64,000 nt of DNA from Desulfatiglandales bacterium (GCA_963662465.1 OY759599.1:5472001-5536000), one strand, 5' to 3'; positions 1 to 64,000 are shown, numbered from the stretch's first letter. Numbers and translations: made by a program. Notes: generated by a model from the letters alone, not told the origin.

Positions 1-33
1 CTATTTTTTATCCCGCCGCTTTCCAAGATGCGT

Positions 34-123
34 GCATCATCATACACCCCAACGTCACCCCAGATCGTGCAAGGCTGACAGATCAATTTTACACTATTTC
101 CTTATGAAATCAAACGGATGTTT
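34..123. repeat. ~90-bp dispersed direct repeat, copy 1 of 3
   Basis: Core gcatc..caccccaac..caaggctgacagatcaattttacactattt..atgaaatcaaacggatgttt aligns with 2556-2644 and, more loosely, 3265-3354. Confidence 0.85.
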
Positions 124-381
124 TATATAGGTAACCCTCTGTCAGGTAGCGGATGTCAACCGAAGAGGCGACCACAAGATGTGGATGCGTTGATTCGGCA
201 AATTAAATCATGCTCAGATGGGCTTTTGAGTTTTTATGTCAACTTTTTCGCTGCCCGATGTATTAGCAGGTATTGACGTTTCCTTCTTTTCATCTAAATG
301 GTGGTCAAATCACCCCATGTCCAACGAGTTAACACACTAATTGAGGGAGAATTAAAGTTTTTAATGAATTTGTTGCAGTCT

Positions 382-2037
382 TTATGATACCCGGCGCTTC
401 CGGATCATCAAGATAGCTACAGCAGCCATCATCAGCGACATGATAATCATGCCCCATTCGGAGAGCGTTGGGATTGGGTTTGGCCTTGACTGCACTTCCA
501 ATGCTCCGATATCACAAGCTAAACCCACAGGGCGCGGCATGCCGCGTTGATCAAGGTTTAGGCCTAAGCAATCAGCGACCCCGTCAATAGCCGGGCTTCC
601 CGGGACAAGCCCGATGGTAAGGGTGGGACCGCCGTTGTCCTGCAAACCGTTGGGATCAAGCATAGGGTCGGTGTTGTCGCCAGCCCCGAATCCGCAGCTT
701 CCGTCATCGCAAAGGTTGCTACCGAGATCGATGATAGTGCCGCTGCAAGTACCGCCGGCCACAATGGTATTCTGCATATTTGTGACGCCGCCGTCGTCGT
801 AAAGCCCGCCTCCCACACCGTTGGGCGCAGAATTGCCAGAAAAGGTACAATTAGTGAAATTCGTTGTTCCTGCGTTTCTTACGCCTCCTCCATTCAACCC
901 TGCCGTATTGTTGGCAAACGTGGAATTGATAACGTCTCCCACCGTGTTGGAGTTTATAAAATTGATGGCGCCACCGCCGCCGACTCCCGGATTATTATAG
1001 CCCGAAATGTTTCTGGAGAAGGTGCTGGCGGTGATTGTAAACAGGCTGCTCGTAAGAACGCCGCCTCCTGAAAATGTCGCGCGATTGGCGGAAAAGGTGC
1101 TGTCAGTGATATTCAATGTTCCGAAAGCACTAATACCCCCACCGCTAGTTCCTGAAATGTTACCGGAAATGGTGCTGTCAGTGATATTCAATGTTCCGAA
1201 AGCACTAATACCCCCACCGCTAGTTCCTGAAATGTTACCGGAAATGGTGCTGTCAGTGATATTCAATGTCCCGGAAAAAATACGAATACCCCCACCGCTA
1301 CTTCCTGAAGTGTTACCGGAAATGGTGCTGTCAGTGATATTCAATGTCCCGGAAATACAAATACCCCCACCGCTATTTTCTGAAGTGTTACCGGAAATGG
1401 TGCTGTCAGTGATATTCAATGTCCCGGAAAAAATACGAATACCCCCACCGCCAAAATTGGTTGTGTTATCTGAAATGGTGCTGTTGATAATAGTTACCGC
1501 ATTGCCGTCATTATAAATCCCACCGCCGCCATCGGCGTCATTACTATTGCGGGTAATAGTGGAATTGTTGATATTCAAATTACCCAGGTTAAAGATTCCA
1601 CCACCTTCTGCACCGGGATCCGATCCATTTCGAATGGTGACATTGTTCAAAGTCAGTTCACCGGAAGAGGCAATATGAAAAATTCTAAAAGAATCCCCCG
1701 AAGCAGGGTTTCGTTCGATTATACCGCCATTGCCGTTGACGGTAATACCAGTGGTGATATCGGGAAGCCCATTATTGCCGTCAATAGTATTGTTCGTAGC
1801 CGTAAGCGTGATAGTGCAGCCTGCGGTCAGGTTAATTACATCTGCCTCTGCATTGCCATTGGCAGCGTTGATCGCTGTTATAAGTTCTGCTGCCGTGCAG
1901 CCCGGGTTGAATTCGGCTGCCTGAGCTTGTAATACAATAAGGCCCATAAAAAACAATAGACTGAGTCCAATAACCGGGATTTTCTTTAGTACCCTTTTTC
2001 TTATGATTATAACATCCCCAGCTTCCAAATATTTCAT
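382..2037 (-). CDS. Secreted beta-helix surface protein (Pmp-like GGG/GGAI repeats, choice-of-anchor Q-like C-terminal domain) with IPTL-CTERM sorting signal
   Basis: Signal peptide ending AQA|AE; GGGI/FxxN repeats; LQDNGGPTLT..GSPAID..DQRG..R..CDIGALE; ends IPTLSEWGMII + TM + RKRR; RBS GGAGG upstream. Confidence 0.85.
   Translation of the reverse strand: MKYLEAGDVIIIRKRVLKKIPVIGLSLLFFMGLIVLQAQAAEFNPGCTAAELITAINAANGNAEADVINLTAGCTITLTATNNTIDGNNGLPDITTGITVNGNGGIIERNPASGDSFRIFHIASSGELTLNNVTIRNGSDPGAEGGGIFNLGNLNINNSTITRNSNDADGGGGIYNDGNAVTIINSTISDNTTNFGGGGIRIFSGTLNITDSTISGNTSENSGGGICISGTLNITDSTISGNTSGSSGGGIRIFSGTLNITDSTISGNISGTSGGGISAFGTLNITDSTISGNISGTSGGGISAFGTLNITDSTFSANRATFSGGGVLTSSLFTITASTFSRNISGYNNPGVGGGGAINFINSNTVGDVINSTFANNTAGLNGGGVRNAGTTNFTNCTFSGNSAPNGVGGGLYDDGGVTNMQNTIVAGGTCSGTIIDLGSNLCDDGSCGFGAGDNTDPMLDPNGLQDNGGPTLTIGLVPGSPAIDGVADCLGLNLDQRGMPRPVGLACDIGALEVQSRPNPIPTLSEWGMIIMSLMMAAVAILMIRKRRVS
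1096..1476 (-). repeat. Five tandem intragenic 75/78-bp repeats (GTLNITDSTISGN.S..SGGGI...)
   Basis: Units start at 1096, 1171, 1246, 1324 and 1399; the first two are identical. Confidence 0.95.
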
Positions 2038-2555
2038 CTTTTGACCCTCCTTTGTAGAATAATTATAAAAAAGCCTATGAGTGTAATAGATGATTTTATA
2101 TAGAGTTAGTAGTTAGCATCGCATAACGGAACATGTCAATGAAAATGAGACACATATTTCAAAAAGTTCCGGGCTTTTTGTTGCACTCGCATTCATGGAT
2201 GATGATACAGGGAAAGCAACGTCACATCATTTCGGTGATGTCAGCAGCTACCGCACAATTGAGAAATATTCCACCAAGGCTAAAGAGGTTTTAGCTGAAC
2301 ATCCGGAGTTAGCTCAATTGGGAAGCCTGATTGATAAGGCAACGGAGTTTGGTCAGAAAGCCTCAACAATGTTATCCAGGGAATGTTAACAAACTGACAG
2401 TACCAAAAGGATTTTGAGGGTTCAAGGTCTAGCAGTATGCTCTATCTATCCATAAGTGTAATCAGGCTTATGAAACCACATCGAACTTTCTTGCTGGCAC
2501 AACATATGGGGGTCGGTGAATTTACCGTCTATCCAGATGCTGGAAAGGACTTTCT

Positions 2556-2644
2556 GCATCAATCTTCACCCCAACACCACCAAAATCGTTCAAGGCTGGC
2601 AGATCAATCTTACACTATTTACCCATGAAATCAAACGGATGTTT
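2556..2644. repeat. ~90-bp dispersed direct repeat, copy 2 of 3
   Basis: gcatcaatcttcaccccaac..caaggctggcagatcaatcttacactatttacccatgaaatcaaacggatgttt. Confidence 0.85.
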
Positions 2645-2649
2645 CTGTG

Positions 2650-3132
2650 TTAACCTACAACCAACACTAAATCTAATTCCTCCTCTTTCTTCCTTAGCCT
2701 TTTTATGAGGATATGAAGTAGATTATAATATATTTTCTTGCCGATAAGATCATTAGCCATGATCTGGTGAAACTCATTTTCCGGAATCTTGAGGACTTCA
2801 CCAGACTGGACTCCAATAACCGATGCCGATGCCGTGGTTTTCTCAATGAGAGAATACTCACCGAAACAGTCACCTTCGTTCAATGTGTTTAGTTTAATCT
2901 CTGATGCTCTATGTTCTTTCCTGCCTTCAAGCTGTTCTGGAAGAAGAATCCTAAGCTGTCCCTTGATTAGAATATAGAGGGCGGATGGTCTCTGTCCTAT
3001 TTCTATCAAGGCTTCTCCTTTCTCAAAACTTATTCTTTGGCAATACTTGGAAATTATTTTCAGCTCAGCTTTTGCTAAACCATCAAATACTTTCACGTTC
3101 GACAAGATACCAGCTATTTTGCTATCGAACAT
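2650..3132 (-). CDS. Stand-alone cyclic nucleotide-binding domain protein
   Basis: F..GE.LI..G....LYILIKG, L..GDCFGEYSLI..T.SASV cNMP-binding signature; no HTH. Confidence 0.85.
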   Translation of the reverse strand: MFDSKIAGILSNVKVFDGLAKAELKIISKYCQRISFEKGEALIEIGQRPSALYILIKGQLRILLPEQLEGRKEHRASEIKLNTLNEGDCFGEYSLIEKTTASASVIGVQSGEVLKIPENEFHQIMANDLIGKKIYYNLLHILIKRLRKKEEELDLVLVVG

Positions 3133-3264
3133 AAGTTCCCCTGATTTTGGAGGTTGAAGTTGGAGAGAACCACAGATAATGCCGACAATTTTTTCTTTAG
3201 AATTTACAAATGAAATAATAGTCAGGCTTTCTTTTGTATCTGGCAGTACCCTAATGTGAGACTA

Positions 3265-3354
3265 GCATGATCCTTCACGTCAAGTCGGCCAAGATTGTGC
3301 AAGGCTGACAGGTTAATTATTCACTATCTTTTCCGTAAAATCAAGGAAATATTT
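3265..3354. repeat. ~90-bp dispersed direct repeat, copy 3 of 3 (most diverged)
   Basis: gcatgatccttcac..gtgcaaggctgacaggttaattattcactat..aaatcaaggaaatattt. Confidence 0.7.
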
Positions 3355-3660
3355 CATATGAGAAATGTGGGTGCTGTGAATGCCGTTACTCATAGGAAAG
3401 GGCAGTCAAAAGATGCTATGGGAAAGACTTTATGGATGCGTCGCTTAACTGAATCTTATGTCTAAAAAACTGTATTATTGACAATTACTGCATTATGTTT
3501 TTGAAAACTATTTTTCCAACTGTATTTCCAACCTACAGGTTAAATTTAGAGCAACATTTTGGTATAGTCAAGTATAAAGAAAACTCTCCATAGCAAAGTA
3601 TACAGCAATATTTTAGTAGTCTGGGTAACAACTGGGAAATTCTAGGAAATGATACTGCCT

Positions 3661-3707
3661 GGCCTCTCACGCCGGCGACACGGGTTCGATTCCCGTTGGG
3701 ACTGCCA
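3661..3707 (+). mobile_element. Displaced 3' half of tRNA-Glu(CTC), probable att site closing a genomic island that lies to the left
   Basis: ggc-ctCTCac-gcc anticodon arm, T-arm GGTTCGATTCC and TGGGACTGCCA end; upstream DNA has no 5' acceptor strand or D-arm. Confidence 0.85.
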
Positions 3708-3881
3708 CAACACCTTCCTGTAAATTCCTAATTCAGTCGAATTTTTTGGCGGTGTATCAGTAACGATTAGCGACATATCACGTAAAATTTACGGTGTTCA
3801 ACAGGCCTTTTTCCCGATGAACAGGAGGCGGGCATGGCTACAGTGTGATCCGTTCTCATGATGGGTGTGATAGGGATATCG

Positions 3882-3913
3882 AAACCGGTTCCAGAAATGA
3901 GCCGGTTTTTTTT
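3882..3913 (+). terminator. Hairpin / possible intrinsic terminator
   Basis: AAACCGGTTC-N7-GAGCCGGTTT followed by a T run. Confidence 0.5.
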
Positions 3914-4033
3914 GTGGGTTGCACTGGCCCCCCCCATGACGTTCGTGGAAGATGCGACCGTCCGAGATAGTTAGGACAGGCCATTGATGACGCTCTGGAG
4001 CAGACCGGGGAGGCAGGGAAGGCGGAAGAGAGC

Positions 4034-4315
4034 CTACAGAAGCTTAACCAGGGTGGCCACAATGGCGATGGAGGCGGCAAGCATGACGCCAAGACGAGTG
4101 GTAAGACGCATTCCAAGCTCTTTCATGTCGCGTTTTAAGGATACTTCAAGCTCCTTTATGCCTCTCTGCAGCAATGCCATATCTTATTTTGTGGCAAGGC
4201 GGTTTTCCACAAGCTCACTGATGATTTTTGTCTGTTCGGCAGCCTGCTCTTCAGTGAAACCGACTGCTCTTAATCTTTTGACATTCTCAAATGTATCGAA
4301 CGTAAGTGTACCCAT
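4034..4315 (-). pseudogene. DUF1640/CCDC90-like coiled-coil membrane protein with an in-frame TAA at 4184-4186
   Basis: MGTLTFDT..VKRLRAVGFTEEQA..LATK*DMALL..LVKLL*; the frame continues past the stop to a C-terminal TM segment. Confidence 0.85.
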
Positions 4316-4410
4316 GATGAACCCCTTTCTTGAATGAACATGACAAATTCTACCATGGGAGGAGACCATGGACAACTTTTATTTGTCGGGAACATGGCGG
4401 CTTTTTTGTG

Positions 4411-5988
4411 TCAAGTTTTCTCATCCGTCGGCATTTTCAACGAGGGCGATCCCTGGTGGTCTTTGCCAAGATGGAAGTTGATCCACGAGGAGGTTCGGTC
4501 CAGTTCCCAATTGCGGGGCGGAATGAATCCCTGATAAATTTTATCGGGTCGGCCAATGGCGGTCCACCGCCTGTAAGCCCTGAACCACACACAATGACGG
4601 TCCGGATGCACTTCACAACGGCTTTCCCGGCTACCGCCGCAGGGACCGTTTCGGGTATGTTTGGGGCATTGGGATTCGGGACAGAAAAATGCCAGATGTT
4701 GAAGGCCGCAATCCCCACACTCCCGGCATGAGAAAAGCATCTTTTTGGAAATATCCTCCAGGGTTTTGGTGAAAAGATATCCAAAAGGGCGTTTTTCGAG
4801 TCTGCGGCAGAGATTCCGATATAGGGGGGCAAAGAGCGCATCATGGCTGAAAAAGGTGTGGTGAACCTCCCGATACACACCAAACAAAACCTTCTCCCCC
4901 GGGGATATTTTGCTCATGGCGGAATTCATTTCTTTTGCACAGAGGCCGGTTTCCGGATCTCGGGCATAAAGGTAAAATCCGTTTTTTTGGGGAAAATCAA
5001 ATTCCGGTACAAAGTCCCGCCATTGCTCCTCAATCTGGGCCATGCGATCCAGAATCTGCGCCAGCGTGTCAAATTTATGGTTGATGCCGCCGAAATGCAC
5101 ACCCTTGTATCCCAGGCCTTTGAGCACCACCGCCAGTCGCGCCGACCGCTCAACGGCCGCTGAATGGCCCCTTTTTTTATCCTGCCACTCCTCCTGAACC
5201 CTTTTTAGCAGTTCCGGGGTCACCACAACTCCCGGCACCCGCCCCTTTGCCATGATTTTTGCCGCCCCGGGCGTCAGAACATACACTGACCCCAGGGTTG
5301 GGATTTGGATGCCCCACTCTCGTTGGATACACAGCAATTCATGAAATTTACGAACATCATAACCCAGTTGTGTGATGATGAAACGGGCCGAAGCCGATAC
5401 CTTTTTCCGCATTTTGGCGTATTGGCAAAACCCTTCTCCCCGGGTCTGCTTGAAGGGGGAAACCGCGCATCCCACAAAAAAATTTTCCTGATCATCCGGG
5501 GCCAATGTGCCTTCACCCATCATTTTCAGCATGACGAGGAGACTGACCGCATCCAGATCAAACACCGGCGCGCCTTTTCCGGCGAACCCTTCCCCTGAGA
5601 AATCACCGGTCAGCGCCAGGATATTGCGAATCCCCATATGCCCCAGCTGAAGGGCGCGGCTCTCAAGTCCCACCCGGTTCTGATCCCGGCAGGTGAAGTG
5701 GACAATCACATCCAGCCCTTTTCTGATGATGTCCGTTCCCAGAACGTCAGGACTCAGGGACGGATGCCCGCCGGGATTATCCGTAATGCTCACCGCTGAA
5801 ATCCTGCCGTCCGAAAGGGCCGCCTCCGCAATGGCCATCACCATATCCACGGCGCGACCGCTGGACTGTTCTCCCGGAACCAGTTCCAGGGTCATCACAA
5901 AGGATTCCGGCTTTAAAATATCCTTTCGAAATGTCCGTTCAGGCCTTTTTATCATGGAACCTCCGGATTCGTTATTCGTCTTTTTCAT
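4411..5988 (-). CDS. Methylenetetrahydrofolate reductase (MetF-like) with C-terminal Cys-rich MTHFR_C/MetV-like domain; start may be ~5955
   Basis: SITDNPGG, HFTCRDQNR, NILALTGD, FIITQ; CRECGDC..CPESQCPK..RNGPCGG..CEV. Confidence 0.85.
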   Translation of the reverse strand: MKKTNNESGGSMIKRPERTFRKDILKPESFVMTLELVPGEQSSGRAVDMVMAIAEAALSDGRISAVSITDNPGGHPSLSPDVLGTDIIRKGLDVIVHFTCRDQNRVGLESRALQLGHMGIRNILALTGDFSGEGFAGKGAPVFDLDAVSLLVMLKMMGEGTLAPDDQENFFVGCAVSPFKQTRGEGFCQYAKMRKKVSASARFIITQLGYDVRKFHELLCIQREWGIQIPTLGSVYVLTPGAAKIMAKGRVPGVVVTPELLKRVQEEWQDKKRGHSAAVERSARLAVVLKGLGYKGVHFGGINHKFDTLAQILDRMAQIEEQWRDFVPEFDFPQKNGFYLYARDPETGLCAKEMNSAMSKISPGEKVLFGVYREVHHTFFSHDALFAPLYRNLCRRLEKRPFGYLFTKTLEDISKKMLFSCRECGDCGLQHLAFFCPESQCPKHTRNGPCGGSRESRCEVHPDRHCVWFRAYRRWTAIGRPDKIYQGFIPPRNWELDRTSSWINFHLGKDHQGSPSLKMPTDEKT

Positions 5989-6823
5989 TCGATGCCTGAA
6001 TCATCACCGGTCGACCGATGAGTTCCGAAAGGGGAAGGACCATCATGCTCCGGTCCTGGATGCCTTGCAGTATCCCGTCAATTTCCGTCAACCACCCCGA
6101 TAGGCTTCCCCGGCCTTTCGGCATCACATCATGAAGTACAATGATATCATCATTTCGCAACTGCTTCAACACCCGCCTTGAAAGCCCCTCGAGCCTTCTG
6201 TTTCCCACATCCATCCCGCGACAGCTGAAATTGATGTTGACCATCCCCAGATCCTGCAGCACTCCCCACAGCTTTGGATTGGTGATGCCCACGGGGGGCC
6301 GAAAGGCCAAAGTTCTGATGCCGAATCGGGCCAGGACCTCTTGGGCGGCGTTGATTTCCTGAAACAGACGCTTCCGGCTCTTGAGCATCAGAAGGTTGTC
6401 GTGGCTGTAGGAATGGTTTCCCAGCAAATGGCCATGACTTAAAATTTTTTGGATTAATTGTGGATGAGCGGCCGCTTTTTTCCCAACCACAAAAAAAGTC
6501 GCCTTGACCCCGTGCTTTTCAAGAAGGGCCAGCAGCGGTTTGGTTGAAAAAGGGTCCGGACCGTCGTCAAAGGTGATGGAGACACCCCTTTGACCCGAAT
6601 TTCCGCAGCTGATAATGGGGAGAAAAAAACCGAATCGCGGCAGAAAAGGTGCGACCATGCAGACCGCCACGAACAGAAGCAGCGGAATAATTGCCGGGAA
6701 CACATCAAAAAAGGCCAGGGTCAAAGCTAAAAAATAGCATGCAAATCCAAATACCTGCGCATGGGAAAGAGAATTGGGGGGCTTGGGATTGCCCTTTGAC
6801 ATCCGACATTCCTTTTTCGACAT
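5972..6823 (-). CDS. Membrane-anchored polysaccharide deacetylase (NodB/CE4); start may be 6802
   Basis: TFDDGP, ATFFVVG, GNHSYSH, FRPPVG, IVLHD motifs; N-terminal TM segments. Confidence 0.9.
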   Translation of the reverse strand: MSKKECRMSKGNPKPPNSLSHAQVFGFACYFLALTLAFFDVFPAIIPLLLFVAVCMVAPFLPRFGFFLPIISCGNSGQRGVSITFDDGPDPFSTKPLLALLEKHGVKATFFVVGKKAAAHPQLIQKILSHGHLLGNHSYSHDNLLMLKSRKRLFQEINAAQEVLARFGIRTLAFRPPVGITNPKLWGVLQDLGMVNINFSCRGMDVGNRRLEGLSRRVLKQLRNDDIIVLHDVMPKGRGSLSGWLTEIDGILQGIQDRSMMVLPLSELIGRPVMIQASNEKDE

Positions 6824-6848
6824 TCGATATTTTCTTAAAAGTTCAGCA

Positions 6849-9800
6849 TCAACATTTTTCAGCCATCATCCAAACGGAATCCCCGTTTGACCCGGAAAGT
6901 CTTTTGATGTTCACCTGAAAACCCTCGTTTTCGATCATTTCCACCATCTTGCCGGGGGATCTGTAATAGAGGGGCGTCTTTGAAAGCATGGATTTAAAAT
7001 CTTCCACTTTCCATAACCAGGACCGATGTCCGGTCTGAATCGCCGCCCGAATCAAAAGCAATCCGCCATGGGCAAGGTTCAGGTGCAACCCCTTGAGGGT
7101 ATGGGCCAACGCATCATCGGTTAAATAGTGGATCATGTCCAGCATCACGGCCACATCCGCCGGTTCCGGCATGGCCGGAACATGGGGCGCCGCATCCTGT
7201 TTTACCAGGCCTCTGTTTCCCAACGCCCTGGATGCCACCCGAACCCTTTCACCGTCAGGATCGATGCCGAAAATGCTTGCCTCCGGAAATCGTTCCAGAA
7301 GCCAGCAGGCGGGAACCCCGTATCCCGTACCGATATCCATCATAATTTTCAGGTCCGGGGTGGCGTCAAAAAACCGGGGAAGTTCTTTAAACATGGGGTC
7401 CAGCATCATTTTAAACCGTACAAAACATCTTGGATAGGCCTCCATGTTGCGATATCGGGTAAGAATGGCCCGACGGGGGGAAGAATGCGCTTTTTTGTTT
7501 TTTTTCGGATGGCGAAGCATGAATCCGATGAGCGGCGGCAAAATGACAAAGGCGCCCATCAGGGAATAGGCAATCCCCAGCAATGACGTCAATCCCGCAC
7601 TTTTCAGAAGGGCGTGGTCGGCAAAACATAACACCCCGAAACCGATGAGGGTGGAGGTTGATCCCATGAAAATGGTCATTTTAATCAACCCAAAAGAAGG
7701 GTGATCCTCATGTCCATACCGTTGGTAGGCTCTCACCATAAAAAGTGAATAGTCAATCCCCATGCCGATGACCACGATGGAAAGCATCAATCCGGGAATA
7801 TCCAGGGGATGGCCCATGAGATTCAGGGTCCCCAGGGTGCAGATTAGTGCAAACAAAACCGGTATCAGCGCAATCAGCACCCATCGCCAGTCCAGAAAGA
7901 AAAGAAAAAGCAAAACAACAACGCTTAAGCCGATGATCCATAACATGTTTAAAAAGGTTGAAAATAAAAGTCCTCCCAGTCTTTGGGCAAAAAAAGTCGG
8001 ATCAAATATTTTCCCCAAAGCCCCATATCGCTCGTAAAATGCCGGAGGGTCGTAGGCCTTGCCCGGTTTCAGGTTTGAGACCTGGACCCATTTGTCGGCT
8101 TCCGGTTTACGGGTAATGCTCAGCAAATCATAAAATTCCGGAGGAATTTCAGTGCCTTCGATGTGATAACCCTGATTGGCAAGGGTTCCCAAAAAAGGTG
8201 CGAAAGCCTCCCCGCTAAACCCCGTGCTTGCGGAAGCCCGCTTCAGATCTTCTTCTAATCGCGCCACCCGCTCCCCGTGCCAGAAAGACCGCCATGCCGA
8301 GAGATTTTCCCCTGCCTTTTTTTTCCCCGGAAAAACCATTGTCGGCATAAATCCGGAAATCAGCACGTCTGAGCGCAGGTCCTGATAAAGCATCGGCAAC
8401 AGGTTGTCCCCCTTTGCCTGAAGATCCGCAACACTCTGGCCTTCCGTCATCAGGAAAATGTTCTCGAAAATGCCTTTTCCCCAGACACGGGCGACCGTTT
8501 TTTCGGCGGCGAGAGTTTCTTCACTGACGGTATTCATGGCGTGGAGGCTCACGAGAAATTCGGGCCGGGCAAAAAAAGCCATGAAAACAGCCAAAACAAT
8601 TGCCCCCAAGGCCCCTTTCCAGGCGAAACCTGTCAGCTTTTCCACGCCTTTCCGGAGCGGTAACGACCTGGGTGAAGCCGGTGGCATAGCGGGAAAGATC
8701 AGCGGGAAAACCAAATGAACGAACAGAAATGAGAAGGCAACGCCCAGGGCCGTAAACCGGCCCAGCTGCTGAAAAATGGGAAAATCACAAAAGGTCAGCG
8801 CGCCGAAAGCCCCCATGGTGGTGAGTGCCGCCACCAGGCCCACGGACCATATTTCCCGGGCAGCCGCTTTTCCCCGGGTGGGCAGGGGACGGTCCAAAAA
8901 GAGCAGAAATGCGATGCCGTGGTCCACGGTTATGGCAATGATGGCCCCTCCGAAGCCGAGGGCCATGATGGAGATGGATCGGTCCAGAAGCGCCAGGACA
9001 AACAAGGCTCCCACGGAACCGGCCAACGCCGGCAGAAAAGCAAAAAGTCCTAACAGAGGTCTCGGAAAAGCAAAGACAAGCAACAAGGCAATGCCGATGC
9101 CGGCCATCAGAATCGCTCTTTGGCTGTCCTTTTTGGCAATGGTTTCATTGTCAAGCGCCGCCCTGTAGGCCCCCATGGGCGTCAGGACAACGGGATTTTT
9201 CGATTCGCCGAATTTGTCGACCAGTTCCCGGCTTGTGGCTGCAAAAAGCGCGGCCAGTTTTCGCGCCAATGCGGTATCCGTTCCTGAGCCCAGGGGCGTG
9301 GCAATCAAAAGGAGGTGTTTGCCGTCGGAAGAAATAAGTTGCCCGCCGTGAAATCGAATTTCCTTTGACGGCGCCAGCGTAGACAACCGGGCCAGAACCA
9401 TATTGGCCAGATCCAGAGGGTCTTTAGAAATGCTTGCCGAGCGTCCGATGCCGTCCAGATTCAGCAGACGATGGTAATGATCCCGCATCTTCATGTCGAT
9501 CTTTTCAAAGGTTAGCAACGGCGCCACGTTTTCCCGCAACTCTTTTTCATCAAACAGGGTCGGCAGGTGATTTAACACATGGTTCATGAGGTCCGGCATC
9601 ACCGCTGCAAAATCTTTTACGCCCACCTGTTTGAACATGTCGCTTTGCACCAGCTTTTGTTCTACAAAGCGACCCGCCGCCAATAGACGCACCATGTCCT
9701 TCTCTTGAAGGCCCACATCGATAATCAGGCGGTCCTGGATGGAATGATGTTTGAAAACGTCCCCGGCATCGGAGATCACCGGATCATTTTGCGGCAGATA

Positions 9801-9911
9801 TTTGGAGACGTCCGTGTCGATTTCCATGCGAAAAAAGGCCGCTGTGAATAGCAGCGCCATCACGACCAACACAGTTATAAAAACGGGAAAATTGATTTTA
9901 ATGGATTTCAT
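6849..9911 (-). CDS. MMPL/RND-family lipid exporter fused to a C-terminal class I SAM methyltransferase
   Basis: Two TM blocks with ITVDHG and GMGIDYS motifs; C-terminal MDIGTGYG..GID..DMIHYL. Confidence 0.85.
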   Translation of the reverse strand: MKSIKINFPVFITVLVVMALLFTAAFFRMEIDTDVSKYLPQNDPVISDAGDVFKHHSIQDRLIIDVGLQEKDMVRLLAAGRFVEQKLVQSDMFKQVGVKDFAAVMPDLMNHVLNHLPTLFDEKELRENVAPLLTFEKIDMKMRDHYHRLLNLDGIGRSASISKDPLDLANMVLARLSTLAPSKEIRFHGGQLISSDGKHLLLIATPLGSGTDTALARKLAALFAATSRELVDKFGESKNPVVLTPMGAYRAALDNETIAKKDSQRAILMAGIGIALLLVFAFPRPLLGLFAFLPALAGSVGALFVLALLDRSISIMALGFGGAIIAITVDHGIAFLLFLDRPLPTRGKAAAREIWSVGLVAALTTMGAFGALTFCDFPIFQQLGRFTALGVAFSFLFVHLVFPLIFPAMPPASPRSLPLRKGVEKLTGFAWKGALGAIVLAVFMAFFARPEFLVSLHAMNTVSEETLAAEKTVARVWGKGIFENIFLMTEGQSVADLQAKGDNLLPMLYQDLRSDVLISGFMPTMVFPGKKKAGENLSAWRSFWHGERVARLEEDLKRASASTGFSGEAFAPFLGTLANQGYHIEGTEIPPEFYDLLSITRKPEADKWVQVSNLKPGKAYDPPAFYERYGALGKIFDPTFFAQRLGGLLFSTFLNMLWIIGLSVVVLLFLFFLDWRWVLIALIPVLFALICTLGTLNLMGHPLDIPGLMLSIVVIGMGIDYSLFMVRAYQRYGHEDHPSFGLIKMTIFMGSTSTLIGFGVLCFADHALLKSAGLTSLLGIAYSLMGAFVILPPLIGFMLRHPKKNKKAHSSPRRAILTRYRNMEAYPRCFVRFKMMLDPMFKELPRFFDATPDLKIMMDIGTGYGVPACWLLERFPEASIFGIDPDGERVRVASRALGNRGLVKQDAAPHVPAMPEPADVAVMLDMIHYLTDDALAHTLKGLHLNLAHGGLLLIRAAIQTGHRSWLWKVEDFKSMLSKTPLYYRSPGKMVEMIENEGFQVNIKRLSGSNGDSVWMMAEKC

Positions 9912-9980
9912 TATGCTTGTTTGTATTCCGCTTTAGGGTTATAAAATCATTTTGTTTGAAATCACCCATCGGCGAAATGA

Positions 9981-10340
9981 ATGAATCGCATGACCCAAAA
10001 AATTCTGAAAAAGGCAGCCGCCACGAAATTTGTGCAAAGGGCCATGGCGGATAAGTCCGATTTAAGCGCTTTCAGGGAAAGACCAACCCCTCGCGCCATC
10101 ATGGGCCTTTCCGCCATCGGCATCAGTTACATTATCGGCTGGCCCGCGGTGGCCCTGCTGGGCGCCGTTTCCGTTTATCTCAACAAGCCCATGGTCGCGC
10201 TGATCGGGGGGCCGGCAACCTATGGCCTGTCCCATCTGGTGTTCATCCTGGGAATGTATCTGGCGGGGGCCGAGTACTCAAAGGTCTTTTTACGGTGGGC
10301 CACGAGAGCGATCATGGAAAAGCTGATGGGAGAATCGTAA
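9981..10340 (+). CDS. Hypothetical small membrane protein
   Basis: 119 aa with hydrophobic segments (SYIIGWPAV; YGLSHLVFILGMYLAG); fills the intergenic gap. Confidence 0.7.
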   Translation: MNRMTQKILKKAAATKFVQRAMADKSDLSAFRERPTPRAIMGLSAIGISYIIGWPAVALLGAVSVYLNKPMVALIGGPATYGLSHLVFILGMYLAGAEYSKVFLRWATRAIMEKLMGES

Positions 10341-10357
10341 CCGTTATCGGTTTTCGC

Positions 10358-11734
10358 TCAGGAGAAAATCTTGCCCGGATTCAGGATTCCCTTTGGATCA
10401 AACGCTTTTTTGATTCGCGCCATGAGCTGAATGCCCGCTGCCGGAATTTCCATTTCCAGGTATGGCGCCTTGGTGATGCCGATGCCGTGTTCGCCCGTAA
10501 TGGTTCCGCCCATGTGGATGACCTTTTTAAAAAGCGCTTTAACAATGGCGTGGCCGCTTTTCAGCTGAATGGGGTCTTCCTTGTCGAGCATGATATTCAC
10601 ATGGATATTGCCGTCCCCGGCATGGCCGAAGGCCGGAATGGGCAGGCCATATTGCTGGGACATGGTTTCCAGAAAAGAGACGAGTTCCGCCAGGCTGCTT
10701 CGCGGCACCACAATATCCTCGTTGATTTTATGCGGTCTCAACTTGTGAAGTGAGGGCGATACATTCCTTCGTGCCTCCCAAAGTAATTCAGCGCTTTCAT
10801 GATCCTTAGCAACGCTGACGGCCATTGCCCCGCACTGCCGACAAAGATCCTCGACGATTCGGGCCTGATGCGTCACCAGTGACGGGTCCCCATCCACTTC
10901 GATTAGAAGCATGGCGCCGGAACCCTCGGGCAAGTCAAGGTGCATTTCTTCCCTGACGCAATCGATGCACAACCGATCCATGAACTCCAGAATGGTGGGA
11001 ACAATTTTGTTTCGGGTCAATTCGGAGACCGTTTCAACGGCCAGGGACACATCCGAAAAAAAAGCGGTCATGGTGTGTTTTGATTGGGGTTTCGGCACCA
11101 GGCGAAGGGTCATGGCGGTAATGACCGCCAGGGTTCCCTCGGATCCGGTAATGAGCCGGACCAGATCGTAACCGGCAACCCCCTTCCGCGTCTCCACGCC
11201 TGTGTTGAGAATTTCTCCGGTGGGCAATACGATGGTGAGCCCCAGCACATAATCTCGGGTGACGCCGTATTTGACGGCTCGAAGTCCGCCGGCGCATTCC
11301 GCCACATTTCCCCCAAGGGTTGAGACCTTCAAACTGGCCGGATCAGGGGGATAAAAAAGGTCCAATGCCTCAACGGCTTCCTGGAGATGGGCCGTTATGA
11401 CGCCGGGTTCGGCTTTTGCGATCAAATTGTCCCGGTCAATGGAAAGGATTCGGTTCAGGCGGTTCATGGCCAGCACGACGCCCCCTTGAACCGGAACGGC
11501 GCCCCCGCTCATCCCCGTGCCCGCCCCCCTCGGAACAACGGGAAATCCGTTTTCCGTTGCCAGCTGAAGGATTCGGGAAATCTGCTCCCTGTTTTCGGGA
11601 AATACCACGGCATCGGGCATATGGGAGATTTTGGTGGCATCGGCTGAAAATTCCGTCATGTCCTTTTCGGCCGTCAACAGATACGCGCCACCAACAACAC
11701 CGGATATTTCCTTGAGAATCGTTTTAGAAATCAT
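10358..11734 (-). CDS. glcD: FAD-linked oxidase, glycolate oxidase GlcD / D-lactate dehydrogenase family
   Basis: PRGAGTGMSGG, YPPDPAS, GHAGDGNIH, GEHGIG, LNPGKIF; ATG at 11734 overlaps the recR stop (ATGA). Confidence 0.9.
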   Translation of the reverse strand: MISKTILKEISGVVGGAYLLTAEKDMTEFSADATKISHMPDAVVFPENREQISRILQLATENGFPVVPRGAGTGMSGGAVPVQGGVVLAMNRLNRILSIDRDNLIAKAEPGVITAHLQEAVEALDLFYPPDPASLKVSTLGGNVAECAGGLRAVKYGVTRDYVLGLTIVLPTGEILNTGVETRKGVAGYDLVRLITGSEGTLAVITAMTLRLVPKPQSKHTMTAFFSDVSLAVETVSELTRNKIVPTILEFMDRLCIDCVREEMHLDLPEGSGAMLLIEVDGDPSLVTHQARIVEDLCRQCGAMAVSVAKDHESAELLWEARRNVSPSLHKLRPHKINEDIVVPRSSLAELVSFLETMSQQYGLPIPAFGHAGDGNIHVNIMLDKEDPIQLKSGHAIVKALFKKVIHMGGTITGEHGIGITKAPYLEMEIPAAGIQLMARIKKAFDPKGILNPGKIFS

Positions 11735-12342
11735 CGGGGAATTAAAACACGACTTTTGAGGGCATGCTGGAGGGTCATGCTGTCCATGAATTTGAGATCC
11801 CCCCCCATGGGCACTCCCAGCGCAATCCTTGAAACCTTGATGCCGGGATTTTTTTCCCACAATAACCCGGAAATGAAAGAGGCCGTGGTTTCACCGCCTA
11901 CGGTCGGATTGGTTGCCAGAATAACCTCTTCAATTCTCTCCTTCTCCAACCGTGTCAGAAGCCTGTCGATTTTAAGGTCTTCAGGGCCGATGCCGTCCAG
12001 GGGGGAGAGTACGCCATGCAAAACATGGTATTTACCACTGTAAACGCCGGATTCTTCCAGGGCCATCTGGTCTCCGGGGGTTTCAATCACACAGAGGGTC
12101 CCGTTGGCGCGCTGTGCGTTTTGGCAAATAGCACAGGGATCTTCATCGGTCAAGTTGAAACACACCGAACAAAACCGAATCTTTTCTTTGACTTCCATTA
12201 AGCTCCGGGCCAGGCCTTCCGCCAGATTCCGGTTGCTTCGCAAAACGAAAAGCGCCATGCGGGTGGCGGATTTCTGCCCGATACCGGGAAGTTTGGAAAA
12301 TTGATCAATCAGTTTGACTAAAGGTTCAGGATAAATGCCCAT
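11731..12342 (-). CDS. recR: Recombination mediator RecR
   Basis: LPGIGQKSA HhH, C4 Zn finger, YHVLHG, EVILATNPT Toprim. Confidence 0.97.
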   Translation of the reverse strand: MGIYPEPLVKLIDQFSKLPGIGQKSATRMALFVLRSNRNLAEGLARSLMEVKEKIRFCSVCFNLTDEDPCAICQNAQRANGTLCVIETPGDQMALEESGVYSGKYHVLHGVLSPLDGIGPEDLKIDRLLTRLEKERIEEVILATNPTVGGETTASFISGLLWEKNPGIKVSRIALGVPMGGDLKFMDSMTLQHALKSRVLIPR

Positions 12343-12381
12343 CGTTCATCTCACTTTTCACTCTTCACTCGTCACTCGAAA

Positions 12382-12711
12382 TCACATCAGACCCGGCATT
12401 CCCGGAATATTCATCCCCTTGGTTAGTTTTCCCATTTCGTCGTTCATCATGTCCTTGGCCCGGGTCAGGGCATCATTGGCCGCCGCTAAAACCAGATCTT
12501 GCAGCATTTCAATATCTTCCGGATCCACCACCTCACGGTCAATTTTAATGGAGATGAGTTCCTGTTTCCCATTGGCCACCACTGAAACCATCCCGCCTCC
12601 GGCGGAAGCCTCCATGGTTTTATCACCCAGTTCTTCCTGGAGTTTGGCCATTTTGGACTGAAATTTCTGGGCCTGTTTCATCAACTGACCCATGTTCGGC
12701 ATGCCTTTCAT
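12382..12711 (-). CDS. ybaB: YbaB/EbfC nucleoid-associated protein
   Basis: [25 protein letters not shown]; dnaX-ybaB-recR synteny. Confidence 0.97.
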
Positions 12712-12736
12712 CTTAATTCCTCCTCAATGCAGTTAT

Positions 12737-14431
12737 TTATTTCCCTATCAATTCGCCTTCAAATAAATCCAGAACCTTTTGCGCCACATCTCGAACGTCC
12801 GGTGGAAGGCCTGATGATTCGGTTGGCCTGATGTTTTTGCGCATGTTTTCGGTATTGTCCTTTTCGAGGTTTGTTTTCCCCGGTTTGGCCCTGATTTTTA
12901 CCTGTATGTCCTTTTGGAAAAACTCCCGGCAATACCCCAGCAGTTGATCGTGTTTTTCCGGGTCGTCAAAATAGTCGGCTGAAAATTTTTGACTGCCATT
13001 CTCTATTTCCAACAGATCTTCAGTGAGCTCCAGAGGTTTCCAGTCTTTTAGGATGGTGTAGACTACCTTGCTTTTATCAAAAACAAACTGTAGGAAATTA
13101 TCCCAGGTTTTTTCCCGAGGGGCGGGTTCGACCGAAGGTTTTTTTAAAACAGGTTGGCCGGCTTTTTCAACCCTACTTTCGCCAATGTTTGTTTCGGGAA
13201 TACCCTTTTCCTTGGCATCCGGGGCCCAGCTGGTGGGAGGATCTGACAGAATTTTTCCGTTTCCATCACTTTGCCCGGGTGAAATGCCGACCATCCTTTT
13301 TTCGAGAATGGCCATTCTCTTCATAATATCGCCGAACGAAAGGTAGTCGCCCAGACTGCACAACTTGATCATGGTGGTTTCCAGGACCAGACGGGGGTAG
13401 GATGTAAATCGAAGATCCTCTTCTCTGGCGATGAGGAAATTCAATACGACCTGCAGCTTTTCCTCCCCTGCCATTTCAGCCTGCCGTCTGATTTCTTCCC
13501 CGTCGCTTTCCGTCATGTCGATCAGGCTCTCTCCGGGGGCGATCAAGCTAACCAGGAGGTTTCTGAATTGCCCCATGAGCGTGCGATAGAATTCCTTGAT
13601 ATCGTATCCCTGATGGTAAACCTTTTCAACCACCGTCAGACACCTTGACGCGGCGCCTTCAATAATGGCCGACGACGATTCGAAAATAAGGTCGCGATCG
13701 ATGATGCCTAAAATTTCCGGAACCTGACTGTCTGAAACCGTTTGCCCGGCAAAGGCGATCACCTGGTCCAGAAGACTTTCCGCGTCCCGCATGCTCCCTT
13801 CGGCTTCTCTGGCAATCATGGAGAGCGCCGTGGTTCCGATGTCGATGTCCTCATGCCTGCAAATTTTTTGCAGATAGGCAACGATTTTGGGCAGCGGTAT
13901 CCGTTTGAAATCAAATCGCTGGCAACGGGACAGGATTGTTATGGGAACCTTGTGGGATTCGGTGGTGGCAAAGATAAACTTCACGTGGGCTGGCGGTTCT
14001 TCCAGGGTTTTCAGGAGCGCATTAAAGGCCGGAAGGGTCAACATGTGGACTTCATCAATTACATAAATGCGGTATTGACTGGCGGAAGGCAGGTATTTGG
14101 CGTTTTCTCGAAGTTCCCGAATTTCATCGATGCCCCGGTTGGAAGCGCCATCGATTTCCTGTACGTCAACGGAATTTCCATTGGTTATTTCACGACATGA
14201 CCGGCACTGATTGCAGGGAATTCCCGGTTTCCCCGTTGTGCAGTTGATGGCCTTGGCAAAAATTCTGGCCACGGAAGTCTTGCCCACGCCCCGGGGACCG
14301 CCAAAGATATAGGCGTGCGCCAGCCTGCCGGTTCCGATGGCATTGACCAAGGTTCGGGTTATGTGCTCCTGGCCGATGACATCCTCAAAAACCTGGGGAC
14401 GCCATTTCCTGGCAAGAACTTCGTAAGACAT
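12737..14431 (-). CDS. dnaX: DNA polymerase III subunit gamma/tau
   Basis: MSYEVLARKWRP, GPRGVGKT, IDEVHML, SRCQRF. Confidence 0.98.
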   Translation of the reverse strand: MSYEVLARKWRPQVFEDVIGQEHITRTLVNAIGTGRLAHAYIFGGPRGVGKTSVARIFAKAINCTTGKPGIPCNQCRSCREITNGNSVDVQEIDGASNRGIDEIRELRENAKYLPSASQYRIYVIDEVHMLTLPAFNALLKTLEEPPAHVKFIFATTESHKVPITILSRCQRFDFKRIPLPKIVAYLQKICRHEDIDIGTTALSMIAREAEGSMRDAESLLDQVIAFAGQTVSDSQVPEILGIIDRDLIFESSSAIIEGAASRCLTVVEKVYHQGYDIKEFYRTLMGQFRNLLVSLIAPGESLIDMTESDGEEIRRQAEMAGEEKLQVVLNFLIAREEDLRFTSYPRLVLETTMIKLCSLGDYLSFGDIMKRMAILEKRMVGISPGQSDGNGKILSDPPTSWAPDAKEKGIPETNIGESRVEKAGQPVLKKPSVEPAPREKTWDNFLQFVFDKSKVVYTILKDWKPLELTEDLLEIENGSQKFSADYFDDPEKHDQLLGYCREFFQKDIQVKIRAKPGKTNLEKDNTENMRKNIRPTESSGLPPDVRDVAQKVLDLFEGELIGK

Positions 14432-14571
14432 CTTTATAACTCATGAAGAACTGAAAAAAACGCCTGGGAAAGTAAACTCCGGATGGGGCCGGCCCTTCAA
14501 GAAATCCTGAGGATACCGTAATTTGGTGATGACAAAAAAGCTCAAAACTGCAATTTTCCGCTCCAGGTGTA

Positions 14572-14664
<93 letters not shown>

Positions 14665-14740
14665 GTTTTATTTTCTTGTAATTACGCTTACAAACCGATC
14701 TACCCGCCAAGGAAACAGCGCAAAGCCGCCGTTCTGAACC

Positions 14741-14836
14741 TGGCGGAGAGGGTGGGATTCGAACCCACGTGCCCCGCTATTAACGGGACAAGTCGATTTC
14801 GAGTCGACCCCGTTACGGCCACTTCGGTACCTCTCC
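14741..14836 (-). tRNA. tRNA-Ser(CGA)
   Basis: GGAGAGG..GTCGA-CTCGAAA-TCGAC, long variable arm, T-arm, CCA end. Confidence 0.97.
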
Positions 14837-15313
14837 GGAATCCGGTTTATTGCCTTTTCCCCTGCGGGCTCGAAAAAAATCCTTCATCAGCGCCCGGCAC
14901 TCCTCTTCCATAATGCCGGATACGATTTCTATTCGATGGTTGAGGCGATCATCCCGGGCGGGATTATATAGAGACCCGGCGGCGCCGCCCTTTACATCAT
15001 AGGCGCCGAATGCCAGCACCGACACCCGCGCATGAATAGCAGCACCCACACACATCAGGCACGGTTCTATGGTCGATACCAGCAGACACCGGTTCAGCCG
15101 GTAGTTCCCCACGATTTCGCAAGCCTTTCGGATCACTAGAATCTCAGCATGGGCCGTGGGGTCACGAAGGGCTATGGGTTGATTGTGGGCCCGGGACAAG
15201 ATATGCCCTTCCGAATCAACCAATATCGCCCCAACGGGAACCTCGCCCTCCAAATAGGCTTTTTTCGCTTCCTGAAGCGCCTGCGCCATCAAATGATAAA
15301 GATCATATTGCAT
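14813..15313 (-). CDS. tadA: tRNA adenosine(34) deaminase
   Basis: GEVPVGA, PTAHAE, EPCLMC, LNHR; the 3' end overlaps tRNA-Ser(CGA). Confidence 0.95.
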   Translation of the reverse strand: MQYDLYHLMAQALQEAKKAYLEGEVPVGAILVDSEGHILSRAHNQPIALRDPTAHAEILVIRKACEIVGNYRLNRCLLVSTIEPCLMCVGAAIHARVSVLAFGAYDVKGGAAGSLYNPARDDRLNHRIEIVSGIMEEECRALMKDFFRARRGKGNKPDSGEVPKWP

Positions 15314-15340
15314 TCTTTTACAATATTTTTTTGCGGTACG

Positions 15341-15979
15341 TCAAGAGGATACTCTTTTCAGTTCGTGAAAATATTCATGGGACTGAAAATTTGAAGCCTC
15401 TTCCTTGCCATGATCTTGCGGTGATGGGTCTTTTAGGCCGGGATGCCTTCGGCGTTTTCCGTCCTTTCCGAAAGCAAAAGAATGGGGACACAGCTCTTTT
15501 TCCACGTCCCCAAAAATCTTTTTTGCAAAATCATAATCTTCGTGGGGGTAAAAGTCCAGATTTTCGGCATGGGCTACGGCGCCCTCTACCACTTTTCTCG
15601 CACAGCTGGGATGAATCTTTTTCAAAATTTCCTTTGTTTCAATTTCTCCCAACCGCAATCGGTACTCTTCTTCCCCCATGAGCAGACAATAAGCATTTTT
15701 CGCTCCCAGGCAAAAAACATCCAGGAAGAAGGTGCCCATAAGGATCTGGCCGGCGGCGGTTTTTCGTGTGACCACAACCGTCCCCATACCGGCATTTGTT
15801 TCAAAAAGTCCTTCCGACTCCCAGCATTCATAGAGGGGCGCCCGCAGGGCCTGTGCCGTGGCCAACCGGTGGGTGATGTTCGACAGTGCGGCTTCCCGAC
15901 GAAGGGTCGCCTTTCTCTTTTTTTTCGGTGTTGTCTTTTTTGCTTTTTTCAGTTGAAGTTTTTTGCTTCGCAACGCCAT
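15341..15979 (-). CDS. Hypothetical protein with a basic N-terminus
   Basis: Long ORF with plausible composition (FLDVFCLGAKNA, GAVAHA..L.F.PH.DY, FGKDGK). Confidence 0.7.
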   Translation of the reverse strand: MALRSKKLQLKKAKKTTPKKKRKATLRREAALSNITHRLATAQALRAPLYECWESEGLFETNAGMGTVVVTRKTAAGQILMGTFFLDVFCLGAKNAYCLLMGEEEYRLRLGEIETKEILKKIHPSCARKVVEGAVAHAENLDFYPHEDYDFAKKIFGDVEKELCPHSFAFGKDGKRRRHPGLKDPSPQDHGKEEASNFQSHEYFHELKRVSS

Positions 15980-16014
15980 AATTCAATTGCTCCCCATGGG
16001 CCGAGTTTTCCTGT

Positions 16015-16323
16015 TTAATCCTCGGTTTCATGGCCTAGCAGGACCATTCTTTCCCTGGCTGCCGCTTCCCTTTTTACTTCCCAGGCATCCCACTTCTGCT
16101 TCAATTGCGCCAGTTCCCCTTCCAGCGCCGGGATTTCTTCGGCGTAGGCATCATTTTTCAGTGTTTTTAATTCATTCAGCCGTTTTTTGATTTCGCGAAC
16201 GCGCTCTTTGGTGGCTTTCATGACGGTGAGGGCTTCTCTTTCCCTGGGAGTCGGAATCTCCATTTTACCGGTACAGGTGTTCACGTTCTCCAGTCCAGAC
16301 ATTTTCCCCTCGGCATTTTCCAT
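16015..16323 (-). CDS. Small coiled-coil hypothetical protein
   Basis: GGAGG RBS before ATG 16323; helical, charged sequence. Confidence 0.75.
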   Translation of the reverse strand: MENAEGKMSGLENVNTCTGKMEIPTPREREALTVMKATKERVREIKKRLNELKTLKNDAYAEEIPALEGELAQLKQKWDAWEVKREAAARERMVLLGHETED

Positions 16324-16348
16324 GGTCCACCCTCCATTATTTACGAGC

Positions 16349-16377
16349 AATATAATCGAAATACGACGACCTGTCAA
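16349..16377 (-). promoter_or_regulatory. Sigma70-type promoter for the 16015-16323 gene
   Basis: TTGACA-17nt-TATATT on the minus strand. Confidence 0.6.
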
Positions 16378-16416
16378 ACCGGCGCTTTCATTTTCTCCTG
16401 CTACTTCAATTCGGGG

Positions 16417-17031
16417 TTATGTTGTTTCTATTTTCAGGCGATTGTGTTTCAGATGATGTTTATCGAGATTCACCTTTCTGTATATTTCGGACACAGGAAG
16501 TTCACAGTTTACCGCCTCAATTTTAACAATATTCCCGTCAGTCTCATATTTCGAATATATCCATGTCCCATCATCCTGACGTGTGAATTTTTCAACTCTC
16601 CAAAAATATTGTGAAATGAGTATGTATTCGACAAATGAGTCCAGACGCTGATAATGGGCGAATTTATCCCCTCTGTCATAGGCTTCGGTGGAATCAGAAA
16701 GGATTTCGATAATTACAACCGGATTTAACAAAACATCGTTGTTTTCATTTTCGAATTCTTCTTTCTCGCAAACAACAACGATATCGGGATAGGTATACTT
16801 TCCGATTTCCTTTATTTTCACTTTCATGTCGCTCGAAAAAACACTGCACGGTTTTTCAAGTAACTGGTTTCCTAAAATTCTTACAATATTGCTTGCTATC
16901 TGATTGTGTTCACGACTCGCCCCTGCCATCGCAAAAATTTCGCCGTCAAAGTATTCATTTCTGATTTCGGACTTTCTTTCTGAAACCAGATATTCTTCAG
17001 GACTGATTTTGTTTTCTTCCTTCAGTAACAT
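16417..17031 (-). CDS. Uma2 (DUF820) family endonuclease-like protein
   Basis: EYFDGEIFAMAGAS..H, YPDIVVVC, IEILS.ST..YDRG.K. Confidence 0.92.
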   Translation of the reverse strand: MLLKEENKISPEEYLVSERKSEIRNEYFDGEIFAMAGASREHNQIASNIVRILGNQLLEKPCSVFSSDMKVKIKEIGKYTYPDIVVVCEKEEFENENNDVLLNPVVIIEILSDSTEAYDRGDKFAHYQRLDSFVEYILISQYFWRVEKFTRQDDGTWIYSKYETDGNIVKIEAVNCELPVSEIYRKVNLDKHHLKHNRLKIETT

Positions 17032-17403
17032 TTCAGTCTTCCTTACTGATATGATGTTTTTTTAATTCTGCAGACTATTTTATTCTTTTACCACTGTAAT
17101 TCAAATATATCAGAGATGTCACTTTTAGAAAATAAAAAATATTTTATTTGTTGAAATTTAAACAACATAACGATTGAAACAGGCGGCGGGGCGGACTGAT
17201 TCAGCAACTTCATTAATTCTACTTTGTTATTTTCCATGTGAGGATATTTATTGATATATGTTGTTGATTTGATTTATTTTTTATGTTGACATGGTCGGAA
17301 TGACATGTTAGACATAACCCATCAAAAAGCGAAATCAATGGGGCGTTGGTATGAGTGCCGACAGCCCGCCGGAACAATCGTAGTTTCGATAAAGGAGCGA
17401 CCC

Positions 17404-18639
17404 TTGGCGTTAACACCCCGCAATCACCATAAAATAATTGCGCTTATTGAAAAGGGAGTGAATATCCCGAACCCCATGACCCTCTACCTGGACGATGACG
17501 TTAAAGTGGACCAGATCTCCGGCGACGGGGTTACCCTTTATCCCGGTTGCCGTATTCATGGCGGTGCAACCGTTATTTCACGAGGGGCCAAAATCGGATA
17601 TGAGGGCCCCGTGACCATGGAAGACTGCCGGATTGGCCCCCGTGTGGAGTTGAGGGGGGGGTATTTCAAGAAAGCGGTGTTTCTTGAAAAAGCGAACATG
17701 GGATTTGGCGCCCATGTGCGGGAAGGCACCATACTGGAGGAACAGGCCGGCGGCGCCCATTGCGTGGGCCTCAAGCAGACCATCCTGTTTCCCTTTGCCA
17801 CCCTGGGCAGTTTGATCAATTTTTGCGATTGCCTGCTGGCTGGAGGGACCAGCCGCCAAAACCATAGTGAAGTGGGAAGTTCCTATATTCATTTCAACTT
17901 TTCAGTTGATGGCGACAAAATAACCCCTTCATTGTTTGGGAATGTACCCCGGGGGGTAATGCTCAACCAGCCGCCCATTTTTCTGGGCGGCCAGGGCGGC
18001 GCCGTGGGGCCGATCCGGCTGGGTTTTGGAAATGTGGTGTCGGCGGGAACCATCCTGCGAAAGGATGTGCTGACGGAGCGTCGGCTGATCATGGGGAAAT
18101 CTCATCGCGGCGGTGAACTGCCATTTGTTTCCAATCGCTATCCGGGTTTGTTCCGGATGCTGGAAAAAAATCTGCAATACCTGGCAAATCTGGCGGCCCT
18201 TGATCAATGGTATCGACACGTTCGGCGAGATTTCTTTCATGGGGAAGAATTGGGGTATCTGATTTATAATGGCGTTCTCGAAAATTTATCCCTGGCTAAA
18301 AAGGAACGTATCAAACGTTTGAGGGCGGTGGCGGAAAAAATGCCTGAATCGATTCATCATGACCGAAGCGACACCACCAGAAGCCGCAAAATGGCATTTC
18401 ACCATCGTATAAACGAAGTTTGCGGCGTGTTTGACGGCGCCCAGGCCGCCCAATTCGGAAATGAACACAGAGACCGGTTTTTGGAAGCCTTGAAAACCCA
18501 CCAAAAGGATCAGGATCCCGACTATCTAACCGTCATTCAGAGCCTTCCCGAGGCTGTTTCCAAGGCCGGCACACTGTGGCTTGAGGCCATTGTTCAGGGT
18601 CTTTGCACGAAGGCGACCGCTTTTTTGGCAGAGCAGTGA
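17404..18639 (+). CDS. GlmU-related left-handed beta-helix protein lacking an evident nucleotidyltransferase domain
   Basis: KGVNI.NP, hexapeptide-like repeats, GAHVREGT, EVGSSYIHFN; TTG start behind an AAGGAG RBS; directly upstream of glmM. Confidence 0.7.
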   Translation: MALTPRNHHKIIALIEKGVNIPNPMTLYLDDDVKVDQISGDGVTLYPGCRIHGGATVISRGAKIGYEGPVTMEDCRIGPRVELRGGYFKKAVFLEKANMGFGAHVREGTILEEQAGGAHCVGLKQTILFPFATLGSLINFCDCLLAGGTSRQNHSEVGSSYIHFNFSVDGDKITPSLFGNVPRGVMLNQPPIFLGGQGGAVGPIRLGFGNVVSAGTILRKDVLTERRLIMGKSHRGGELPFVSNRYPGLFRMLEKNLQYLANLAALDQWYRHVRRDFFHGEELGYLIYNGVLENLSLAKKERIKRLRAVAEKMPESIHHDRSDTTRSRKMAFHHRINEVCGVFDGAQAAQFGNEHRDRFLEALKTHQKDQDPDYLTVIQSLPEAVSKAGTLWLEAIVQGLCTKATAFLAEQ

Positions 18640-18670
18640 AGCGTGACAAGTGAAAAAAAGGAGAACCAAA

Positions 18671-20032
18671 ATGAGCAGACTGTTCGGTACGGACGGCATC
18701 AGGGGTGAGGCCAATCAATACCCCATGGACGGCATGACCGCTTTTCGCGTGGGCCAGGCCATGGCACTCACCCTCAACACCGAAAACCGTCACCCCACCG
18801 TGATGATCGGCAGGGATACCCGGATTTCGGGGGACATGCTTGAAGGTGCACTTTCGGCAGGTATTACCTCCATGGGGGGGGATGTCTGTTCCGTCGGGGT
18901 GTTGCCCACACCCGCCGTTTCCTTTTTCACCACCAGCGCCAAAGCCCATGCGGGAATCGTGATTTCCGCTTCTCACAATCCTTTTCAGGATAACGGCATC
19001 AAAATTTTTGGGGCAAATGGTTTTAAACTTTCAGACCATCAGGAAGAAGCTATTGAAGCCCTGATCCTGAAAGATACGCTTGCCGAATTTACGCCCTTGC
19101 CTGAAAAAATAGGTCGGATTCGACGGCTGGAAAACAGCCTGCAAGAATATGTACTGTTTTTAAAGGGGCATTTCCCCGACAATCTGTCCATGGCGGGCGT
19201 GAAGATCGTTCTGGATACGGCCAACGGGGCGACCTGCGAAGCCGCACCCGCGCTTTTCAGGGCACTTGGCGCGGATGTGACCGTCATTCACCATCACCCG
19301 AACGGCATAAACATCAACAATCGGTGCGGTTCCCAGTACACCGCCGATTTGGAGGCCAGTGTTCTGGAAAACGGCGCTGTCGCCGGGTTTGCTTTTGATG
19401 GAGACGGGGACCGACTCATTGCGGTGGATGAAAACGGGGGAAAGCTCTCCGGCGATCAGATTTTATTGATCTGTGCCGACGCACTCAAGGGAGCGGGCCG
19501 GCTGAAAAACAACCTGGTTGTCAGCACCGTCATGAGCAATCTCGGATTTGCCGGGGCCTGCCGAAAATATGACATTCGTCGTCACGAATCCCAGGTGGGG
19601 GACCGGTATGTGCTGGAGGACATGCAGCGGCTGGGCGCCGTTATCGGGGGAGAAGAATCCGGGCACATTATCCTTTTGAACCACCACGGAACCAGCGACG
19701 GCATTATCACGGCGCTACAGATTCTGGCGGTCATGCTGGAGAAAAACAGGCGCCTTTCCGAACTTTCTCAAATGATGGACGTCTATCCGCAGAAGCTGAT
19801 CAATGTGTCGGTCAGGGAAAAACCCGAAATCGCCACCGTGCCCCGGCTGGCGGAAGCCATCCGGCAGGTTGAATCGGACCTGGGCGACGAAGGACGCGTA
19901 CTAGTTCGTTATTCCGGAACACAGAATTTATGCCGGGTGATGGTGGAGGGCGCCACCATGGCCATTACGGAAAGGTATTGCGAGCAGATTGCCGCGGAGG
20001 TCAGGGAAGCCCTGAAGGGCAGTGAAGAGTGA
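18671..20032 (+). CDS. glmM: Phosphoglucosamine mutase
   Basis: LFGTDGIRG, ISASHNP, FDGDGDR, GGEESGH, VRYSGT. Confidence 0.96.
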   Translation: MSRLFGTDGIRGEANQYPMDGMTAFRVGQAMALTLNTENRHPTVMIGRDTRISGDMLEGALSAGITSMGGDVCSVGVLPTPAVSFFTTSAKAHAGIVISASHNPFQDNGIKIFGANGFKLSDHQEEAIEALILKDTLAEFTPLPEKIGRIRRLENSLQEYVLFLKGHFPDNLSMAGVKIVLDTANGATCEAAPALFRALGADVTVIHHHPNGININNRCGSQYTADLEASVLENGAVAGFAFDGDGDRLIAVDENGGKLSGDQILLICADALKGAGRLKNNLVVSTVMSNLGFAGACRKYDIRRHESQVGDRYVLEDMQRLGAVIGGEESGHIILLNHHGTSDGIITALQILAVMLEKNRRLSELSQMMDVYPQKLINVSVREKPEIATVPRLAEAIRQVESDLGDEGRVLVRYSGTQNLCRVMVEGATMAITERYCEQIAAEVREALKGSEE

Positions 20033-20064
20033 AGAGTGAAGAGTGAAGAGTGAAAAGTGACAAG
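20021..20064 (+). repeat. Heptamer tandem repeat (AGTGAAG)n
   Basis: agtgaag x4 then agtgaaa, agtgaca; related arrays at ~12345-12377, ~18635-18655 and ~26971-27002. Confidence 0.9.
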
Positions 20065-20093
20065 TTCGTTGATCACCCTTCACCTTTCACTTG

Positions 20094-20351
20094 TCACTCC
20101 TGACTCAAAAACAGTTCCTTCATTTTATCCGCTACTTCCTCAAGGATTTCATCAAGCCAAAGCACGTCATCAATGGTGAGTCGACCGGCCTTGGTGGAAC
20201 TCTTTTTCCCATCCTTCCGTGTGTATGCTCTGGGGCCGATCTGTAATTTCGGATCCCCATCCCCATACCGGTTGATTGAAACCATGAGTCCTGTTTCTTC
20301 GTTTTCCCAGGAAGCCAGCGCCACATCCTTGCTTGCATCATAAGCCATCAT
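20094..20351 (-). CDS. Small hypothetical protein
   Basis: 85 aa with AAGGA RBS; YGDGDPKLQI..GRL..D suggests a PC4-like fold (weak). Confidence 0.75.
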   Translation of the reverse strand: MMAYDASKDVALASWENEETGLMVSINRYGDGDPKLQIGPRAYTRKDGKKSSTKAGRLTIDDVLWLDEILEEVADKMKELFLSQE

Positions 20352-20476
20352 TTATCCTTTCATGTTTTTTAGCGTTTGGTCGAAATGGGCTGGAGGACGA
20401 CCCCAACCGTTCAAAGGGAGTGAATATAAGAGAAAGGCATATCCATGGCAAGTGAAAAAACCGTGATGAAGGGATG

Positions 20477-21397
20477 TTAAGGCGCCAATTCATTTGCAGC
20501 GACCGTTATGCGTTCAAATAATTCCCGGTCCGCCTTCCGTCGATGGATAATTCGAACGAATGGTCCCAGTGGGCCCCACTGAACCGGGTCCGTTTGTTTA
20601 AAAAGGGCCAGCGTGGGGGTTCCCATCAGTCCTGACAGGTGGGTGATGCCGCTGTCGTGTCCCAGATAAAGAGCGGCCGATCCCAGAATATCCATCAGCA
20701 TTTCTTTTTCAGGACAAAAAAGGATTTCCAAACGGGGAACCGCATCTGCATGGTTTTTGAAAAAGGCTTGCAGTCGGTCCTCGGCGGGCCCCAGCAAAAG
20801 GGTAGGTCTTAAATGAGCAAACCTGCTCATTTCCTGAAACCGGCTCAGGATTGTCATCCAGAAATCGGGGGGGTGATTTTTGTTTGCCCCCCCCGACCCG
20901 GGATGAAAAACGATTCCGTCCCGTTTTTTTGAGGTCCATGGGCCGGAAAGGAGAGGGCTCTTGCTTGCATTTTTTATGGCCCTGTCACCACTTGTGGGCA
21001 GCCCCGTGGATTGCAGACACTCCGCCAGATACCGGGCCACATGAATCATTTTCCCCTTGGGCGGGAAGGCCGGAAAAACCGATACCGGGGCATTGGGGAA
21101 AGAAAATTCCAGGTTTTCCCTTATGATTCCCTCTTTGTCCTTGAAAAACGCCACAACCTGGTCCGCTTTCGAAACAGGAAGCGATAAACGTCCGGAAACG
21201 GGGAGTTGGTCCGCAAACAGCCGATGCCACCCGGTGGTTTCCAGATCCATGGTGCGGCAAACCGCATCGCCCACATAGCGCAGCCCCGGTTGTCTTCCCA
21301 CAAAGTCGACAGAAGTTTTGCTCCTAAGCGCTGTTAAGGCAGGGAGCATCAAAAGGGTATCGCCCAGGGCGCCGGGCCGAATAATCAGGACCTTCAA
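20477..21397 (-). CDS. Glycosyltransferase family 9 (heptosyltransferase-like)
   Basis: IRPGALGD, HPGSGG..K, GHDSGITHL..GTPTLALF. Confidence 0.92.
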   Translation of the reverse strand: MKVLIIRPGALGDTLLMLPALTALRSKTSVDFVGRQPGLRYVGDAVCRTMDLETTGWHRLFADQLPVSGRLSLPVSKADQVVAFFKDKEGIIRENLEFSFPNAPVSVFPAFPPKGKMIHVARYLAECLQSTGLPTSGDRAIKNASKSPLLSGPWTSKKRDGIVFHPGSGGANKNHPPDFWMTILSRFQEMSRFAHLRPTLLLGPAEDRLQAFFKNHADAVPRLEILFCPEKEMLMDILGSAALYLGHDSGITHLSGLMGTPTLALFKQTDPVQWGPLGPFVRIIHRRKADRELFERITVAANELAP

Positions 21398-21410
21398 TGG
21401 CGCCGACCCG

Positions 21411-21752
21411 CTACCAGGCCGGGGAGGCCACCACCAGAACCACGCATTGCTCTTCCCCCGTATTCAGCAGGGCATGGCTGTCCCCCACGGGAATCCAAAT
21501 GGCGTCTCCCGGTTTTACGGACCGGGTTTCGTTTCCCACGGTCATCTCTCCCGTCCCGTTGGCAATGAAGTAGATCTCCTCCATGGGGTCCACATGAGCC
21601 TCTATTTTCTTGCCCGGATCCAGTCTGGCAATGGCCAGAAAACCGATCTCTTTCAGGTTTCGCCGGTCCAGAATCATCTGAGCGATGGCGCCCCCGTGGG
21701 CCAGATAGGTGGTATCCAGAACTTCCTTGTCGCTGATATTTCTTACTAGCAT
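21411..21752 (-). CDS. Cupin domain protein
   Basis: H..PMEEIYFI..G.G, VKPGDAIWIP.G..H.L.N. Confidence 0.9.
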   Translation of the reverse strand: MLVRNISDKEVLDTTYLAHGGAIAQMILDRRNLKEIGFLAIARLDPGKKIEAHVDPMEEIYFIANGTGEMTVGNETRSVKPGDAIWIPVGDSHALLNTGEEQCVVLVVASPAW

Positions 21753-21851
21753 ATGATTAACCTTATTGACTTTTCAGTTGCATTCAGTAAAAATTCCGAA
21801 ACTAATTCTTTTATCATGGAGTCTTATAAACGAAATTTTGGAGGATGCCAA

Positions 21852-23156
21852 ATGGAAAAAGGAAAATTGGATCCCCGGTTGAAATTGATCCAACAGGCGG
21901 ATATAAAGGATAAGGTGGTTTTGTTGCGGGTCGATCATAATGTGGTCAAAAAGGGCATGATCAAGGATCCGTACCGTATCGACGCCACCATCGGAACACT
22001 TTATGCCATCGCCGCGGCGGGGGGGAAACCGATTCTCATGAGCCATGTGGGCCGTCCCAGAGACAAAAAAACCGGTATGATTTCATGCCGGGAAGAACAA
22101 TCCGTGCTGCCTATCGTACGTTATCTGGAACAGAAACTGCCCGTTAAAATCCATGCCCAGGAATTTCCCGTGGATCCCGAGAAAGGGATTACCCACATTG
22201 ACGATTCCATAAAATCGACCCTTAAAGCCTTGCGGCAGGGAGAGATCGGCATGATCTATCTCCCCAATTCACGGTGGTTTGCGGGAGAACAGAGCAAGGG
22301 ACCCGAAAGAGATACCTTTTCAGCGGAGCTGGCGTCCATTGCGGATGTTTACGTGAATGACGCCTTCGGATCCTGGGGTGTGGCGGCATCCACATACGAT
22401 GTGGCCACGCGTCTTCCATCCTTTGCGGGCAACCTGCTGCAAAAGGAAATCGCCAATCTGTATCGGGTTCTGGAACCCGAAAGACCCTTTGTGGGGGTGG
22501 TGGCCGGCGCCAAATACGACACCAAAATCGGCCCTCTCAAGGCCCTTTACGACAAAGTGGATTACCTGATCCTGGGTGGACTCATGTATAACACCTTCCT
22601 CTCGGCAAAGTATGGGGCTACCATTAACGGTGTTTCCGAGGAGGATAAGGCCCTGGCCATGGAACTGGTTGCGCTGGACCGCGCCAAGGAAAAAATTCTT
22701 GAAATGCCCTATCTGGTGGAGTCGGACAGCGCCGAGAATCGTATAGAAGGTGGGTCTCGCCTTGTGGAAACGGCTCAATTCAAAAAAGGCGCCCATTTAA
22801 AATATATTCTGGATGTCCATGAAAAATCATTTCAAGACCCGCGTATCATGGATATTATTGGGTCTGCCCGAACCATCTTCGTCAATGCGGTGATGGGCCT
22901 GATGCCCCTCTTTTACGAAGGTTCCCGGGCACTTTACCGTCTTATTGATGAAAATGCTGCCGCGACAAAGCTTTATGCGGGGGGCGACACCCTCCAGGAA
23001 CTTCGAAATCTCTGCCCCGGCATTTATATGGCCGGTCTCGATGACCCGAAAACCTATTATTTTACCGGCGGGGGAAGCGTCCTTTCCGCCATTGAACAGG
23101 GAAGCCCCTACAAGATGAAGCCCTTCGAGGTATTGCTCAGGAAGGAAAACCCATGA
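21852..23156 (+). CDS. pgk: Phosphoglycerate kinase (divergent)
   Basis: RVDHNV, MSHVGRP, YVNDAFG, GAK..TKI, GGDT, TGGG; GGAGG RBS. Confidence 0.88.
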   Translation: MEKGKLDPRLKLIQQADIKDKVVLLRVDHNVVKKGMIKDPYRIDATIGTLYAIAAAGGKPILMSHVGRPRDKKTGMISCREEQSVLPIVRYLEQKLPVKIHAQEFPVDPEKGITHIDDSIKSTLKALRQGEIGMIYLPNSRWFAGEQSKGPERDTFSAELASIADVYVNDAFGSWGVAASTYDVATRLPSFAGNLLQKEIANLYRVLEPERPFVGVVAGAKYDTKIGPLKALYDKVDYLILGGLMYNTFLSAKYGATINGVSEEDKALAMELVALDRAKEKILEMPYLVESDSAENRIEGGSRLVETAQFKKGAHLKYILDVHEKSFQDPRIMDIIGSARTIFVNAVMGLMPLFYEGSRALYRLIDENAAATKLYAGGDTLQELRNLCPGIYMAGLDDPKTYYFTGGGSVLSAIEQGSPYKMKPFEVLLRKENP

Positions 23157-23956
23157 TTCCGATCCCCATTTTTGACCCTGTAAAATGGGGAAGATCCATG
23201 CGGGTAGCGGCCTTTATGTCCGGTTCGGGAACCAACATCATGCGGTTGCTGGAACATGAAAAGGCTCTTCAGGCAAGAGACGGACGGTCTCCCTTTGAGA
23301 CGATTTTCATTTTCAGCGACCGGTCCGACGGCAATTCCGCCGGCGAAAAAATTGCGCTTGAAAATGGCTTGCCCTATTTTAGTTATGATATTAGAGCCTT
23401 TCACTCCTTGAGGTCCCTTGATCGGACGGTTGAAAATGAGGAAGGGCTTGCGGCAAGGCGGGAATACGACCGTGTGGCCGAAAAGCTGGTGAAGGCATTT
23501 GATATTGATGTCATCGCCCTGGGCGGTTATATGAGCTATACGACCCTCGGCCCGTGTGTGAATGTGCATCCGGCGGATCTTTCCATTCTTGGGGAAGACG
23601 GTCGCCGAAAGTATGTGGGTGATCATGCCGTGCGGGACGCCATTTCCGCCGGAGAGCGGGTGCTGCACGCCTCCACCCTGTGGACGGACGACGGGGTGGA
23701 TACGGGCCCCCTGCTCATGGTTTCGGACCCGCTTCCCGTTGTGCTTCCGGAACCCCTGGAAGATTTTAAAAGACACCCCGAAAAATTTGCCCATGCGGTA
23801 GACGATCACCAGGAACAACTTAAGGAAGTGGGGGACTGGAAAATATTCCCCCGCACTATTGAACTCATCGCCCAGGGACGCTTTGCCTTTGACGCCCGGG
23901 GACGGGTCCACCTGGATGATTCGCCCGTACCCCGGGGGTTTCGGGAAAAAACTTAA
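23153..23956 (+). CDS. Formyltransferase, PurN-like
   Basis: FMSGSGTN, LGGYMS, NVHPAD, D.GVDTGP. Confidence 0.85.
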   Translation: MIPIPIFDPVKWGRSMRVAAFMSGSGTNIMRLLEHEKALQARDGRSPFETIFIFSDRSDGNSAGEKIALENGLPYFSYDIRAFHSLRSLDRTVENEEGLAARREYDRVAEKLVKAFDIDVIALGGYMSYTTLGPCVNVHPADLSILGEDGRRKYVGDHAVRDAISAGERVLHASTLWTDDGVDTGPLLMVSDPLPVVLPEPLEDFKRHPEKFAHAVDDHQEQLKEVGDWKIFPRTIELIAQGRFAFDARGRVHLDDSPVPRGFREKT

Positions 23957-24017
23957 ATCCTAAAACTTAAAACGTAAAACTTTCAAAACCGCGGCTTGCC
24001 GCTCAGGAGGCGTTGTC

Positions 24018-24467
24018 ATGACCGAATTGGTCCTATGGATGGATAAGGAAATCAACAAGATGAGACAGGATATGGATCGTCTCTTCAGGGAATCATGGCC
24101 CGGCATCGGTGTCGGCCTGTTCCAGGAAAAGGTTTCTCAGCATATTTTCGTTGAAACCTTCATGACTGAACAGGCCTTCATCATTCGTGCGGTGCTTCCC
24201 GGGGTGGATCCCAAGAGTCTGGATATATCGGTCACGGACTACCGGTTGACCATCAAAGGCTGCAAGAAAGAGGAATCCGAAGATAATGACGGGTACTGCA
24301 AACAGATGGAACGAAAACTCAGATCTTTTTCCCGTTCGGTGCCCCTCCCCTTCAAGGTCGCTCCCGAAGAAATCAAAGCGACCCTGAATTTGGATGTCCT
24401 CAACATTCATATTCCCCTACAGGACCCGAAAAAAAAGCGCTGCGTCAAAATTGAGATCGCCCAATGA
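24018..24467 (+). CDS. Hsp20/alpha-crystallin small heat shock protein
   Basis: LPGV.PK.LDISV..LTIKG, ER...FSRSVPLP. Confidence 0.9.
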   Translation: MTELVLWMDKEINKMRQDMDRLFRESWPGIGVGLFQEKVSQHIFVETFMTEQAFIIRAVLPGVDPKSLDISVTDYRLTIKGCKKEESEDNDGYCKQMERKLRSFSRSVPLPFKVAPEEIKATLNLDVLNIHIPLQDPKKKRCVKIEIAQ

Positions 24468-24496
24468 TAAACTGAAATCACAAAGGAGATTAATCC

Positions 24497-26974
24497 ATGC
24501 CCAAAAAGACTTCTTATGCGGAAGTACCCCTTGATAAACTCCGATGGAGACTTGATCCCGCCACCCTGCCCTTTGAAAGTACCGATGATCTGGAACCGCT
24601 CAATGAAATCGTGGGTCAAAAACGGGCCATTGAAGCTTTCAAATTCGGAATGGGCATCGACAGTCAGGGTTACAATGTGTTTGTCACCGGCATGCCCGGC
24701 ACCGGAAGGATGTCCACGGTTAAGAAGATGCTGGAAGAGATCTCCAAAAAAGAGGGCGTTCCGGATGATCTCTGCTACATCAACAATTTTAAAAATCCCG
24801 AGGCCCCCATATTGCTTCGCCTCAAGGGCGGCGAGGGGGCTGCCTTTAAAAAAGAGTTTCATGACTTTGTGGAATTGCTCAAAAAGCAGATCCCCATGCT
24901 CTTTGAAAGTCAGGAATACATCAACACGAAAAAAGATCTGATGGCAGCCTATGAGGCCAAGGGAAAAGGCTTTTTCAAAAGCCTGGATGAAAAGGTCAAG
25001 GAAGAGGGCTTTGCACTGGTAGATGTTCAAGTTGGCCAGATCAAACGGCCCGAGGTCATGCCCATGGTGGACGGAAACCCCATACACATTGACCAGGTTG
25101 AGGCCATGGTGGAAAAGGGCCGTTTTCCCAGGGATGAATTCGAAACCATGAAGGAAAAGCACACCCAGCTTCGCGAAAGGGTTGAACAGATTTTTATTGG
25201 ATTGCGGGATTTGCAAAAAGAGGTGCAGGAAAAAATCGAAGAAATGGACCGGCAGGCCTTTCTCCACAATGCGTCGGATATGGCAAAACCCCTCCTTGAA
25301 AAGTATAACAGCGGAAAAATCAAAACTTATCTGAAAAGCATGCTGGAAGACATGGCGGACAACCTGCAGATTTTCAATCCGCAACAACAGCCTCAAATTC
25401 CGGGTTTAATGGCCCCGATGCCTTCCGATGGAGATCGTTTTCAACCCTATCAGGTCAATCTGCTGGTGGACAACAGCGAACAGAATGCGCCGCCCGTCAT
25501 TGTTGAGAGCTATCCCACCTACCGCAACATTTTCGGCAGCATCGAACGGATTGTGGATCGGGCCGGCGTCTGGCGTACGGATTTCAGCAAGGTGAAAGCG
25601 GGCTCTCTTCTCAAAGCCCTGGGCGGCTACCTGATCATCAATCTTCTGGATGCCGTCCAGGAACCGGGTGTGTGGCAGGCCCTCAAACGGGCACTCAAAA
25701 GCGAACAGCTTGAAATTCAGACCTACGACCCCTTTTATTTGTTTACCACCAGCGGCCTGAAACCGGAACCCATCGATCTGGATGTCAAGGTTGTGGTCAT
25801 CGGAGACGCCTACCTCTATCACCTGCTGCTCAATTATGACCCTGACATGAAAAAAGTATTTAAGGTGAAAGCCGATTTTGACACCGCCATGGACAAAACC
25901 GAGAAGAGCATCCATCAGATTGCCCGGTTTATCAAGATGAAAACCATGGAGGAGAAGCTTAAACCCTTTGACCGAACGGCGGTGGCGCTCCTGATGGAGC
26001 AGGCCGTTCGCATGACGGGACGGCAGGAGAAAATTTCAACCCGTTTTCCCCAATTAACCGACCTTGTGCGTGAAGCCAATTATGTGGCGTCAGAAGAAAA
26101 CAAGAAAACCGTTGATGCAAGCCATGTGTTAAAGGTACTCGAAAGCCGAAAATTCAGATCCGGCATGGTGGAGGAACACCTTCAGGAGATGATGGACCGC
26201 GGTACCCTCATGATTGATCTTGAAGGCGAAGTGGTGGGTCAGGTGAACGGGCTGGCGGTCTATGCCATGGGCGATTACATGTTCGGCAAACCGAGTCGCA
26301 TTACCTGTTCAACCGCCATGGGTCGTGCCGGCATCATCAACATTGAACGGGAAGCGGACCTGTCGGGCAGCACCCATAACAAGGGGGTGCTGATTCTGGG
26401 AGGATATTTGCGAAAAAAATATGCCCAGAACAAACCCCTGACCATGAGCGCCAGCATCGCATTTGAACAGTCCTATGGCGGCGTGGACGGCGATAGCGCC
26501 TCTTCCACGGAAATCTACGCACTCCTCTCCAGCCTTTCCCAGGTTCCCATCAAACAGTCCATCGGGGTGACGGGTTCGGTAAACCAGAACGGCGAGGTCC
26601 AGGCCATTGGGGGGGTCAATGAAAAAATTGAAGGATTTTTTGACTGCTGCCAAAAAAAGGGGGCCATGGATTCCCAGGGCGTGATGATTCCCGAGAGCAA
26701 TGTGAAGGATCTGATGCTCCGACAAGACGTGGTGGAGGCGGTTGAAAAAGGCCGATTCCATATATATCCGGTGAAAACCATCGATCAGGGCATTGAAATC
26801 CTGACTGGGAAAAAGGGTGGAAAAAGAAAAGCGGACGGATCCTATCCCAAAGGCTCTATCAGTCAACTGGTGGACGATAAACTGAATGAACTGGCAGAGG
26901 GATTGAAGAATTTTGCGGGAGACAAGGAAGAAGGCAAAAAGGAAGAAAGCAAAGGATGCAAGCAGTGTTCGTGA
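24497..26974 (+). CDS. Lon-family (LonB/LonC-type) protease
   Basis: GQ.RA.EA..FG, degenerate Walker A GMPGTGR, GQVNGL, EQSYGGVDGDSAS, IGGVNEK. Confidence 0.92.
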   Translation: MPKKTSYAEVPLDKLRWRLDPATLPFESTDDLEPLNEIVGQKRAIEAFKFGMGIDSQGYNVFVTGMPGTGRMSTVKKMLEEISKKEGVPDDLCYINNFKNPEAPILLRLKGGEGAAFKKEFHDFVELLKKQIPMLFESQEYINTKKDLMAAYEAKGKGFFKSLDEKVKEEGFALVDVQVGQIKRPEVMPMVDGNPIHIDQVEAMVEKGRFPRDEFETMKEKHTQLRERVEQIFIGLRDLQKEVQEKIEEMDRQAFLHNASDMAKPLLEKYNSGKIKTYLKSMLEDMADNLQIFNPQQQPQIPGLMAPMPSDGDRFQPYQVNLLVDNSEQNAPPVIVESYPTYRNIFGSIERIVDRAGVWRTDFSKVKAGSLLKALGGYLIINLLDAVQEPGVWQALKRALKSEQLEIQTYDPFYLFTTSGLKPEPIDLDVKVVVIGDAYLYHLLLNYDPDMKKVFKVKADFDTAMDKTEKSIHQIARFIKMKTMEEKLKPFDRTAVALLMEQAVRMTGRQEKISTRFPQLTDLVREANYVASEENKKTVDASHVLKVLESRKFRSGMVEEHLQEMMDRGTLMIDLEGEVVGQVNGLAVYAMGDYMFGKPSRITCSTAMGRAGIINIEREADLSGSTHNKGVLILGGYLRKKYAQNKPLTMSASIAFEQSYGGVDGDSASSTEIYALLSSLSQVPIKQSIGVTGSVNQNGEVQAIGGVNEKIEGFFDCCQKKGAMDSQGVMIPESNVKDLMLRQDVVEAVEKGRFHIYPVKTIDQGIEILTGKKGGKRKADGSYPKGSISQLVDDKLNELAEGLKNFAGDKEEGKKEESKGCKQCS

Positions 26975-26998
26975 GAAGTGAAAAGTGAAGAGTGAAGA

Positions 26999-27730
26999 GT
27001 GGAAAAAGAAGACTGGCAGAATCGGGGCAAAGGTCACCGGGAGCGGTTGCGACAGCGGTTTGTAACGGGCGGACTTGAGAAATTTACCGATGAGGAGGTG
27101 GTGGAGTTTCTCCTGACCCTGGGAACCCCCAGGGGAGACCTGAAAAATGCCGCACGGGAAGCGATTAAAGCATTTGGATCTCTCTCCGGCGTTTTATCGG
27201 CGCCCATGAAAAAACTCCTGGAGATCAAGGGCATCGGCCAAAAAAACGCCCTTTATCTAGGGTTGGTTCATCAAACGGCCAAACGATATCTTCGGGATCG
27301 AATTGTCGGGAAAACCTTTTTCGGCTCATCCCAGGCGGTATTCGATTATCTTTTTCATTCCTTGCGGGATCTGAAAAGAGAGGTTTTCAAGGTTTTTTTT
27401 CTGACCCGAAAAAACGAAGTTATCACGGATTGCGATATGTTTGAGGGGAGTTTGACGGGGAGTGCGGTATATCCTCGTGAGATCATTACCCTCGCGTTGG
27501 AATATAAGGCGGCGGGGCTTGTGTTTGTTCATAACCACCCATCCGGGGATCCTGCGCCGTCTCCCGAGGACCAACGCCTGACAAAAGACCTGGTATGGGC
27601 CGCCATGTTAATGGGGATACAGGTGCTGGATCACCTGATCATTGGAAATAACCAGTATTTCAGTTTTGCGGACCAAGGCATCATCAAGCGTTTTGCCGAT
27701 GCATATCACCATCGGTTCGATACGACGTAA
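26999..27730 (+). CDS. radC: RadC/JAB domain protein
   Basis: GHRERLR, VYPREI, HNHPSGDP.PS.ED, LDHLIIG. Confidence 0.95.
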   Translation: MEKEDWQNRGKGHRERLRQRFVTGGLEKFTDEEVVEFLLTLGTPRGDLKNAAREAIKAFGSLSGVLSAPMKKLLEIKGIGQKNALYLGLVHQTAKRYLRDRIVGKTFFGSSQAVFDYLFHSLRDLKREVFKVFFLTRKNEVITDCDMFEGSLTGSAVYPREIITLALEYKAAGLVFVHNHPSGDPAPSPEDQRLTKDLVWAAMLMGIQVLDHLIIGNNQYFSFADQGIIKRFADAYHHRFDTT

Positions 27731-27783
27731 ATCCTTGACAATTCCGTATATTTGTGAATTATAGCAATAAATGAATGGAAAAT

Positions 27784-27868
27784 GCGAGAGTGGCGGAACT
27801 GGTAGACGCGCTGGATTTAGGATCCAGTGGGGTGACCTGTAGGGGTTCGAGTCCCCTCTCTCGCACCA
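27784..27868 (+). tRNA. tRNA-Leu(TAG)
   Basis: GCGAGAG..CTGGA-TTTAGGA-TCCAG..GGTTCGAGTCC..CTCTCGCACCA. Confidence 0.97.
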
Positions 27869-28057
27869 TCACCAAAGCGCCGAGCGCTATGACCTGAAAC
27901 AGGACCGAACGTTAAATGTGCCTTGAAATCAAAAAAATCATTGTTAAATTTTCACCTCACGTTGGATGGGTCTTCCAGGTTGTAATAAAAAATCAGGTAA
28001 ATATGCACCCATAGTTTGTCGTGGGATTTCAAAAAGCGAAACAGGAAGAGGAGAACC

Positions 28058-29392
28058 ATGAAAGCCAGCTTGGAAGACATCAGCCAGGTCAAAAAAAAGT
28101 TGTCCGTAGAAATTGATGCAAAAGAAGTGAACCAAAAGCTCAACAGCGCCTACGGAAAGATACGGAAACAGACCAAAATTCCCGGCTTCAGGCCTGGAAA
28201 GGTTCCCAGAAAAATTCTGGAATCCTATTTTGGGAAACAGGTGGAGATTGATGTGGCCAGTGAGCTGGTCAATGAGTCTTTTCCACAGGCCGTAGAAGAA
28301 ACCAAAGCGTTTCCGCTGGGCCAGCCTGAATTGGAGAAGGGACCCGTTAAACAGGACGAAGATTTCATTTACTCGGCAATCATGGAGGTTCGTCCTCAGT
28401 TTGAAGTGAAAGACTACCTGGGTCTCGAAGTTGAAAAGGAAAAGGTGTCCATTGGCGACGATGACGTTCGGAAAAGGCTTGAACAGATCCGGGAAAACCA
28501 TGGGAAGCTTGAGCCCATAACAGAGTCTCGCGCCATAAAGGAAGGGGACTTTGTTGTTGTTGATTATCAGGGATTTGAAAACGACCAGCCCCTGGAAGGA
28601 ATCAAAAGTGAGAATTTTCTCTTGAATGTGGGGAAAAACGATTTTCATGCCAAGTTTGACGAAGCGCTGGTGGGGCTCCATAAGGATGACAAAAAAGAGA
28701 TTGTCATTGATTTCGAGGAAGATTATTTTAATGCCAACCTGAAAGGAAAATCCGTTCGTTTCGAAGTTTCCATTGGCGACGTCAAGGAACGGAACCTTCC
28801 GGAATTAAACGATGAATTTGCTCAAAGCCTCGGCGCCGATTTTACGGATTTAAAAGGCCTTACCGAACAACTCGAAAAGAACCTGGTCAGCCAGGAAGAA
28901 AATCGCGTCGAACAGGAATTGAAGCGGAAATTGCTTGAGAAAATATCTAAAGGGACTGCGTTTGAAGTGCCGCGGGTTTTGGTTGATGCCGAGGTCGATT
29001 TTTCACTCAAGAGCCTTCAGGCAAATTTTGAAAGAAGCGGCGCCAGTTTTGAAAAAGCGGGACTGATGCCGGAAGCCCTGAAACAGCAGTTTCGACCTTC
29101 CTCCGAAAACCGCGTCAGGGAAAGGCTCATCCTGGGACGGATTGCCGAACAGGACAATATTGCCATCAACGATGATGAATTTACGGAAGGCCTTGAAAAA
29201 TTGGCGCAGGGAATGGGGCAAGATGTCGAAACCATTAGGAAATATTACGAAGCACGGGGTGAGACGGATATCTTGAAGGAGCAGATGCTTGAGGAGAAAA
29301 CCTTGAATTACCTGGTGGAAAGCGCCAGCATTACGCAGGTGGAAGCCGGGATGCTGAATCCGGATAAAACCCCTGAAACGGAGGTTCAATAG
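28058..29392 (+). CDS. tig: Trigger factor
   Basis: IPGFRPGKVP; FKBP domain; tig-clpP-clpX-lon synteny. Confidence 0.97.
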   Translation: MKASLEDISQVKKKLSVEIDAKEVNQKLNSAYGKIRKQTKIPGFRPGKVPRKILESYFGKQVEIDVASELVNESFPQAVEETKAFPLGQPELEKGPVKQDEDFIYSAIMEVRPQFEVKDYLGLEVEKEKVSIGDDDVRKRLEQIRENHGKLEPITESRAIKEGDFVVVDYQGFENDQPLEGIKSENFLLNVGKNDFHAKFDEALVGLHKDDKKEIVIDFEEDYFNANLKGKSVRFEVSIGDVKERNLPELNDEFAQSLGADFTDLKGLTEQLEKNLVSQEENRVEQELKRKLLEKISKGTAFEVPRVLVDAEVDFSLKSLQANFERSGASFEKAGLMPEALKQQFRPSSENRVRERLILGRIAEQDNIAINDDEFTEGLEKLAQGMGQDVETIRKYYEARGETDILKEQMLEEKTLNYLVESASITQVEAGMLNPDKTPETEVQ

Positions 29393-29398
29393 ACCCAC

Positions 29399-30007
29399 AT
29401 GTTAATACCCATGGTGATCGAGCAATCAAGCCGCGGCGAAAGAGCGTTTGATATTTATTCCCGATTGTTGAAAGATCGCATTATTTTTATTACGGATCAG
29501 ATAGCGGATCCAATGGCCAATACCATTATTGCACAGTTGCTTTTTCTGGAGTCGGAAGATCCGGACAAAGATATCCATATGTACATCAACTCCCCCGGCG
29601 GTTCCGTTACCGCCGGCATGGCCATCTATGACACCATGCAGTATATCAAGCCTGATGTGGCGACCATCTGTATGGGACAAACCGCCAGTATGGCGGCGCT
29701 GCTGCTGGCGGCGGGCGCCAAGGATAAGCGCTATGCCCTCCCCAATTCCAGAATCATGATTCACCAGCCGATGGGGGGCGCCCAGGGGCAGGCGACGGAT
29801 ATCGATATTCACGCCAGGGAAATCCTCAAAACCAGAGAGAGCCTCAATCGGATTCTTGCCGACCATACGGGCACGGACATCAAAAGAATCCGGAAAGATA
29901 CGGAGCGGGACTTTTTTATGGATGCCGGGCAGGCCAAAGAATATGGCATTATTGATAAAGTTATCCATAAAAGAGAAATCAAAGATCAGTTAACCGACAA
30001 ACAATAG
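29399..30007 (+). CDS. clpP: ATP-dependent Clp protease proteolytic subunit
   Basis: [28 protein letters not shown]. Confidence 0.98.
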
Positions 30008-30018
30008 GAAAGAGGGTT

Positions 30019-31266
30019 ATGGGCAAGAACGACATTACCAACGATGACTTGCTGTGTTCATTCTGTGGAAAGAGCCAGGATGAGGTGAAAAAACTCATTG
30101 CAGGCCCTTCGGTATATATTTGCGACGAATGTATCCAGCTTTGCAACGAAATTATCGCCGAAGAATATAACCAGGAGGATGAAGAAGAGGGTCCCCAGCT
30201 TTTAAAGCCCGTCGATATCAAGGAAACGCTGGACCAGTACGTCATTGAACAGGACAAAGCCAAAAAGATCCTGTCGGTCGCCGTTCACAACCACTACAAG
30301 AGAATCAACACCAAAGTGGATATGGAAGGGGTCGAGATTGAAAAGAGCAATATTCTGCTCATTGGTCCGACAGGGTCGGGGAAAACCCTTCTCGCACAGA
30401 CCCTTGCCAGGATATTGAAGGTTCCCTTTACCATAGCGGACGCCACGACCTTGACGGAGGCCGGCTATGTGGGCGAGGACGTGGAAAACATTATTTTAAA
30501 CCTGGTCCAGATGGCGGATTACGATGTGGAATCAGCGTGCAAGGGCATTGTGTATATCGATGAAATCGATAAAATCGCACGAAAGTCGGACAGTCCATCT
30601 ATTACGAGAGATGTTTCCGGTGAAGGGGTGCAGCAAGCACTGCTGAAAATCATTGAGGGCACCATGGCCAATGTTCCGCCCAAGGGGGGGAGAAAACACC
30701 CGCAGCAGGACTTTGTCAAGGTAGACACCAGCAATATTTTGTTTATCTGCGGCGGCACCTTTAACGGCATGGACAGGATCATTCGGAACCGCATCGGCAG
30801 CAAATTAATGGGATTCGAGGCGGACATCAAGGGGAAGGGCGATGTGGATATCAATGAAATTATGGGCCTCGTTCAGCCGGAAGATTTGATCAAGTTTGGT
30901 CTGATCCCTGAATTTATCGGTCGGATACCCATTGTGACCACCTTATCCGAACTTAGTCTGGATGCCCTTGTCCGTATCCTTACGGAACCCAAAAACGCTC
31001 TAATCAAACAGTATAAAAAACTGTTTGAGCTGGAAGACGTGGAGCTGAAATTTACGGAAGGCGTTCTGACGGCCGTGGCCGAAGCGGCGCTCAAACGAAA
31101 ATCGGGGGCCAGAGGCCTGCGAGCGGTTCTTGAATCCCTGATGTTGGAAATTATGTATGATATTCCTTCGATTCCGGAAATTCAGGAGTGTATCATCAAT
31201 GAAGATGTCATCACCAAAGGTGCTCCTCCTTTGCTAGTTTATGAAAACCAAGCCAAATTTGGATAA
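30019..31266 (+). CDS. clpX: Clp protease ATP-binding subunit ClpX
   Basis: CSFCGK Zn finger, [20 protein letters not shown]. Confidence 0.98.
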
Positions 31267-31270
31267 AAAA

Positions 31271-33730
31271 ATGCTAAATGCCATAAAGAAAGATATTCGA
31301 GATAGAATTGCCGTTGATGAGAAGTTTTACTACCCGCTTCTTCCCTTAAGGGATGTGGTGGTTTTTCCCAATGTGGTTGTGCCCCTGTTTGTGGGACGTG
31401 AAAAGTCCATCAGAGCGCTTGAATATGCGCTTTCCCATGAAAAAGAGGTCTTTTTATCGGCCCAGGCGGATGCCAACGTGGACGACCCGACGCCAAGGGA
31501 TATCTATTCTTTTGGGACGCTGGGTACGGTCCTTCAACTGCTCAAACTGCCTGACGGTACCGTCAAAGCCCTTATTGAAGGGAAAGAGCGGGGCAAAATA
31601 GACAACTTCATGGACAAACAGGGTTTTTTCATGGTTGAGGTCAGCAAAGTCGAGTCGGTTGTTGTCTCCAACATGGAAACGGAAGCCCTGGTGCGCACCA
31701 TCAGTAGCAGCTTTGATGAATATGCAAAACTGAATACGAAAATCGGCAAGGAAATTGTTTCAGCCGTGATTGCGATTGAAGATCCCGGGCGTCTGGCTGA
31801 TACCATTGCCGGTCATTTAGCATTGAAAGTTGCGGAAAAACAGGGAATTCTGGAAACCATCGACCCCAACAAAAGGCTTGAAAGGCTTTATGGCGAATTA
31901 GAAAATGAGGTGGACATCCTTCGCCTGGAACAACGGTTGCGGTCACGGGTCAAAAAGCAGATGGAGAAGACCCAAAAAGATTATTATCTGAACGAACAGA
32001 TTCGCGCCATTCAAAAAGAAATGGGGACCAAGGACGATTTCAAGGCTGAACTCGCGGATCTGGAAAAGAAAATTAAACGAAAAAGAGTTTCCAAGGAAGC
32101 CCATCTGCGCATACGGCAGGAATTTAAAAAACTGAAGATGATGTCCCCCATGTCGGCGGAAGCCTCGGTGGTGCGTAATTATATTGATTGGATTATTGAC
32201 TTGCCATGGTTTGACAAGAGCCGGAGCAAATTTAATATTGCCGAAGCAGAGACCATCTTGAACGAGGATCATTATGGGCTTGAAAAACCCAAAGAGCGGA
32301 TTTTGGAGTATCTGGCCGTTCAGCGCCTGACAAAAAAAATGAGAGGACCCATTCTTTGCTTGGTGGGACCTCCCGGTGTCGGTAAAACGTCCCTGGCAAA
32401 GTCCGTGGCCCGGGCGACAGGACGGCATTATGTGCGTCTCTCCCTCGGGGGGGTTCGGGATGAAGCCGAGATCAGGGGCCACAGGCGAACCTATATCGGA
32501 GCGCTTCCGGGAAAAATTATCCAGTTTCTGAAAAAGGCGAAATCCAACAATCCCGTGTTTTGCCTGGATGAAGTGGATAAGATGAGTACTGATTTCAGGG
32601 GGGATCCATCCTCTGCGTTACTGGAAGTGCTGGATCCGGAACAGAACGTGGCTTTTAACGATCATTACCTGGACCTGGACTATGATCTCTCGGACGTTTT
32701 TTTTATTACCACCGCCAATAATCTGCATAATATTCCAATTCCCTTGCAGGACAGGATGGAGATTATCCGGTTGGCCGGCTATACGGAAATTGAAAAATTA
32801 AATATTGCAAAACAGTTTTTGGTCAAGAAACAGATTGAACAAAACGGCCTTGATCCGGAAAATATTGCTTTTACCGACAAGGCGATTTTGACCATTATCC
32901 GAACCTATACCGGCGAAGCGGGCGTTCGGAATCTTGAGCGTGAGATTTCATCCATTTGTCGAAAAGTAGCCAAAGAGGTGGTTCTGAACGGGGAAAGCAC
33001 CAAGATCAACGTCAAAACCCAGTCCCTTCAGAAATACCTGGGCGTCCCCAAGTACCGTTACGGCAGAACCGAGCAAAAAGACAGTGTCGGTGTTACCACG
33101 GGGTTGGCATGGACGGAGTTTGGTGGAGAATTGCTTCAGACGGAAGTGACGGTCATGCCGGGGAAGGGCAAGTTATCCCTCACCGGCAAACTGGGAGAGG
33201 TTATGCAGGAATCGGCCCAGGCTGCCTTGAGCTATGTTCGTTCAAAGGCAAGGGCGCTCAAGTTGCCGGATGACTTTTATGAAAAAGTTGATATTCATGT
33301 CCATGTTCCCGAGGGCGCCACTCCCAAGGACGGGCCGTCGGCGGGCATTACGCTGGCCACATCCATCGTTTCGGCTTTGATGGGGTATCCTGTTCGTTGC
33401 AACCTTGCCATGACGGGTGAAATAACCCTGCGGGGAAGAGTACTTCCCATCGGAGGCCTCAAAGAGAAGATTCTTGCCGCACATCGTGGCGGGGTTACCA
33501 AGGTGTTGATTCCCATGGAAAACAAAAAGGACATCGCGGAAATACCCAAGAGGATTTTGCGGAAGGTTGAGCTGGTCCTTGTTGAGCATGCGGATGATGT
33601 ATTGACGGAAGCCCTGATACTGGAGGCCGGCCAGGAACTGTTTGCATCTGAAGGGGACATTCAGCCCTTTTGCTTCAACAACATCGTTAAACCTGAAAAA
33701 GGAGTTGAAGCGGGTTTTATTGCACATTGA
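31271..33730 (+). CDS. lon: Endopeptidase La (LonA); start 31271 or 31241
   Basis: [34 protein letters not shown]. Confidence 0.98.
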
Positions 33731-33744
33731 TTGTAAAATATTTC

Positions 33745-33773
33745 TTGACAGTACTGTCTGAACCTGCTATGTT
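33745..33773 (+). promoter_or_regulatory. Sigma70 promoter of the tRNA-Val/Asp operon
   Basis: TTGACA-17nt-TATGTT with an extended -10 TG, ~20 nt before tRNA-Val. Confidence 0.7.
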
Positions 33774-33794
33774 TCTTTAACTGAGCTTTGGTTC

Positions 33795-33869
33795 AGGCGG
33801 GTAGCTCAGTGGGAGAGCATCGGCCTTACAAGCCGGGGGTCACGGGTTCAAATCCCGTTCCGCCTACCA
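33795..33869 (+). tRNA. tRNA-Val(TAC)
   Basis: AGGCGGG..TCGGC-CTTACAA-GCCGG..GGTTCAAATCC..CCGCCTACCA. Confidence 0.97.
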
Positions 33870-33933
33870 CTTAAAACAGGATGATGCTGAAAGGATTTAC
33901 CGGCCGCTCAAAAAGAGGTCGTTTAAATAATGC

Positions 33934-34012
33934 GGGGGCGTAGTTCAGCTCTGGTTAGAACGCCGGCCTGTCACGCCGGAGGTCGCGAGTTCGAGTCTCG
34001 TCGTCCCCGCCA
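33934..34012 (+). tRNA. tRNA-Asp(GTC)
   Basis: GGGGGCG..CCGGC-CTGTCAC-GCCGG..GTTCGAGTC..CGTCCCCGCCA. Confidence 0.97.
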
Positions 34013-34022
34013 GAATAAATTC

Positions 34023-34057
34023 AAGGGGTTACGTCAAAAACGTAGCCCCTTTTTTGT
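34023..34057 (+). terminator. Intrinsic terminator after tRNA-Asp
   Basis: AAGGGGTTACG-N7-CGTAGCCCCTT followed by TTTTG. Confidence 0.8.
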
Positions 34058-34222
34058 GACTTAAATTCCCATACCCCACAAAACCGGCCACCCGATACCT
34101 GGCAAGTGCCCACCATGTTCCTAAAACAGATTTCGGGAACCTTCCCGGCAAAATAAAAGTTGTTCCTGACTTTCCCCCATGGTAGAATTCGGCATATCCA
34201 TTTCAAGAGAGAGGTTCATCAT

Positions 34223-34507
34223 ATGGCCACCACCATTACGTTTGATACGCTGGCTTTTGTAAAACAATTAAAATCCGCTGGGTTCAATGACAATCAAGCT
34301 GAAATTCAAGCGCAGGCAATCAATCAAGCGTTGTCTGACTTCCAAAACAATCGCTTAAATGAACTGTCCACAAAAGCGGATCTGTTTACAGTGGAAGCCA
34401 AATTACAAACAGAAATCGCTAAAGCCAAATCTGAAACCATCAAATGGGTTGCCGGTATGCTGGTTGTCCAAGCTGGTGTTGTCGCCGCTCTGGTTAAGCT
34501 TCTGTAG
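34223..34507 (+). CDS. DUF1640/CCDC90-like protein (intact paralogue of 4034-4315)
   Basis: FDTLAFVKQL.SAGF...QAE, LSTKADL, IKWVAGML..LVKLL. Confidence 0.88.
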   Translation: MATTITFDTLAFVKQLKSAGFNDNQAEIQAQAINQALSDFQNNRLNELSTKADLFTVEAKLQTEIAKAKSETIKWVAGMLVVQAGVVAALVKLL

Positions 34508-34885
34508 GATTATCTCCCGATCGTTGCACACCACCCATGGGCTTAAACTAGGGCGTCTAAATTGGCCCTCGACCGTTAGGAACGTGCAGGAAATAAGCCC
34601 CACATATTTACCTGTAATTCAAAAAAATATTCAGAGACAATCTCTCTAACCTAAAAAAACTGATAGGAAGTCTCAAAATCGCTGGAATTTGATCAAAAAA
34701 TCGCCAAAACTGCCTCCATTACAAACAGTTGTCTTCTTCTATCATTTGTTTCTCAAGCCTGTTGATTAAATCCTTCTATGCTTTTATTGGGACAGCCCTA
34801 TAGTTCCATTTACCTAATTTTTCATCGAATTTTATCTTCATGTCTTCTTTATAATTCTCAGCGTATTTTTTTCCGGTTTTATAGA

Positions 34886-34980
34886 CACATTCCCGCCTTT
34901 GCCCTCGCCGGGTGTTACGCTGGTGTTGATGTCGCTGTTGTGGGTCAACTTAATCTCCTCGCCGGTAATGTTGGTACTCC
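34886..34980 (-). pseudogene. Short remnant of a third TpsA gene (C-terminal segment)
   Basis: cacattcccgcctttgccctcgcc..gctgttgtgggtcaa..ccggtaatgttg aligns with ~43934-44030 and ~52234-52330. Confidence 0.8.
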
Positions 34981-35409
34981 AAACATGGGGCGATATTTGT
35001 TTGGATTTTACTGTTATCTTCTGTGTTTATAGTGGATACCGAGCCGGTATTTCGGGCATCGTGACGGAACATGGGGCCATGGACTCTGACCCAGCCCGCT
35101 CGAATCGTCAGATCGAAAAAGCTATGATATCACAAAATCAATAGGCTTGAACGATCGTTGAGATTGATCCCGTTTCTCAAATCATGGTTGTGAGAATATC
35201 CCAATTGTCATTTCACCACCAACGTACTCTTATCCGTTACCCAATAGTAACCATGCGGGTCATGGGGGTTATCATAAAATTTTAGGGTGAATCCATCCGC
35301 TGTCCCGTTGTAGGAAACGCATTCCATTGGTATGCTGAGGTCTGCTCCAACGGGGAGGCAGTGCGATCCTGCTCCATTCGTCAGGGTGGGCATAAGCAGT
35401 TTCCAGTAA

Positions 35410-36823
35410 GGGAATTCCCAAGAAATAACCTACGCATTATTTCAAACATAATGTTATCCTGAAAAGATAAATGCATCAGAATCTTTATTTGCATTGAAAC
35501 GCAATTTAAAAAAATGAGGGGACAAAAATTGAAGGAGGTGGTATGAGCATAATGTATGAAAGACATGAAATTCATACATTGAAAAAAGTAACGGGTAAAA
35601 AGAATGAACGGAGAAACAAAAAATCTGATAAAAGATGCATGCAGACGACTGACTGGTTACAAAAGAAGAGCATATCAGGCCGACATTACCAGGAAATATT
35701 TCAACGGGAGTGCATACAAAGCTGAACGGGAGATGGGATGGGGGAGAGAGTGTGTAACAAAAGGCCTTAAAGAAGCCGAAAGCGGGATCAGATGCATGGA
35801 TAATTTTGAGGGACGGGGAAAAAAGAAAACAGAAGACACGATTCCCGGTATTAAAGCAGACATAATATCCCTTGCAGAACCTCAAACTCAGGCGGACCCT
35901 GCCATGAAAAGCTCTATCACATATACAAGAATTACAGGAAAAGCTCTCAAAAAGGCACTGATTGATGAGAAAGGATACGACGGTGAGGATCTTCCCTCTA
36001 ACAACACTCTGATCAACATGTTGAACCGCATGGGATACAACCTGAAACGAGTCCTGAAATCCAAACCTGCGAAAAAGATAAAACAGGTCGATGAAATATT
36101 TGAAAATGTATGGAAGGCAAACCGTGACTCTGATGAGAATCCCAACTCTCATCGGATTTCTATTGATGCCAAGGCAAAAGTGAATATAGGCGAGTTCTCA
36201 AGAAACGGAAAGTCACGGGATCGGGAAGCGAAGAAAGCTGAAGACCATGATATGAATCCCGAAATGAAATTGGTTCCGTACGGTATTCTTGACGTTTTGA
36301 GCGGAATGCTTTCTATTTTTTTCGGCACATCTTTTGAAACAAGTGATTTCATCGTTGACTGTTTAGAGATGTGGTGGGAAAAAAACAGAATTACCTATCT
36401 TCATATAAACGAGTTGGTTATCAATCTTGACAATGGTCCGAATTCAGCAAGCGGTCGGACTCAATTCATTCGCAGAATGACCGAATTCAGTGACAAAACA
36501 GGTTTGCGAATCCGCCTGGTTTATTATCCTCCCTATCATAGTAAGTACAATCCGGTTGAAAGATGTTGGGGAATATTGGAGGGACATTGGAACGGAGAAA
36601 TATTGGATTCAATATCAAAAGCAGTCAATTGGGCATCTACGATGACATGGAAAGGGATAAAGCCCATTGTCACGTTGGTGGAAAAGGCATATAAGAAGGG
36701 AATCCGGCTTACAAAAAAAGAAATGAAACCTTACGAAAACAGAATTAAACGTTCCGACACACTGCCCAAATGGGATGTACTTATTGAATCTGGAGTTGGG
36801 TAGTTTATTTCTTGGGAATTCCC
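35410..36823 (+). mobile_element. Complete ISAzo13-family insertion sequence (1414 bp)
   Basis: TIR GGGAATTCCCAAGAAATAA(C/A)CTAC at both ends; 3-bp TAA target duplication at 35407-35409 and 36824-36826. Confidence 0.95.
35604..36803 (+). CDS. ISAzo13-family DDE transposase
   Basis: RISIDAKAKV.IG.FSR.G, ETSDFIVD, INLDNGP, YYPPYHSKYNPVERCWG. Confidence 0.93.
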   Translation: MNGETKNLIKDACRRLTGYKRRAYQADITRKYFNGSAYKAEREMGWGRECVTKGLKEAESGIRCMDNFEGRGKKKTEDTIPGIKADIISLAEPQTQADPAMKSSITYTRITGKALKKALIDEKGYDGEDLPSNNTLINMLNRMGYNLKRVLKSKPAKKIKQVDEIFENVWKANRDSDENPNSHRISIDAKAKVNIGEFSRNGKSRDREAKKAEDHDMNPEMKLVPYGILDVLSGMLSIFFGTSFETSDFIVDCLEMWWEKNRITYLHINELVINLDNGPNSASGRTQFIRRMTEFSDKTGLRIRLVYYPPYHSKYNPVERCWGILEGHWNGEILDSISKAVNWASTMTWKGIKPIVTLVEKAYKKGIRLTKKEMKPYENRIKRSDTLPKWDVLIESGVG

Positions 36824-36997
36824 TAAAAACCGGAAGGATCGTTCGGATGGTGATAAGAAGCCAGGATAAAGCCATACCGATTGCCGTCATATTCGGCGCA
36901 AGGAATATCAATCCACAAACCAGCACCGACAGCAATACAAGGGTTGAAAACCTGTATGCGATTGTTAACGGGATCAACAACGTATATTTTACCATTG

Positions 36998-37429
36998 TCA
37001 CTCACAGCAATTCCATATGGCCAGTTCACCAAACCCGGGTCGAAGCCGTATCCGCAAAATTCTATCAAAATGCTTATTGTTATGTGTCACGAGAACCCAA
37101 TTATGTGCTAACACTGTTCCGGCTATTAAAATATCAATATCATCAATTGGCATTCCTCTTTTTCGCAGTTTTGCATAAATCTCGGCAGAAATCATGACAG
37201 CCTTTTCAGTCAGGGGAATTATGTTGTTATGCGATGCAAATTCCAAGAAAGATGATAACTGCTTCTTTGTATCCCGATGCTTCAATCCACTAATGATTTC
37301 GTAATGGGTAATGATACTGAAGTTGATTTTGTTATGCTCTTCTTGATAGATGTCGAAATGGGAAACAACATTTCGGTTGCCTCGAAAGAACATTGACAAA
37401 ATATCTGTATCAATCAGTACTTGTTTCAT
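36998..37429 (-). pseudogene. VapC (PIN) toxin whose last residues are replaced by read-through into the NHL remnant
   Basis: LIDTDILS, EIISG, D.DILIAGT..LVTHN.KHFDRI; the usual GL..ENW end is absent. Confidence 0.75.
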
Positions 37430-37587
37430 CACCTCTTCTCCCTGAAAAAGCCGAATGACGTCTTTCAGCAATCTCTTCTGTGAATTCTGAAAATACTTTA
37501 TTTGGCATATCTTCCCAACATCCCGCAAAATCCATAATTGATTTGCTTCTGTCTTCGGAAGCTTCAATGCCTAATCTAAAATAATGT
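37410..37587 (-). pseudogene. 3' half of the cognate antitoxin gene; 5' end lost
   Basis: IMDFAGCWEDMP...EEIAERR overlaps the vapC start; upstream DNA is the TpsB remnant. Confidence 0.6.
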
Positions 37588-37699
37588 CGGCTGGGCTGCC
37601 GCCGTAAAAGGAGACCCAAGGGCAAATGCGGTAAACCCCAGCAGACAGATGACGATCACTTTTTTGGATGTTTTTGAGGAAAACGGCAGGTATGGGCAT
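37588..37699 (-). pseudogene. Signal-peptide-only remnant of TpsB (copy A)
   Basis: Aligns with 54210-54320 and ~49106-49216; carries a +1 indel. Confidence 0.85.
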
Positions 37700-37920
37700 A
37701 AAAAAACCTCAACAGATGATTGGCATGCGGGAATCTGAATTGACGATGATCCCTTTTCCTGATATCGTTATTCAATCATTGAAAATAAGGTTGTTTTATC
37801 TACCATGCGGGTTATCAAAATCAATGGGATTTCGGCCAAATAGTTATATTTGTTCTATAACACGGGCAAAATATCCCGGTTTGATGAAATTGAATTTAAT
37901 AGTGAGGAGATTAGGGAACA
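37700..37920. promoter_or_regulatory. Divergent intergenic/promoter module, copy A (copies B ~49217-49402 and C ~54321-54523)
   Basis: Closely similar to 54321-54523; conserved TTGACG-N16/17-TATC(G/A)T at 37740, 49258 and 54361. Confidence 0.8.
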
Positions 37921-40236
37921 ATGCACTTTTCCATCCGTTCAGCAGGATTTTGTTTCGCGGTTATAACCTGCCTCATCCTTACATTTTTTTTGCCGAACGT
38001 CCTTGCACAAGAGGTAATGACGGCACAGGCGTTCTTAAAACAGGGGCGATTGCTTCTCGATCGCGGTGCATTTGAGAAAGCCGTTTCCCGGCTTGAAGCG
38101 GCCGCCCAACAGTTCGCTGATACCGGCAAACAGAAGGAACAGGCCGAAGCCCTAGAGGGCGAGGCTGAAGCATATCAGGCGCTGGGGCGCTACCGGAAAG
38201 CCCTTGACAGCCTCAATATGGCCCTTTCCCTTGTTGAACGTCTGAACGAACCAAAATTAACAGCCCTGATCCTGGGAAGGATGGGGAATAGCGCCTTTTT
38301 TCTGGGGCATACGGATAAGGCCTGGGAACAGCTGCATCAGGGGATGGGGATCGCCCGGGAACTGAAGAACCCGGAGACAATGGCCGTTCTCACGACTTGC
38401 ATGGCAAAGCTCCACGAAATGCAGGGCCATTATGGGCAGGCGGTTTTGCGCTACGAAGAAAGCCTACAAAGCGCCGAAAGCCTGGGTGACCCCCGCCTTT
38501 CGGCAGGCATCATGGCAGATGCCGCATCCGCCTGTATCCTGAATGGGGACCTGAAAAAGGCTCAAAAATTGCTCTCCCAGTCATTTGAAGGGTACTTAAA
38601 ACTCCCCGCTTCCCACCAAAAAAGCTATGATCTGATTCTGATCGGTCGAAGCTATGACAAACTCTCATCCCTTTTGCCGGGGCAAAAAGCCCCTCTCAGG
38701 AAAGAAGCATACCGTGCCCTTCAGGAAGCGGCAGTGACGGCGGAATCCATCGGCGACCGGCGGGCCCTCTCCTATGCCTATGGATACACGGGTGGGTTAT
38801 ACGAGTCGGAAGGCCGCTATGCCGAGGCCCTGGAATGGACCCGAAGAGCCATCTTTGCGGCCCAGGAGATCGACGCCCGGGAATGCCTTTATCTGTGGGA
38901 ATGGCAGACCGGTCGTCTGTTTACGGCAATGGGGAAGATCCCTGAAGCCATCGCCGCCTACAAAACCGCGGTGCAGAGCTTTCAGGCCATACGCGGCGCC
39001 GCATCGGGTACGTGCAAAAATTGCACCCGGCAGGATTTTCAAGCCCGTGGAGGAGCCATCTTTTTTGAGCTGGCTGACCTGTTGCTCACTTATTCCGGTT
39101 CCCTGACGGACAAGGCGGAAATTGAGCCCTACCTTCGAGACGCCAGGGACACCATCGAGATGCTCAAGGTGGTGGAGCTGGAGGACTATTTCGCCGATCC
39201 CTGTGTCACCGGTTCCCAGACCGCCAAGACCCGCCTGGAAGATATCGCGAAAGATGCACTGGTGGTCTATACCATCACCTTCCCGGACCGGCTGGATCTG
39301 TTATTGAGCAGTCAGCACGGCATCGAACGGATCACAGTGTCGGTGGATGCGCAGACCATCAGGCGGGAAACAAACGCCCTCAGGCAAACCCTGGCCAAGC
39401 GGACAACCTGGCAATATCTCCCCCATGCCCAACGGATTTACGACTGGATCATCCGGCCCCTGGAACCCCAGATTGAGAAGTATCATGTCAAAACCCTGAT
39501 TTTTGTGCCTGACGGTCCCCTTCGAACCATCCCCATGGCAGCCCTCCATGACGGCCACGACTTCATCGTTCAAAGGATGGCCGTAGTCACCACCCCCGGA
39601 CTGAATTTAACGGATCCCCGGTCCATCCACCTGAAGGAAAAAAAGATCCTTCTGGCGGGGCTCAGCAAAAGCGCTCAGGGGTTTTCGCCCTTAACGAATG
39701 TGAAACAGGAAATCGACGGGATCGGCAAAATTTATGACGGTCGACGTCTTGAAAACGAGACCTTTCTGACGGCCAATGTGAAAGCGGCCCTGAAAGCCAA
39801 CCCCTACCCCATCGTGCATATCGCCACCCATGGTCAGTTTGCGGGGGAAGGATCGGAAAGCTTTCTTTTAACCTGGGATGACAAGATCCGGATGGATCAA
39901 CTGGACGGGTTCATGAAGCTGAGCCGGTTTCGAAAAGACCCGGTGGAACTGTTAACCTTAAGCGCCTGCCAGACGGCTGCCGGTGATGAACGTGCCGCTC
40001 TCGGTCTGGCCGGAATTGCCGTCAGAGCCGGCGCCAGGAGCGCTCTGGCCACCCTCTGGAACGTGAGCGATCAGGCAGCCTCCCTTCTGATTGTGGAATT
40101 CTACCGTAAACTGAACGACCCCGCGGTTTCCAAGGCCGATGCGCTTCAGGCGGCACAAATCATGCTTCTGAAATCGGGACAGTACCGCCATCCGTTTTAT
40201 TGGTCGCCGTATCTGTTGATTGGGAACTGGCTGTAG
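37921..40236 (+). CDS. Exported TPR-CHAT (caspase HetF-associated) protease
   Basis: N-terminal signal peptide (..VLA|QE), TPR helices, FVPDGPL..IPMAAL, HIATHG (His), LSACQTA (Cys), ATLWNV.D, HPFYWSPYLLIGNW. Confidence 0.93.
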   Translation: MHFSIRSAGFCFAVITCLILTFFLPNVLAQEVMTAQAFLKQGRLLLDRGAFEKAVSRLEAAAQQFADTGKQKEQAEALEGEAEAYQALGRYRKALDSLNMALSLVERLNEPKLTALILGRMGNSAFFLGHTDKAWEQLHQGMGIARELKNPETMAVLTTCMAKLHEMQGHYGQAVLRYEESLQSAESLGDPRLSAGIMADAASACILNGDLKKAQKLLSQSFEGYLKLPASHQKSYDLILIGRSYDKLSSLLPGQKAPLRKEAYRALQEAAVTAESIGDRRALSYAYGYTGGLYESEGRYAEALEWTRRAIFAAQEIDARECLYLWEWQTGRLFTAMGKIPEAIAAYKTAVQSFQAIRGAASGTCKNCTRQDFQARGGAIFFELADLLLTYSGSLTDKAEIEPYLRDARDTIEMLKVVELEDYFADPCVTGSQTAKTRLEDIAKDALVVYTITFPDRLDLLLSSQHGIERITVSVDAQTIRRETNALRQTLAKRTTWQYLPHAQRIYDWIIRPLEPQIEKYHVKTLIFVPDGPLRTIPMAALHDGHDFIVQRMAVVTTPGLNLTDPRSIHLKEKKILLAGLSKSAQGFSPLTNVKQEIDGIGKIYDGRRLENETFLTANVKAALKANPYPIVHIATHGQFAGEGSESFLLTWDDKIRMDQLDGFMKLSRFRKDPVELLTLSACQTAAGDERAALGLAGIAVRAGARSALATLWNVSDQAASLLIVEFYRKLNDPAVSKADALQAAQIMLLKSGQYRHPFYWSPYLLIGNWL

Positions 40237-40452
40237 CAGGGGAGAAGCTATAATCAAGCGACAACGTAAAAGGGTTGCAGTTTGAGATGAAATAAAAAAG
40301 GACATTTAAAAGTCCTGGGTTCAAAGCCTTTCCGGTTCATGAGTGCGGCGCTGCCTTCATCAGTTTGTGACAGCACATAGAGTCCCGCTGAGAATAATGG
40401 TTGTGGATACTTCACCAAATGAGCCGGTTTTTGAGTTGGCTGGAGGTAGGTT

Positions 40453-42219
40453 ATGGGCGTTTATATTTCTTTGCAAATTCTTCCAGATCGTATAGACCCG
40501 GATGCGTGGGCCGCTTTTTATGATGAGACGGTTCAGTTTCTCAAAAACAACGACCTCAGGCTGATTGGCCCCGGGAAAGAACGGATCAAATTGCCTCAGG
40601 GTGAATTTGAAAGGACGATTTACAGCCAAACGTTCGAACAAGTGGAAAATGGGAGACACTTCTGGCATATCTGCGGTGATCTGACATTCTATGGCATGGG
40701 GGAGAGTTTCCTTTTATACCGCGATTTGAACCATTATCAGGATCGGTATCTTTTCGCCAGGGACGCGGACAAAGATCCGGTATCAACGATGGATCTCCGC
40801 TATGACATCGTGGAAAATGTCCTTCGGGAACAGCTGCATGAGACCGATAATGTCGAAGGGGACCCGCCTGCGACAGTCGGTCGTAAACAGGATAAATACG
40901 GCAGTCTCAGCGCTATGGCGAGAGTCTTCGATGAGAAAACACAGGGACACCCATTTCACTATTACATGCTGGGCGTGGGCATGCTTGCGGAAGACCGGTT
41001 TCCGAGCGCGGCATTTGTTTCCGGAGATATTGACCGGTTCCAGGCTGAAAAGGCGCGGGATAAAATCAGGACCATTTTGAAAAGGGATGTCAACCTTCCT
41101 TTGTGTACAAACCCTGACGCCCTGCTGAAACGTGTCATGTTATATTACGAAGGTATTGCGGCCGTGAAGGCCTTCGATTGTCTTTTAAGAGACGACGACC
41201 CCCTTCAGGATGCTTCCCAAATGCATCACATTGTGATCAGGCATTTGGGCCGCCAGGTTTATGAACATTGGTTTCTAGAGAGATTGAAGCGATATGACGC
41301 GCCCAATAAGCTGGGCGCCAAGGACATCATGATGGAGTGGCTTAACTCGGGTGAACCCCTGGAACCGTTGCTCAGGCTTGCGTGTATTCATAAAGAGGGT
41401 CCGCTATATGCCCCTGTAAGCACTGCCGAAAGCCTTGTAAATCTTTGGTTGACCATTGAACCGGAAAAACGGAAGGCGTGGCAGGCCTTTTCCCGGCCTC
41501 AGGGAGCAACCGACACGGTCGCAAGTCAGTTTGGCGCCGTCTTATTGGACGTTATTTTGGGAGCGAAAGGGCGAAACCTGAAAATCTATATCCCGGCGGA
41601 TGCCCTTATTCAAACCTTTGGCCGCATTTTCCCTCAAGAAGAGAGCGCCGTCTCTGAAATGGTTCTCCGCGTAACCCGAGAACTGGAAGAGACGCATGCT
41701 CAGATCGAGAAGCCCCTGGCTGAAAAGCTCAGGCAGGTTCAGGAAGAACCGGGCGTATTGGATGGCGTCCCCATTTTGCAGTTGGCTGACGCGGCATCCA
41801 TTACCGGGGAACAGCGGGACTGGCTTGTCCATTTTGCCTATGTCCTCTCGTTTCAGTTGTCAGTGATTAAAGACGGGGAGAATGAAATAGAAAACCTGTT
41901 TTTCAATGAGAGGAATTACGATGATTTGTACTCCCAGTTTGTCCTGGCCACTGACCGGTACGGTCCCCACCTGACCGATCAAGCCTGGCAATGGATCGAT
42001 GATGAACAGGACCTGGATCTGTTGACTACCCTGACCATGCTGTCTCTGATCAATAACTCGGAACAAAAATTTTACCATACAAAGAAGGCCGTCATGGAGA
42101 AGAAATGGCTTTGTGAGCTTGTCACAAAACTCCGTATGGACACAAAGGAGATGAATAAAATTAAGATACTGGCTGATGAAGCACTGATGAAAGCAAAACA
42201 AACCCGTGAAAAGGCGTAG
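40453..42219 (+). CDS. Hypothetical protein (588 aa), function unknown
   Basis: Long ORF with GGAGG RBS; no recognisable catalytic motif. Confidence 0.8.
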   Translation: MGVYISLQILPDRIDPDAWAAFYDETVQFLKNNDLRLIGPGKERIKLPQGEFERTIYSQTFEQVENGRHFWHICGDLTFYGMGESFLLYRDLNHYQDRYLFARDADKDPVSTMDLRYDIVENVLREQLHETDNVEGDPPATVGRKQDKYGSLSAMARVFDEKTQGHPFHYYMLGVGMLAEDRFPSAAFVSGDIDRFQAEKARDKIRTILKRDVNLPLCTNPDALLKRVMLYYEGIAAVKAFDCLLRDDDPLQDASQMHHIVIRHLGRQVYEHWFLERLKRYDAPNKLGAKDIMMEWLNSGEPLEPLLRLACIHKEGPLYAPVSTAESLVNLWLTIEPEKRKAWQAFSRPQGATDTVASQFGAVLLDVILGAKGRNLKIYIPADALIQTFGRIFPQEESAVSEMVLRVTRELEETHAQIEKPLAEKLRQVQEEPGVLDGVPILQLADAASITGEQRDWLVHFAYVLSFQLSVIKDGENEIENLFFNERNYDDLYSQFVLATDRYGPHLTDQAWQWIDDEQDLDLLTTLTMLSLINNSEQKFYHTKKAVMEKKWLCELVTKLRMDTKEMNKIKILADEALMKAKQTREKA

Positions 42220-42224
42220 AGATG

Positions 42225-42430
42225 CGTTAGTGTCATTAAAATATAATGTTCAAAGCAATGTCCGAATTCGGGCGTGCCGGGTGCAGGCTTTCGACGCGCC
42301 AAATAATTGGTGACGCCCACGTCAAACAGATAGAACTTTTCGGTTTTTATAAGACGTCGATTTTTTGCTTTACGCCAGGGTTGGATACTGAATCCCAACA
42401 GGGTGTTTTCCAGTAGTTGGAATATCATGA
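42225..42430 (-). pseudogene. Fragment of an AAA_14/DUF4143 ATP-binding protein
   Basis: LENTLLG..PW...RRLIK..KFYLFDVGV..FG..FEHYI. Confidence 0.75.
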
Positions 42431-42497
42431 AATTCTCTTATCTGGTATATTTTCTCACACAGAGCGTGGGAACGAGCTTTAAAAACGAATATCGAAC

Positions 42498-42658
42498 AAG
42501 AAATGTTCTGGCGGGGATTGCGGTTCGGCGTTCGGAGTACTCTGGCCACCCTGTGGAACGTGAGCGATCAGGCGGTCCGGTTCATGCTCTTGAAACCGGG
42601 GCAGTATCGCCATCCCTTTTGCTGGTCGCCTTATCTGTTGCTCAGGAACTGGTTGTGA
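42498..42658 (+). pseudogene. Patchwork remnant of a second CHAT gene
   Basis: Segments match ~39640-39661, ~40014-40077 and ~40161-40236. Confidence 0.85.
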
Positions 42659-42696
42659 CAAGTTTTCAGAAAATATGACCGTAATATATTTTGGTA

Positions 42697-43074
42697 TCAC
42701 GCGCTGTCATAGCGTTTGAAAATTTCATCCGTAAACAGGAAAGTCATATTTTCAGACTTTGCCTGTGAATAGATTAGCCGATCAAAAGGATCACGGTGAA
42801 TCAGAGGAAGTCCCAAATATCGGAAAAGGTGGTTTTCAGTGATTTGCAAAATCCTGAAGTCGTAATCCTGAGTAACAACTTTGAAAAAAGTTTTAAAATC
42901 TTTATCCATTTCCAATTTGCCGATATTCAGTTTTATACTAATTTCCCATAACGAAGCGACACTTACATTAATTTCATTCTCAGCATCCTCAATGAGTTTT
43001 TTATATTCCGGGCTTAACCCGGCATCATCTGAAACAAACCATAACAGCACATTTGTATCCAAAAGAATTCTCAT
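42697..43074 (-). CDS. VapC-family PIN toxin
   Basis: LLDTNVLLW, SVASLWEISIK...GKL, HRDPFDRLI. Confidence 0.93.
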   Translation of the reverse strand: MRILLDTNVLLWFVSDDAGLSPEYKKLIEDAENEINVSVASLWEISIKLNIGKLEMDKDFKTFFKVVTQDYDFRILQITENHLFRYLGLPLIHRDPFDRLIYSQAKSENMTFLFTDEIFKRYDSA

Positions 43075-43286
43075 TCCATATATTTCCTCATTTCTTCCAA
43101 GGGGTCATTAAAATTTTCAGACATTCTTATCTTGCCTTTCAGCAGGCCGGCTTTTCTTTTCGGCTTTAAAGTTTTTTTTGGGATAATAATCAACTGTACT
43201 TCCTTCTCAGAAACAGAACTTTCTTCAGAAAGCCGAATGGTCTTATTGTCAAGAAATATTGCATCATATATATACACATGTTCCAT
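43071..43286 (-). CDS. Antitoxin (DUF2281-like C-terminus)
   Basis: RKAGLLKGKIRMSENFNDPLEE; ATGA overlap with vapC. Confidence 0.85.
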   Translation of the reverse strand: MEHVYIYDAIFLDNKTIRLSEESSVSEKEVQLIIIPKKTLKPKRKAGLLKGKIRMSENFNDPLEEMRKYME

Positions 43287-43588
43287 TTTATATTCCCCCG
43301 CTGGCTTCTGGGTAGTCCCCGAAAGCCCTGTGACATACATTAACAAGAAGGGCGAATAACACCGTGCTTTCAGCCCTTGGGAAGAAACATCGGATCAGAT
43401 CTTCCCAAAGGGGGGTGCCGCTTAACTGCGCTTCTTTAAAATATCCCAAATTCCCACATTGTTATCAATTTATTTTTTACTTTTTCCGCACACTCAATGC
43501 GAATGTTCTCGGGTACAAAGGTTATGTTTACATTGCCATACAAAGAACCGCCGAGATTGTTGATTGACAACCAAACGAACCTTCCCGC

Positions 43589-46500
43589 TCACCTTAAAAG
43601 TTCATCCGGTCTGGGCGGCATACCCTCACTGCTGTCAACAATAAAACTGCCGGCCTGTTCGGGATCCCGGGTTTCACACCGTTCGGGGAGGAGTTCGTCC
43701 GCACTCAGAAAGGATTCCCGCAAGGGAACCATGGCATTTACGATGTCCTGCACGGGAGAGTTGACAATAATTTTTCCTTCTTTGCCGGAAACCTGGGAAC
43801 TGGCGGTTATGTCGCTGTCCGGGGAGAGAAAAACCGCATCGGCATTGATGGTGATGTCGCCGCCAAAACCCTGATCTGCGTTGGCGGTGAGGTCGCTGTT
43901 TTCAAGGGCAACGTAGGTGGCGGCATCGATGGTCACATTGCCGCCCTTTCCTTCACCAGACTTCACGCTGGTGCTGATGCCGCTGTTGTGGGTCAATTGA
44001 ATGTCTTTTCCGGTGATGTTGATGTTTCCTCCCAGCGCTTTTTTGGCATTGGTTTTTATTGTGCCATTGTCGAGGGACAACAGATTGCCTGCATGGATGT
44101 TGATAGAACCGGCATTGCCGGTACTCGAACTCTCGGCGGATATGGTGGCGCCTTCCGTTACAGTTAGGTTTTCGGTCGTTACTGCGATATTCCCGCCCTC
44201 ACCAACGCTGTCTGTGCCACTGAAAAACCCGCTTTGGTTTCCGGCGCTGTCTTTCCCCGCGATGGAAACAGAGCCTGTGGCGTTGACCTTGATATTGCCC
44301 CCTTTGCCTGTGGAACCTCCCCGTGCACTTGCCCCAACCTGCGCGCCATTCCTGAACGAAATATTGGTCCCCTCAAGTAAAATATCCCCCGCAGCACCAG
44401 TGCTAAAGGTGTCAGCGGTAAACAAGGCCCCGCCCGTCGCGTGTAGTTCATCGGCCTTGACTGTGATCGTCCCACCATGGCCCGAACCGGCTGTACTGGC
44501 CATAATTACCACATCCGTTTCCGTTGCGTACAGCTCATCCGCCGTGACGGTGATCGATCCTCCATGGCCCGGACCCATTGTACCCGTCTGAATGCTCCCA
44601 TGCTGTTCAAGATAAAGACTGGAAGCAGTGACCTTGATATTTCCCCCTTCGCCTTTGCCACTGGTATTGCTGAAAAGTCCGCTCGGAGATCTTCGTGTGC
44701 CTTTCCCTCCGATTGTAACAGACCCAGCCGCATTGACTATTATATCTCCGGCCTTGCCTGTGGTGCCCTCGTTGGCAGAAACACTAATTTGGGCACGATC
44801 AGTTATGGAAATATTTTTTGCATCTATTTTAATATAACCAGCATCACCTTTTCCGAGGGTCGTAGATTGAATCCATGCCCTGTTTCCTTTCATATTCAAC
44901 GCTTCAGTTGTGATATAGATGTTTCCGCCATCGCCCGCATCATCCGTTTCTCTGTGGGTGTTGGCAGCTATTGCCCCATCTTCTCCAATCGAAATATTTG
45001 ATGCTGTAACAAAAATATTCCCCCCATCGCCCTTCCCATAAGTACTGCAATAAAGGCCGCTTAAAAACCCGGGCCCACTGTCTTTACCTGTAATCGAAAG
45101 TGTATCGGATACGGTTACATTCATTTCGCCTGCCTTACCTTCTGAATCTTGTCGAGCTGATACATCAATCTGAGCGCCCTTGGTCAAAGAGATGTTTTCA
45201 GCATCTACAGTAATGTTTCCTCCATCACCTTTACCATACGTAAGGGACCTTAAATAACCTGTTTCAGAGGTAAGTTCCCCTGTTTTCACCGTGATGTCCC
45301 CAGCATCACCGTCACTTTTGGCCCAAGCATTTATCTCTGCATTGCGGAGAAAAACTTTTGAAGCAGTGACAGATATGTTTCCCCCATTTCCGCTGCCCTT
45401 GGTATAGCTCCATATTCCGGTAAGCGGCCCTCCATCCTCCCCTTCGATATTCACACTGTCTCTTGCATTGACAGTTATAGTGGCGCCATCGCCTTCTGCA
45501 CCATCAATTACATTGGCATGAATTCCTGCGCCATCGATCAAAAAAAGATTTTCTGCGTCTATTTGAATCTGACCCCCATTGCCACTGCCAGAAGTGTTGC
45601 ACCAAATGCCGCTGTTTTTCCCTTCAATTGCAACGTCACTTTTTGCATTGATTGTTACATTTCCACCATTACCAGTAGAAACTTCCCAGGCTGTAGCGCC
45701 AATCTGAGCGTTGTTGGCTAGCAAGATATTTTCCGCCGTCAAAAAAATATTTCCGGCATTTCCTGCGCCGTATGTATGGGTAAATATTCCGCAAGCCCCT
45801 TTAGCGCTGAATTGCCTTGTCCTTACTTGAATGTTTCCCGCATTCCCTGCGTTTTCATCCTTTCCAAAGGTCAAAGCACGAATTTGACTGCCTTGACCAA
45901 GTAACAACATTGCAGAGTCGATGAAAATATCCCCACCATCACCATCACCGCTGGTATCGTTGATGATTCCGCTCGGATTTCCTTCGCTGTCTTCCCCCAC
46001 AATGGTAACGGAACCCGTAGCATTGATTGTGATGCTGCCGCCATCGCCTGTGGAACCTTTCTGAGCGGAAGCGTTAACCTGTGCGCCATCGGTAAGAGAG
46101 ATGTTTGTGCCCGACAACTTGATATTCCCCCCATTACCGGAACCATGGGTATAGGATTGAATATTACCATCCTTGGCGTCGAATTCCCGAGCATTTACGG
46201 TAATGTTTCCTGCATTCCCAGCATCTCTATCTGAACCGTAAGTAGAAGCGCGTATTACGCCGCCTACACCCAGTGAAAATGTTGGGGCCGTTACCGTAAT
46301 ATTCCCTCCATCACCGCTGCCAAGAGTATTGCTGAAAAGCCCACTCGGATATCCTTCAGCATCGTGACCCTCAATGGAAACCGACTCGAACGTGTTAACC
46401 AGGATATCGCCACCCAGGCCTTTAGACCCTCTCATGGCCGAGGTGTTAACTTGGACCCCGCCGACCAAAGAGACGTTTGTCCCCTCCAGCAGAATATCTC

Positions 46501-47488
46501 CCGCATTCCCGGAATTGTATGTCATAGACGAAATTCTGGCGCCATGGTCAAGCGCCACAGTATCCCGCACCCTCACATCAATCCCCCCACGACTATCCTT
46601 ATCCCCCATAGTGTTGGCATACACCTTTCCGCCATCCACATAAAAATTCCCCCCACGCACATAAATAACCCCGCCCCTTTCACCGCTCACATCCACATCG
46701 CCGATCTCCGTATCATCGATCTTCACGTACTCGGCATACGAGCGGGTAATGTTAATATTCCCAAGCCTCTCAAATGAATCCATCCCCGGTCCCGAAGCAC
46801 CCAGGGTCACTTCCCCTGCCGAAGCCACGCTCACCAGATCGATCTCGCCGCCCGGGGCATGAAGCGTCCCATCATTCAGCGTGATATCCCCTCCCACAAG
46901 AGAAAGCGTCTCCCCCTCGGGAACCTTCAAATAACTCCCCTCCACCGTAATGGACGCCGCCGTATCATCCAGGAAACCAAAGGCGGATGGTGGATCCACC
47001 GTCAAAACACTCTGCTCGGGATGGATGGCGTCAAACCGACCGGCATCCCCCAGAAGGAGGTAATCGGCGGTGCTTGCATGAAACGAACCGTTCACGTCCA
47101 GGGTGGCGTTGGGACCGAACATCATGCCCCAGGGGTTGATCAGAAACAGGTTGGCCCCCGGAATCGTGCAACTGAGCCTCCCGTCAATCAGGGAAGAGGC
47201 GCCCCCGGTGACACGCCCGATGACATTCTGTATCCCGCCGGGGCCGGTAAAGGTCCCGCTTTCCCCGGTATTGATGTTAAAGGTCTCGAAGCTGTGAAAG
47301 AGGTTGGCCCCCGCCTGGGATCCCATTTTGTCGGTGATCACATAGTTGGGCCCGGACACGGCCCCTTTCTGACCGACGGTCCCATCCAGTACCACCTCGG
47401 CATGGGCAAAGGCAACCAGGCATATCAGTAAAGAAGAAGCTGTTCCGGTCCACCCAATGACTTTTTGAAAACGATTAAACACTTTCAT
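43589..47488 (-). CDS. Filamentous haemagglutinin-family TpsA exoprotein (intact copy B)
   Basis: Signal peptide AHA|E; TPS domain NLFHSF..F, RVTGG..S.IDG, INPWG..FGPNA; G.GG.I.I beta-helix repeats; C-terminal C..SF.V...G.PP.P tail. Confidence 0.93.
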   Translation of the reverse strand: MKVFNRFQKVIGWTGTASSLLICLVAFAHAEVVLDGTVGQKGAVSGPNYVITDKMGSQAGANLFHSFETFNINTGESGTFTGPGGIQNVIGRVTGGASSLIDGRLSCTIPGANLFLINPWGMMFGPNATLDVNGSFHASTADYLLLGDAGRFDAIHPEQSVLTVDPPSAFGFLDDTAASITVEGSYLKVPEGETLSLVGGDITLNDGTLHAPGGEIDLVSVASAGEVTLGASGPGMDSFERLGNINITRSYAEYVKIDDTEIGDVDVSGERGGVIYVRGGNFYVDGGKVYANTMGDKDSRGGIDVRVRDTVALDHGARISSMTYNSGNAGDILLEGTNVSLVGGVQVNTSAMRGSKGLGGDILVNTFESVSIEGHDAEGYPSGLFSNTLGSGDGGNITVTAPTFSLGVGGVIRASTYGSDRDAGNAGNITVNAREFDAKDGNIQSYTHGSGNGGNIKLSGTNISLTDGAQVNASAQKGSTGDGGSITINATGSVTIVGEDSEGNPSGIINDTSGDGDGGDIFIDSAMLLLGQGSQIRALTFGKDENAGNAGNIQVRTRQFSAKGACGIFTHTYGAGNAGNIFLTAENILLANNAQIGATAWEVSTGNGGNVTINAKSDVAIEGKNSGIWCNTSGSGNGGQIQIDAENLFLIDGAGIHANVIDGAEGDGATITVNARDSVNIEGEDGGPLTGIWSYTKGSGNGGNISVTASKVFLRNAEINAWAKSDGDAGDITVKTGELTSETGYLRSLTYGKGDGGNITVDAENISLTKGAQIDVSARQDSEGKAGEMNVTVSDTLSITGKDSGPGFLSGLYCSTYGKGDGGNIFVTASNISIGEDGAIAANTHRETDDAGDGGNIYITTEALNMKGNRAWIQSTTLGKGDAGYIKIDAKNISITDRAQISVSANEGTTGKAGDIIVNAAGSVTIGGKGTRRSPSGLFSNTSGKGEGGNIKVTASSLYLEQHGSIQTGTMGPGHGGSITVTADELYATETDVVIMASTAGSGHGGTITVKADELHATGGALFTADTFSTGAAGDILLEGTNISFRNGAQVGASARGGSTGKGGNIKVNATGSVSIAGKDSAGNQSGFFSGTDSVGEGGNIAVTTENLTVTEGATISAESSSTGNAGSINIHAGNLLSLDNGTIKTNAKKALGGNINITGKDIQLTHNSGISTSVKSGEGKGGNVTIDAATYVALENSDLTANADQGFGGDITINADAVFLSPDSDITASSQVSGKEGKIIVNSPVQDIVNAMVPLRESFLSADELLPERCETRDPEQAGSFIVDSSEGMPPRPDELLR

Positions 47489-47581
47489 GAGATCCCCCCT
47501 TTTTCCATATCGATATGCCAAAGAAACGGAACCTTGGCGCGAAAACTCAACCCTGCACCCTGAACCCTGTCCCCTTCTCCC

Positions 47582-49216
47582 TCAAAACAACTCCCCCACA
47601 ATCAAAAACTGAAACCCCTTATCCTGCAAATCTTCATCCGCATCGTCGAATTTCACAAACGGAATGGCGCCATAAGTCATCAGGCGGATTTTATCCGTGA
47701 TGTCCCACCGAAGCGCCAGTCCCAGACTGTAGATATGCCGCTGTCCAAAAGTGGGTGTGGACGTGTTCCAGGAGGCGCCGTAATCAAAAAACGGGGTCAA
47801 TTGCAATACCCGGCGCCCCATGGCGCCGTAAAGCACCGGAATGCGGCATTCCAGCGAGGAGGCCACCCCGTTATCCCGCACCAGGCGGTTTTCCCGATAC
47901 CCGCGAACGCTGTACATGCCGCCAATGGGGAATTTTTCAACGGGGAGAAGGGGGTCGGCGGAAAGCTGCGCGTTGGTTCGAAAGGCAAGCTCCATGTCCG
48001 TATCAAAGAGACGGCGGATGAACTGGATTTGGGCCTGCCAGGCGAAAAACCTGCCGTTGGGATCGGGTAGATCCACTGACGCATCAAATACGTCCACACC
48101 GATGTTGAAGGTGGATCGCAACGCAAGGACCTGGTTCTGACTGCGCAGCATGTACTCCTGAAAAAACCGCAGGGCCGTGACCGTTGCCTCGCCGCCTTTT
48201 ACCCCCGCTGAAAAAGAGTAGGGACGGCCCAGGAGGGTGGTCTTGCTGTAGCGGCGCTCCCCCGTGAGGCCCAGGGAAAACTCGGTATCAGCCTTTTTCA
48301 GAAACGGGTGGCTCAGGGTAATCCCCATGGTGTCCGTCAAACTTTCGATATCCAGGTTTTTAAAGGGGGTCTCGATAATGGTGGACTGGTTGCGCCGGTA
48401 TTGAAGGCTCAGCATGGTGTCGCGGGCCGTAATGGGGATGCTGTAGGCGGCATCCCAATCCGCCAGACCGTTGGTGGTCACACCAATATCCCCGGCCAGG
48501 ATGTCGCCGTTTCCGGTGAGATTGTCATGGATGAAGTGCATGCCCCCTCGTACACTGCCAATGGCCGGGGATACAATGTTACCCACCTCGGCACCGATGG
48601 TGTAGGGCGAATTTTCCTCCACCTGGACCTTCAGAACACTTTCGTCTTTTTCCGTGCCGGGACTCAGTTTGGCGTTAATGCGCTCGATGCGGGGGTCCTG
48701 CTGCAACACAAGCAGGGATTCCCTCAGATCAAAGATATTCAGGGGAGGACCGGCGCCCAGCTTCAGACGCTTTTCCAGGTAACTGTCGCGGAAGTATTCA
48801 TTTCCGGAAATTTCAATTTTTGAAAGGGACCCCTCGACAACCCGCAGGACGAGAACCCCGTCGGTCATCTTCTGATCCGGTATGATGACCCCTGAGTTGA
48901 CATACCCCTTGTCCACATAGTATTGCGTCAGCTTGCGCCTGAGATCCTGCAGTTCCTCGGAAGTGATTTCACGGTTTTCATAAGGGGCTATGATTTCCGA
49001 CAGTTCCCCGTCCGGAAAAACCGTGTTCCCTTCCAGCTTGAACTGCCGCACAAACACTTTCGGCATTGCGGAAAGCTGGTCTTTCTGGGGAGCGGAGAGA
49101 ATCTCCGGCTGGGCCGCGGCAGGGAAGGGGGAAACGAGGGCAAACATGGCAAAACCCAGCAAACAGGTGATGATCACTTTACGGATGTTTTTGAGGGAAG
49201 CGGCAGGCATGGGCAT
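47582..49216 (-). CDS. ShlB/FhaC/HecB-family TpsB outer-membrane transporter (intact copy B)
   Basis: POTRA GNTVF..YVDKGY.NS..VVEG; L6 motif SVRGYREN; C-terminal Phe. Confidence 0.95.
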   Translation of the reverse strand: MPMPAASLKNIRKVIITCLLGFAMFALVSPFPAAAQPEILSAPQKDQLSAMPKVFVRQFKLEGNTVFPDGELSEIIAPYENREITSEELQDLRRKLTQYYVDKGYVNSGVIIPDQKMTDGVLVLRVVEGSLSKIEISGNEYFRDSYLEKRLKLGAGPPLNIFDLRESLLVLQQDPRIERINAKLSPGTEKDESVLKVQVEENSPYTIGAEVGNIVSPAIGSVRGGMHFIHDNLTGNGDILAGDIGVTTNGLADWDAAYSIPITARDTMLSLQYRRNQSTIIETPFKNLDIESLTDTMGITLSHPFLKKADTEFSLGLTGERRYSKTTLLGRPYSFSAGVKGGEATVTALRFFQEYMLRSQNQVLALRSTFNIGVDVFDASVDLPDPNGRFFAWQAQIQFIRRLFDTDMELAFRTNAQLSADPLLPVEKFPIGGMYSVRGYRENRLVRDNGVASSLECRIPVLYGAMGRRVLQLTPFFDYGASWNTSTPTFGQRHIYSLGLALRWDITDKIRLMTYGAIPFVKFDDADEDLQDKGFQFLIVGELF

Positions 49217-49402
49217 AAAATAACCTCAACAGACGATTGGGGATGCGGGAATCTGAATTGACGCTGATCTCTTTCCTGATATCATCATTTTTTAAGCAGG
49301 AAGTAAGTTGCTTCATTTAGCATGCCGGAACTGGGAAATCAACGGGATTTAGCCCGAACAGTGATTTTTATGCCTGAAAACGGTCGGGATTCCCCGGTTT
49401 GA

Positions 49403-49497
49403 GAAGGAAAACAAGATCCTTCTGGCGGGGCTCAGCAAAAGCGCTGAGGGCGGGGGTCGAAGCGCTCTGGCCACCCTCCTGGTGGTGGAATTCTACC
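49403..49497 (+). pseudogene. Patchwork remnant of a third CHAT gene
   Basis: gaaggaaaacaagatccttctggcggggctcagcaaaagcgct matches ~39633-39675; agcgctctggccaccctc and gtggaattctacc match ~40039-40105. Confidence 0.85.
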
Positions 49498-49535
49498 TGT
49501 GCATGACTGGGTTGAACTACAAAGGAGAGTTAATT

Positions 49536-50147
49536 ATGGGGTTTTTAGCAGAACGGGATCGGTTGCGTTTCAGCTATCGGGACTATTGTGAACGGACGGA
49601 TGATCGGCGGCGGGAGCTGATCGATGGTTTAGAATATGATATGAGCCCCGCACCCTCAAGGATTCATCAAAAACTATCCGGTGAATTATTTGTCAGGATA
49701 TATAATGCTTTAAAAGATGGACAGTGTGAGGTATACGCTGCACCCTTTGATGTTCGTTTTTCCGAGGATTCCGCAGCATCGGATGAAGAAATCTTTACCG
49801 TGGTTCAACCGGATATCGTGGTAATTTGCGATGCGTCGAAGCTGGATGAGCGGGGCTGTATGGGCGCCCCCAATTTGGTGATTGAGATTTTGTCGCCTTT
49901 CACAGCGGCCAAAGATATGAAAATCAAGCGTGACCTTTATGAGAAGTACGGTGTGAGCGAATATTGGCTGGCGCATCCAACAGATAAAACCTTCATGATA
50001 TACCGCCTCAAACAAGATAAACAATATGCTAAAGCTGAAATATACGCGGGCCGGGATATGATTGAATCGACAACTGTTCCAGGCCTGAAGATAGCGTTGA
50101 CTGATCTCTTTGGCCGTCCTACGGAACCGGCGCCATCAAAACATTAA
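49536..50147 (+). CDS. Uma2 (DUF820) family protein
   Basis: ELIDG..MSPAP..HQ, VQPDIVVICD, GAP.LVIEILSP, LYEKYGV.EYW; AAGGAG RBS. Confidence 0.93.
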   Translation: MGFLAERDRLRFSYRDYCERTDDRRRELIDGLEYDMSPAPSRIHQKLSGELFVRIYNALKDGQCEVYAAPFDVRFSEDSAASDEEIFTVVQPDIVVICDASKLDERGCMGAPNLVIEILSPFTAAKDMKIKRDLYEKYGVSEYWLAHPTDKTFMIYRLKQDKQYAKAEIYAGRDMIESTTVPGLKIALTDLFGRPTEPAPSKH

Positions 50148-50662
50148 CTTCAGGCCAACCGATCAAAACCCTTTTTATCCTTCAAAACCTCAGTGTAAAT
50201 AATTATTGCGCTTTTGAAGGAGGTGAATGAAGATCTAATAAATTTCGGTACCCTGCTGTAGCCCTGTTCCCCCAAAAGGGTGTAAAGGGGTTTGAAGGAA
50301 CCTGTCCGGACGCCGTATTCTAATCCTGTTCATCGTGGTTAATCCTGTGAATCGTGTTCAAAACGGGAAGGATGCCAACAATGACGGATACACCTTTTCC
50401 CGTGTTCTTAAAAACTATAAAATCCGAACATCAGGTCCGGTCACAAGCCGGACAATTTAAAAACGCATGTTCCCAAGCCTCTGAGTGGGAATGCCTTAAA
50501 GTAGAGCCTTCGCAAAACTGTCCCACTTTGTGTCCGTAGTGGTCATCCTCTATCTTTCTTACCGTCTCTACCCTTTCACCTTCTTTTCCTTTCTTCTCAG
50601 CGCCTCAGCGCCTCTGCGCGAGACCATTTTATAATTTTATAACGTCCCATTCCCCCGAAAGA

Positions 50663-51061
50663 TCAAGAAGTGATTTCATCCAGCAGCTCGGGATGTTTGT
50701 CCAGAAGTTTAAAAAGGTTGCTGACTGATTGCAGGGGTTTGGCCTTCCCACGCTCGTATCGGGAAAATGCATTTCGCCCTCCCCCGGTGAGCAGCGCCGC
50801 TTCCTGCTGTGTCAGCTTGAGTTTTTTACGAATTCTTGCAAGTTCAGCCGCTTCCTTCGAATCAATTTCCTTGGCGACTTGTTTGATGGCCTCGGCAAAA
50901 CGAACTCCTTCACCTACATCAAATTCGACTTCCCCGCAATGAAAACAGTGCCATCCATTGACGACAGGTATAACGGCATGATGCCCTTTATAGGTGTAAG
51001 GCACATCTCGAACAGTATGCACCATCTCTTTTTGTCCACAATTCAGACAGTCGCGTTTCAT
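50663..51061 (-). CDS. mqsA: MqsA antitoxin (Zn finger + HTH)
   Basis: CLNCG..CFHCGE; LTQQEAA..GGG.NAFSRYE.G. Confidence 0.93.
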   Translation of the reverse strand: MKRDCLNCGQKEMVHTVRDVPYTYKGHHAVIPVVNGWHCFHCGEVEFDVGEGVRFAEAIKQVAKEIDSKEAAELARIRKKLKLTQQEAALLTGGGRNAFSRYERGKAKPLQSVSNLFKLLDKHPELLDEITS

Positions 51062-51062
51062 C

Positions 51063-51365
51063 TCATTTCTCCTTGAACTGGATCACTATAGACCCATCAT
51101 GGCGTAACGTGACCCTCACATAGGCTATCCCGGCAGGCGTTTCCGGGTGATAAACATCCTGCCAAATTTGGCTTGACGAATGGGTCGTCATGCTTTTGTA
51201 AAAATCGGATCGATTCATGGAACAAACTATTTCTATCGCCTGAGCAATTTCAAGCCCCATTGCCTGGGCGCCGATCAATGCTGTTGCGGTAAAAGCGTCC
51301 GCGCCACGTAAACGAACCGCGGATTGCACAGTTGAAAGATCATAATGCGGTTTTCGCTTTTCCAT
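51063..51365 (-). CDS. mqsR: MqsR mRNA interferase toxin
   Basis: MEKRKPHY.L, FYKSMTT, WQDVYH, IQFKEK. Confidence 0.95.
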   Translation of the reverse strand: MEKRKPHYDLSTVQSAVRLRGADAFTATALIGAQAMGLEIAQAIEIVCSMNRSDFYKSMTTHSSSQIWQDVYHPETPAGIAYVRVTLRHDGSIVIQFKEK

Positions 51366-51370
51366 AATGA

Positions 51371-51399
51371 ACGTTAACCTTATAGGGTAATTCCGTCAA
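51371..51399 (-). promoter_or_regulatory. mqsRA promoter with an MqsA-type operator palindrome
   Basis: TTGACG-17-TAACGT, 5 nt from the ATG; TAACCT-N3-AGGGTA at 51375-51389 resembles the E. coli MqsA box TAACCT-N3-AGGTTA. Confidence 0.75.
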
Positions 51400-51673
51400 G
51401 GAATGTTTAGTACGCTTGCGCTTCCACCTTATTGACACCTCTCATATTTCCAGTAACGTGGAATTGGTTGATTTGATAATCAGTAAGGGAGGATAGGAAA
51501 TGACGAACGATTCCACGGCAACAGAAAGCCGGATACGGAAAGATATGGGGTCGTGAAAGCCAAAAGGGGGCTTAAGGTGAATCAAATTATTTGACTTTTT
51601 TGACATCTTTCAAAAAAGCGCAAAAGTAGTTTACATTTTACCTTGAAAACACTCATTTTCACTCGGTTCTACC

Positions 51674-51724
51674 TGTGAGAGAGGCTTTCAGCATCGACCA
51701 TCGCGGCGAGACGCCGCTCCCACA
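51674..51724. repeat. REP-like inverted doublet
   Basis: TGTGaGAGaGGC-TTTCA-GCatCGA facing the reverse complement of TGTGGGAGCGGC-GTCTC-GCCGCGA. Confidence 0.6.
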
Positions 51725-51889
51725 GGGGAGTTCTCATGCTTGGAAACGAGATGCATGGGGGCAAAAGTGTAAACTGGAAAATGAAGGATGCCAAAAATTG
51801 CATCAAATCTTCGTAATGGGGGGCTGATTAACGGCGCTTCTCTGACATATCTCAAATTCCCGTATCGTTATCAATCAATTTTTTACTTT

Positions 51890-54024
51890 TCACCACAACA
51901 ACTCATCGGGCCTTGGCGGAAGACCCTCACCGCTGTCAACAATAAAGCTGCCCGCCTGTTCGGGGTCCCGGATTTCACACCGTTCAGGGAGGAGTTCGTC
52001 CGCACTTAGAAATGATTTCCACAAGGGAACCATGGCGTTTACAATGTCCTGCACGGGAGAATTGACCGAGATTTTTCCTTCCTTGCCGGAAACCTGGGAA
52101 CTGGCGGTGATGTCGCCGTCCGGGGAGAGAAAAACCGCATCGGCAATAATGGTGATATCTCCCCCATAACCCTGATCTGCGTTGGCGGTCAGGTCGCTGT
52201 TTTCGAGGGCAACGTAGGTGGAGGCGTTGATCGTCACATTACCGCCTTTTCCCTCCCCGGATTTCACGCTGGTGCTGATGCCGCTGTTGTGGGTCAGTTG
52301 AATGTCTTTTCCGGTGATGTTGATGTTTCCTCCCAGCGCGTTTGCGGCATTGGTTTTTATTGTGCCATTGTCAAGGGACAATAGATTGCCGGTATGGATG
52401 TTGATGGACCCGGCATTGCCGGTACTCGAACTTCCGGCGGAGATGGTGGCGCCATCCTTTATTGAAAGGTTTCCGGCTGTTACTGAGATATTCCCGGCTT
52501 TCCCAACACTATAAGTGTTGCTGAAGAACCCGCTATCTGACCCCGTGATGCTGATGGAACCCACGGCATTGATCGTAATATTGCCCCCCTTGCCGGTCGA
52601 ACCTTCCCGGGCGCCGGCCCCAACCTGTGCGCCATCCCTGAACGAGATATTAGTCCCTTCAAACAAAATATCACCCGCATCCCCCGCGCCATAGGTATTT
52701 GCAGCCATATCTCCTCCCGTCGCGTGCAACTCATCCGCCTTGACGCTGATCGTACTATACCACCATGGCCCGCACCGGTTGTGTTCGCCTGAATTACCCC
52801 ACCCTCTTCAAGCGAAAGGCTGGTAGCCGTGACCGTGACGCTTCCCCCATCCCCTTTTCCACGCGTGTTGCTGAAAAGACCGCTTGGGTATCCAACGTTG
52901 CTTTTTCCTCCAATTAAAACAATGCCTTTGGCACTTACCGTAATATCTCCTGCTCTGCCTTTGGCCTCTTCTATGCAAACAGAGCTAATTTGAGAGCCAT
53001 TGGTCAAAGACAGGTTTGTTGAATCAAACATGATATTGCCGGCATCGCCCGCGCCATTAGTCCATGAGTTCACGCGAGCATTGTGATCCAGCGACACACC
53101 ATCCTTCACCCTTACATCAATCCCCCCACGACTATCCTTATCCCCCATGGTGTTGGCATACACCTTTCCCCCATCCACATAAAAATTCCCCCCACGCACA
53201 TAAACAACTCCGCCTCCTTCACCACTCACATCCACATCCCCAATTTCGTACCAGACCTTGACATGATCCACCTCCGAGCGCTTAATATTGATATTCCCGA
53301 GCCGTGCAAATGAATCCACCCCCGCTCCCGAAGATCCCATGGTTACTTCCCCTGCGGAAGCCACGCTCACTAGATCGATCTCGCCGCCTGGGGCATGAAG
53401 CGTTGCATCATTCAGCGTGATATCCCCTCCCACAAGAGAAAGGGTCTCCCCCTCGGGAACTTTCAAGTAGCTCCCCTGTACCGTAATCGGCGCCGTAGTA
53501 TCGTCCAGAAAACCAAAGGCAGAGGGGGGATCAACCGTCAAAACGCTCTGCTCGGGATGGATGGCGTCAAACCGTCCTGTTTCCCCCAGAAGTAGGTAAT
53601 CGGCGGTACTCGCATGAAACGAACCGTTCACATCCAGGGTGGCGTTGGGGCCGAACATCATGCCGTATGGGTTTATGAGAAACAGGTTGGCCCCCGGAAT
53701 GGTGCAGCCGAGCCTCCCGTCAATGAGGGAAGACGTGCCCCCGGTGACGCGCCCGATGACATTCTGTATCCCGCCGGGGCCGGTAAAGGTCCCGCTTTCG
53801 CCGGTATTGATATTGAAGGTCTCGAAGCTGTGAAAGAGGTTGGCCCCCGCCTGGGATCCCATTTTGTCGGTGATCACATAGTTGGGCCCGGACACGGCCC
53901 CTTTCTGACCGACGGTCCCATCCAGCACCACCTCGGCATGGGCAAAGGCAACCAGGCATACCAGTAAAGAAGAAGCCGTTCCGGTCCACCCAATGACTTT
54001 TTGAAAACGGTTAAACACTTTCAT
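51890..54024 (-). pseudogene. TpsA copy C, shorter, frameshifted by a 5-bp insertion at ~52754-52758
   Basis: N- and C-termini nearly identical to 43589-47488; GHGG|atagt|TISVKADEL versus GHGGTITVKADEL in copy B. Confidence 0.9.
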
Positions 54025-54320
54025 GAGATCCCCCTTTTTCCATATCGATATGCCAAAGGAACGGACGTGATTTCCCGGTTTTCATAAGGCGCTAAAATCT
54101 CCGATAATTCCGCGTCCGGAAAAACCGTGTTCCCCTCCAGATTGACCTGCCGCACAATCACTTTCGGCATTGCGGAAAGCCGGTCTTTCTGGGGAGCGGG
54201 GAGAATCTCCGGCTGGGCTGCCGCCGCGAAGGGGGACGCAAGGGCAAGCGCGGTAAAACCCAGCAGACACGTGACGATCATTTTTTGGATGTTATTGAGG
54301 AAAACGGTGGGTATGGGCAT
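54021..54320 (-). pseudogene. TpsB copy C with a ~1.43-kb deletion
   Basis: Matches the TpsB N-terminus up to ENREIT, then jumps at CGGA (54062-54065) into the TpsA leader. Confidence 0.9.
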
Positions 54321-54523
54321 AAAAAAACCTCAACAGATGATTGGCATGCGGGAATCTGAATTGACGCTGATTCCTTTTCCTGATATCATCATTCAGTCAT
54401 TGAAAATCAGGTTTTTTTATCTACCATGCCGGGTTTTCGAAATCAACGAGATTTCAGCAAACAGCTATTTTTATCTATAACACGGGCAAAATTCCCCAGT
54501 TTGATGAAATTGAACTTCATAAT

Positions 54524-56422
54524 ATGAGATGGATTTCCAGAGAAATGCAACGTCCCCTGTCCATGGGGATACTGATCGGCATCATGGTGAGCCTGTGTCT
54601 CATCCGGCTGCACCATACGGGGAAACTTCAGTTTCTGGAATTGACGGTCTATGACTACTATGTGGTGCAGCGTTCCGGACTGGAACAAACAGCGTCTCCT
54701 CCCATTGCCTTGATCTCCATTTCAGAGGACGATATTCAACATTTTGGGTGGCCCATGAACGACGCCACGATGGCGCGCATGCTCGAAATACTCCTTAAGC
54801 AAAAGCCCCGGGTCATCGGCCTCGATATTTATCGGGATATCCCCGTGCCGCCGGGGAGTACGGCCCTTGAAGCCATTTTCAAAGCGCATCAAAACATTGT
54901 CGCCATAAAAAAAATGGGCGACAAAAATGCCCCCGGTATTTCCGCGCCCTTCATGGCAGGCATACAAAACCCGGTGGGGTTCTGCGATCTTCTTCTGGAC
55001 CCCGCTGGCACAGTACGCAGAGCCCTCCTCTTCATGGAAGACGGCGACTTGCACGTCTCCTTTGCCCTGTTCCTGGCCCTTATCTACCTGGAACCGGAAG
55101 GGATTAAACCGCTTCCTGATTCACAACCCCTGCGGTTGGGCAAAGCCACCTTTGTGCCCCTTGAATCCAGTGACGGCGGGTATGTAGGGATGGATGCCGG
55201 GGGCTACCAGTTTCTTTTGGATTATCGGGATGGCATCTCTCCCTTTCGCACATTCTCTCTGGCGGATGTGCTGGCGGAAAAATTCGATCCTTCCGCCATT
55301 AAAGACAGGGTGGTTATCATCGGTTCTTCGGCGGAAAGCACACCGGACTTCTTTTCCACCCCCTTCAGCCGGTTTGTCAAATCCCGGTTAAAAGTCCCGG
55401 GCGTGGCCATCCACGCGGGCGCCGTGAGCCAGTTGATCCGTTTTGCACTGGGAAAATCCGAGCCTCTCGGTTTCTGGAGCGAAACCTGTGAATGGGGGTG
55501 GATCGTGTTGTGGGGGCTGATGGGATCCCTTTTGTGTCTCAGAATTCGCTCCCTCCCCCTTTTTCTGGTTTGCGCTCTGTTTGCCGTCAGCCTTCTTTTT
55601 CTGTTGACCTTCCTGCTTTTCCAGCAAAATATCTGGGCGCCGGTTACCGCTCCCGCCGCCGCTTTTCTGGCCGCCGCGGGGCTCATGGGCTTCTACATGT
55701 TTCACCTGGAAAAAGCGCAACGAGGCCTTTTAATGGGGCTCTTCTCGACGTATGTGTCCGGCGATATTGCAGAGACCATCTGGGAGCAACGAGACCAGTT
55801 TATGGATGGCGGCAGACCCCGTTCTCAGACATTGACCGCCACGGTGCTCTTTACCGACATTCGGGATTTTACTCAGATGGCTGAAAATATGGACGCTCAA
55901 GAACTCATAGACTGGCTCAACGAATACCTGGCGGCAATGGTAAACCAGGTGTCAAGCAACAAAGGCATCGTAGACAAATATGTGGGTGATGCCATCATGG
56001 CCGTTTTCGGAGTTCCGGTGCCGCGGACAAACGATGGGGAGTTTGCGGAAGATGCCGTCAATGCCGTACGTTCCGCGCTGAACATGGGGCTGGAAATGGA
56101 CCGACTCAACAGAATGTGGTCGGATCAGGGCCGACCCACCGGCAAAATGCGGGTCGGCATCCATACCGGCCCGTTGACGGTGGGGAGTGTGGGGAGCGCC
56201 CAGCGGCTCGAATATACGGTGATCGGCGACACGGTAAACATTGCTTCGAGGCTGGAAAGCTTCGATAAGTCCCTGGATTCGGAAAGCTCCTGCCGTATCC
56301 TGATCAGCAATGCCACCCGAAACTATCTGGGGAAACGGTTTTGCGTCGAAAGGTTGACTCAGGCGCAATTAAAGGGTAAGCGTCAGTGGGTTGAAATTTA
56401 CAAGGTTCTCGATGAAAAATGA
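54524..56422 (+). CDS. CHASE2-domain class III adenylate cyclase (start may be 54545)
   Basis: N-terminal TM, CHASE2 (GWP..D, VIGLDIYRDIP, PGVAIHA), 3 TM, LFTDIRDFT, DKYVGDAIMA, EYTVIGDTVNIASRLES. Confidence 0.94.
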   Translation: MRWISREMQRPLSMGILIGIMVSLCLIRLHHTGKLQFLELTVYDYYVVQRSGLEQTASPPIALISISEDDIQHFGWPMNDATMARMLEILLKQKPRVIGLDIYRDIPVPPGSTALEAIFKAHQNIVAIKKMGDKNAPGISAPFMAGIQNPVGFCDLLLDPAGTVRRALLFMEDGDLHVSFALFLALIYLEPEGIKPLPDSQPLRLGKATFVPLESSDGGYVGMDAGGYQFLLDYRDGISPFRTFSLADVLAEKFDPSAIKDRVVIIGSSAESTPDFFSTPFSRFVKSRLKVPGVAIHAGAVSQLIRFALGKSEPLGFWSETCEWGWIVLWGLMGSLLCLRIRSLPLFLVCALFAVSLLFLLTFLLFQQNIWAPVTAPAAAFLAAAGLMGFYMFHLEKAQRGLLMGLFSTYVSGDIAETIWEQRDQFMDGGRPRSQTLTATVLFTDIRDFTQMAENMDAQELIDWLNEYLAAMVNQVSSNKGIVDKYVGDAIMAVFGVPVPRTNDGEFAEDAVNAVRSALNMGLEMDRLNRMWSDQGRPTGKMRVGIHTGPLTVGSVGSAQRLEYTVIGDTVNIASRLESFDKSLDSESSCRILISNATRNYLGKRFCVERLTQAQLKGKRQWVEIYKVLDEK

Positions 56423-56459
56423 AACCGGGAAGCGCTATTTCTTTTAAAAGGAGGAAATC

Positions 56460-57266
56460 ATGAAATTTTTAGGGACCTGTTATTCCCCGGCGTCGGTTGC
56501 GGCAATGATCATTTTGTTTCTCTTTTTTTCCTGCTACGGGGATTCAGTTCGCGGTGCGGATTCGGAAACAGTTGGGACAAAGCTCTCTGGAATGAGCGCC
56601 AAAGACACGCCCGCGGAAAAGACCCCGGAATTCCGGCTGATGGCATACGCTCCCCCCAAACGAGGCAAACCCGGTGGTCGCATCGGAGGGGGGACGCGGG
56701 GGGAAGGAAAAAACTTTCCCGTTGTCAGCGTACTGGCGCCGGATCATACCGCTCACACCACAAAAGCTCAGCCCGATCTCTACTGCTATGTATCCAACCC
56801 CACCAACAAATCCATTGAATTTACCCTCAATCTGGAACAGGAGGGAAAGACGATTGCCCATGAGGGCATAAAAGGGGGACCGCAAGAAGGCATTTGGCGC
56901 CTCAGCCTGTCTGATTTGGGGGTTGGCCTGTCGCCGGATACCCAGTACACCTGGTTTGTCACCATGGTTCTCGATCCGAATCAACCGTCCACGGACGTGT
57001 TTTCAGGCGGCGCCATCATGCGGGTAAACCCTTCCGGCAAACTCGAGAAAAGGCTGGCAGGGGCGAAGGAAATGGACATCCCCGCCATCTATGCGGCGGA
57101 AGGGATCTGGTATGAGGCCCTGGCGTCTCTTTCACGGTTGATCGACAAATACCCTGAAAACAAGACTCTGCGCCTGCAACGTGCAAATCTTCTTGAACAG
57201 GTGCGCCTTGAAAAGGAGGCGGCCTTTGACAGAAAAGCTGCGGGAGGTGCTGCATCACCCCAGTGA
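56460..57266 (+). CDS. DUF928 domain exported protein
   Basis: Signal peptide; P.GR.GGGTRG, L.P...T...P, Y.W, YA..GIWYEAL..L, LLEQV.L. Confidence 0.9.
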   Translation: MKFLGTCYSPASVAAMIILFLFFSCYGDSVRGADSETVGTKLSGMSAKDTPAEKTPEFRLMAYAPPKRGKPGGRIGGGTRGEGKNFPVVSVLAPDHTAHTTKAQPDLYCYVSNPTNKSIEFTLNLEQEGKTIAHEGIKGGPQEGIWRLSLSDLGVGLSPDTQYTWFVTMVLDPNQPSTDVFSGGAIMRVNPSGKLEKRLAGAKEMDIPAIYAAEGIWYEALASLSRLIDKYPENKTLRLQRANLLEQVRLEKEAAFDRKAAGGAASPQ

Positions 57267-57296
57267 AAATTCCGTGTATGTGTGATAAATCCGCAC

Positions 57297-59339
57297 CTAC
57301 GGAAGCGCCGGCATCCGTTCCGTTCTGAGCAACCGTCCCAGGCCCGACGCCCGATGGATGCGCCGCCTTACGGCTTCCCCCAGCAGGTCATTGTTCGGAC
57401 TCACCAGGGTGAACCATTCCCGTGAACGCGTGATGGCGGTGTACAGCAGTTCCCGCGTCAACACCGGCGTCATGTGGTCGGGAAGAACAACTGCCGTATG
57501 GTCAAATTCCGATCCCTGACTCTTGTGAACCGTCATGGCATACACGGTTTCAACATGGTTCAGCCTGGAGGGCAGCACTTTTTTTAGGGAACCGTCCGGC
57601 ATGGGGAACACCACCCTCAGGGTTTTTCCCTTCCCGCCATGATCATCATTTACATAGAGGACGATACCGGTATCCCCATTCATCAATCCCAAACTGTAAT
57701 CATTGCGGGTGATCATGATCGGGCGACCGGGATACCACCCCTCTTCGGCGCCGATGAGTTCTGATCGGAAAAGGATATGCGCCGCTTTTTCGTTGAGGCC
57801 CTCAACCCCCCAGGGACCCTTTCGCAATGGCGACAGCAGTTGAAAAGCACCAAAATCCCTGAGCGTTTCCTTAATCCAGATATCTTCCGGATCGTTTCCG
57901 GGGCCGGATCTCACCCGCTCCAGGTATGCACGATAACCTATTTTGGATTGCGGATTGCAGATTGCGGATTGCGGATTTGAACAGGCGCCAAAAGCGGCGG
58001 CGGGGTCGGATAGAGAACCGTGACCATCCAGAATCAAATGGGCGAAGGCGTTGTCGTCAAGGCTGTTGACGGACAGGCGACAGATGTCAGTGAACCCCAT
58101 GCGCCAGATTTCATCTACTGTTTTCGGATTTCCAGCGTTGACAGCCCGGGAAAGCGCCCCAATGCCGCTTTTTTCACCGAAACGGTGGCTTTTCCGCAAC
58201 AGGGCAATATGCTGATCCAGTGGGGCGCCGGCCCCCCTGAAATCATGGAGATCATATCCCGTGTGCCGTTTGATCCATTGGATGGTTTCCGTCCGATAAT
58301 GGCCCTCTTCCCCATATTGACAAAGATCCCCCAGCACGGCGCCGGCTTCCACCGAGGCCAGTTGATCTTTGTCCCCCAGCAGAATCAACCGAGCATTTTC
58401 AGGGAGTGCATCCAGAAGTGCCGCCATGATTTCGAGATCGATCATGGATGCTTCATCCACCACCAGCAGATCAAGGTGCAGGGGATTTTGGTAGTGATGG
58501 ACAAAATGGCGGGTATCGGGCCGACTCCCCAACAGACGATGCAGGGTTGTGACGCCCTCGGGCAGGATTTTTCGCATGTTTTCAGGAAGGGCATCCATTG
58601 TGTAGGCCATGGATTCCGTCAGGCGCGCGGCAGCCTTTCCCGTGGGGGCCGCCATGCGAATGCGCAGTTTTTTCCCTTTTTCCAATGCCACTTGCTGCAA
58701 AAGCGCCAGCAGATAAACCACGGTGGTGGTTTTTCCGGTTCCGGGTCCACCTGAAATCACGCTGAACGCGCTCTTTGCCGCAATGGCGGTCGCCACACTC
58801 TGCCAGTGCATCTCAACCCGGGTTTTTTCCCGATCACTGCGAAGGGGTTCAAATATCTGATCGAGGCGCTCGGACAAATTGTCGGGAACTGGGTATTCAC
58901 GAATCAGTCGATCCAGGATGTTTTTGGCCACGGATCGGGTGTATTGCCAGTAGCGTCGCATATAAAGAAGATCGGCATCTAACACCAGGGGCGTGTTTCC
59001 GGCGCCGGAGGCCACAAAGGGCGATTCCCGAAGGCAATGTTCCAGGAACGGCAGGGAAATGTTCGCCAGAACATTCGGGGAGTGAACGGACATTTTTTCT
59101 CCCGACTGCTTTTCGGGGGGCAACGACAGGGTTTTCTCCGGGTCCGAAAGCATGGCCCGCAAATCAAGACAGATGTGGCCTCTTCCCACTTGATGGCTGG
59201 TGAGGGCCGCCAACAGCAATACCAGTTCGGAGGTTTCCGGGGCCTGTGCTTTTAAAAATCGGGCAAAAGCACCATCCAGCGATCTTAACCAGCCGACGGC
59301 CACCCAGTCTTCCAACAGATTTGACAGGTCAGGGTTCAA
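57297..59339 (-). CDS. recD: Exodeoxyribonuclease V alpha subunit
   Basis: GGPGTGKTT, APTGKAA, VDEASMID, AMTVHKSQGSEF; TTG start with AAGGAG RBS overlapping the recB end. Confidence 0.95.
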   Translation of the reverse strand: MNPDLSNLLEDWVAVGWLRSLDGAFARFLKAQAPETSELVLLLAALTSHQVGRGHICLDLRAMLSDPEKTLSLPPEKQSGEKMSVHSPNVLANISLPFLEHCLRESPFVASGAGNTPLVLDADLLYMRRYWQYTRSVAKNILDRLIREYPVPDNLSERLDQIFEPLRSDREKTRVEMHWQSVATAIAAKSAFSVISGGPGTGKTTTVVYLLALLQQVALEKGKKLRIRMAAPTGKAAARLTESMAYTMDALPENMRKILPEGVTTLHRLLGSRPDTRHFVHHYQNPLHLDLLVVDEASMIDLEIMAALLDALPENARLILLGDKDQLASVEAGAVLGDLCQYGEEGHYRTETIQWIKRHTGYDLHDFRGAGAPLDQHIALLRKSHRFGEKSGIGALSRAVNAGNPKTVDEIWRMGFTDICRLSVNSLDDNAFAHLILDGHGSLSDPAAAFGACSNPQSAICNPQSKIGYRAYLERVRSGPGNDPEDIWIKETLRDFGAFQLLSPLRKGPWGVEGLNEKAAHILFRSELIGAEEGWYPGRPIMITRNDYSLGLMNGDTGIVLYVNDDHGGKGKTLRVVFPMPDGSLKKVLPSRLNHVETVYAMTVHKSQGSEFDHTAVVLPDHMTPVLTRELLYTAITRSREWFTLVSPNNDLLGEAVRRRIHRASGLGRLLRTERMPALP
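57945..57979 (-). repeat. Heptamer repeat (AATCCGC)n inside recD
   Basis: ggattgc ggattgc agattgc ggattgc ggatttg, encoding SNPQSAICNPQSK in frame. Confidence 0.85.
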
Positions 59340-62300
59340 GGGGGTCTGTCTCCTTGCCGGCAAAGTCTTCATCCAGTCGTTCAATGAGCGCCTGGGGAGG
59401 CTTATGCGTATAGACGCCGTTCCCATTTGGCGCAACCCCTCGTAAAAACAGGTACACCGCCCCACCCATATCCCGCTGGTACTGGTAATTGGGTAATCGA
59501 GCCTTGAGCAAACGATGCAAGGCCAGGGTATAGAGAACATATTGAAGGTCGTAACGATGCGCCAGCATGGCATCCACCATGGCCTTTAATCCGTAAGCCC
59601 GGTTATCTTCTCCCAGGTAGTTGGATTTATAGTCCAGCACGTAGTAACGTCCCCGGAACTGGAAAACCAGATCGATAAACCCTTTCAGCATGCCGTTCAC
59701 GTGGATCTCCTGAAGCGGCGGACGTTTTTCGCCGGGCAGGACTCCGTGGGTTATAACATCATCCAATGTCCGGGTATTGATCTGGTGGGCGGCAAAGAGA
59801 AATTCCAGTTCCGGTTGGTAATCGGGGGGCGTCAAATCCGCGAGTCTCACATGCGCCCGACCATCCGGCAACGGGAAGGGTGTTTCAAGAAACGCCTGAA
59901 ACCAGCGATCCAGCACCTCAACCCACAGCCATCCACGACGCTTGCACATGATTTCTATCCGGTCATGGACCCATTGACGATTTTGCGCCATCTTGCCAAA
60001 CCCTTCAACAGCCGCCCATTCCAGTAACTCATGGAGAAAGGTTCCCGGGTCCGGTCCCCGGGGAAAGCGGTGGATCGATGGGGGACCCGTCATATCTTTC
60101 GGGTAAAAAAAAGCTTTTTCGCCGGGCTCCCGCAACTGATCTTCAATGGCCGAACCCGGGAAATCGAGCCCCATTTTTCGCTTATCCGTTTCCCATCCTC
60201 CGGAAGCGTCACGGCCTGCATCCTTCAATATGCCGGAATAGCTGGTGATCCACCAGTCCCGGGATACCGGGGCATTGAACTGCAGGGCCGGCATCAGTGA
60301 CACCGCTTTACCCTTCGGGGTATAAACGCGGTTACGGGCTTCCGGCGCCGGTTCAATTTCCATATGGGGACAATCGCCTTTCAAAAGAGCGAGTTTTTCG
60401 GTCAGGTCCTCCGTTGGAATCATTTCACCCCCTGATAACAGGTAGCCGAAGCCCGACAAGTGGAGGGTGCTTTTTTCCCTTTTTTGGGTGGTGCTGCCCA
60501 TGACGCCGATGCCCAGCCAACAGGCATATTGGGCGCGGGTTACCGCCACATAGAGCAGGCGAAGGTCTTCCGCCAGCCGTTCCCGGTCCGCCGCCTCCAT
60601 ATCCGCTTTTTCAGGGCCATAGACCCGCCTCGGTTGTCCCTCCGCATCATGGTAGGTGACCATGGCGGCATTTTTCCGGACGGCCTGGCGAACGGTGCAG
60701 ATAAACGGTAGAAACACCAGGGGATACTGCAGCCCCTTGGATTTGTGGATGGTAATCACCTTGATCAGATCTTCATCGCTTTCCAGACGAAGAACCTGTT
60801 CCGCCAATCCGGTGGGGCGCTCTTGAAGCTGTTCCGCCAGCCATCGGATAAGGCCCTGCTCCCCATCCAGCTCAAGGGCTTTCGCCTGCAGGAGTTCGGC
60901 CAGGTGAAGGAAATTGGTCAAAGCGCGCTCACCACCAGGGACACTCAAAAGGCCCGACAACGCCCCAAAGTCCTGCAGAAGGTTTTGCAACATGGGCAGA
61001 ACCCCCCGGCGCCGCCAGACCGAATGATAACGGCTGAAACGCTCAAGTTCGCCTTCCCAGGCCACCTCATCCCGGTTCAATTGGTCAAGGCGCGTCAGGG
61101 GTTGGTTGAGTATGGGTGTGGCCAGGGCGGCTTTGAGGATGCGTTCCTGCCCGGGGGCGGCGCAGGCCCGCAGCAGATAGAGCATTTGCCCGGCTTCGTG
61201 GGAACTAAAAACAGAATCCTTATCGGACAGGTAAACACTGCGGACCCGCCGTTTATCCAGCGCTTGACGAATGGCCATGGCTTCCCGACCATCCCGTACC
61301 AGGACCGCCATATCCGCCGGGCAAAGGGGCTTCAGCGGTTCATTGGGGCCGGTCTGAAATCCGGCCCGAGGAGGATGCTGTTCCGCCAGGTTCAATAAGC
61401 GAACGATTTCATCGGCAAAAGCGTCCGCCATTGCGGCAACATAGCCATTGGGACCTGTTTTGGGAACCGGTCCCGTTTGCCGCAGTTGCCACAGGCGCAT
61501 GCTTTTTATGGCTTGGCCCTCAACTATCATCAGGGCTTTGGGACCCTTCGCCGCCACGGGTTCAAATGGAATCTGATCTGTAAAGAGAAAAGGCCCCTGG
61601 GGATATGGGACGGCCATCCCGAACATTCGATTGACCGCCTGCACCAGTCCTTCAGTGGAACGATAATTTGCACCCAGGGTGTAGGGCTTGCCAAGGGTAT
61701 CCCGCCGGGCTTTCAAATAGGTGTGAATATCCGCGCCGCGAAAGGCGTAGATGGCCTGTTTGGGATCACCAATCATCAACAGGGCCGTATCCGGCCGGTT
61801 GCCGTAGATCCGGCTGAACGCTGCATACTGCACGGGATCGGTGTCTTGAAATTCGTCAATCATGGCCACCGGGAACTGATCCGCGATGGTTTGGGCCAGT
61901 GGTTCATTTCCCGGCGTCTGCAATGCTTCATTCAGCCGGGTCAGCAAATCGTCAAAACCAACAAGCCCAAGGGTCTCCTTTTGTTTTTGAAAACGACGGG
62001 CAATCTCCCCTGCGGCATGAACAAACAGGGCTTTGTCAATTTCAAGTGAGTTCAAGAAATCGTTAAGCCGGTCAAAAATGTCGTACGCGGGATGCGCAGG
62101 CGGCGTCTTGTTTTTTCCAGCGCCTTCCAGAAGACCTGAAGATGAAAGTTTCTGAAGAGTTTGGGCATCGGGGAGAGGACCGGCTTCCCTGACCCAGCGC
62201 GTGAGTTGATTAATCCAATTGGTCAGGGAAGCCGTACGGTATTTGTTGCCGTTGAGGGTTTTGTCCGCCTGGGCCTGACATACCCGTTCCACGGCTACGT

Positions 62301-63009
62301 CAAGATCCACTGACCAGTCCCGCCGTGCATCCAGAATGGCCTGCCGACGCCGGCGCAACAAATCAAACGGGTCCGCCGGTACGCTGTTATTATGCGCACC
62401 GACCTTCAGCAATGGTTTCACCTGGTCCAGCAGGGCCTGGGGCGTCGTGCAACCGATCAGCCCTAGAAGTTCCACCAGCGATTCACGTTCCAGTCCGTAA
62501 AAATGAGACCGCCAGTAATCGCAAGCGGCTTCTTCCAGCAGATCCTGATCATCGGGCGCTAGTTCCAGATCGAAAAGACTGCCGGCGTCAAAGGCGTGCT
62601 GCCGCAACATGCGGTTGCACCAACCGTGAATGGTATGGATAGCAGCTTCATCCATCCACAGGGCCGCCTGGGTCAGCACCCCGGCGTTATGTGCCCATGT
62701 TTCTTCAGGGAAGGTATCGCCAAGGCCTTGAAGGAAGGCATCGCCCTTGCATTCCCGGCGAAAGTAGGCGGCAGCCTCAATTAATTTTTCACGGATCCGG
62801 TCCCGCAGCTCTTCAGTGGCGGCATTGGTAAAAGTCACCACCAGGATTTCCGGGGGCATGAGGGCCCTGCAAAAGCCGTTCTTCCCGCCATGCCCCAGCA
62901 CCAGCCGCAAATAGAGCGCCCCGATGGTATAGGTTTTGCCGGTTCCCGCACTGGCTTCCATGAGACGGGGGCCGCGGATTGGAAAGGTCAGGGGATCAAG
63001 GTGCATCAT
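59329..63009 (-). CDS. recB: Exodeoxyribonuclease V beta subunit
   Basis: EASAGTGKT, IDEFQDTD, TIHKSKGL, LYVAVTRA; nuclease GFIDL..DYKSN. Confidence 0.96.
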   Translation of the reverse strand: MMHLDPLTFPIRGPRLMEASAGTGKTYTIGALYLRLVLGHGGKNGFCRALMPPEILVVTFTNAATEELRDRIREKLIEAAAYFRRECKGDAFLQGLGDTFPEETWAHNAGVLTQAALWMDEAAIHTIHGWCNRMLRQHAFDAGSLFDLELAPDDQDLLEEAACDYWRSHFYGLERESLVELLGLIGCTTPQALLDQVKPLLKVGAHNNSVPADPFDLLRRRRQAILDARRDWSVDLDVAVERVCQAQADKTLNGNKYRTASLTNWINQLTRWVREAGPLPDAQTLQKLSSSGLLEGAGKNKTPPAHPAYDIFDRLNDFLNSLEIDKALFVHAAGEIARRFQKQKETLGLVGFDDLLTRLNEALQTPGNEPLAQTIADQFPVAMIDEFQDTDPVQYAAFSRIYGNRPDTALLMIGDPKQAIYAFRGADIHTYLKARRDTLGKPYTLGANYRSTEGLVQAVNRMFGMAVPYPQGPFLFTDQIPFEPVAAKGPKALMIVEGQAIKSMRLWQLRQTGPVPKTGPNGYVAAMADAFADEIVRLLNLAEQHPPRAGFQTGPNEPLKPLCPADMAVLVRDGREAMAIRQALDKRRVRSVYLSDKDSVFSSHEAGQMLYLLRACAAPGQERILKAALATPILNQPLTRLDQLNRDEVAWEGELERFSRYHSVWRRRGVLPMLQNLLQDFGALSGLLSVPGGERALTNFLHLAELLQAKALELDGEQGLIRWLAEQLQERPTGLAEQVLRLESDEDLIKVITIHKSKGLQYPLVFLPFICTVRQAVRKNAAMVTYHDAEGQPRRVYGPEKADMEAADRERLAEDLRLLYVAVTRAQYACWLGIGVMGSTTQKREKSTLHLSGFGYLLSGGEMIPTEDLTEKLALLKGDCPHMEIEPAPEARNRVYTPKGKAVSLMPALQFNAPVSRDWWITSYSGILKDAGRDASGGWETDKRKMGLDFPGSAIEDQLREPGEKAFFYPKDMTGPPSIHRFPRGPDPGTFLHELLEWAAVEGFGKMAQNRQWVHDRIEIMCKRRGWLWVEVLDRWFQAFLETPFPLPDGRAHVRLADLTPPDYQPELEFLFAAHQINTRTLDDVITHGVLPGEKRPPLQEIHVNGMLKGFIDLVFQFRGRYYVLDYKSNYLGEDNRAYGLKAMVDAMLAHRYDLQYVLYTLALHRLLKARLPNYQYQRDMGGAVYLFLRGVAPNGNGVYTHKPPQALIERLDEDFAGKETDPLEP

Positions 63010-63056
63010 TACCTTTCGCCGGGTTAGAGGCCTATGGCTTCTTGTACTGTAACTTA

Positions 63057-63338
63057 CTAACGGCCGCCCATTCGCTTTGAAGCCTTGATGGGGTTGATTT
63101 TTGCGGCGCCTTTTTTGGGTTCCGCAATGAGGTGGGTCGCCATGCTGCAGTTTCCGATACGCCATTTGGCGGCTGGATCCGGGAATACCATGCAGTACTC
63201 GCCATCGGCATATGTTGCGACACGCTGACAGCCGACACATTTATCAATAATTTTATGACATGCGCCGCCATTAAATCCACACCCTTTTTTGGTCATGAAA
63301 GAACATTCCTGACCCTCTTTTACAGTTGTGCAAACCAT
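63057..63338 (-). CDS. PxxKW family cysteine-rich protein
   Basis: C..C..GC..C..C; PDPAAKW..C.MATH; NPIKASKR. Confidence 0.9.
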   Translation of the reverse strand: MVCTTVKEGQECSFMTKKGCGFNGGACHKIIDKCVGCQRVATYADGEYCMVFPDPAAKWRIGNCSMATHLIAEPKKGAAKINPIKASKRMGGR

Positions 63339-63424
63339 TTTTATTACATCCTCTTCAATATTTTTTTAAACCCATATTTATGCCTATCTGAAACTCGATT
63401 GTCAAGAAAAATAGTCATGATATC

Positions 63425-64000
63425 TCAGATTTCAATCTTAATCCCCAATTCCTTGAGTTGCGCCGGGTCTACCCGGGAAGGCGCCTCCGTAAGGGGGCAG
63501 GTTCCGCTGGTGGTTTTGGGAAATGCGATGATTTCTCGAATGGAATTGACCCCGGTCATAATGGCCACAAGCCGATCAAATCCCAGGGCCATGCCGCCAT
63601 GGGGCGGCGCCCCATGTTTCAGGGCATCAATGAGGAATCCGAATTTTGATCGGGCTTCCTCCGGAGAAATGCCCAAAGCCTTAAAAACCGTCTCCTGGGT
63701 TGCCGCATTGTGTATCCTGATGCTGCCGCCGCCGATTTCCGATCCGTTTAAAACCAGGTCATATGCCCTGGCCCTGACTTTTCCAGGGTGTTCCAGGAGT
63801 AATGCCAAGTCTTCGGCCACGGGGGCCGTAAAGGGGTGATGGACCGCCATGAACCTGCCGCCCTCGTCATCATATTCCAGCAATGGGAAATCCGTCACCC
63901 ACACAAAGGCGTATTCCCCGTCCTTGATCAATTTTTCGCGCCGGGCCATTTCCAGTCGAAGGGCGCCAAGGGCTGCGTTGACAATGGCGGGTTGATCCGC
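63425..64000 (-). CDS. aspS: Aspartate-tRNA ligase, 3' part (continues beyond the window)
   Basis: [45 protein letters not shown]. Confidence 0.97.

Follow-up and report, generated by a model that had tools for sequence, protein, structure and literature searches.

In the LapD-LapG/CdrA-CdrB system of P. aeruginosa, the end of a TpsA-type surface protein that is retained at its TpsB partner is the target of a periplasmic cysteine protease, and a nucleotide second messenger is coupled to this step via an inner-membrane protein with a periplasmic domain (PMC4694147, available in part). In the NsrA - CyaK/CyaD1/CyaD2 - Clr pathway of S. meliloti, CHASE2 receptor cyclases answer a proteinaceous signal by making cAMP, which requires an outer-membrane beta-barrel protein (available parts of PMC7529298 and PMC13001267). 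Magnetotactic bacteria export a protein, MtxA, whose gene is followed by one for a CHASE2 adenylate cyclase; an mtxA deletion mutant had no phenotype, according to the available part of PMC4439547. In the EACC2-caspase-CHASE2 systems (Kaur, Iyer, Burroughs, Aravind 2021; available part of PMC8195603), a conserved gene neighbourhood couples a caspase-fold protease to a CHASE2 sensor; protease and CHASE2 form one polypeptide, the protease is cytoplasmic, and an ECF sigma factor and DUF1822 accompany them. The same source describes CHASE2 as a receptor domain for small molecules, citing its 2003 description, and the portions of the literature examined give no established ligand for it.

We followed up a locus in a 64,000-nucleotide stretch of a Desulfatiglandales genome (the window, from whose first letter all positions are counted), in which a sequence-only reading had seen genes for a TpsA exoprotein, its TpsB transporter, a TPR-CHAT protease, a CHASE2 cyclase, and a DUF928 protein, and had proposed that they form an envelope signalling circuit. 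The proposed circuit resembles the S. meliloti pathway in its CHASE2 cyclases, its outer-membrane barrel, and a Crp-type regulator that reads cAMP. In the one S. meliloti record searched, however, the sole ShlB-type match is part of an ordinary hemagglutinin pair encoded at a great distance from the cyclases, and both CHASE2 cyclase genes adjoin FecR-domain genes rather than DUF928. The Lap components are unrelated to those found here: LapG is transglutaminase-like, whereas the protease of this locus is of the CHAT type; LapD is a GGDEF-EAL protein and not a CHASE2 cyclase; and the messenger is c-di-GMP instead of cAMP. In contrast to the EACC2-caspase systems, CHAT is here a separate protein, predicted to be exported, and is found with TpsAB, DUF928, and the cyclase, without the sigma factor or DUF1822. 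MtxA (4Z29) shares with DUF928 an exported Ig-like sandwich followed by a TPR-like helical domain and a gene beside that of a CHASE2 cyclase; it differs in an extra N-terminal region, with no detected sequence similarity between the two, and the available part of PMC4439547 mentions no CHAT or TPS partner. The literature searched, which lies mostly outside the subscription journals, yielded no description of the five-gene module and no combination of CHAT with TPS and CHASE2 as seen here, and scarcely mentions DUF928; the module is apparently undescribed in print.

Five intact genes on a mosaic island

The module genes are held by a mosaic island flanked by tRNA-Asp and recD, and a Pfam scan of the 17 locus proteins, together with the translations, finds all five intact at 37921-57266:

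37921..40236, plus strand: TPR-CHAT protein, a predicted protease, 771 aa (Pfam CHAT, PF12770, 194 bits, and TPR families; translation)
43589..47521, minus strand: TpsA1, beta-helical two-partner-secretion exoprotein (Pfam TPS, PF05860, 137 bits; translation; 1310 codons from TTG)
47582..49216, minus strand: TpsB outer-membrane transporter, 544 aa (PF08479, POTRA_2, 82 bits; PF03865, ShlB, 96 bits; PF01103, 54 bits)
54524..56422, plus strand: CHASE2 receptor class III cyclase, 632 aa (CHASE2, PF05226, 196 bits over residues 24-335; Guanylate_cyc, 98 bits)
56460..57266, plus strand: exported DUF928 protein, 268 aa (DUF928, PF06051, 122 bits, cut-off 26; signal-peptide-like N-terminus)

Pfam confirms each domain, and the translations contain the CHAT motifs HIATHG and LSACQTA and the cyclase motifs DKY and EYTVIG, which bears out the initial description of five intact genes. 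Contigs from two public runs match the assembly across the CHAT gene, a 588-aa gene, TpsA1, and the cyclase-DUF928 pair. This 19-kb stretch holds the sole DUF928 gene of the whole 8.16-Mb genome, one of its four CHASE2 genes, one of its three CHAT genes, and two of its four TPS-domain matches.

A promoter module of ~330 nt is present three times and heads the CHAT gene, the TpsB-TpsA1 pair, and the cyclase-DUF928 pair:

37579..37920, no strand assigned: promoter module copy 1, with a remnant of TpsB signal-peptide codons at 37579-37699 (minus strand), a promoter-like site at 37740-37768 (plus strand), and a leader of ~150 nt reaching the CHAT start codon
49056..49477, no strand assigned: promoter module copy 2, the most diverged, with a promoter-like site at 49258-49285 and then a CHAT gene remnant at 49403-49477
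54160..54523, no strand assigned: promoter module copy 3, with a promoter-like site at 54361-54389 and a leader extending to the cyclase start codon

Common to all three is the promoter-like site TTGACG-16/17-TATC(A/G)T with TG. The copy at 54160-54523 is 88% identical to 37588-37901 over 315 nt (E 9e-107) and 80% identical to 49056-49402 over 349 nt (E 1e-79), and the rest of the 8.16-Mb genome contains no further copy. The three copies have one origin, and the view that the genes are tied to copies of a single divergent promoter module stands.

Beyond what the sequence-only reading had described, the island also carries a shortened second TpsA, TpsB and CHAT remnants, three toxin-antitoxin pairs, an IS, and the 588-aa gene; by Pfam, the interspersed genes comprise PIN, VapC, MqsRA toxin-antitoxin, Uma2, and an ISAzo13 element. 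The partial copies of module genes are as follows:

34874..35014, minus strand: small piece of another TpsA copy, at the island's left edge (tblastn, TpsA1 residues 1154-1200, 53% identity; repeat family D7)
42507..42655, plus strand: remnant of another, more diverged CHAT gene, of which the C-terminal end is left (tblastn, CHAT residues 700-771, 49% identity; blastn)
51890..54024, minus strand: TpsA2, a copy of TpsA1 without about residues 450-1017 (TPS, PF05860, 140 bits; tblastn)
54054..54320, minus strand: TpsB remnant, first 89 codons only (tblastn, 75% identity)

TpsA2 matches TpsA1 by tblastn with 78% identity over residues 7-449 in one frame and 83% over residues 1018-1309 in another. 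In the assembly its frame breaks near 52726-52753, with 5 extra nt relative to TpsA1; the absence of 5 nt at 52753 in one public-run contig would by itself give TpsA2 an open frame of 728 codons, and 2 additional nt at 53253 in another contig would interrupt that frame once more. These differing contigs may stem from paralogues, and the break may thus be real or not. A fourth degraded TpsA/TpsB copy lies elsewhere in the genome (C1:5173842-5177935). The 588-aa gene (40453-42219) was set aside as island cargo: it has no Pfam family, no relative in the 80 loci compared below, and matches only unnamed Atlas clusters.

A rearranged locus so full of mobile and toxin-antitoxin genes means that the module may be decaying in this genome. 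On the strictest form of this reading, the island, once acquired, was fragmented through duplication, deletion, and insertion and is now non-functional, its five open frames persisting by chance or only for now. The TpsB and CHAT remnants, the deleted TpsA2, and the fourth degraded copy fit this account, as do the interspersed IS, toxin-antitoxin pairs, and foreign 588-aa gene, a degenerate tail motif in TpsA1 (see below), and the finding of DUF928 in none of the four same-family and none of the five same-order genomes searched. Natural rearrangement has nevertheless left each of the five genes in exactly one full-length copy, with every examined catalytic residue and all predicted signal peptides intact, and a promoter copy still precedes the CHAT gene, TpsB-TpsA1, and cyclase-DUF928. 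Furthermore, a scan of metagenomes for DUF928, in which a single 2.6-kb contig matched, retrieved a relative whose DUF928, 81% identical, is encoded at the corresponding position close to recD, and the locus is therefore no very recent acquisition. We consider a dead island improbable.

Recurrence of the gene set across phyla

In other, non-cyanobacterial genomes, all five families are present in 25 of the 33 DUF928 loci that have at least 8 kb on both sides (CHASE2 cyclase in 28, TpsB in 30, CHAT in 29, TpsA in 29); the incomplete sets include two with the cyclase only and five without it. Among 80 DUF928 loci from other genomes, taken as the top tblastn hits to this DUF928 from 102 confirmed ones and not as a random sample, we find the CHASE2 cyclase in 61, TpsB in 56, CHAT in 50, TpsA in 44, and all five in 36. 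The family labels used for these loci were home-made, and Pfam confirmed them for 21/21 sampled proteins. The usual gene order is TpsA-TpsB-CHAT-CHASE2 cyclase-DUF928, and this canonical operon is widespread, with Azospirillum among its carriers and a range that takes in Proteobacteria, Nitrospirota, Verrucomicrobiota, Desulfobacterota-type, and other lineages. Across many phyla, these five families are conserved together at one location. The sequence-only reading had placed the neighbourhood in cyanobacteria and other filamentous bacteria and had looked to the co-occurrence of the five families as its support; the survey finds this co-occurrence, with conservation reaching well beyond cyanobacteria.

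DUF928 itself forms a family of at least 7019 cluster representatives (E up to 1e-3), and its distribution within this phylum is patchy, with 4 of 301 genomes carrying it (this one and three others). A cyclase gene lies beside DUF928 in all three of the others, and the two of them with longer contigs add CHAT and TpsA, one also TpsB. We also find a cNMP-binding domain in five of nine sampled members of a module-neighbour gene cluster that spans 28 loci; the fusion partners of such domains beside the module are MMPL, glutaminase, symporter, Ser/Thr kinase, and Crp.

Patchiness within the phylum and the toxin-antitoxin genes of the island would both suit a role in conflict or kin recognition, in which the TpsA filament probes neighbours or invaders, CHAT is the effector that answers attack, as in caspase-based systems of multicellular bacteria, and cAMP leads to a defensive state. 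Caspase-like domains are indeed joined to CHASE2 in predicted conflict systems, but in the systems described in the available part of PMC8195603 the EACC2-caspase is cytoplasmic, is fused to CHASE2, and is accompanied by an ECF sigma factor and DUF1822; Pfam detects no such components at this locus. The neighbouring cNMP readers (transporters, glutaminase, kinase, and Crp) are not typical death effectors, and Pfam finds no toxin domain in TpsA, either at the locus or among the sampled proteins. A conflict function is, in our judgement, very improbable.

Protease, filament, and receptor

The N-terminus of CHAT reads as signal-peptide-like, and its homologues agree: of the 40 ORFs whose 5' end is complete, 31 have a strongly hydrophobic N-terminal segment, and among the misses listed, five of eight N-termini still resemble signal peptides. 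Export, as first proposed, is consistently predicted over a cytoplasmic location. His633, His637, and Cys683 are invariant in 44/44 module homologues; one of the two histidines would be the catalytic one. The protein carries the His and Cys dyad of a CHAT domain and is on this basis a predicted protease.

TpsB and TpsA1 share a strand, with the TpsB gene 60 nt upstream. TpsA1 likely starts at an ATG at 47488, behind an AAGGGGG site, and has a signal-peptide-like N-terminus (...LVAFAHA/EVVLDG), as TpsB also appears to have. With a TPS domain behind a predicted signal peptide in one, and ShlB-type POTRA and an Omp85-type barrel in the other, the two proteins make up a two-partner secretion (type Vb) pair. 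The C terminus of TpsA carries a conserved Cys/GRGGLP tail (motif LLRExCxAR..SSFVVxGRGGLP; present in 42 of the 45 TpsA ORFs whose 3' end is complete), which gives the earlier idea of a cleaved TpsA tail a concrete object. The tail of TpsA1 is degenerate (tail HMM E 3.8e-6): SSEGMPP replaces GRGGLP, and the Arg-Gly-Gly core is absent, so that TpsA1 would not be cut there if the core is the cleavage site.

The cyclase reads as one TM segment, CHASE2 (about residues 29-323), three TM segments, and the cyclase domain, a topology that would place CHASE2 outside the cytoplasm, as expected of a receptor. All catalytic columns are occupied (D445, D489, K485, T565, N572, R576); we take D445/D489 to be metal-binding, K485/T565 to specify the substrate, and N572/R576 to act in the transition state. 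The nearest solved chains are CyaB 3R5G (E 6e-30) and CyaC 1WC0. By its residues, this protein is a probable class III adenylate cyclase; Lys485 is present in 8 of 26 family members, with Asp there in 10 of 26, and the nucleotide made by the cyclase family as a whole is therefore uncertain. The model of the CHASE2 domain (pLDDT 87.4, pTM 0.90) has no clear fold match in the PDB (best VIA-align Z 4.8; none by Foldseek at E <=1e-3).

DUF928 consists of a signal peptide, an invariant Gly/Arg motif (residues 63-81; alignment), an Ig-like sandwich, and a five-helix TPR-like domain. The sole PDB match to its model (pLDDT 84.5) with VIA-align Z of at least 8 is MtxA 4Z29 (Z 11.2, rmsd 4.2 A, 158 of 169 residues; next-best Z 6.6), which Foldseek also retrieves (E 3.8e-5, probability 1.00). 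The modelled fold is thus MtxA-like, an Ig-like sandwich packed against a TPR-like helical domain; the DUF928 profile matches 0 chains among the PDB sequences at E up to 1, and no MtxA membership is detected at the sequence level. The Gly/Arg motif was considered as a discriminator of CHAT-linked from CHASE2-linked function and rejected, being kept in both kinds of locus: in 7/7 with CHASE2 but without CHAT/TPS genes and in 7/10 with CHAT/TPS but without CHASE2.

Of the 66 loci whose sequence extends at least 2 kb upstream of DUF928, 44 have a CHASE2 cyclase gene as its immediate upstream neighbour on the same strand; this adjacency, together with the MtxA parallel, lends partial support to the proposed pairing of DUF928 with CHASE2. 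Complex prediction of CHASE2 (29-323) with DUF928 (58-264), using 26-row alignments for each, gave ipSAE 0.37, 0.37, and 0.40 (best of three controls, 0.01), with at least 60% of contacts agreeing between runs and partner pLDDT of at least 75, a result that the prediction tool grades as weak support. In its calibration set, 116 of 157 solved complexes passed the mark, as did 2 of 215 mismatched pairs; scores of 0.60 or less include just 18 of the 157 solved complexes and both passing mismatches, and 0.37 is counted neither for nor against the pairing.

A possible filament-to-cAMP circuit

We give roughly even chances to the reading that the locus is a horizontally acquired, later scrambled copy of a conserved envelope module whose circuit runs from the filament through CHAT and DUF928/CHASE2 to cAMP. 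The mechanism, which we infer, is plausible: the state of the filament would determine cleavage by CHAT, and cleavage would act through DUF928/CHASE2 on cAMP. TpsB would export the TpsA filament, the conserved C-terminal tail being the last part to leave the periplasm, where the Sec-exported TPR-CHAT could cut the TpsA tail, the DUF928 Gly/Arg motif, or both. DUF928, as an MtxA-like Ig and TPR protein, would be the periplasmic partner of the CHASE2 domain, and the receptor would translate filament state, or DUF928 state, into cAMP, to be read by cNMP-binding proteins such as those encoded next door in other genomes.

The same parts could instead serve a Lap-like control of adhesion, with CHAT mainly releasing or maturing the TpsA filament, DUF928 and CHASE2 holding or freeing the protease, and the cyclase either a side output or a sensor of an unrelated cue, that is, protease control rather than filament sensing. 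LapG, a periplasmic cysteine protease, cuts the TpsA-type CdrA off the cell and is sequestered by inner-membrane LapD (available part of PMC4694147). A core of protease and adhesin would account for the conserved TpsA tail, the exported CHAT, and the 5 of 33 loci that have CHAT, TpsAB, and DUF928 without CHASE2. However, the receptor has the cyclase only and no cytoplasmic input domain, so inside-out control has nothing to read; because it carries an enzyme output and no cytoplasmic sensor, the direction here is likely outside-in, unlike in Lap. Moreover, Pfam detects no LapG-type protease or LapD-type GGDEF-EAL receptor among the 17 locus proteins, which places the locus outside the Lap system proper, and the cNMP-binding proteins adjoining the module indicate that cAMP is a genuine output. 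Adhesin control of this kind is, we think, rather unlikely.

For the circuit from filament to cAMP, a more general claim, which we put forward as a tentative possibility, is that CHASE2 receptors are readers of a periplasmic proteolytic event and not small-molecule sensors. The TpsB-exported filament would report contact, tension, or loss through its tail, CHAT would cut the tail or DUF928, and DUF928-CHASE2 would pass the event on as cAMP. A protein-based input has precedent, since the CHASE2 cyclases of S. meliloti show that both an outer-membrane protein and a signal of protein nature can be needed. The fixed five-gene set names candidate inputs for CHASE2 cyclases, namely an exported protease, a tailed surface filament, and an MtxA-like partner, and makes the module a testable lead on what the CHASE2 sensor detects. 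If true, the circuit would be a bacterial analogue of protease-activated receptors, spanning both membranes, in at least 10 phyla.

Five families inherited together

The sequence-only reading proposed that TpsA, TpsB, a TPR-CHAT protease, a CHASE2 class III cyclase and a DUF928 protein recur together, and we surveyed this in the loci around the best 80 of 102 confirmed DUF928 matches from other genomes, none of them cyanobacterial by title. These loci span Proteobacteria, Nitrospirota, Verrucomicrobiota, delta-proteobacterial lineages, Rokubacteria, Methylomirabilota, Acidobacteriota, Myxococcota, and others. Open reading frames were labeled using profiles built iteratively from proteins of the window itself, and Pfam agreed with the labels for 21/21 sampled proteins. 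Many of the 80 loci lie on short contigs; the 33 whose flanks reach 8 kb or more on each side form the well-flanked subset.

Occurrence of each family at DUF928 loci (all loci; well-flanked loci)
CHASE2 cyclase: 61/80; 28/33
TpsB: 56/80; 30/33
CHAT: 50/80; 29/33
TpsA: 44/80; 29/33

All five families are present at 36/80 loci and at 25/33 well-flanked ones, so the five form a widespread conserved unit and are inherited together. Eight well-flanked loci are incomplete: two hold the cyclase only, two hold CHAT with TpsA and TpsB, and one each holds the cyclase with TpsAB, CHAT with TpsA, CHAT with TpsB, or TpsB only. The commonest orders are TpsA>TpsB>CHAT>cyclase>DUF928 and CHAT>cyclase>DUF928 with a convergent TpsB<TpsA. 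We found no description of the five-gene set in the literature searched (mostly outside subscription journals), and the conserved module is apparently not yet described in print.

Within the host genome (8.16 Mb), the locus accounts for the only DUF928 gene, for one of the four CHASE2 genes and one of the three CHAT genes, and for two of the four TPS matches. An open frame of ~2878 codons (C1, the host genome sequence, 5715410-5724046), lying ~190 kb beyond the downstream edge of the window, has a CHAT domain (212 bits) at its end.

The island and its rearranged gene order

Gene order in the window was read from an open reading frame listing and Pfam scans.

Features of the window (coordinates, strand where noted, description)
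28016-33730, tig-clpP-clpX-lon
33795-34012, tRNA-Val and tRNA-Asp
34874-35014, TpsA fragment
35409-36824, ISAzo13-type element with 28-nt inverted repeats
36998-37567, minus, PIN gene
37921-40236, plus, TPR-CHAT
40453-42219, plus, 588-aa gene of no family
42507-42655, CHAT remnant
42697-43340, minus, VapC (42697-43074) and a small antitoxin-like ORF
43589-47521, minus, TpsA1, the full-length exoprotein
47582-49216, minus, TpsB
49482-50147, plus, Uma2
50663-51365, minus, MqsA/MqsR
51890-54024, minus, TpsA2, the shortened second copy
54054-54320, minus, TpsB remnant
54524-56422, plus, CHASE2 cyclase
56460-57266, plus, DUF928
57297-63240, minus, recD and recB

The five genes named from sequence were all found intact, and the motifs quoted for them were confirmed by the listing, Pfam, and translations. 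The ~23-kb stretch from tRNA-Asp to recD (34000-57300) has the look of an island: G+C content swings between 0.40 and 0.56, and mobile and toxin-antitoxin genes crowd it. The 588-aa ORF lies directly 3' of CHAT and upstream of the CHAT remnant. Pfam assigns it to no family, none of the 80 related loci holds a relative, and its Atlas matches are to unnamed clusters only; it is likely to be cargo that landed in a one-time second CHAT gene. Elsewhere in the window are a further Uma2 gene (16417-17031) and a 551-aa protein (382-2037, minus) in which an IPTL-CTERM sorting motif is the only family matched.

The suggestion that copies of one promoter module accompany these genes was borne out by a repeat search, alignment, and whole-genome blastn, which place three copies of ~330 nt, all within the window. 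Each comprises the first TpsB codons (minus strand) and then the intergenic region up to a plus-strand start codon, and all share a promoter-like site (hexamers TTGACG and TATC(A/G)T spaced 16-17 nt apart, the second preceded by TG), found at 37740 in copy 1, 49258 in copy 2, and 54361 in copy 3. Copy 1 retains ~30 TpsB codons and is the predicted promoter of CHAT; copy 2 has the complete TpsB-TpsA1 pair, and all that remains of a CHAT gene on its plus side is ~75 nt; copy 3, with 89 TpsB codons and TpsA2, is the predicted promoter of the cyclase and DUF928. A copy precedes each of CHAT, TpsB-TpsA1, and the cyclase-DUF928 pair. The ~150-nt leaders between the shared promoter and the CHAT and cyclase start codons (37769-37920; 54390-54523) are ~90% identical throughout, and an Rfam search with the leader returned no family match.

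The simplest reading is that an ancestral divergent unit, TpsA<TpsB<P>CHAT>cyclase>DUF928, was duplicated and then underwent reciprocal loss, with insertion of toxin-antitoxin genes, an IS, and a foreign gene. TpsA2 lacks approximately residues 450-1017 of TpsA1, and its frame changes in the assembly at a 5-nt insertion relative to TpsA1, where contigs from public runs differ at two places. Alongside such remnants, the full-length survivors amount to one copy of each of the five genes, and we regard a decaying, silent locus as quite improbable. A fourth, degraded TpsA/TpsB copy lies 295 kb off (C1:5173842-5177935) without the promoter module; its TpsB is internally deleted, its TpsA spans two frames, and it is ~90% identical to parts of TpsA1 and TpsB.

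DUF928 is rare in the host phylum (4/301 genomes, this one included) and was found in 0/4 same-family and 0/5 further same-order genomes. The cyclase adjoins DUF928 in all three other carriers, one of which has all five families, one (12.5-kb contig) all but TpsB, and one (4.9-kb contig) the pair only. This patchy spread, together with the island context, fits horizontal acquisition. In a metagenomic relative whose DUF928 is 81% identical, recD is also close by, so this strain is not the only one with the insertion. In the closest metagenomic relative (locus L086, 421-1233), an Alph_Pro_TM family gene lies between DUF928 and recD; it is absent from the window, where the gap is only 30 nt. The window holds a rearranged member of the module, one that its host has acquired and that the sampled relatives of the host do not have.

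Components of the module

Export signals are predicted from sequence for CHAT, DUF928, TpsA, and TpsB. The CHAT His-x3-His and Cys are invariant in 44/44 homologues, and an N-terminal hydrophobic segment passes a strict threshold in 31/40; among eight of the misses, five are still signal-peptide-like and three are over-extended high-GC ORFs. TpsA carries a C-terminal motif missed by Pfam (LLRExCxAR, 6-9 residues, SSFVVxGRGGLPxxPGGxLPSP), which occurs in 42/45 ORFs with a complete 3' end, 23/45 of the same ORFs having a Cys among the last five residues. The window motif is degenerate yet recognisable (ERCETR...GSFIVDSSEGMPPRP).

The receptor is predicted to combine an extracytoplasmic CHASE2 domain, whose model is confident (pTM 0.90) and matched no solved fold, with a cytoplasmic cyclase. 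The latter has the residue set expected for an ATP-using class III enzyme. In an alignment of relatives numbered by window cyclase residues (A4), the substrate Lys485 is Lys in 8/26 and Asp in 10, and column 492 has Lys in 13 and Met in 10, a hint that some members of the family have a relocated Lys or a different nucleotide specificity. In other genomes, proteins encoded next to the module repeatedly carry cNMP-binding domains, joined to an MMPL transporter, a glutaminase, an SLC13-type symporter, a Ser/Thr kinase, or a Crp DNA-binding domain. One similarity cluster across 28 loci has such a domain in 5/9 sampled members, the other four being GAF or histidine-kinase proteins; Pfam scans of the window itself found no cNMP-binding-domain gene.

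DUF928 consists of a signal peptide, a Gly/Arg motif, an Ig-like sandwich, and five helices (model pLDDT 84.5). The family's most conserved stretch follows the signal peptide (Y-x-P-P-x-R-G-x-P-G-G-R-[IV]-G-G-G-[TS]-R-G; 63/82 ORFs by strict pattern). Some DUF928 proteins of 440-500 aa (P0126-P0131, P0134, and others) match the profile in two to three stretches, and therefore carry tandem duplications of the domain. The model has one strong structural match, to the two C-terminal domains of MtxA (4Z29; Z 11.2, rmsd 4.2 A, 158/169 residues; Foldseek E 3.8e-5), the next best having Z 6.6. PMC4439547 describes MtxA as exported in magnetotactic bacteria, with a CHASE2 adenylate cyclase gene following its own; the deletion mutant showed no phenotype, and the function of MtxA is not known. 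Two sequence-unrelated, structurally similar exported proteins thus have the same genomic partner, and MtxA with its cyclase is the closest known case to the module in structure and context.

A proposed circuit and its nearest relatives

DUF928 would be the periplasmic partner of CHASE2, because the two genes are adjacent in 44/66 loci and MtxA offers a parallel; a complex prediction with controls lends this weak support. Clan CD proteases often cleave after basic residues. Given this preference and the Gly-Arg-Gly-Gly-like cores of both candidates, CHAT may process the TpsA tail, the DUF928 Gly/Arg motif, or both, two substrates that a comparison of the DUF928 motif between locus types did not separate. 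The outcome of processing would be read as cAMP.

The chief competing reading resembles the Lap system: the protease would serve to release the filament and would itself be under the control of the receptor (PMC4694147). This scheme fits loci without a cyclase but not the receptor's lack of any cytoplasmic input domain, and we consider it unlikely. LapD/LapG with CdrAB is closest in logic to the module and has no component homologous to it. EACC2-caspase-CHASE2 systems, as described in PMC8195603, have a cytoplasmic caspase fused to CHASE2, with a sigma factor, an architecture unlike the module. Closest in function to the proposed cAMP circuit is the NsrA-CyaK/CyaD-Clr pathway of S. meliloti, whose CHASE2 cyclases require an outer-membrane protein and answer a protein signal (PMC7529298 and PMC13001267). 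In S. meliloti record CP090106.1, FecR-domain genes, not DUF928, adjoin both CHASE2 cyclase genes as convergent neighbours (2205271 beside 2207099; 525921 beside 527495), suggesting that CHASE2 cyclases may pair with differing small periplasmic partners by lineage: DUF928, MtxA, or a FecR-domain protein.
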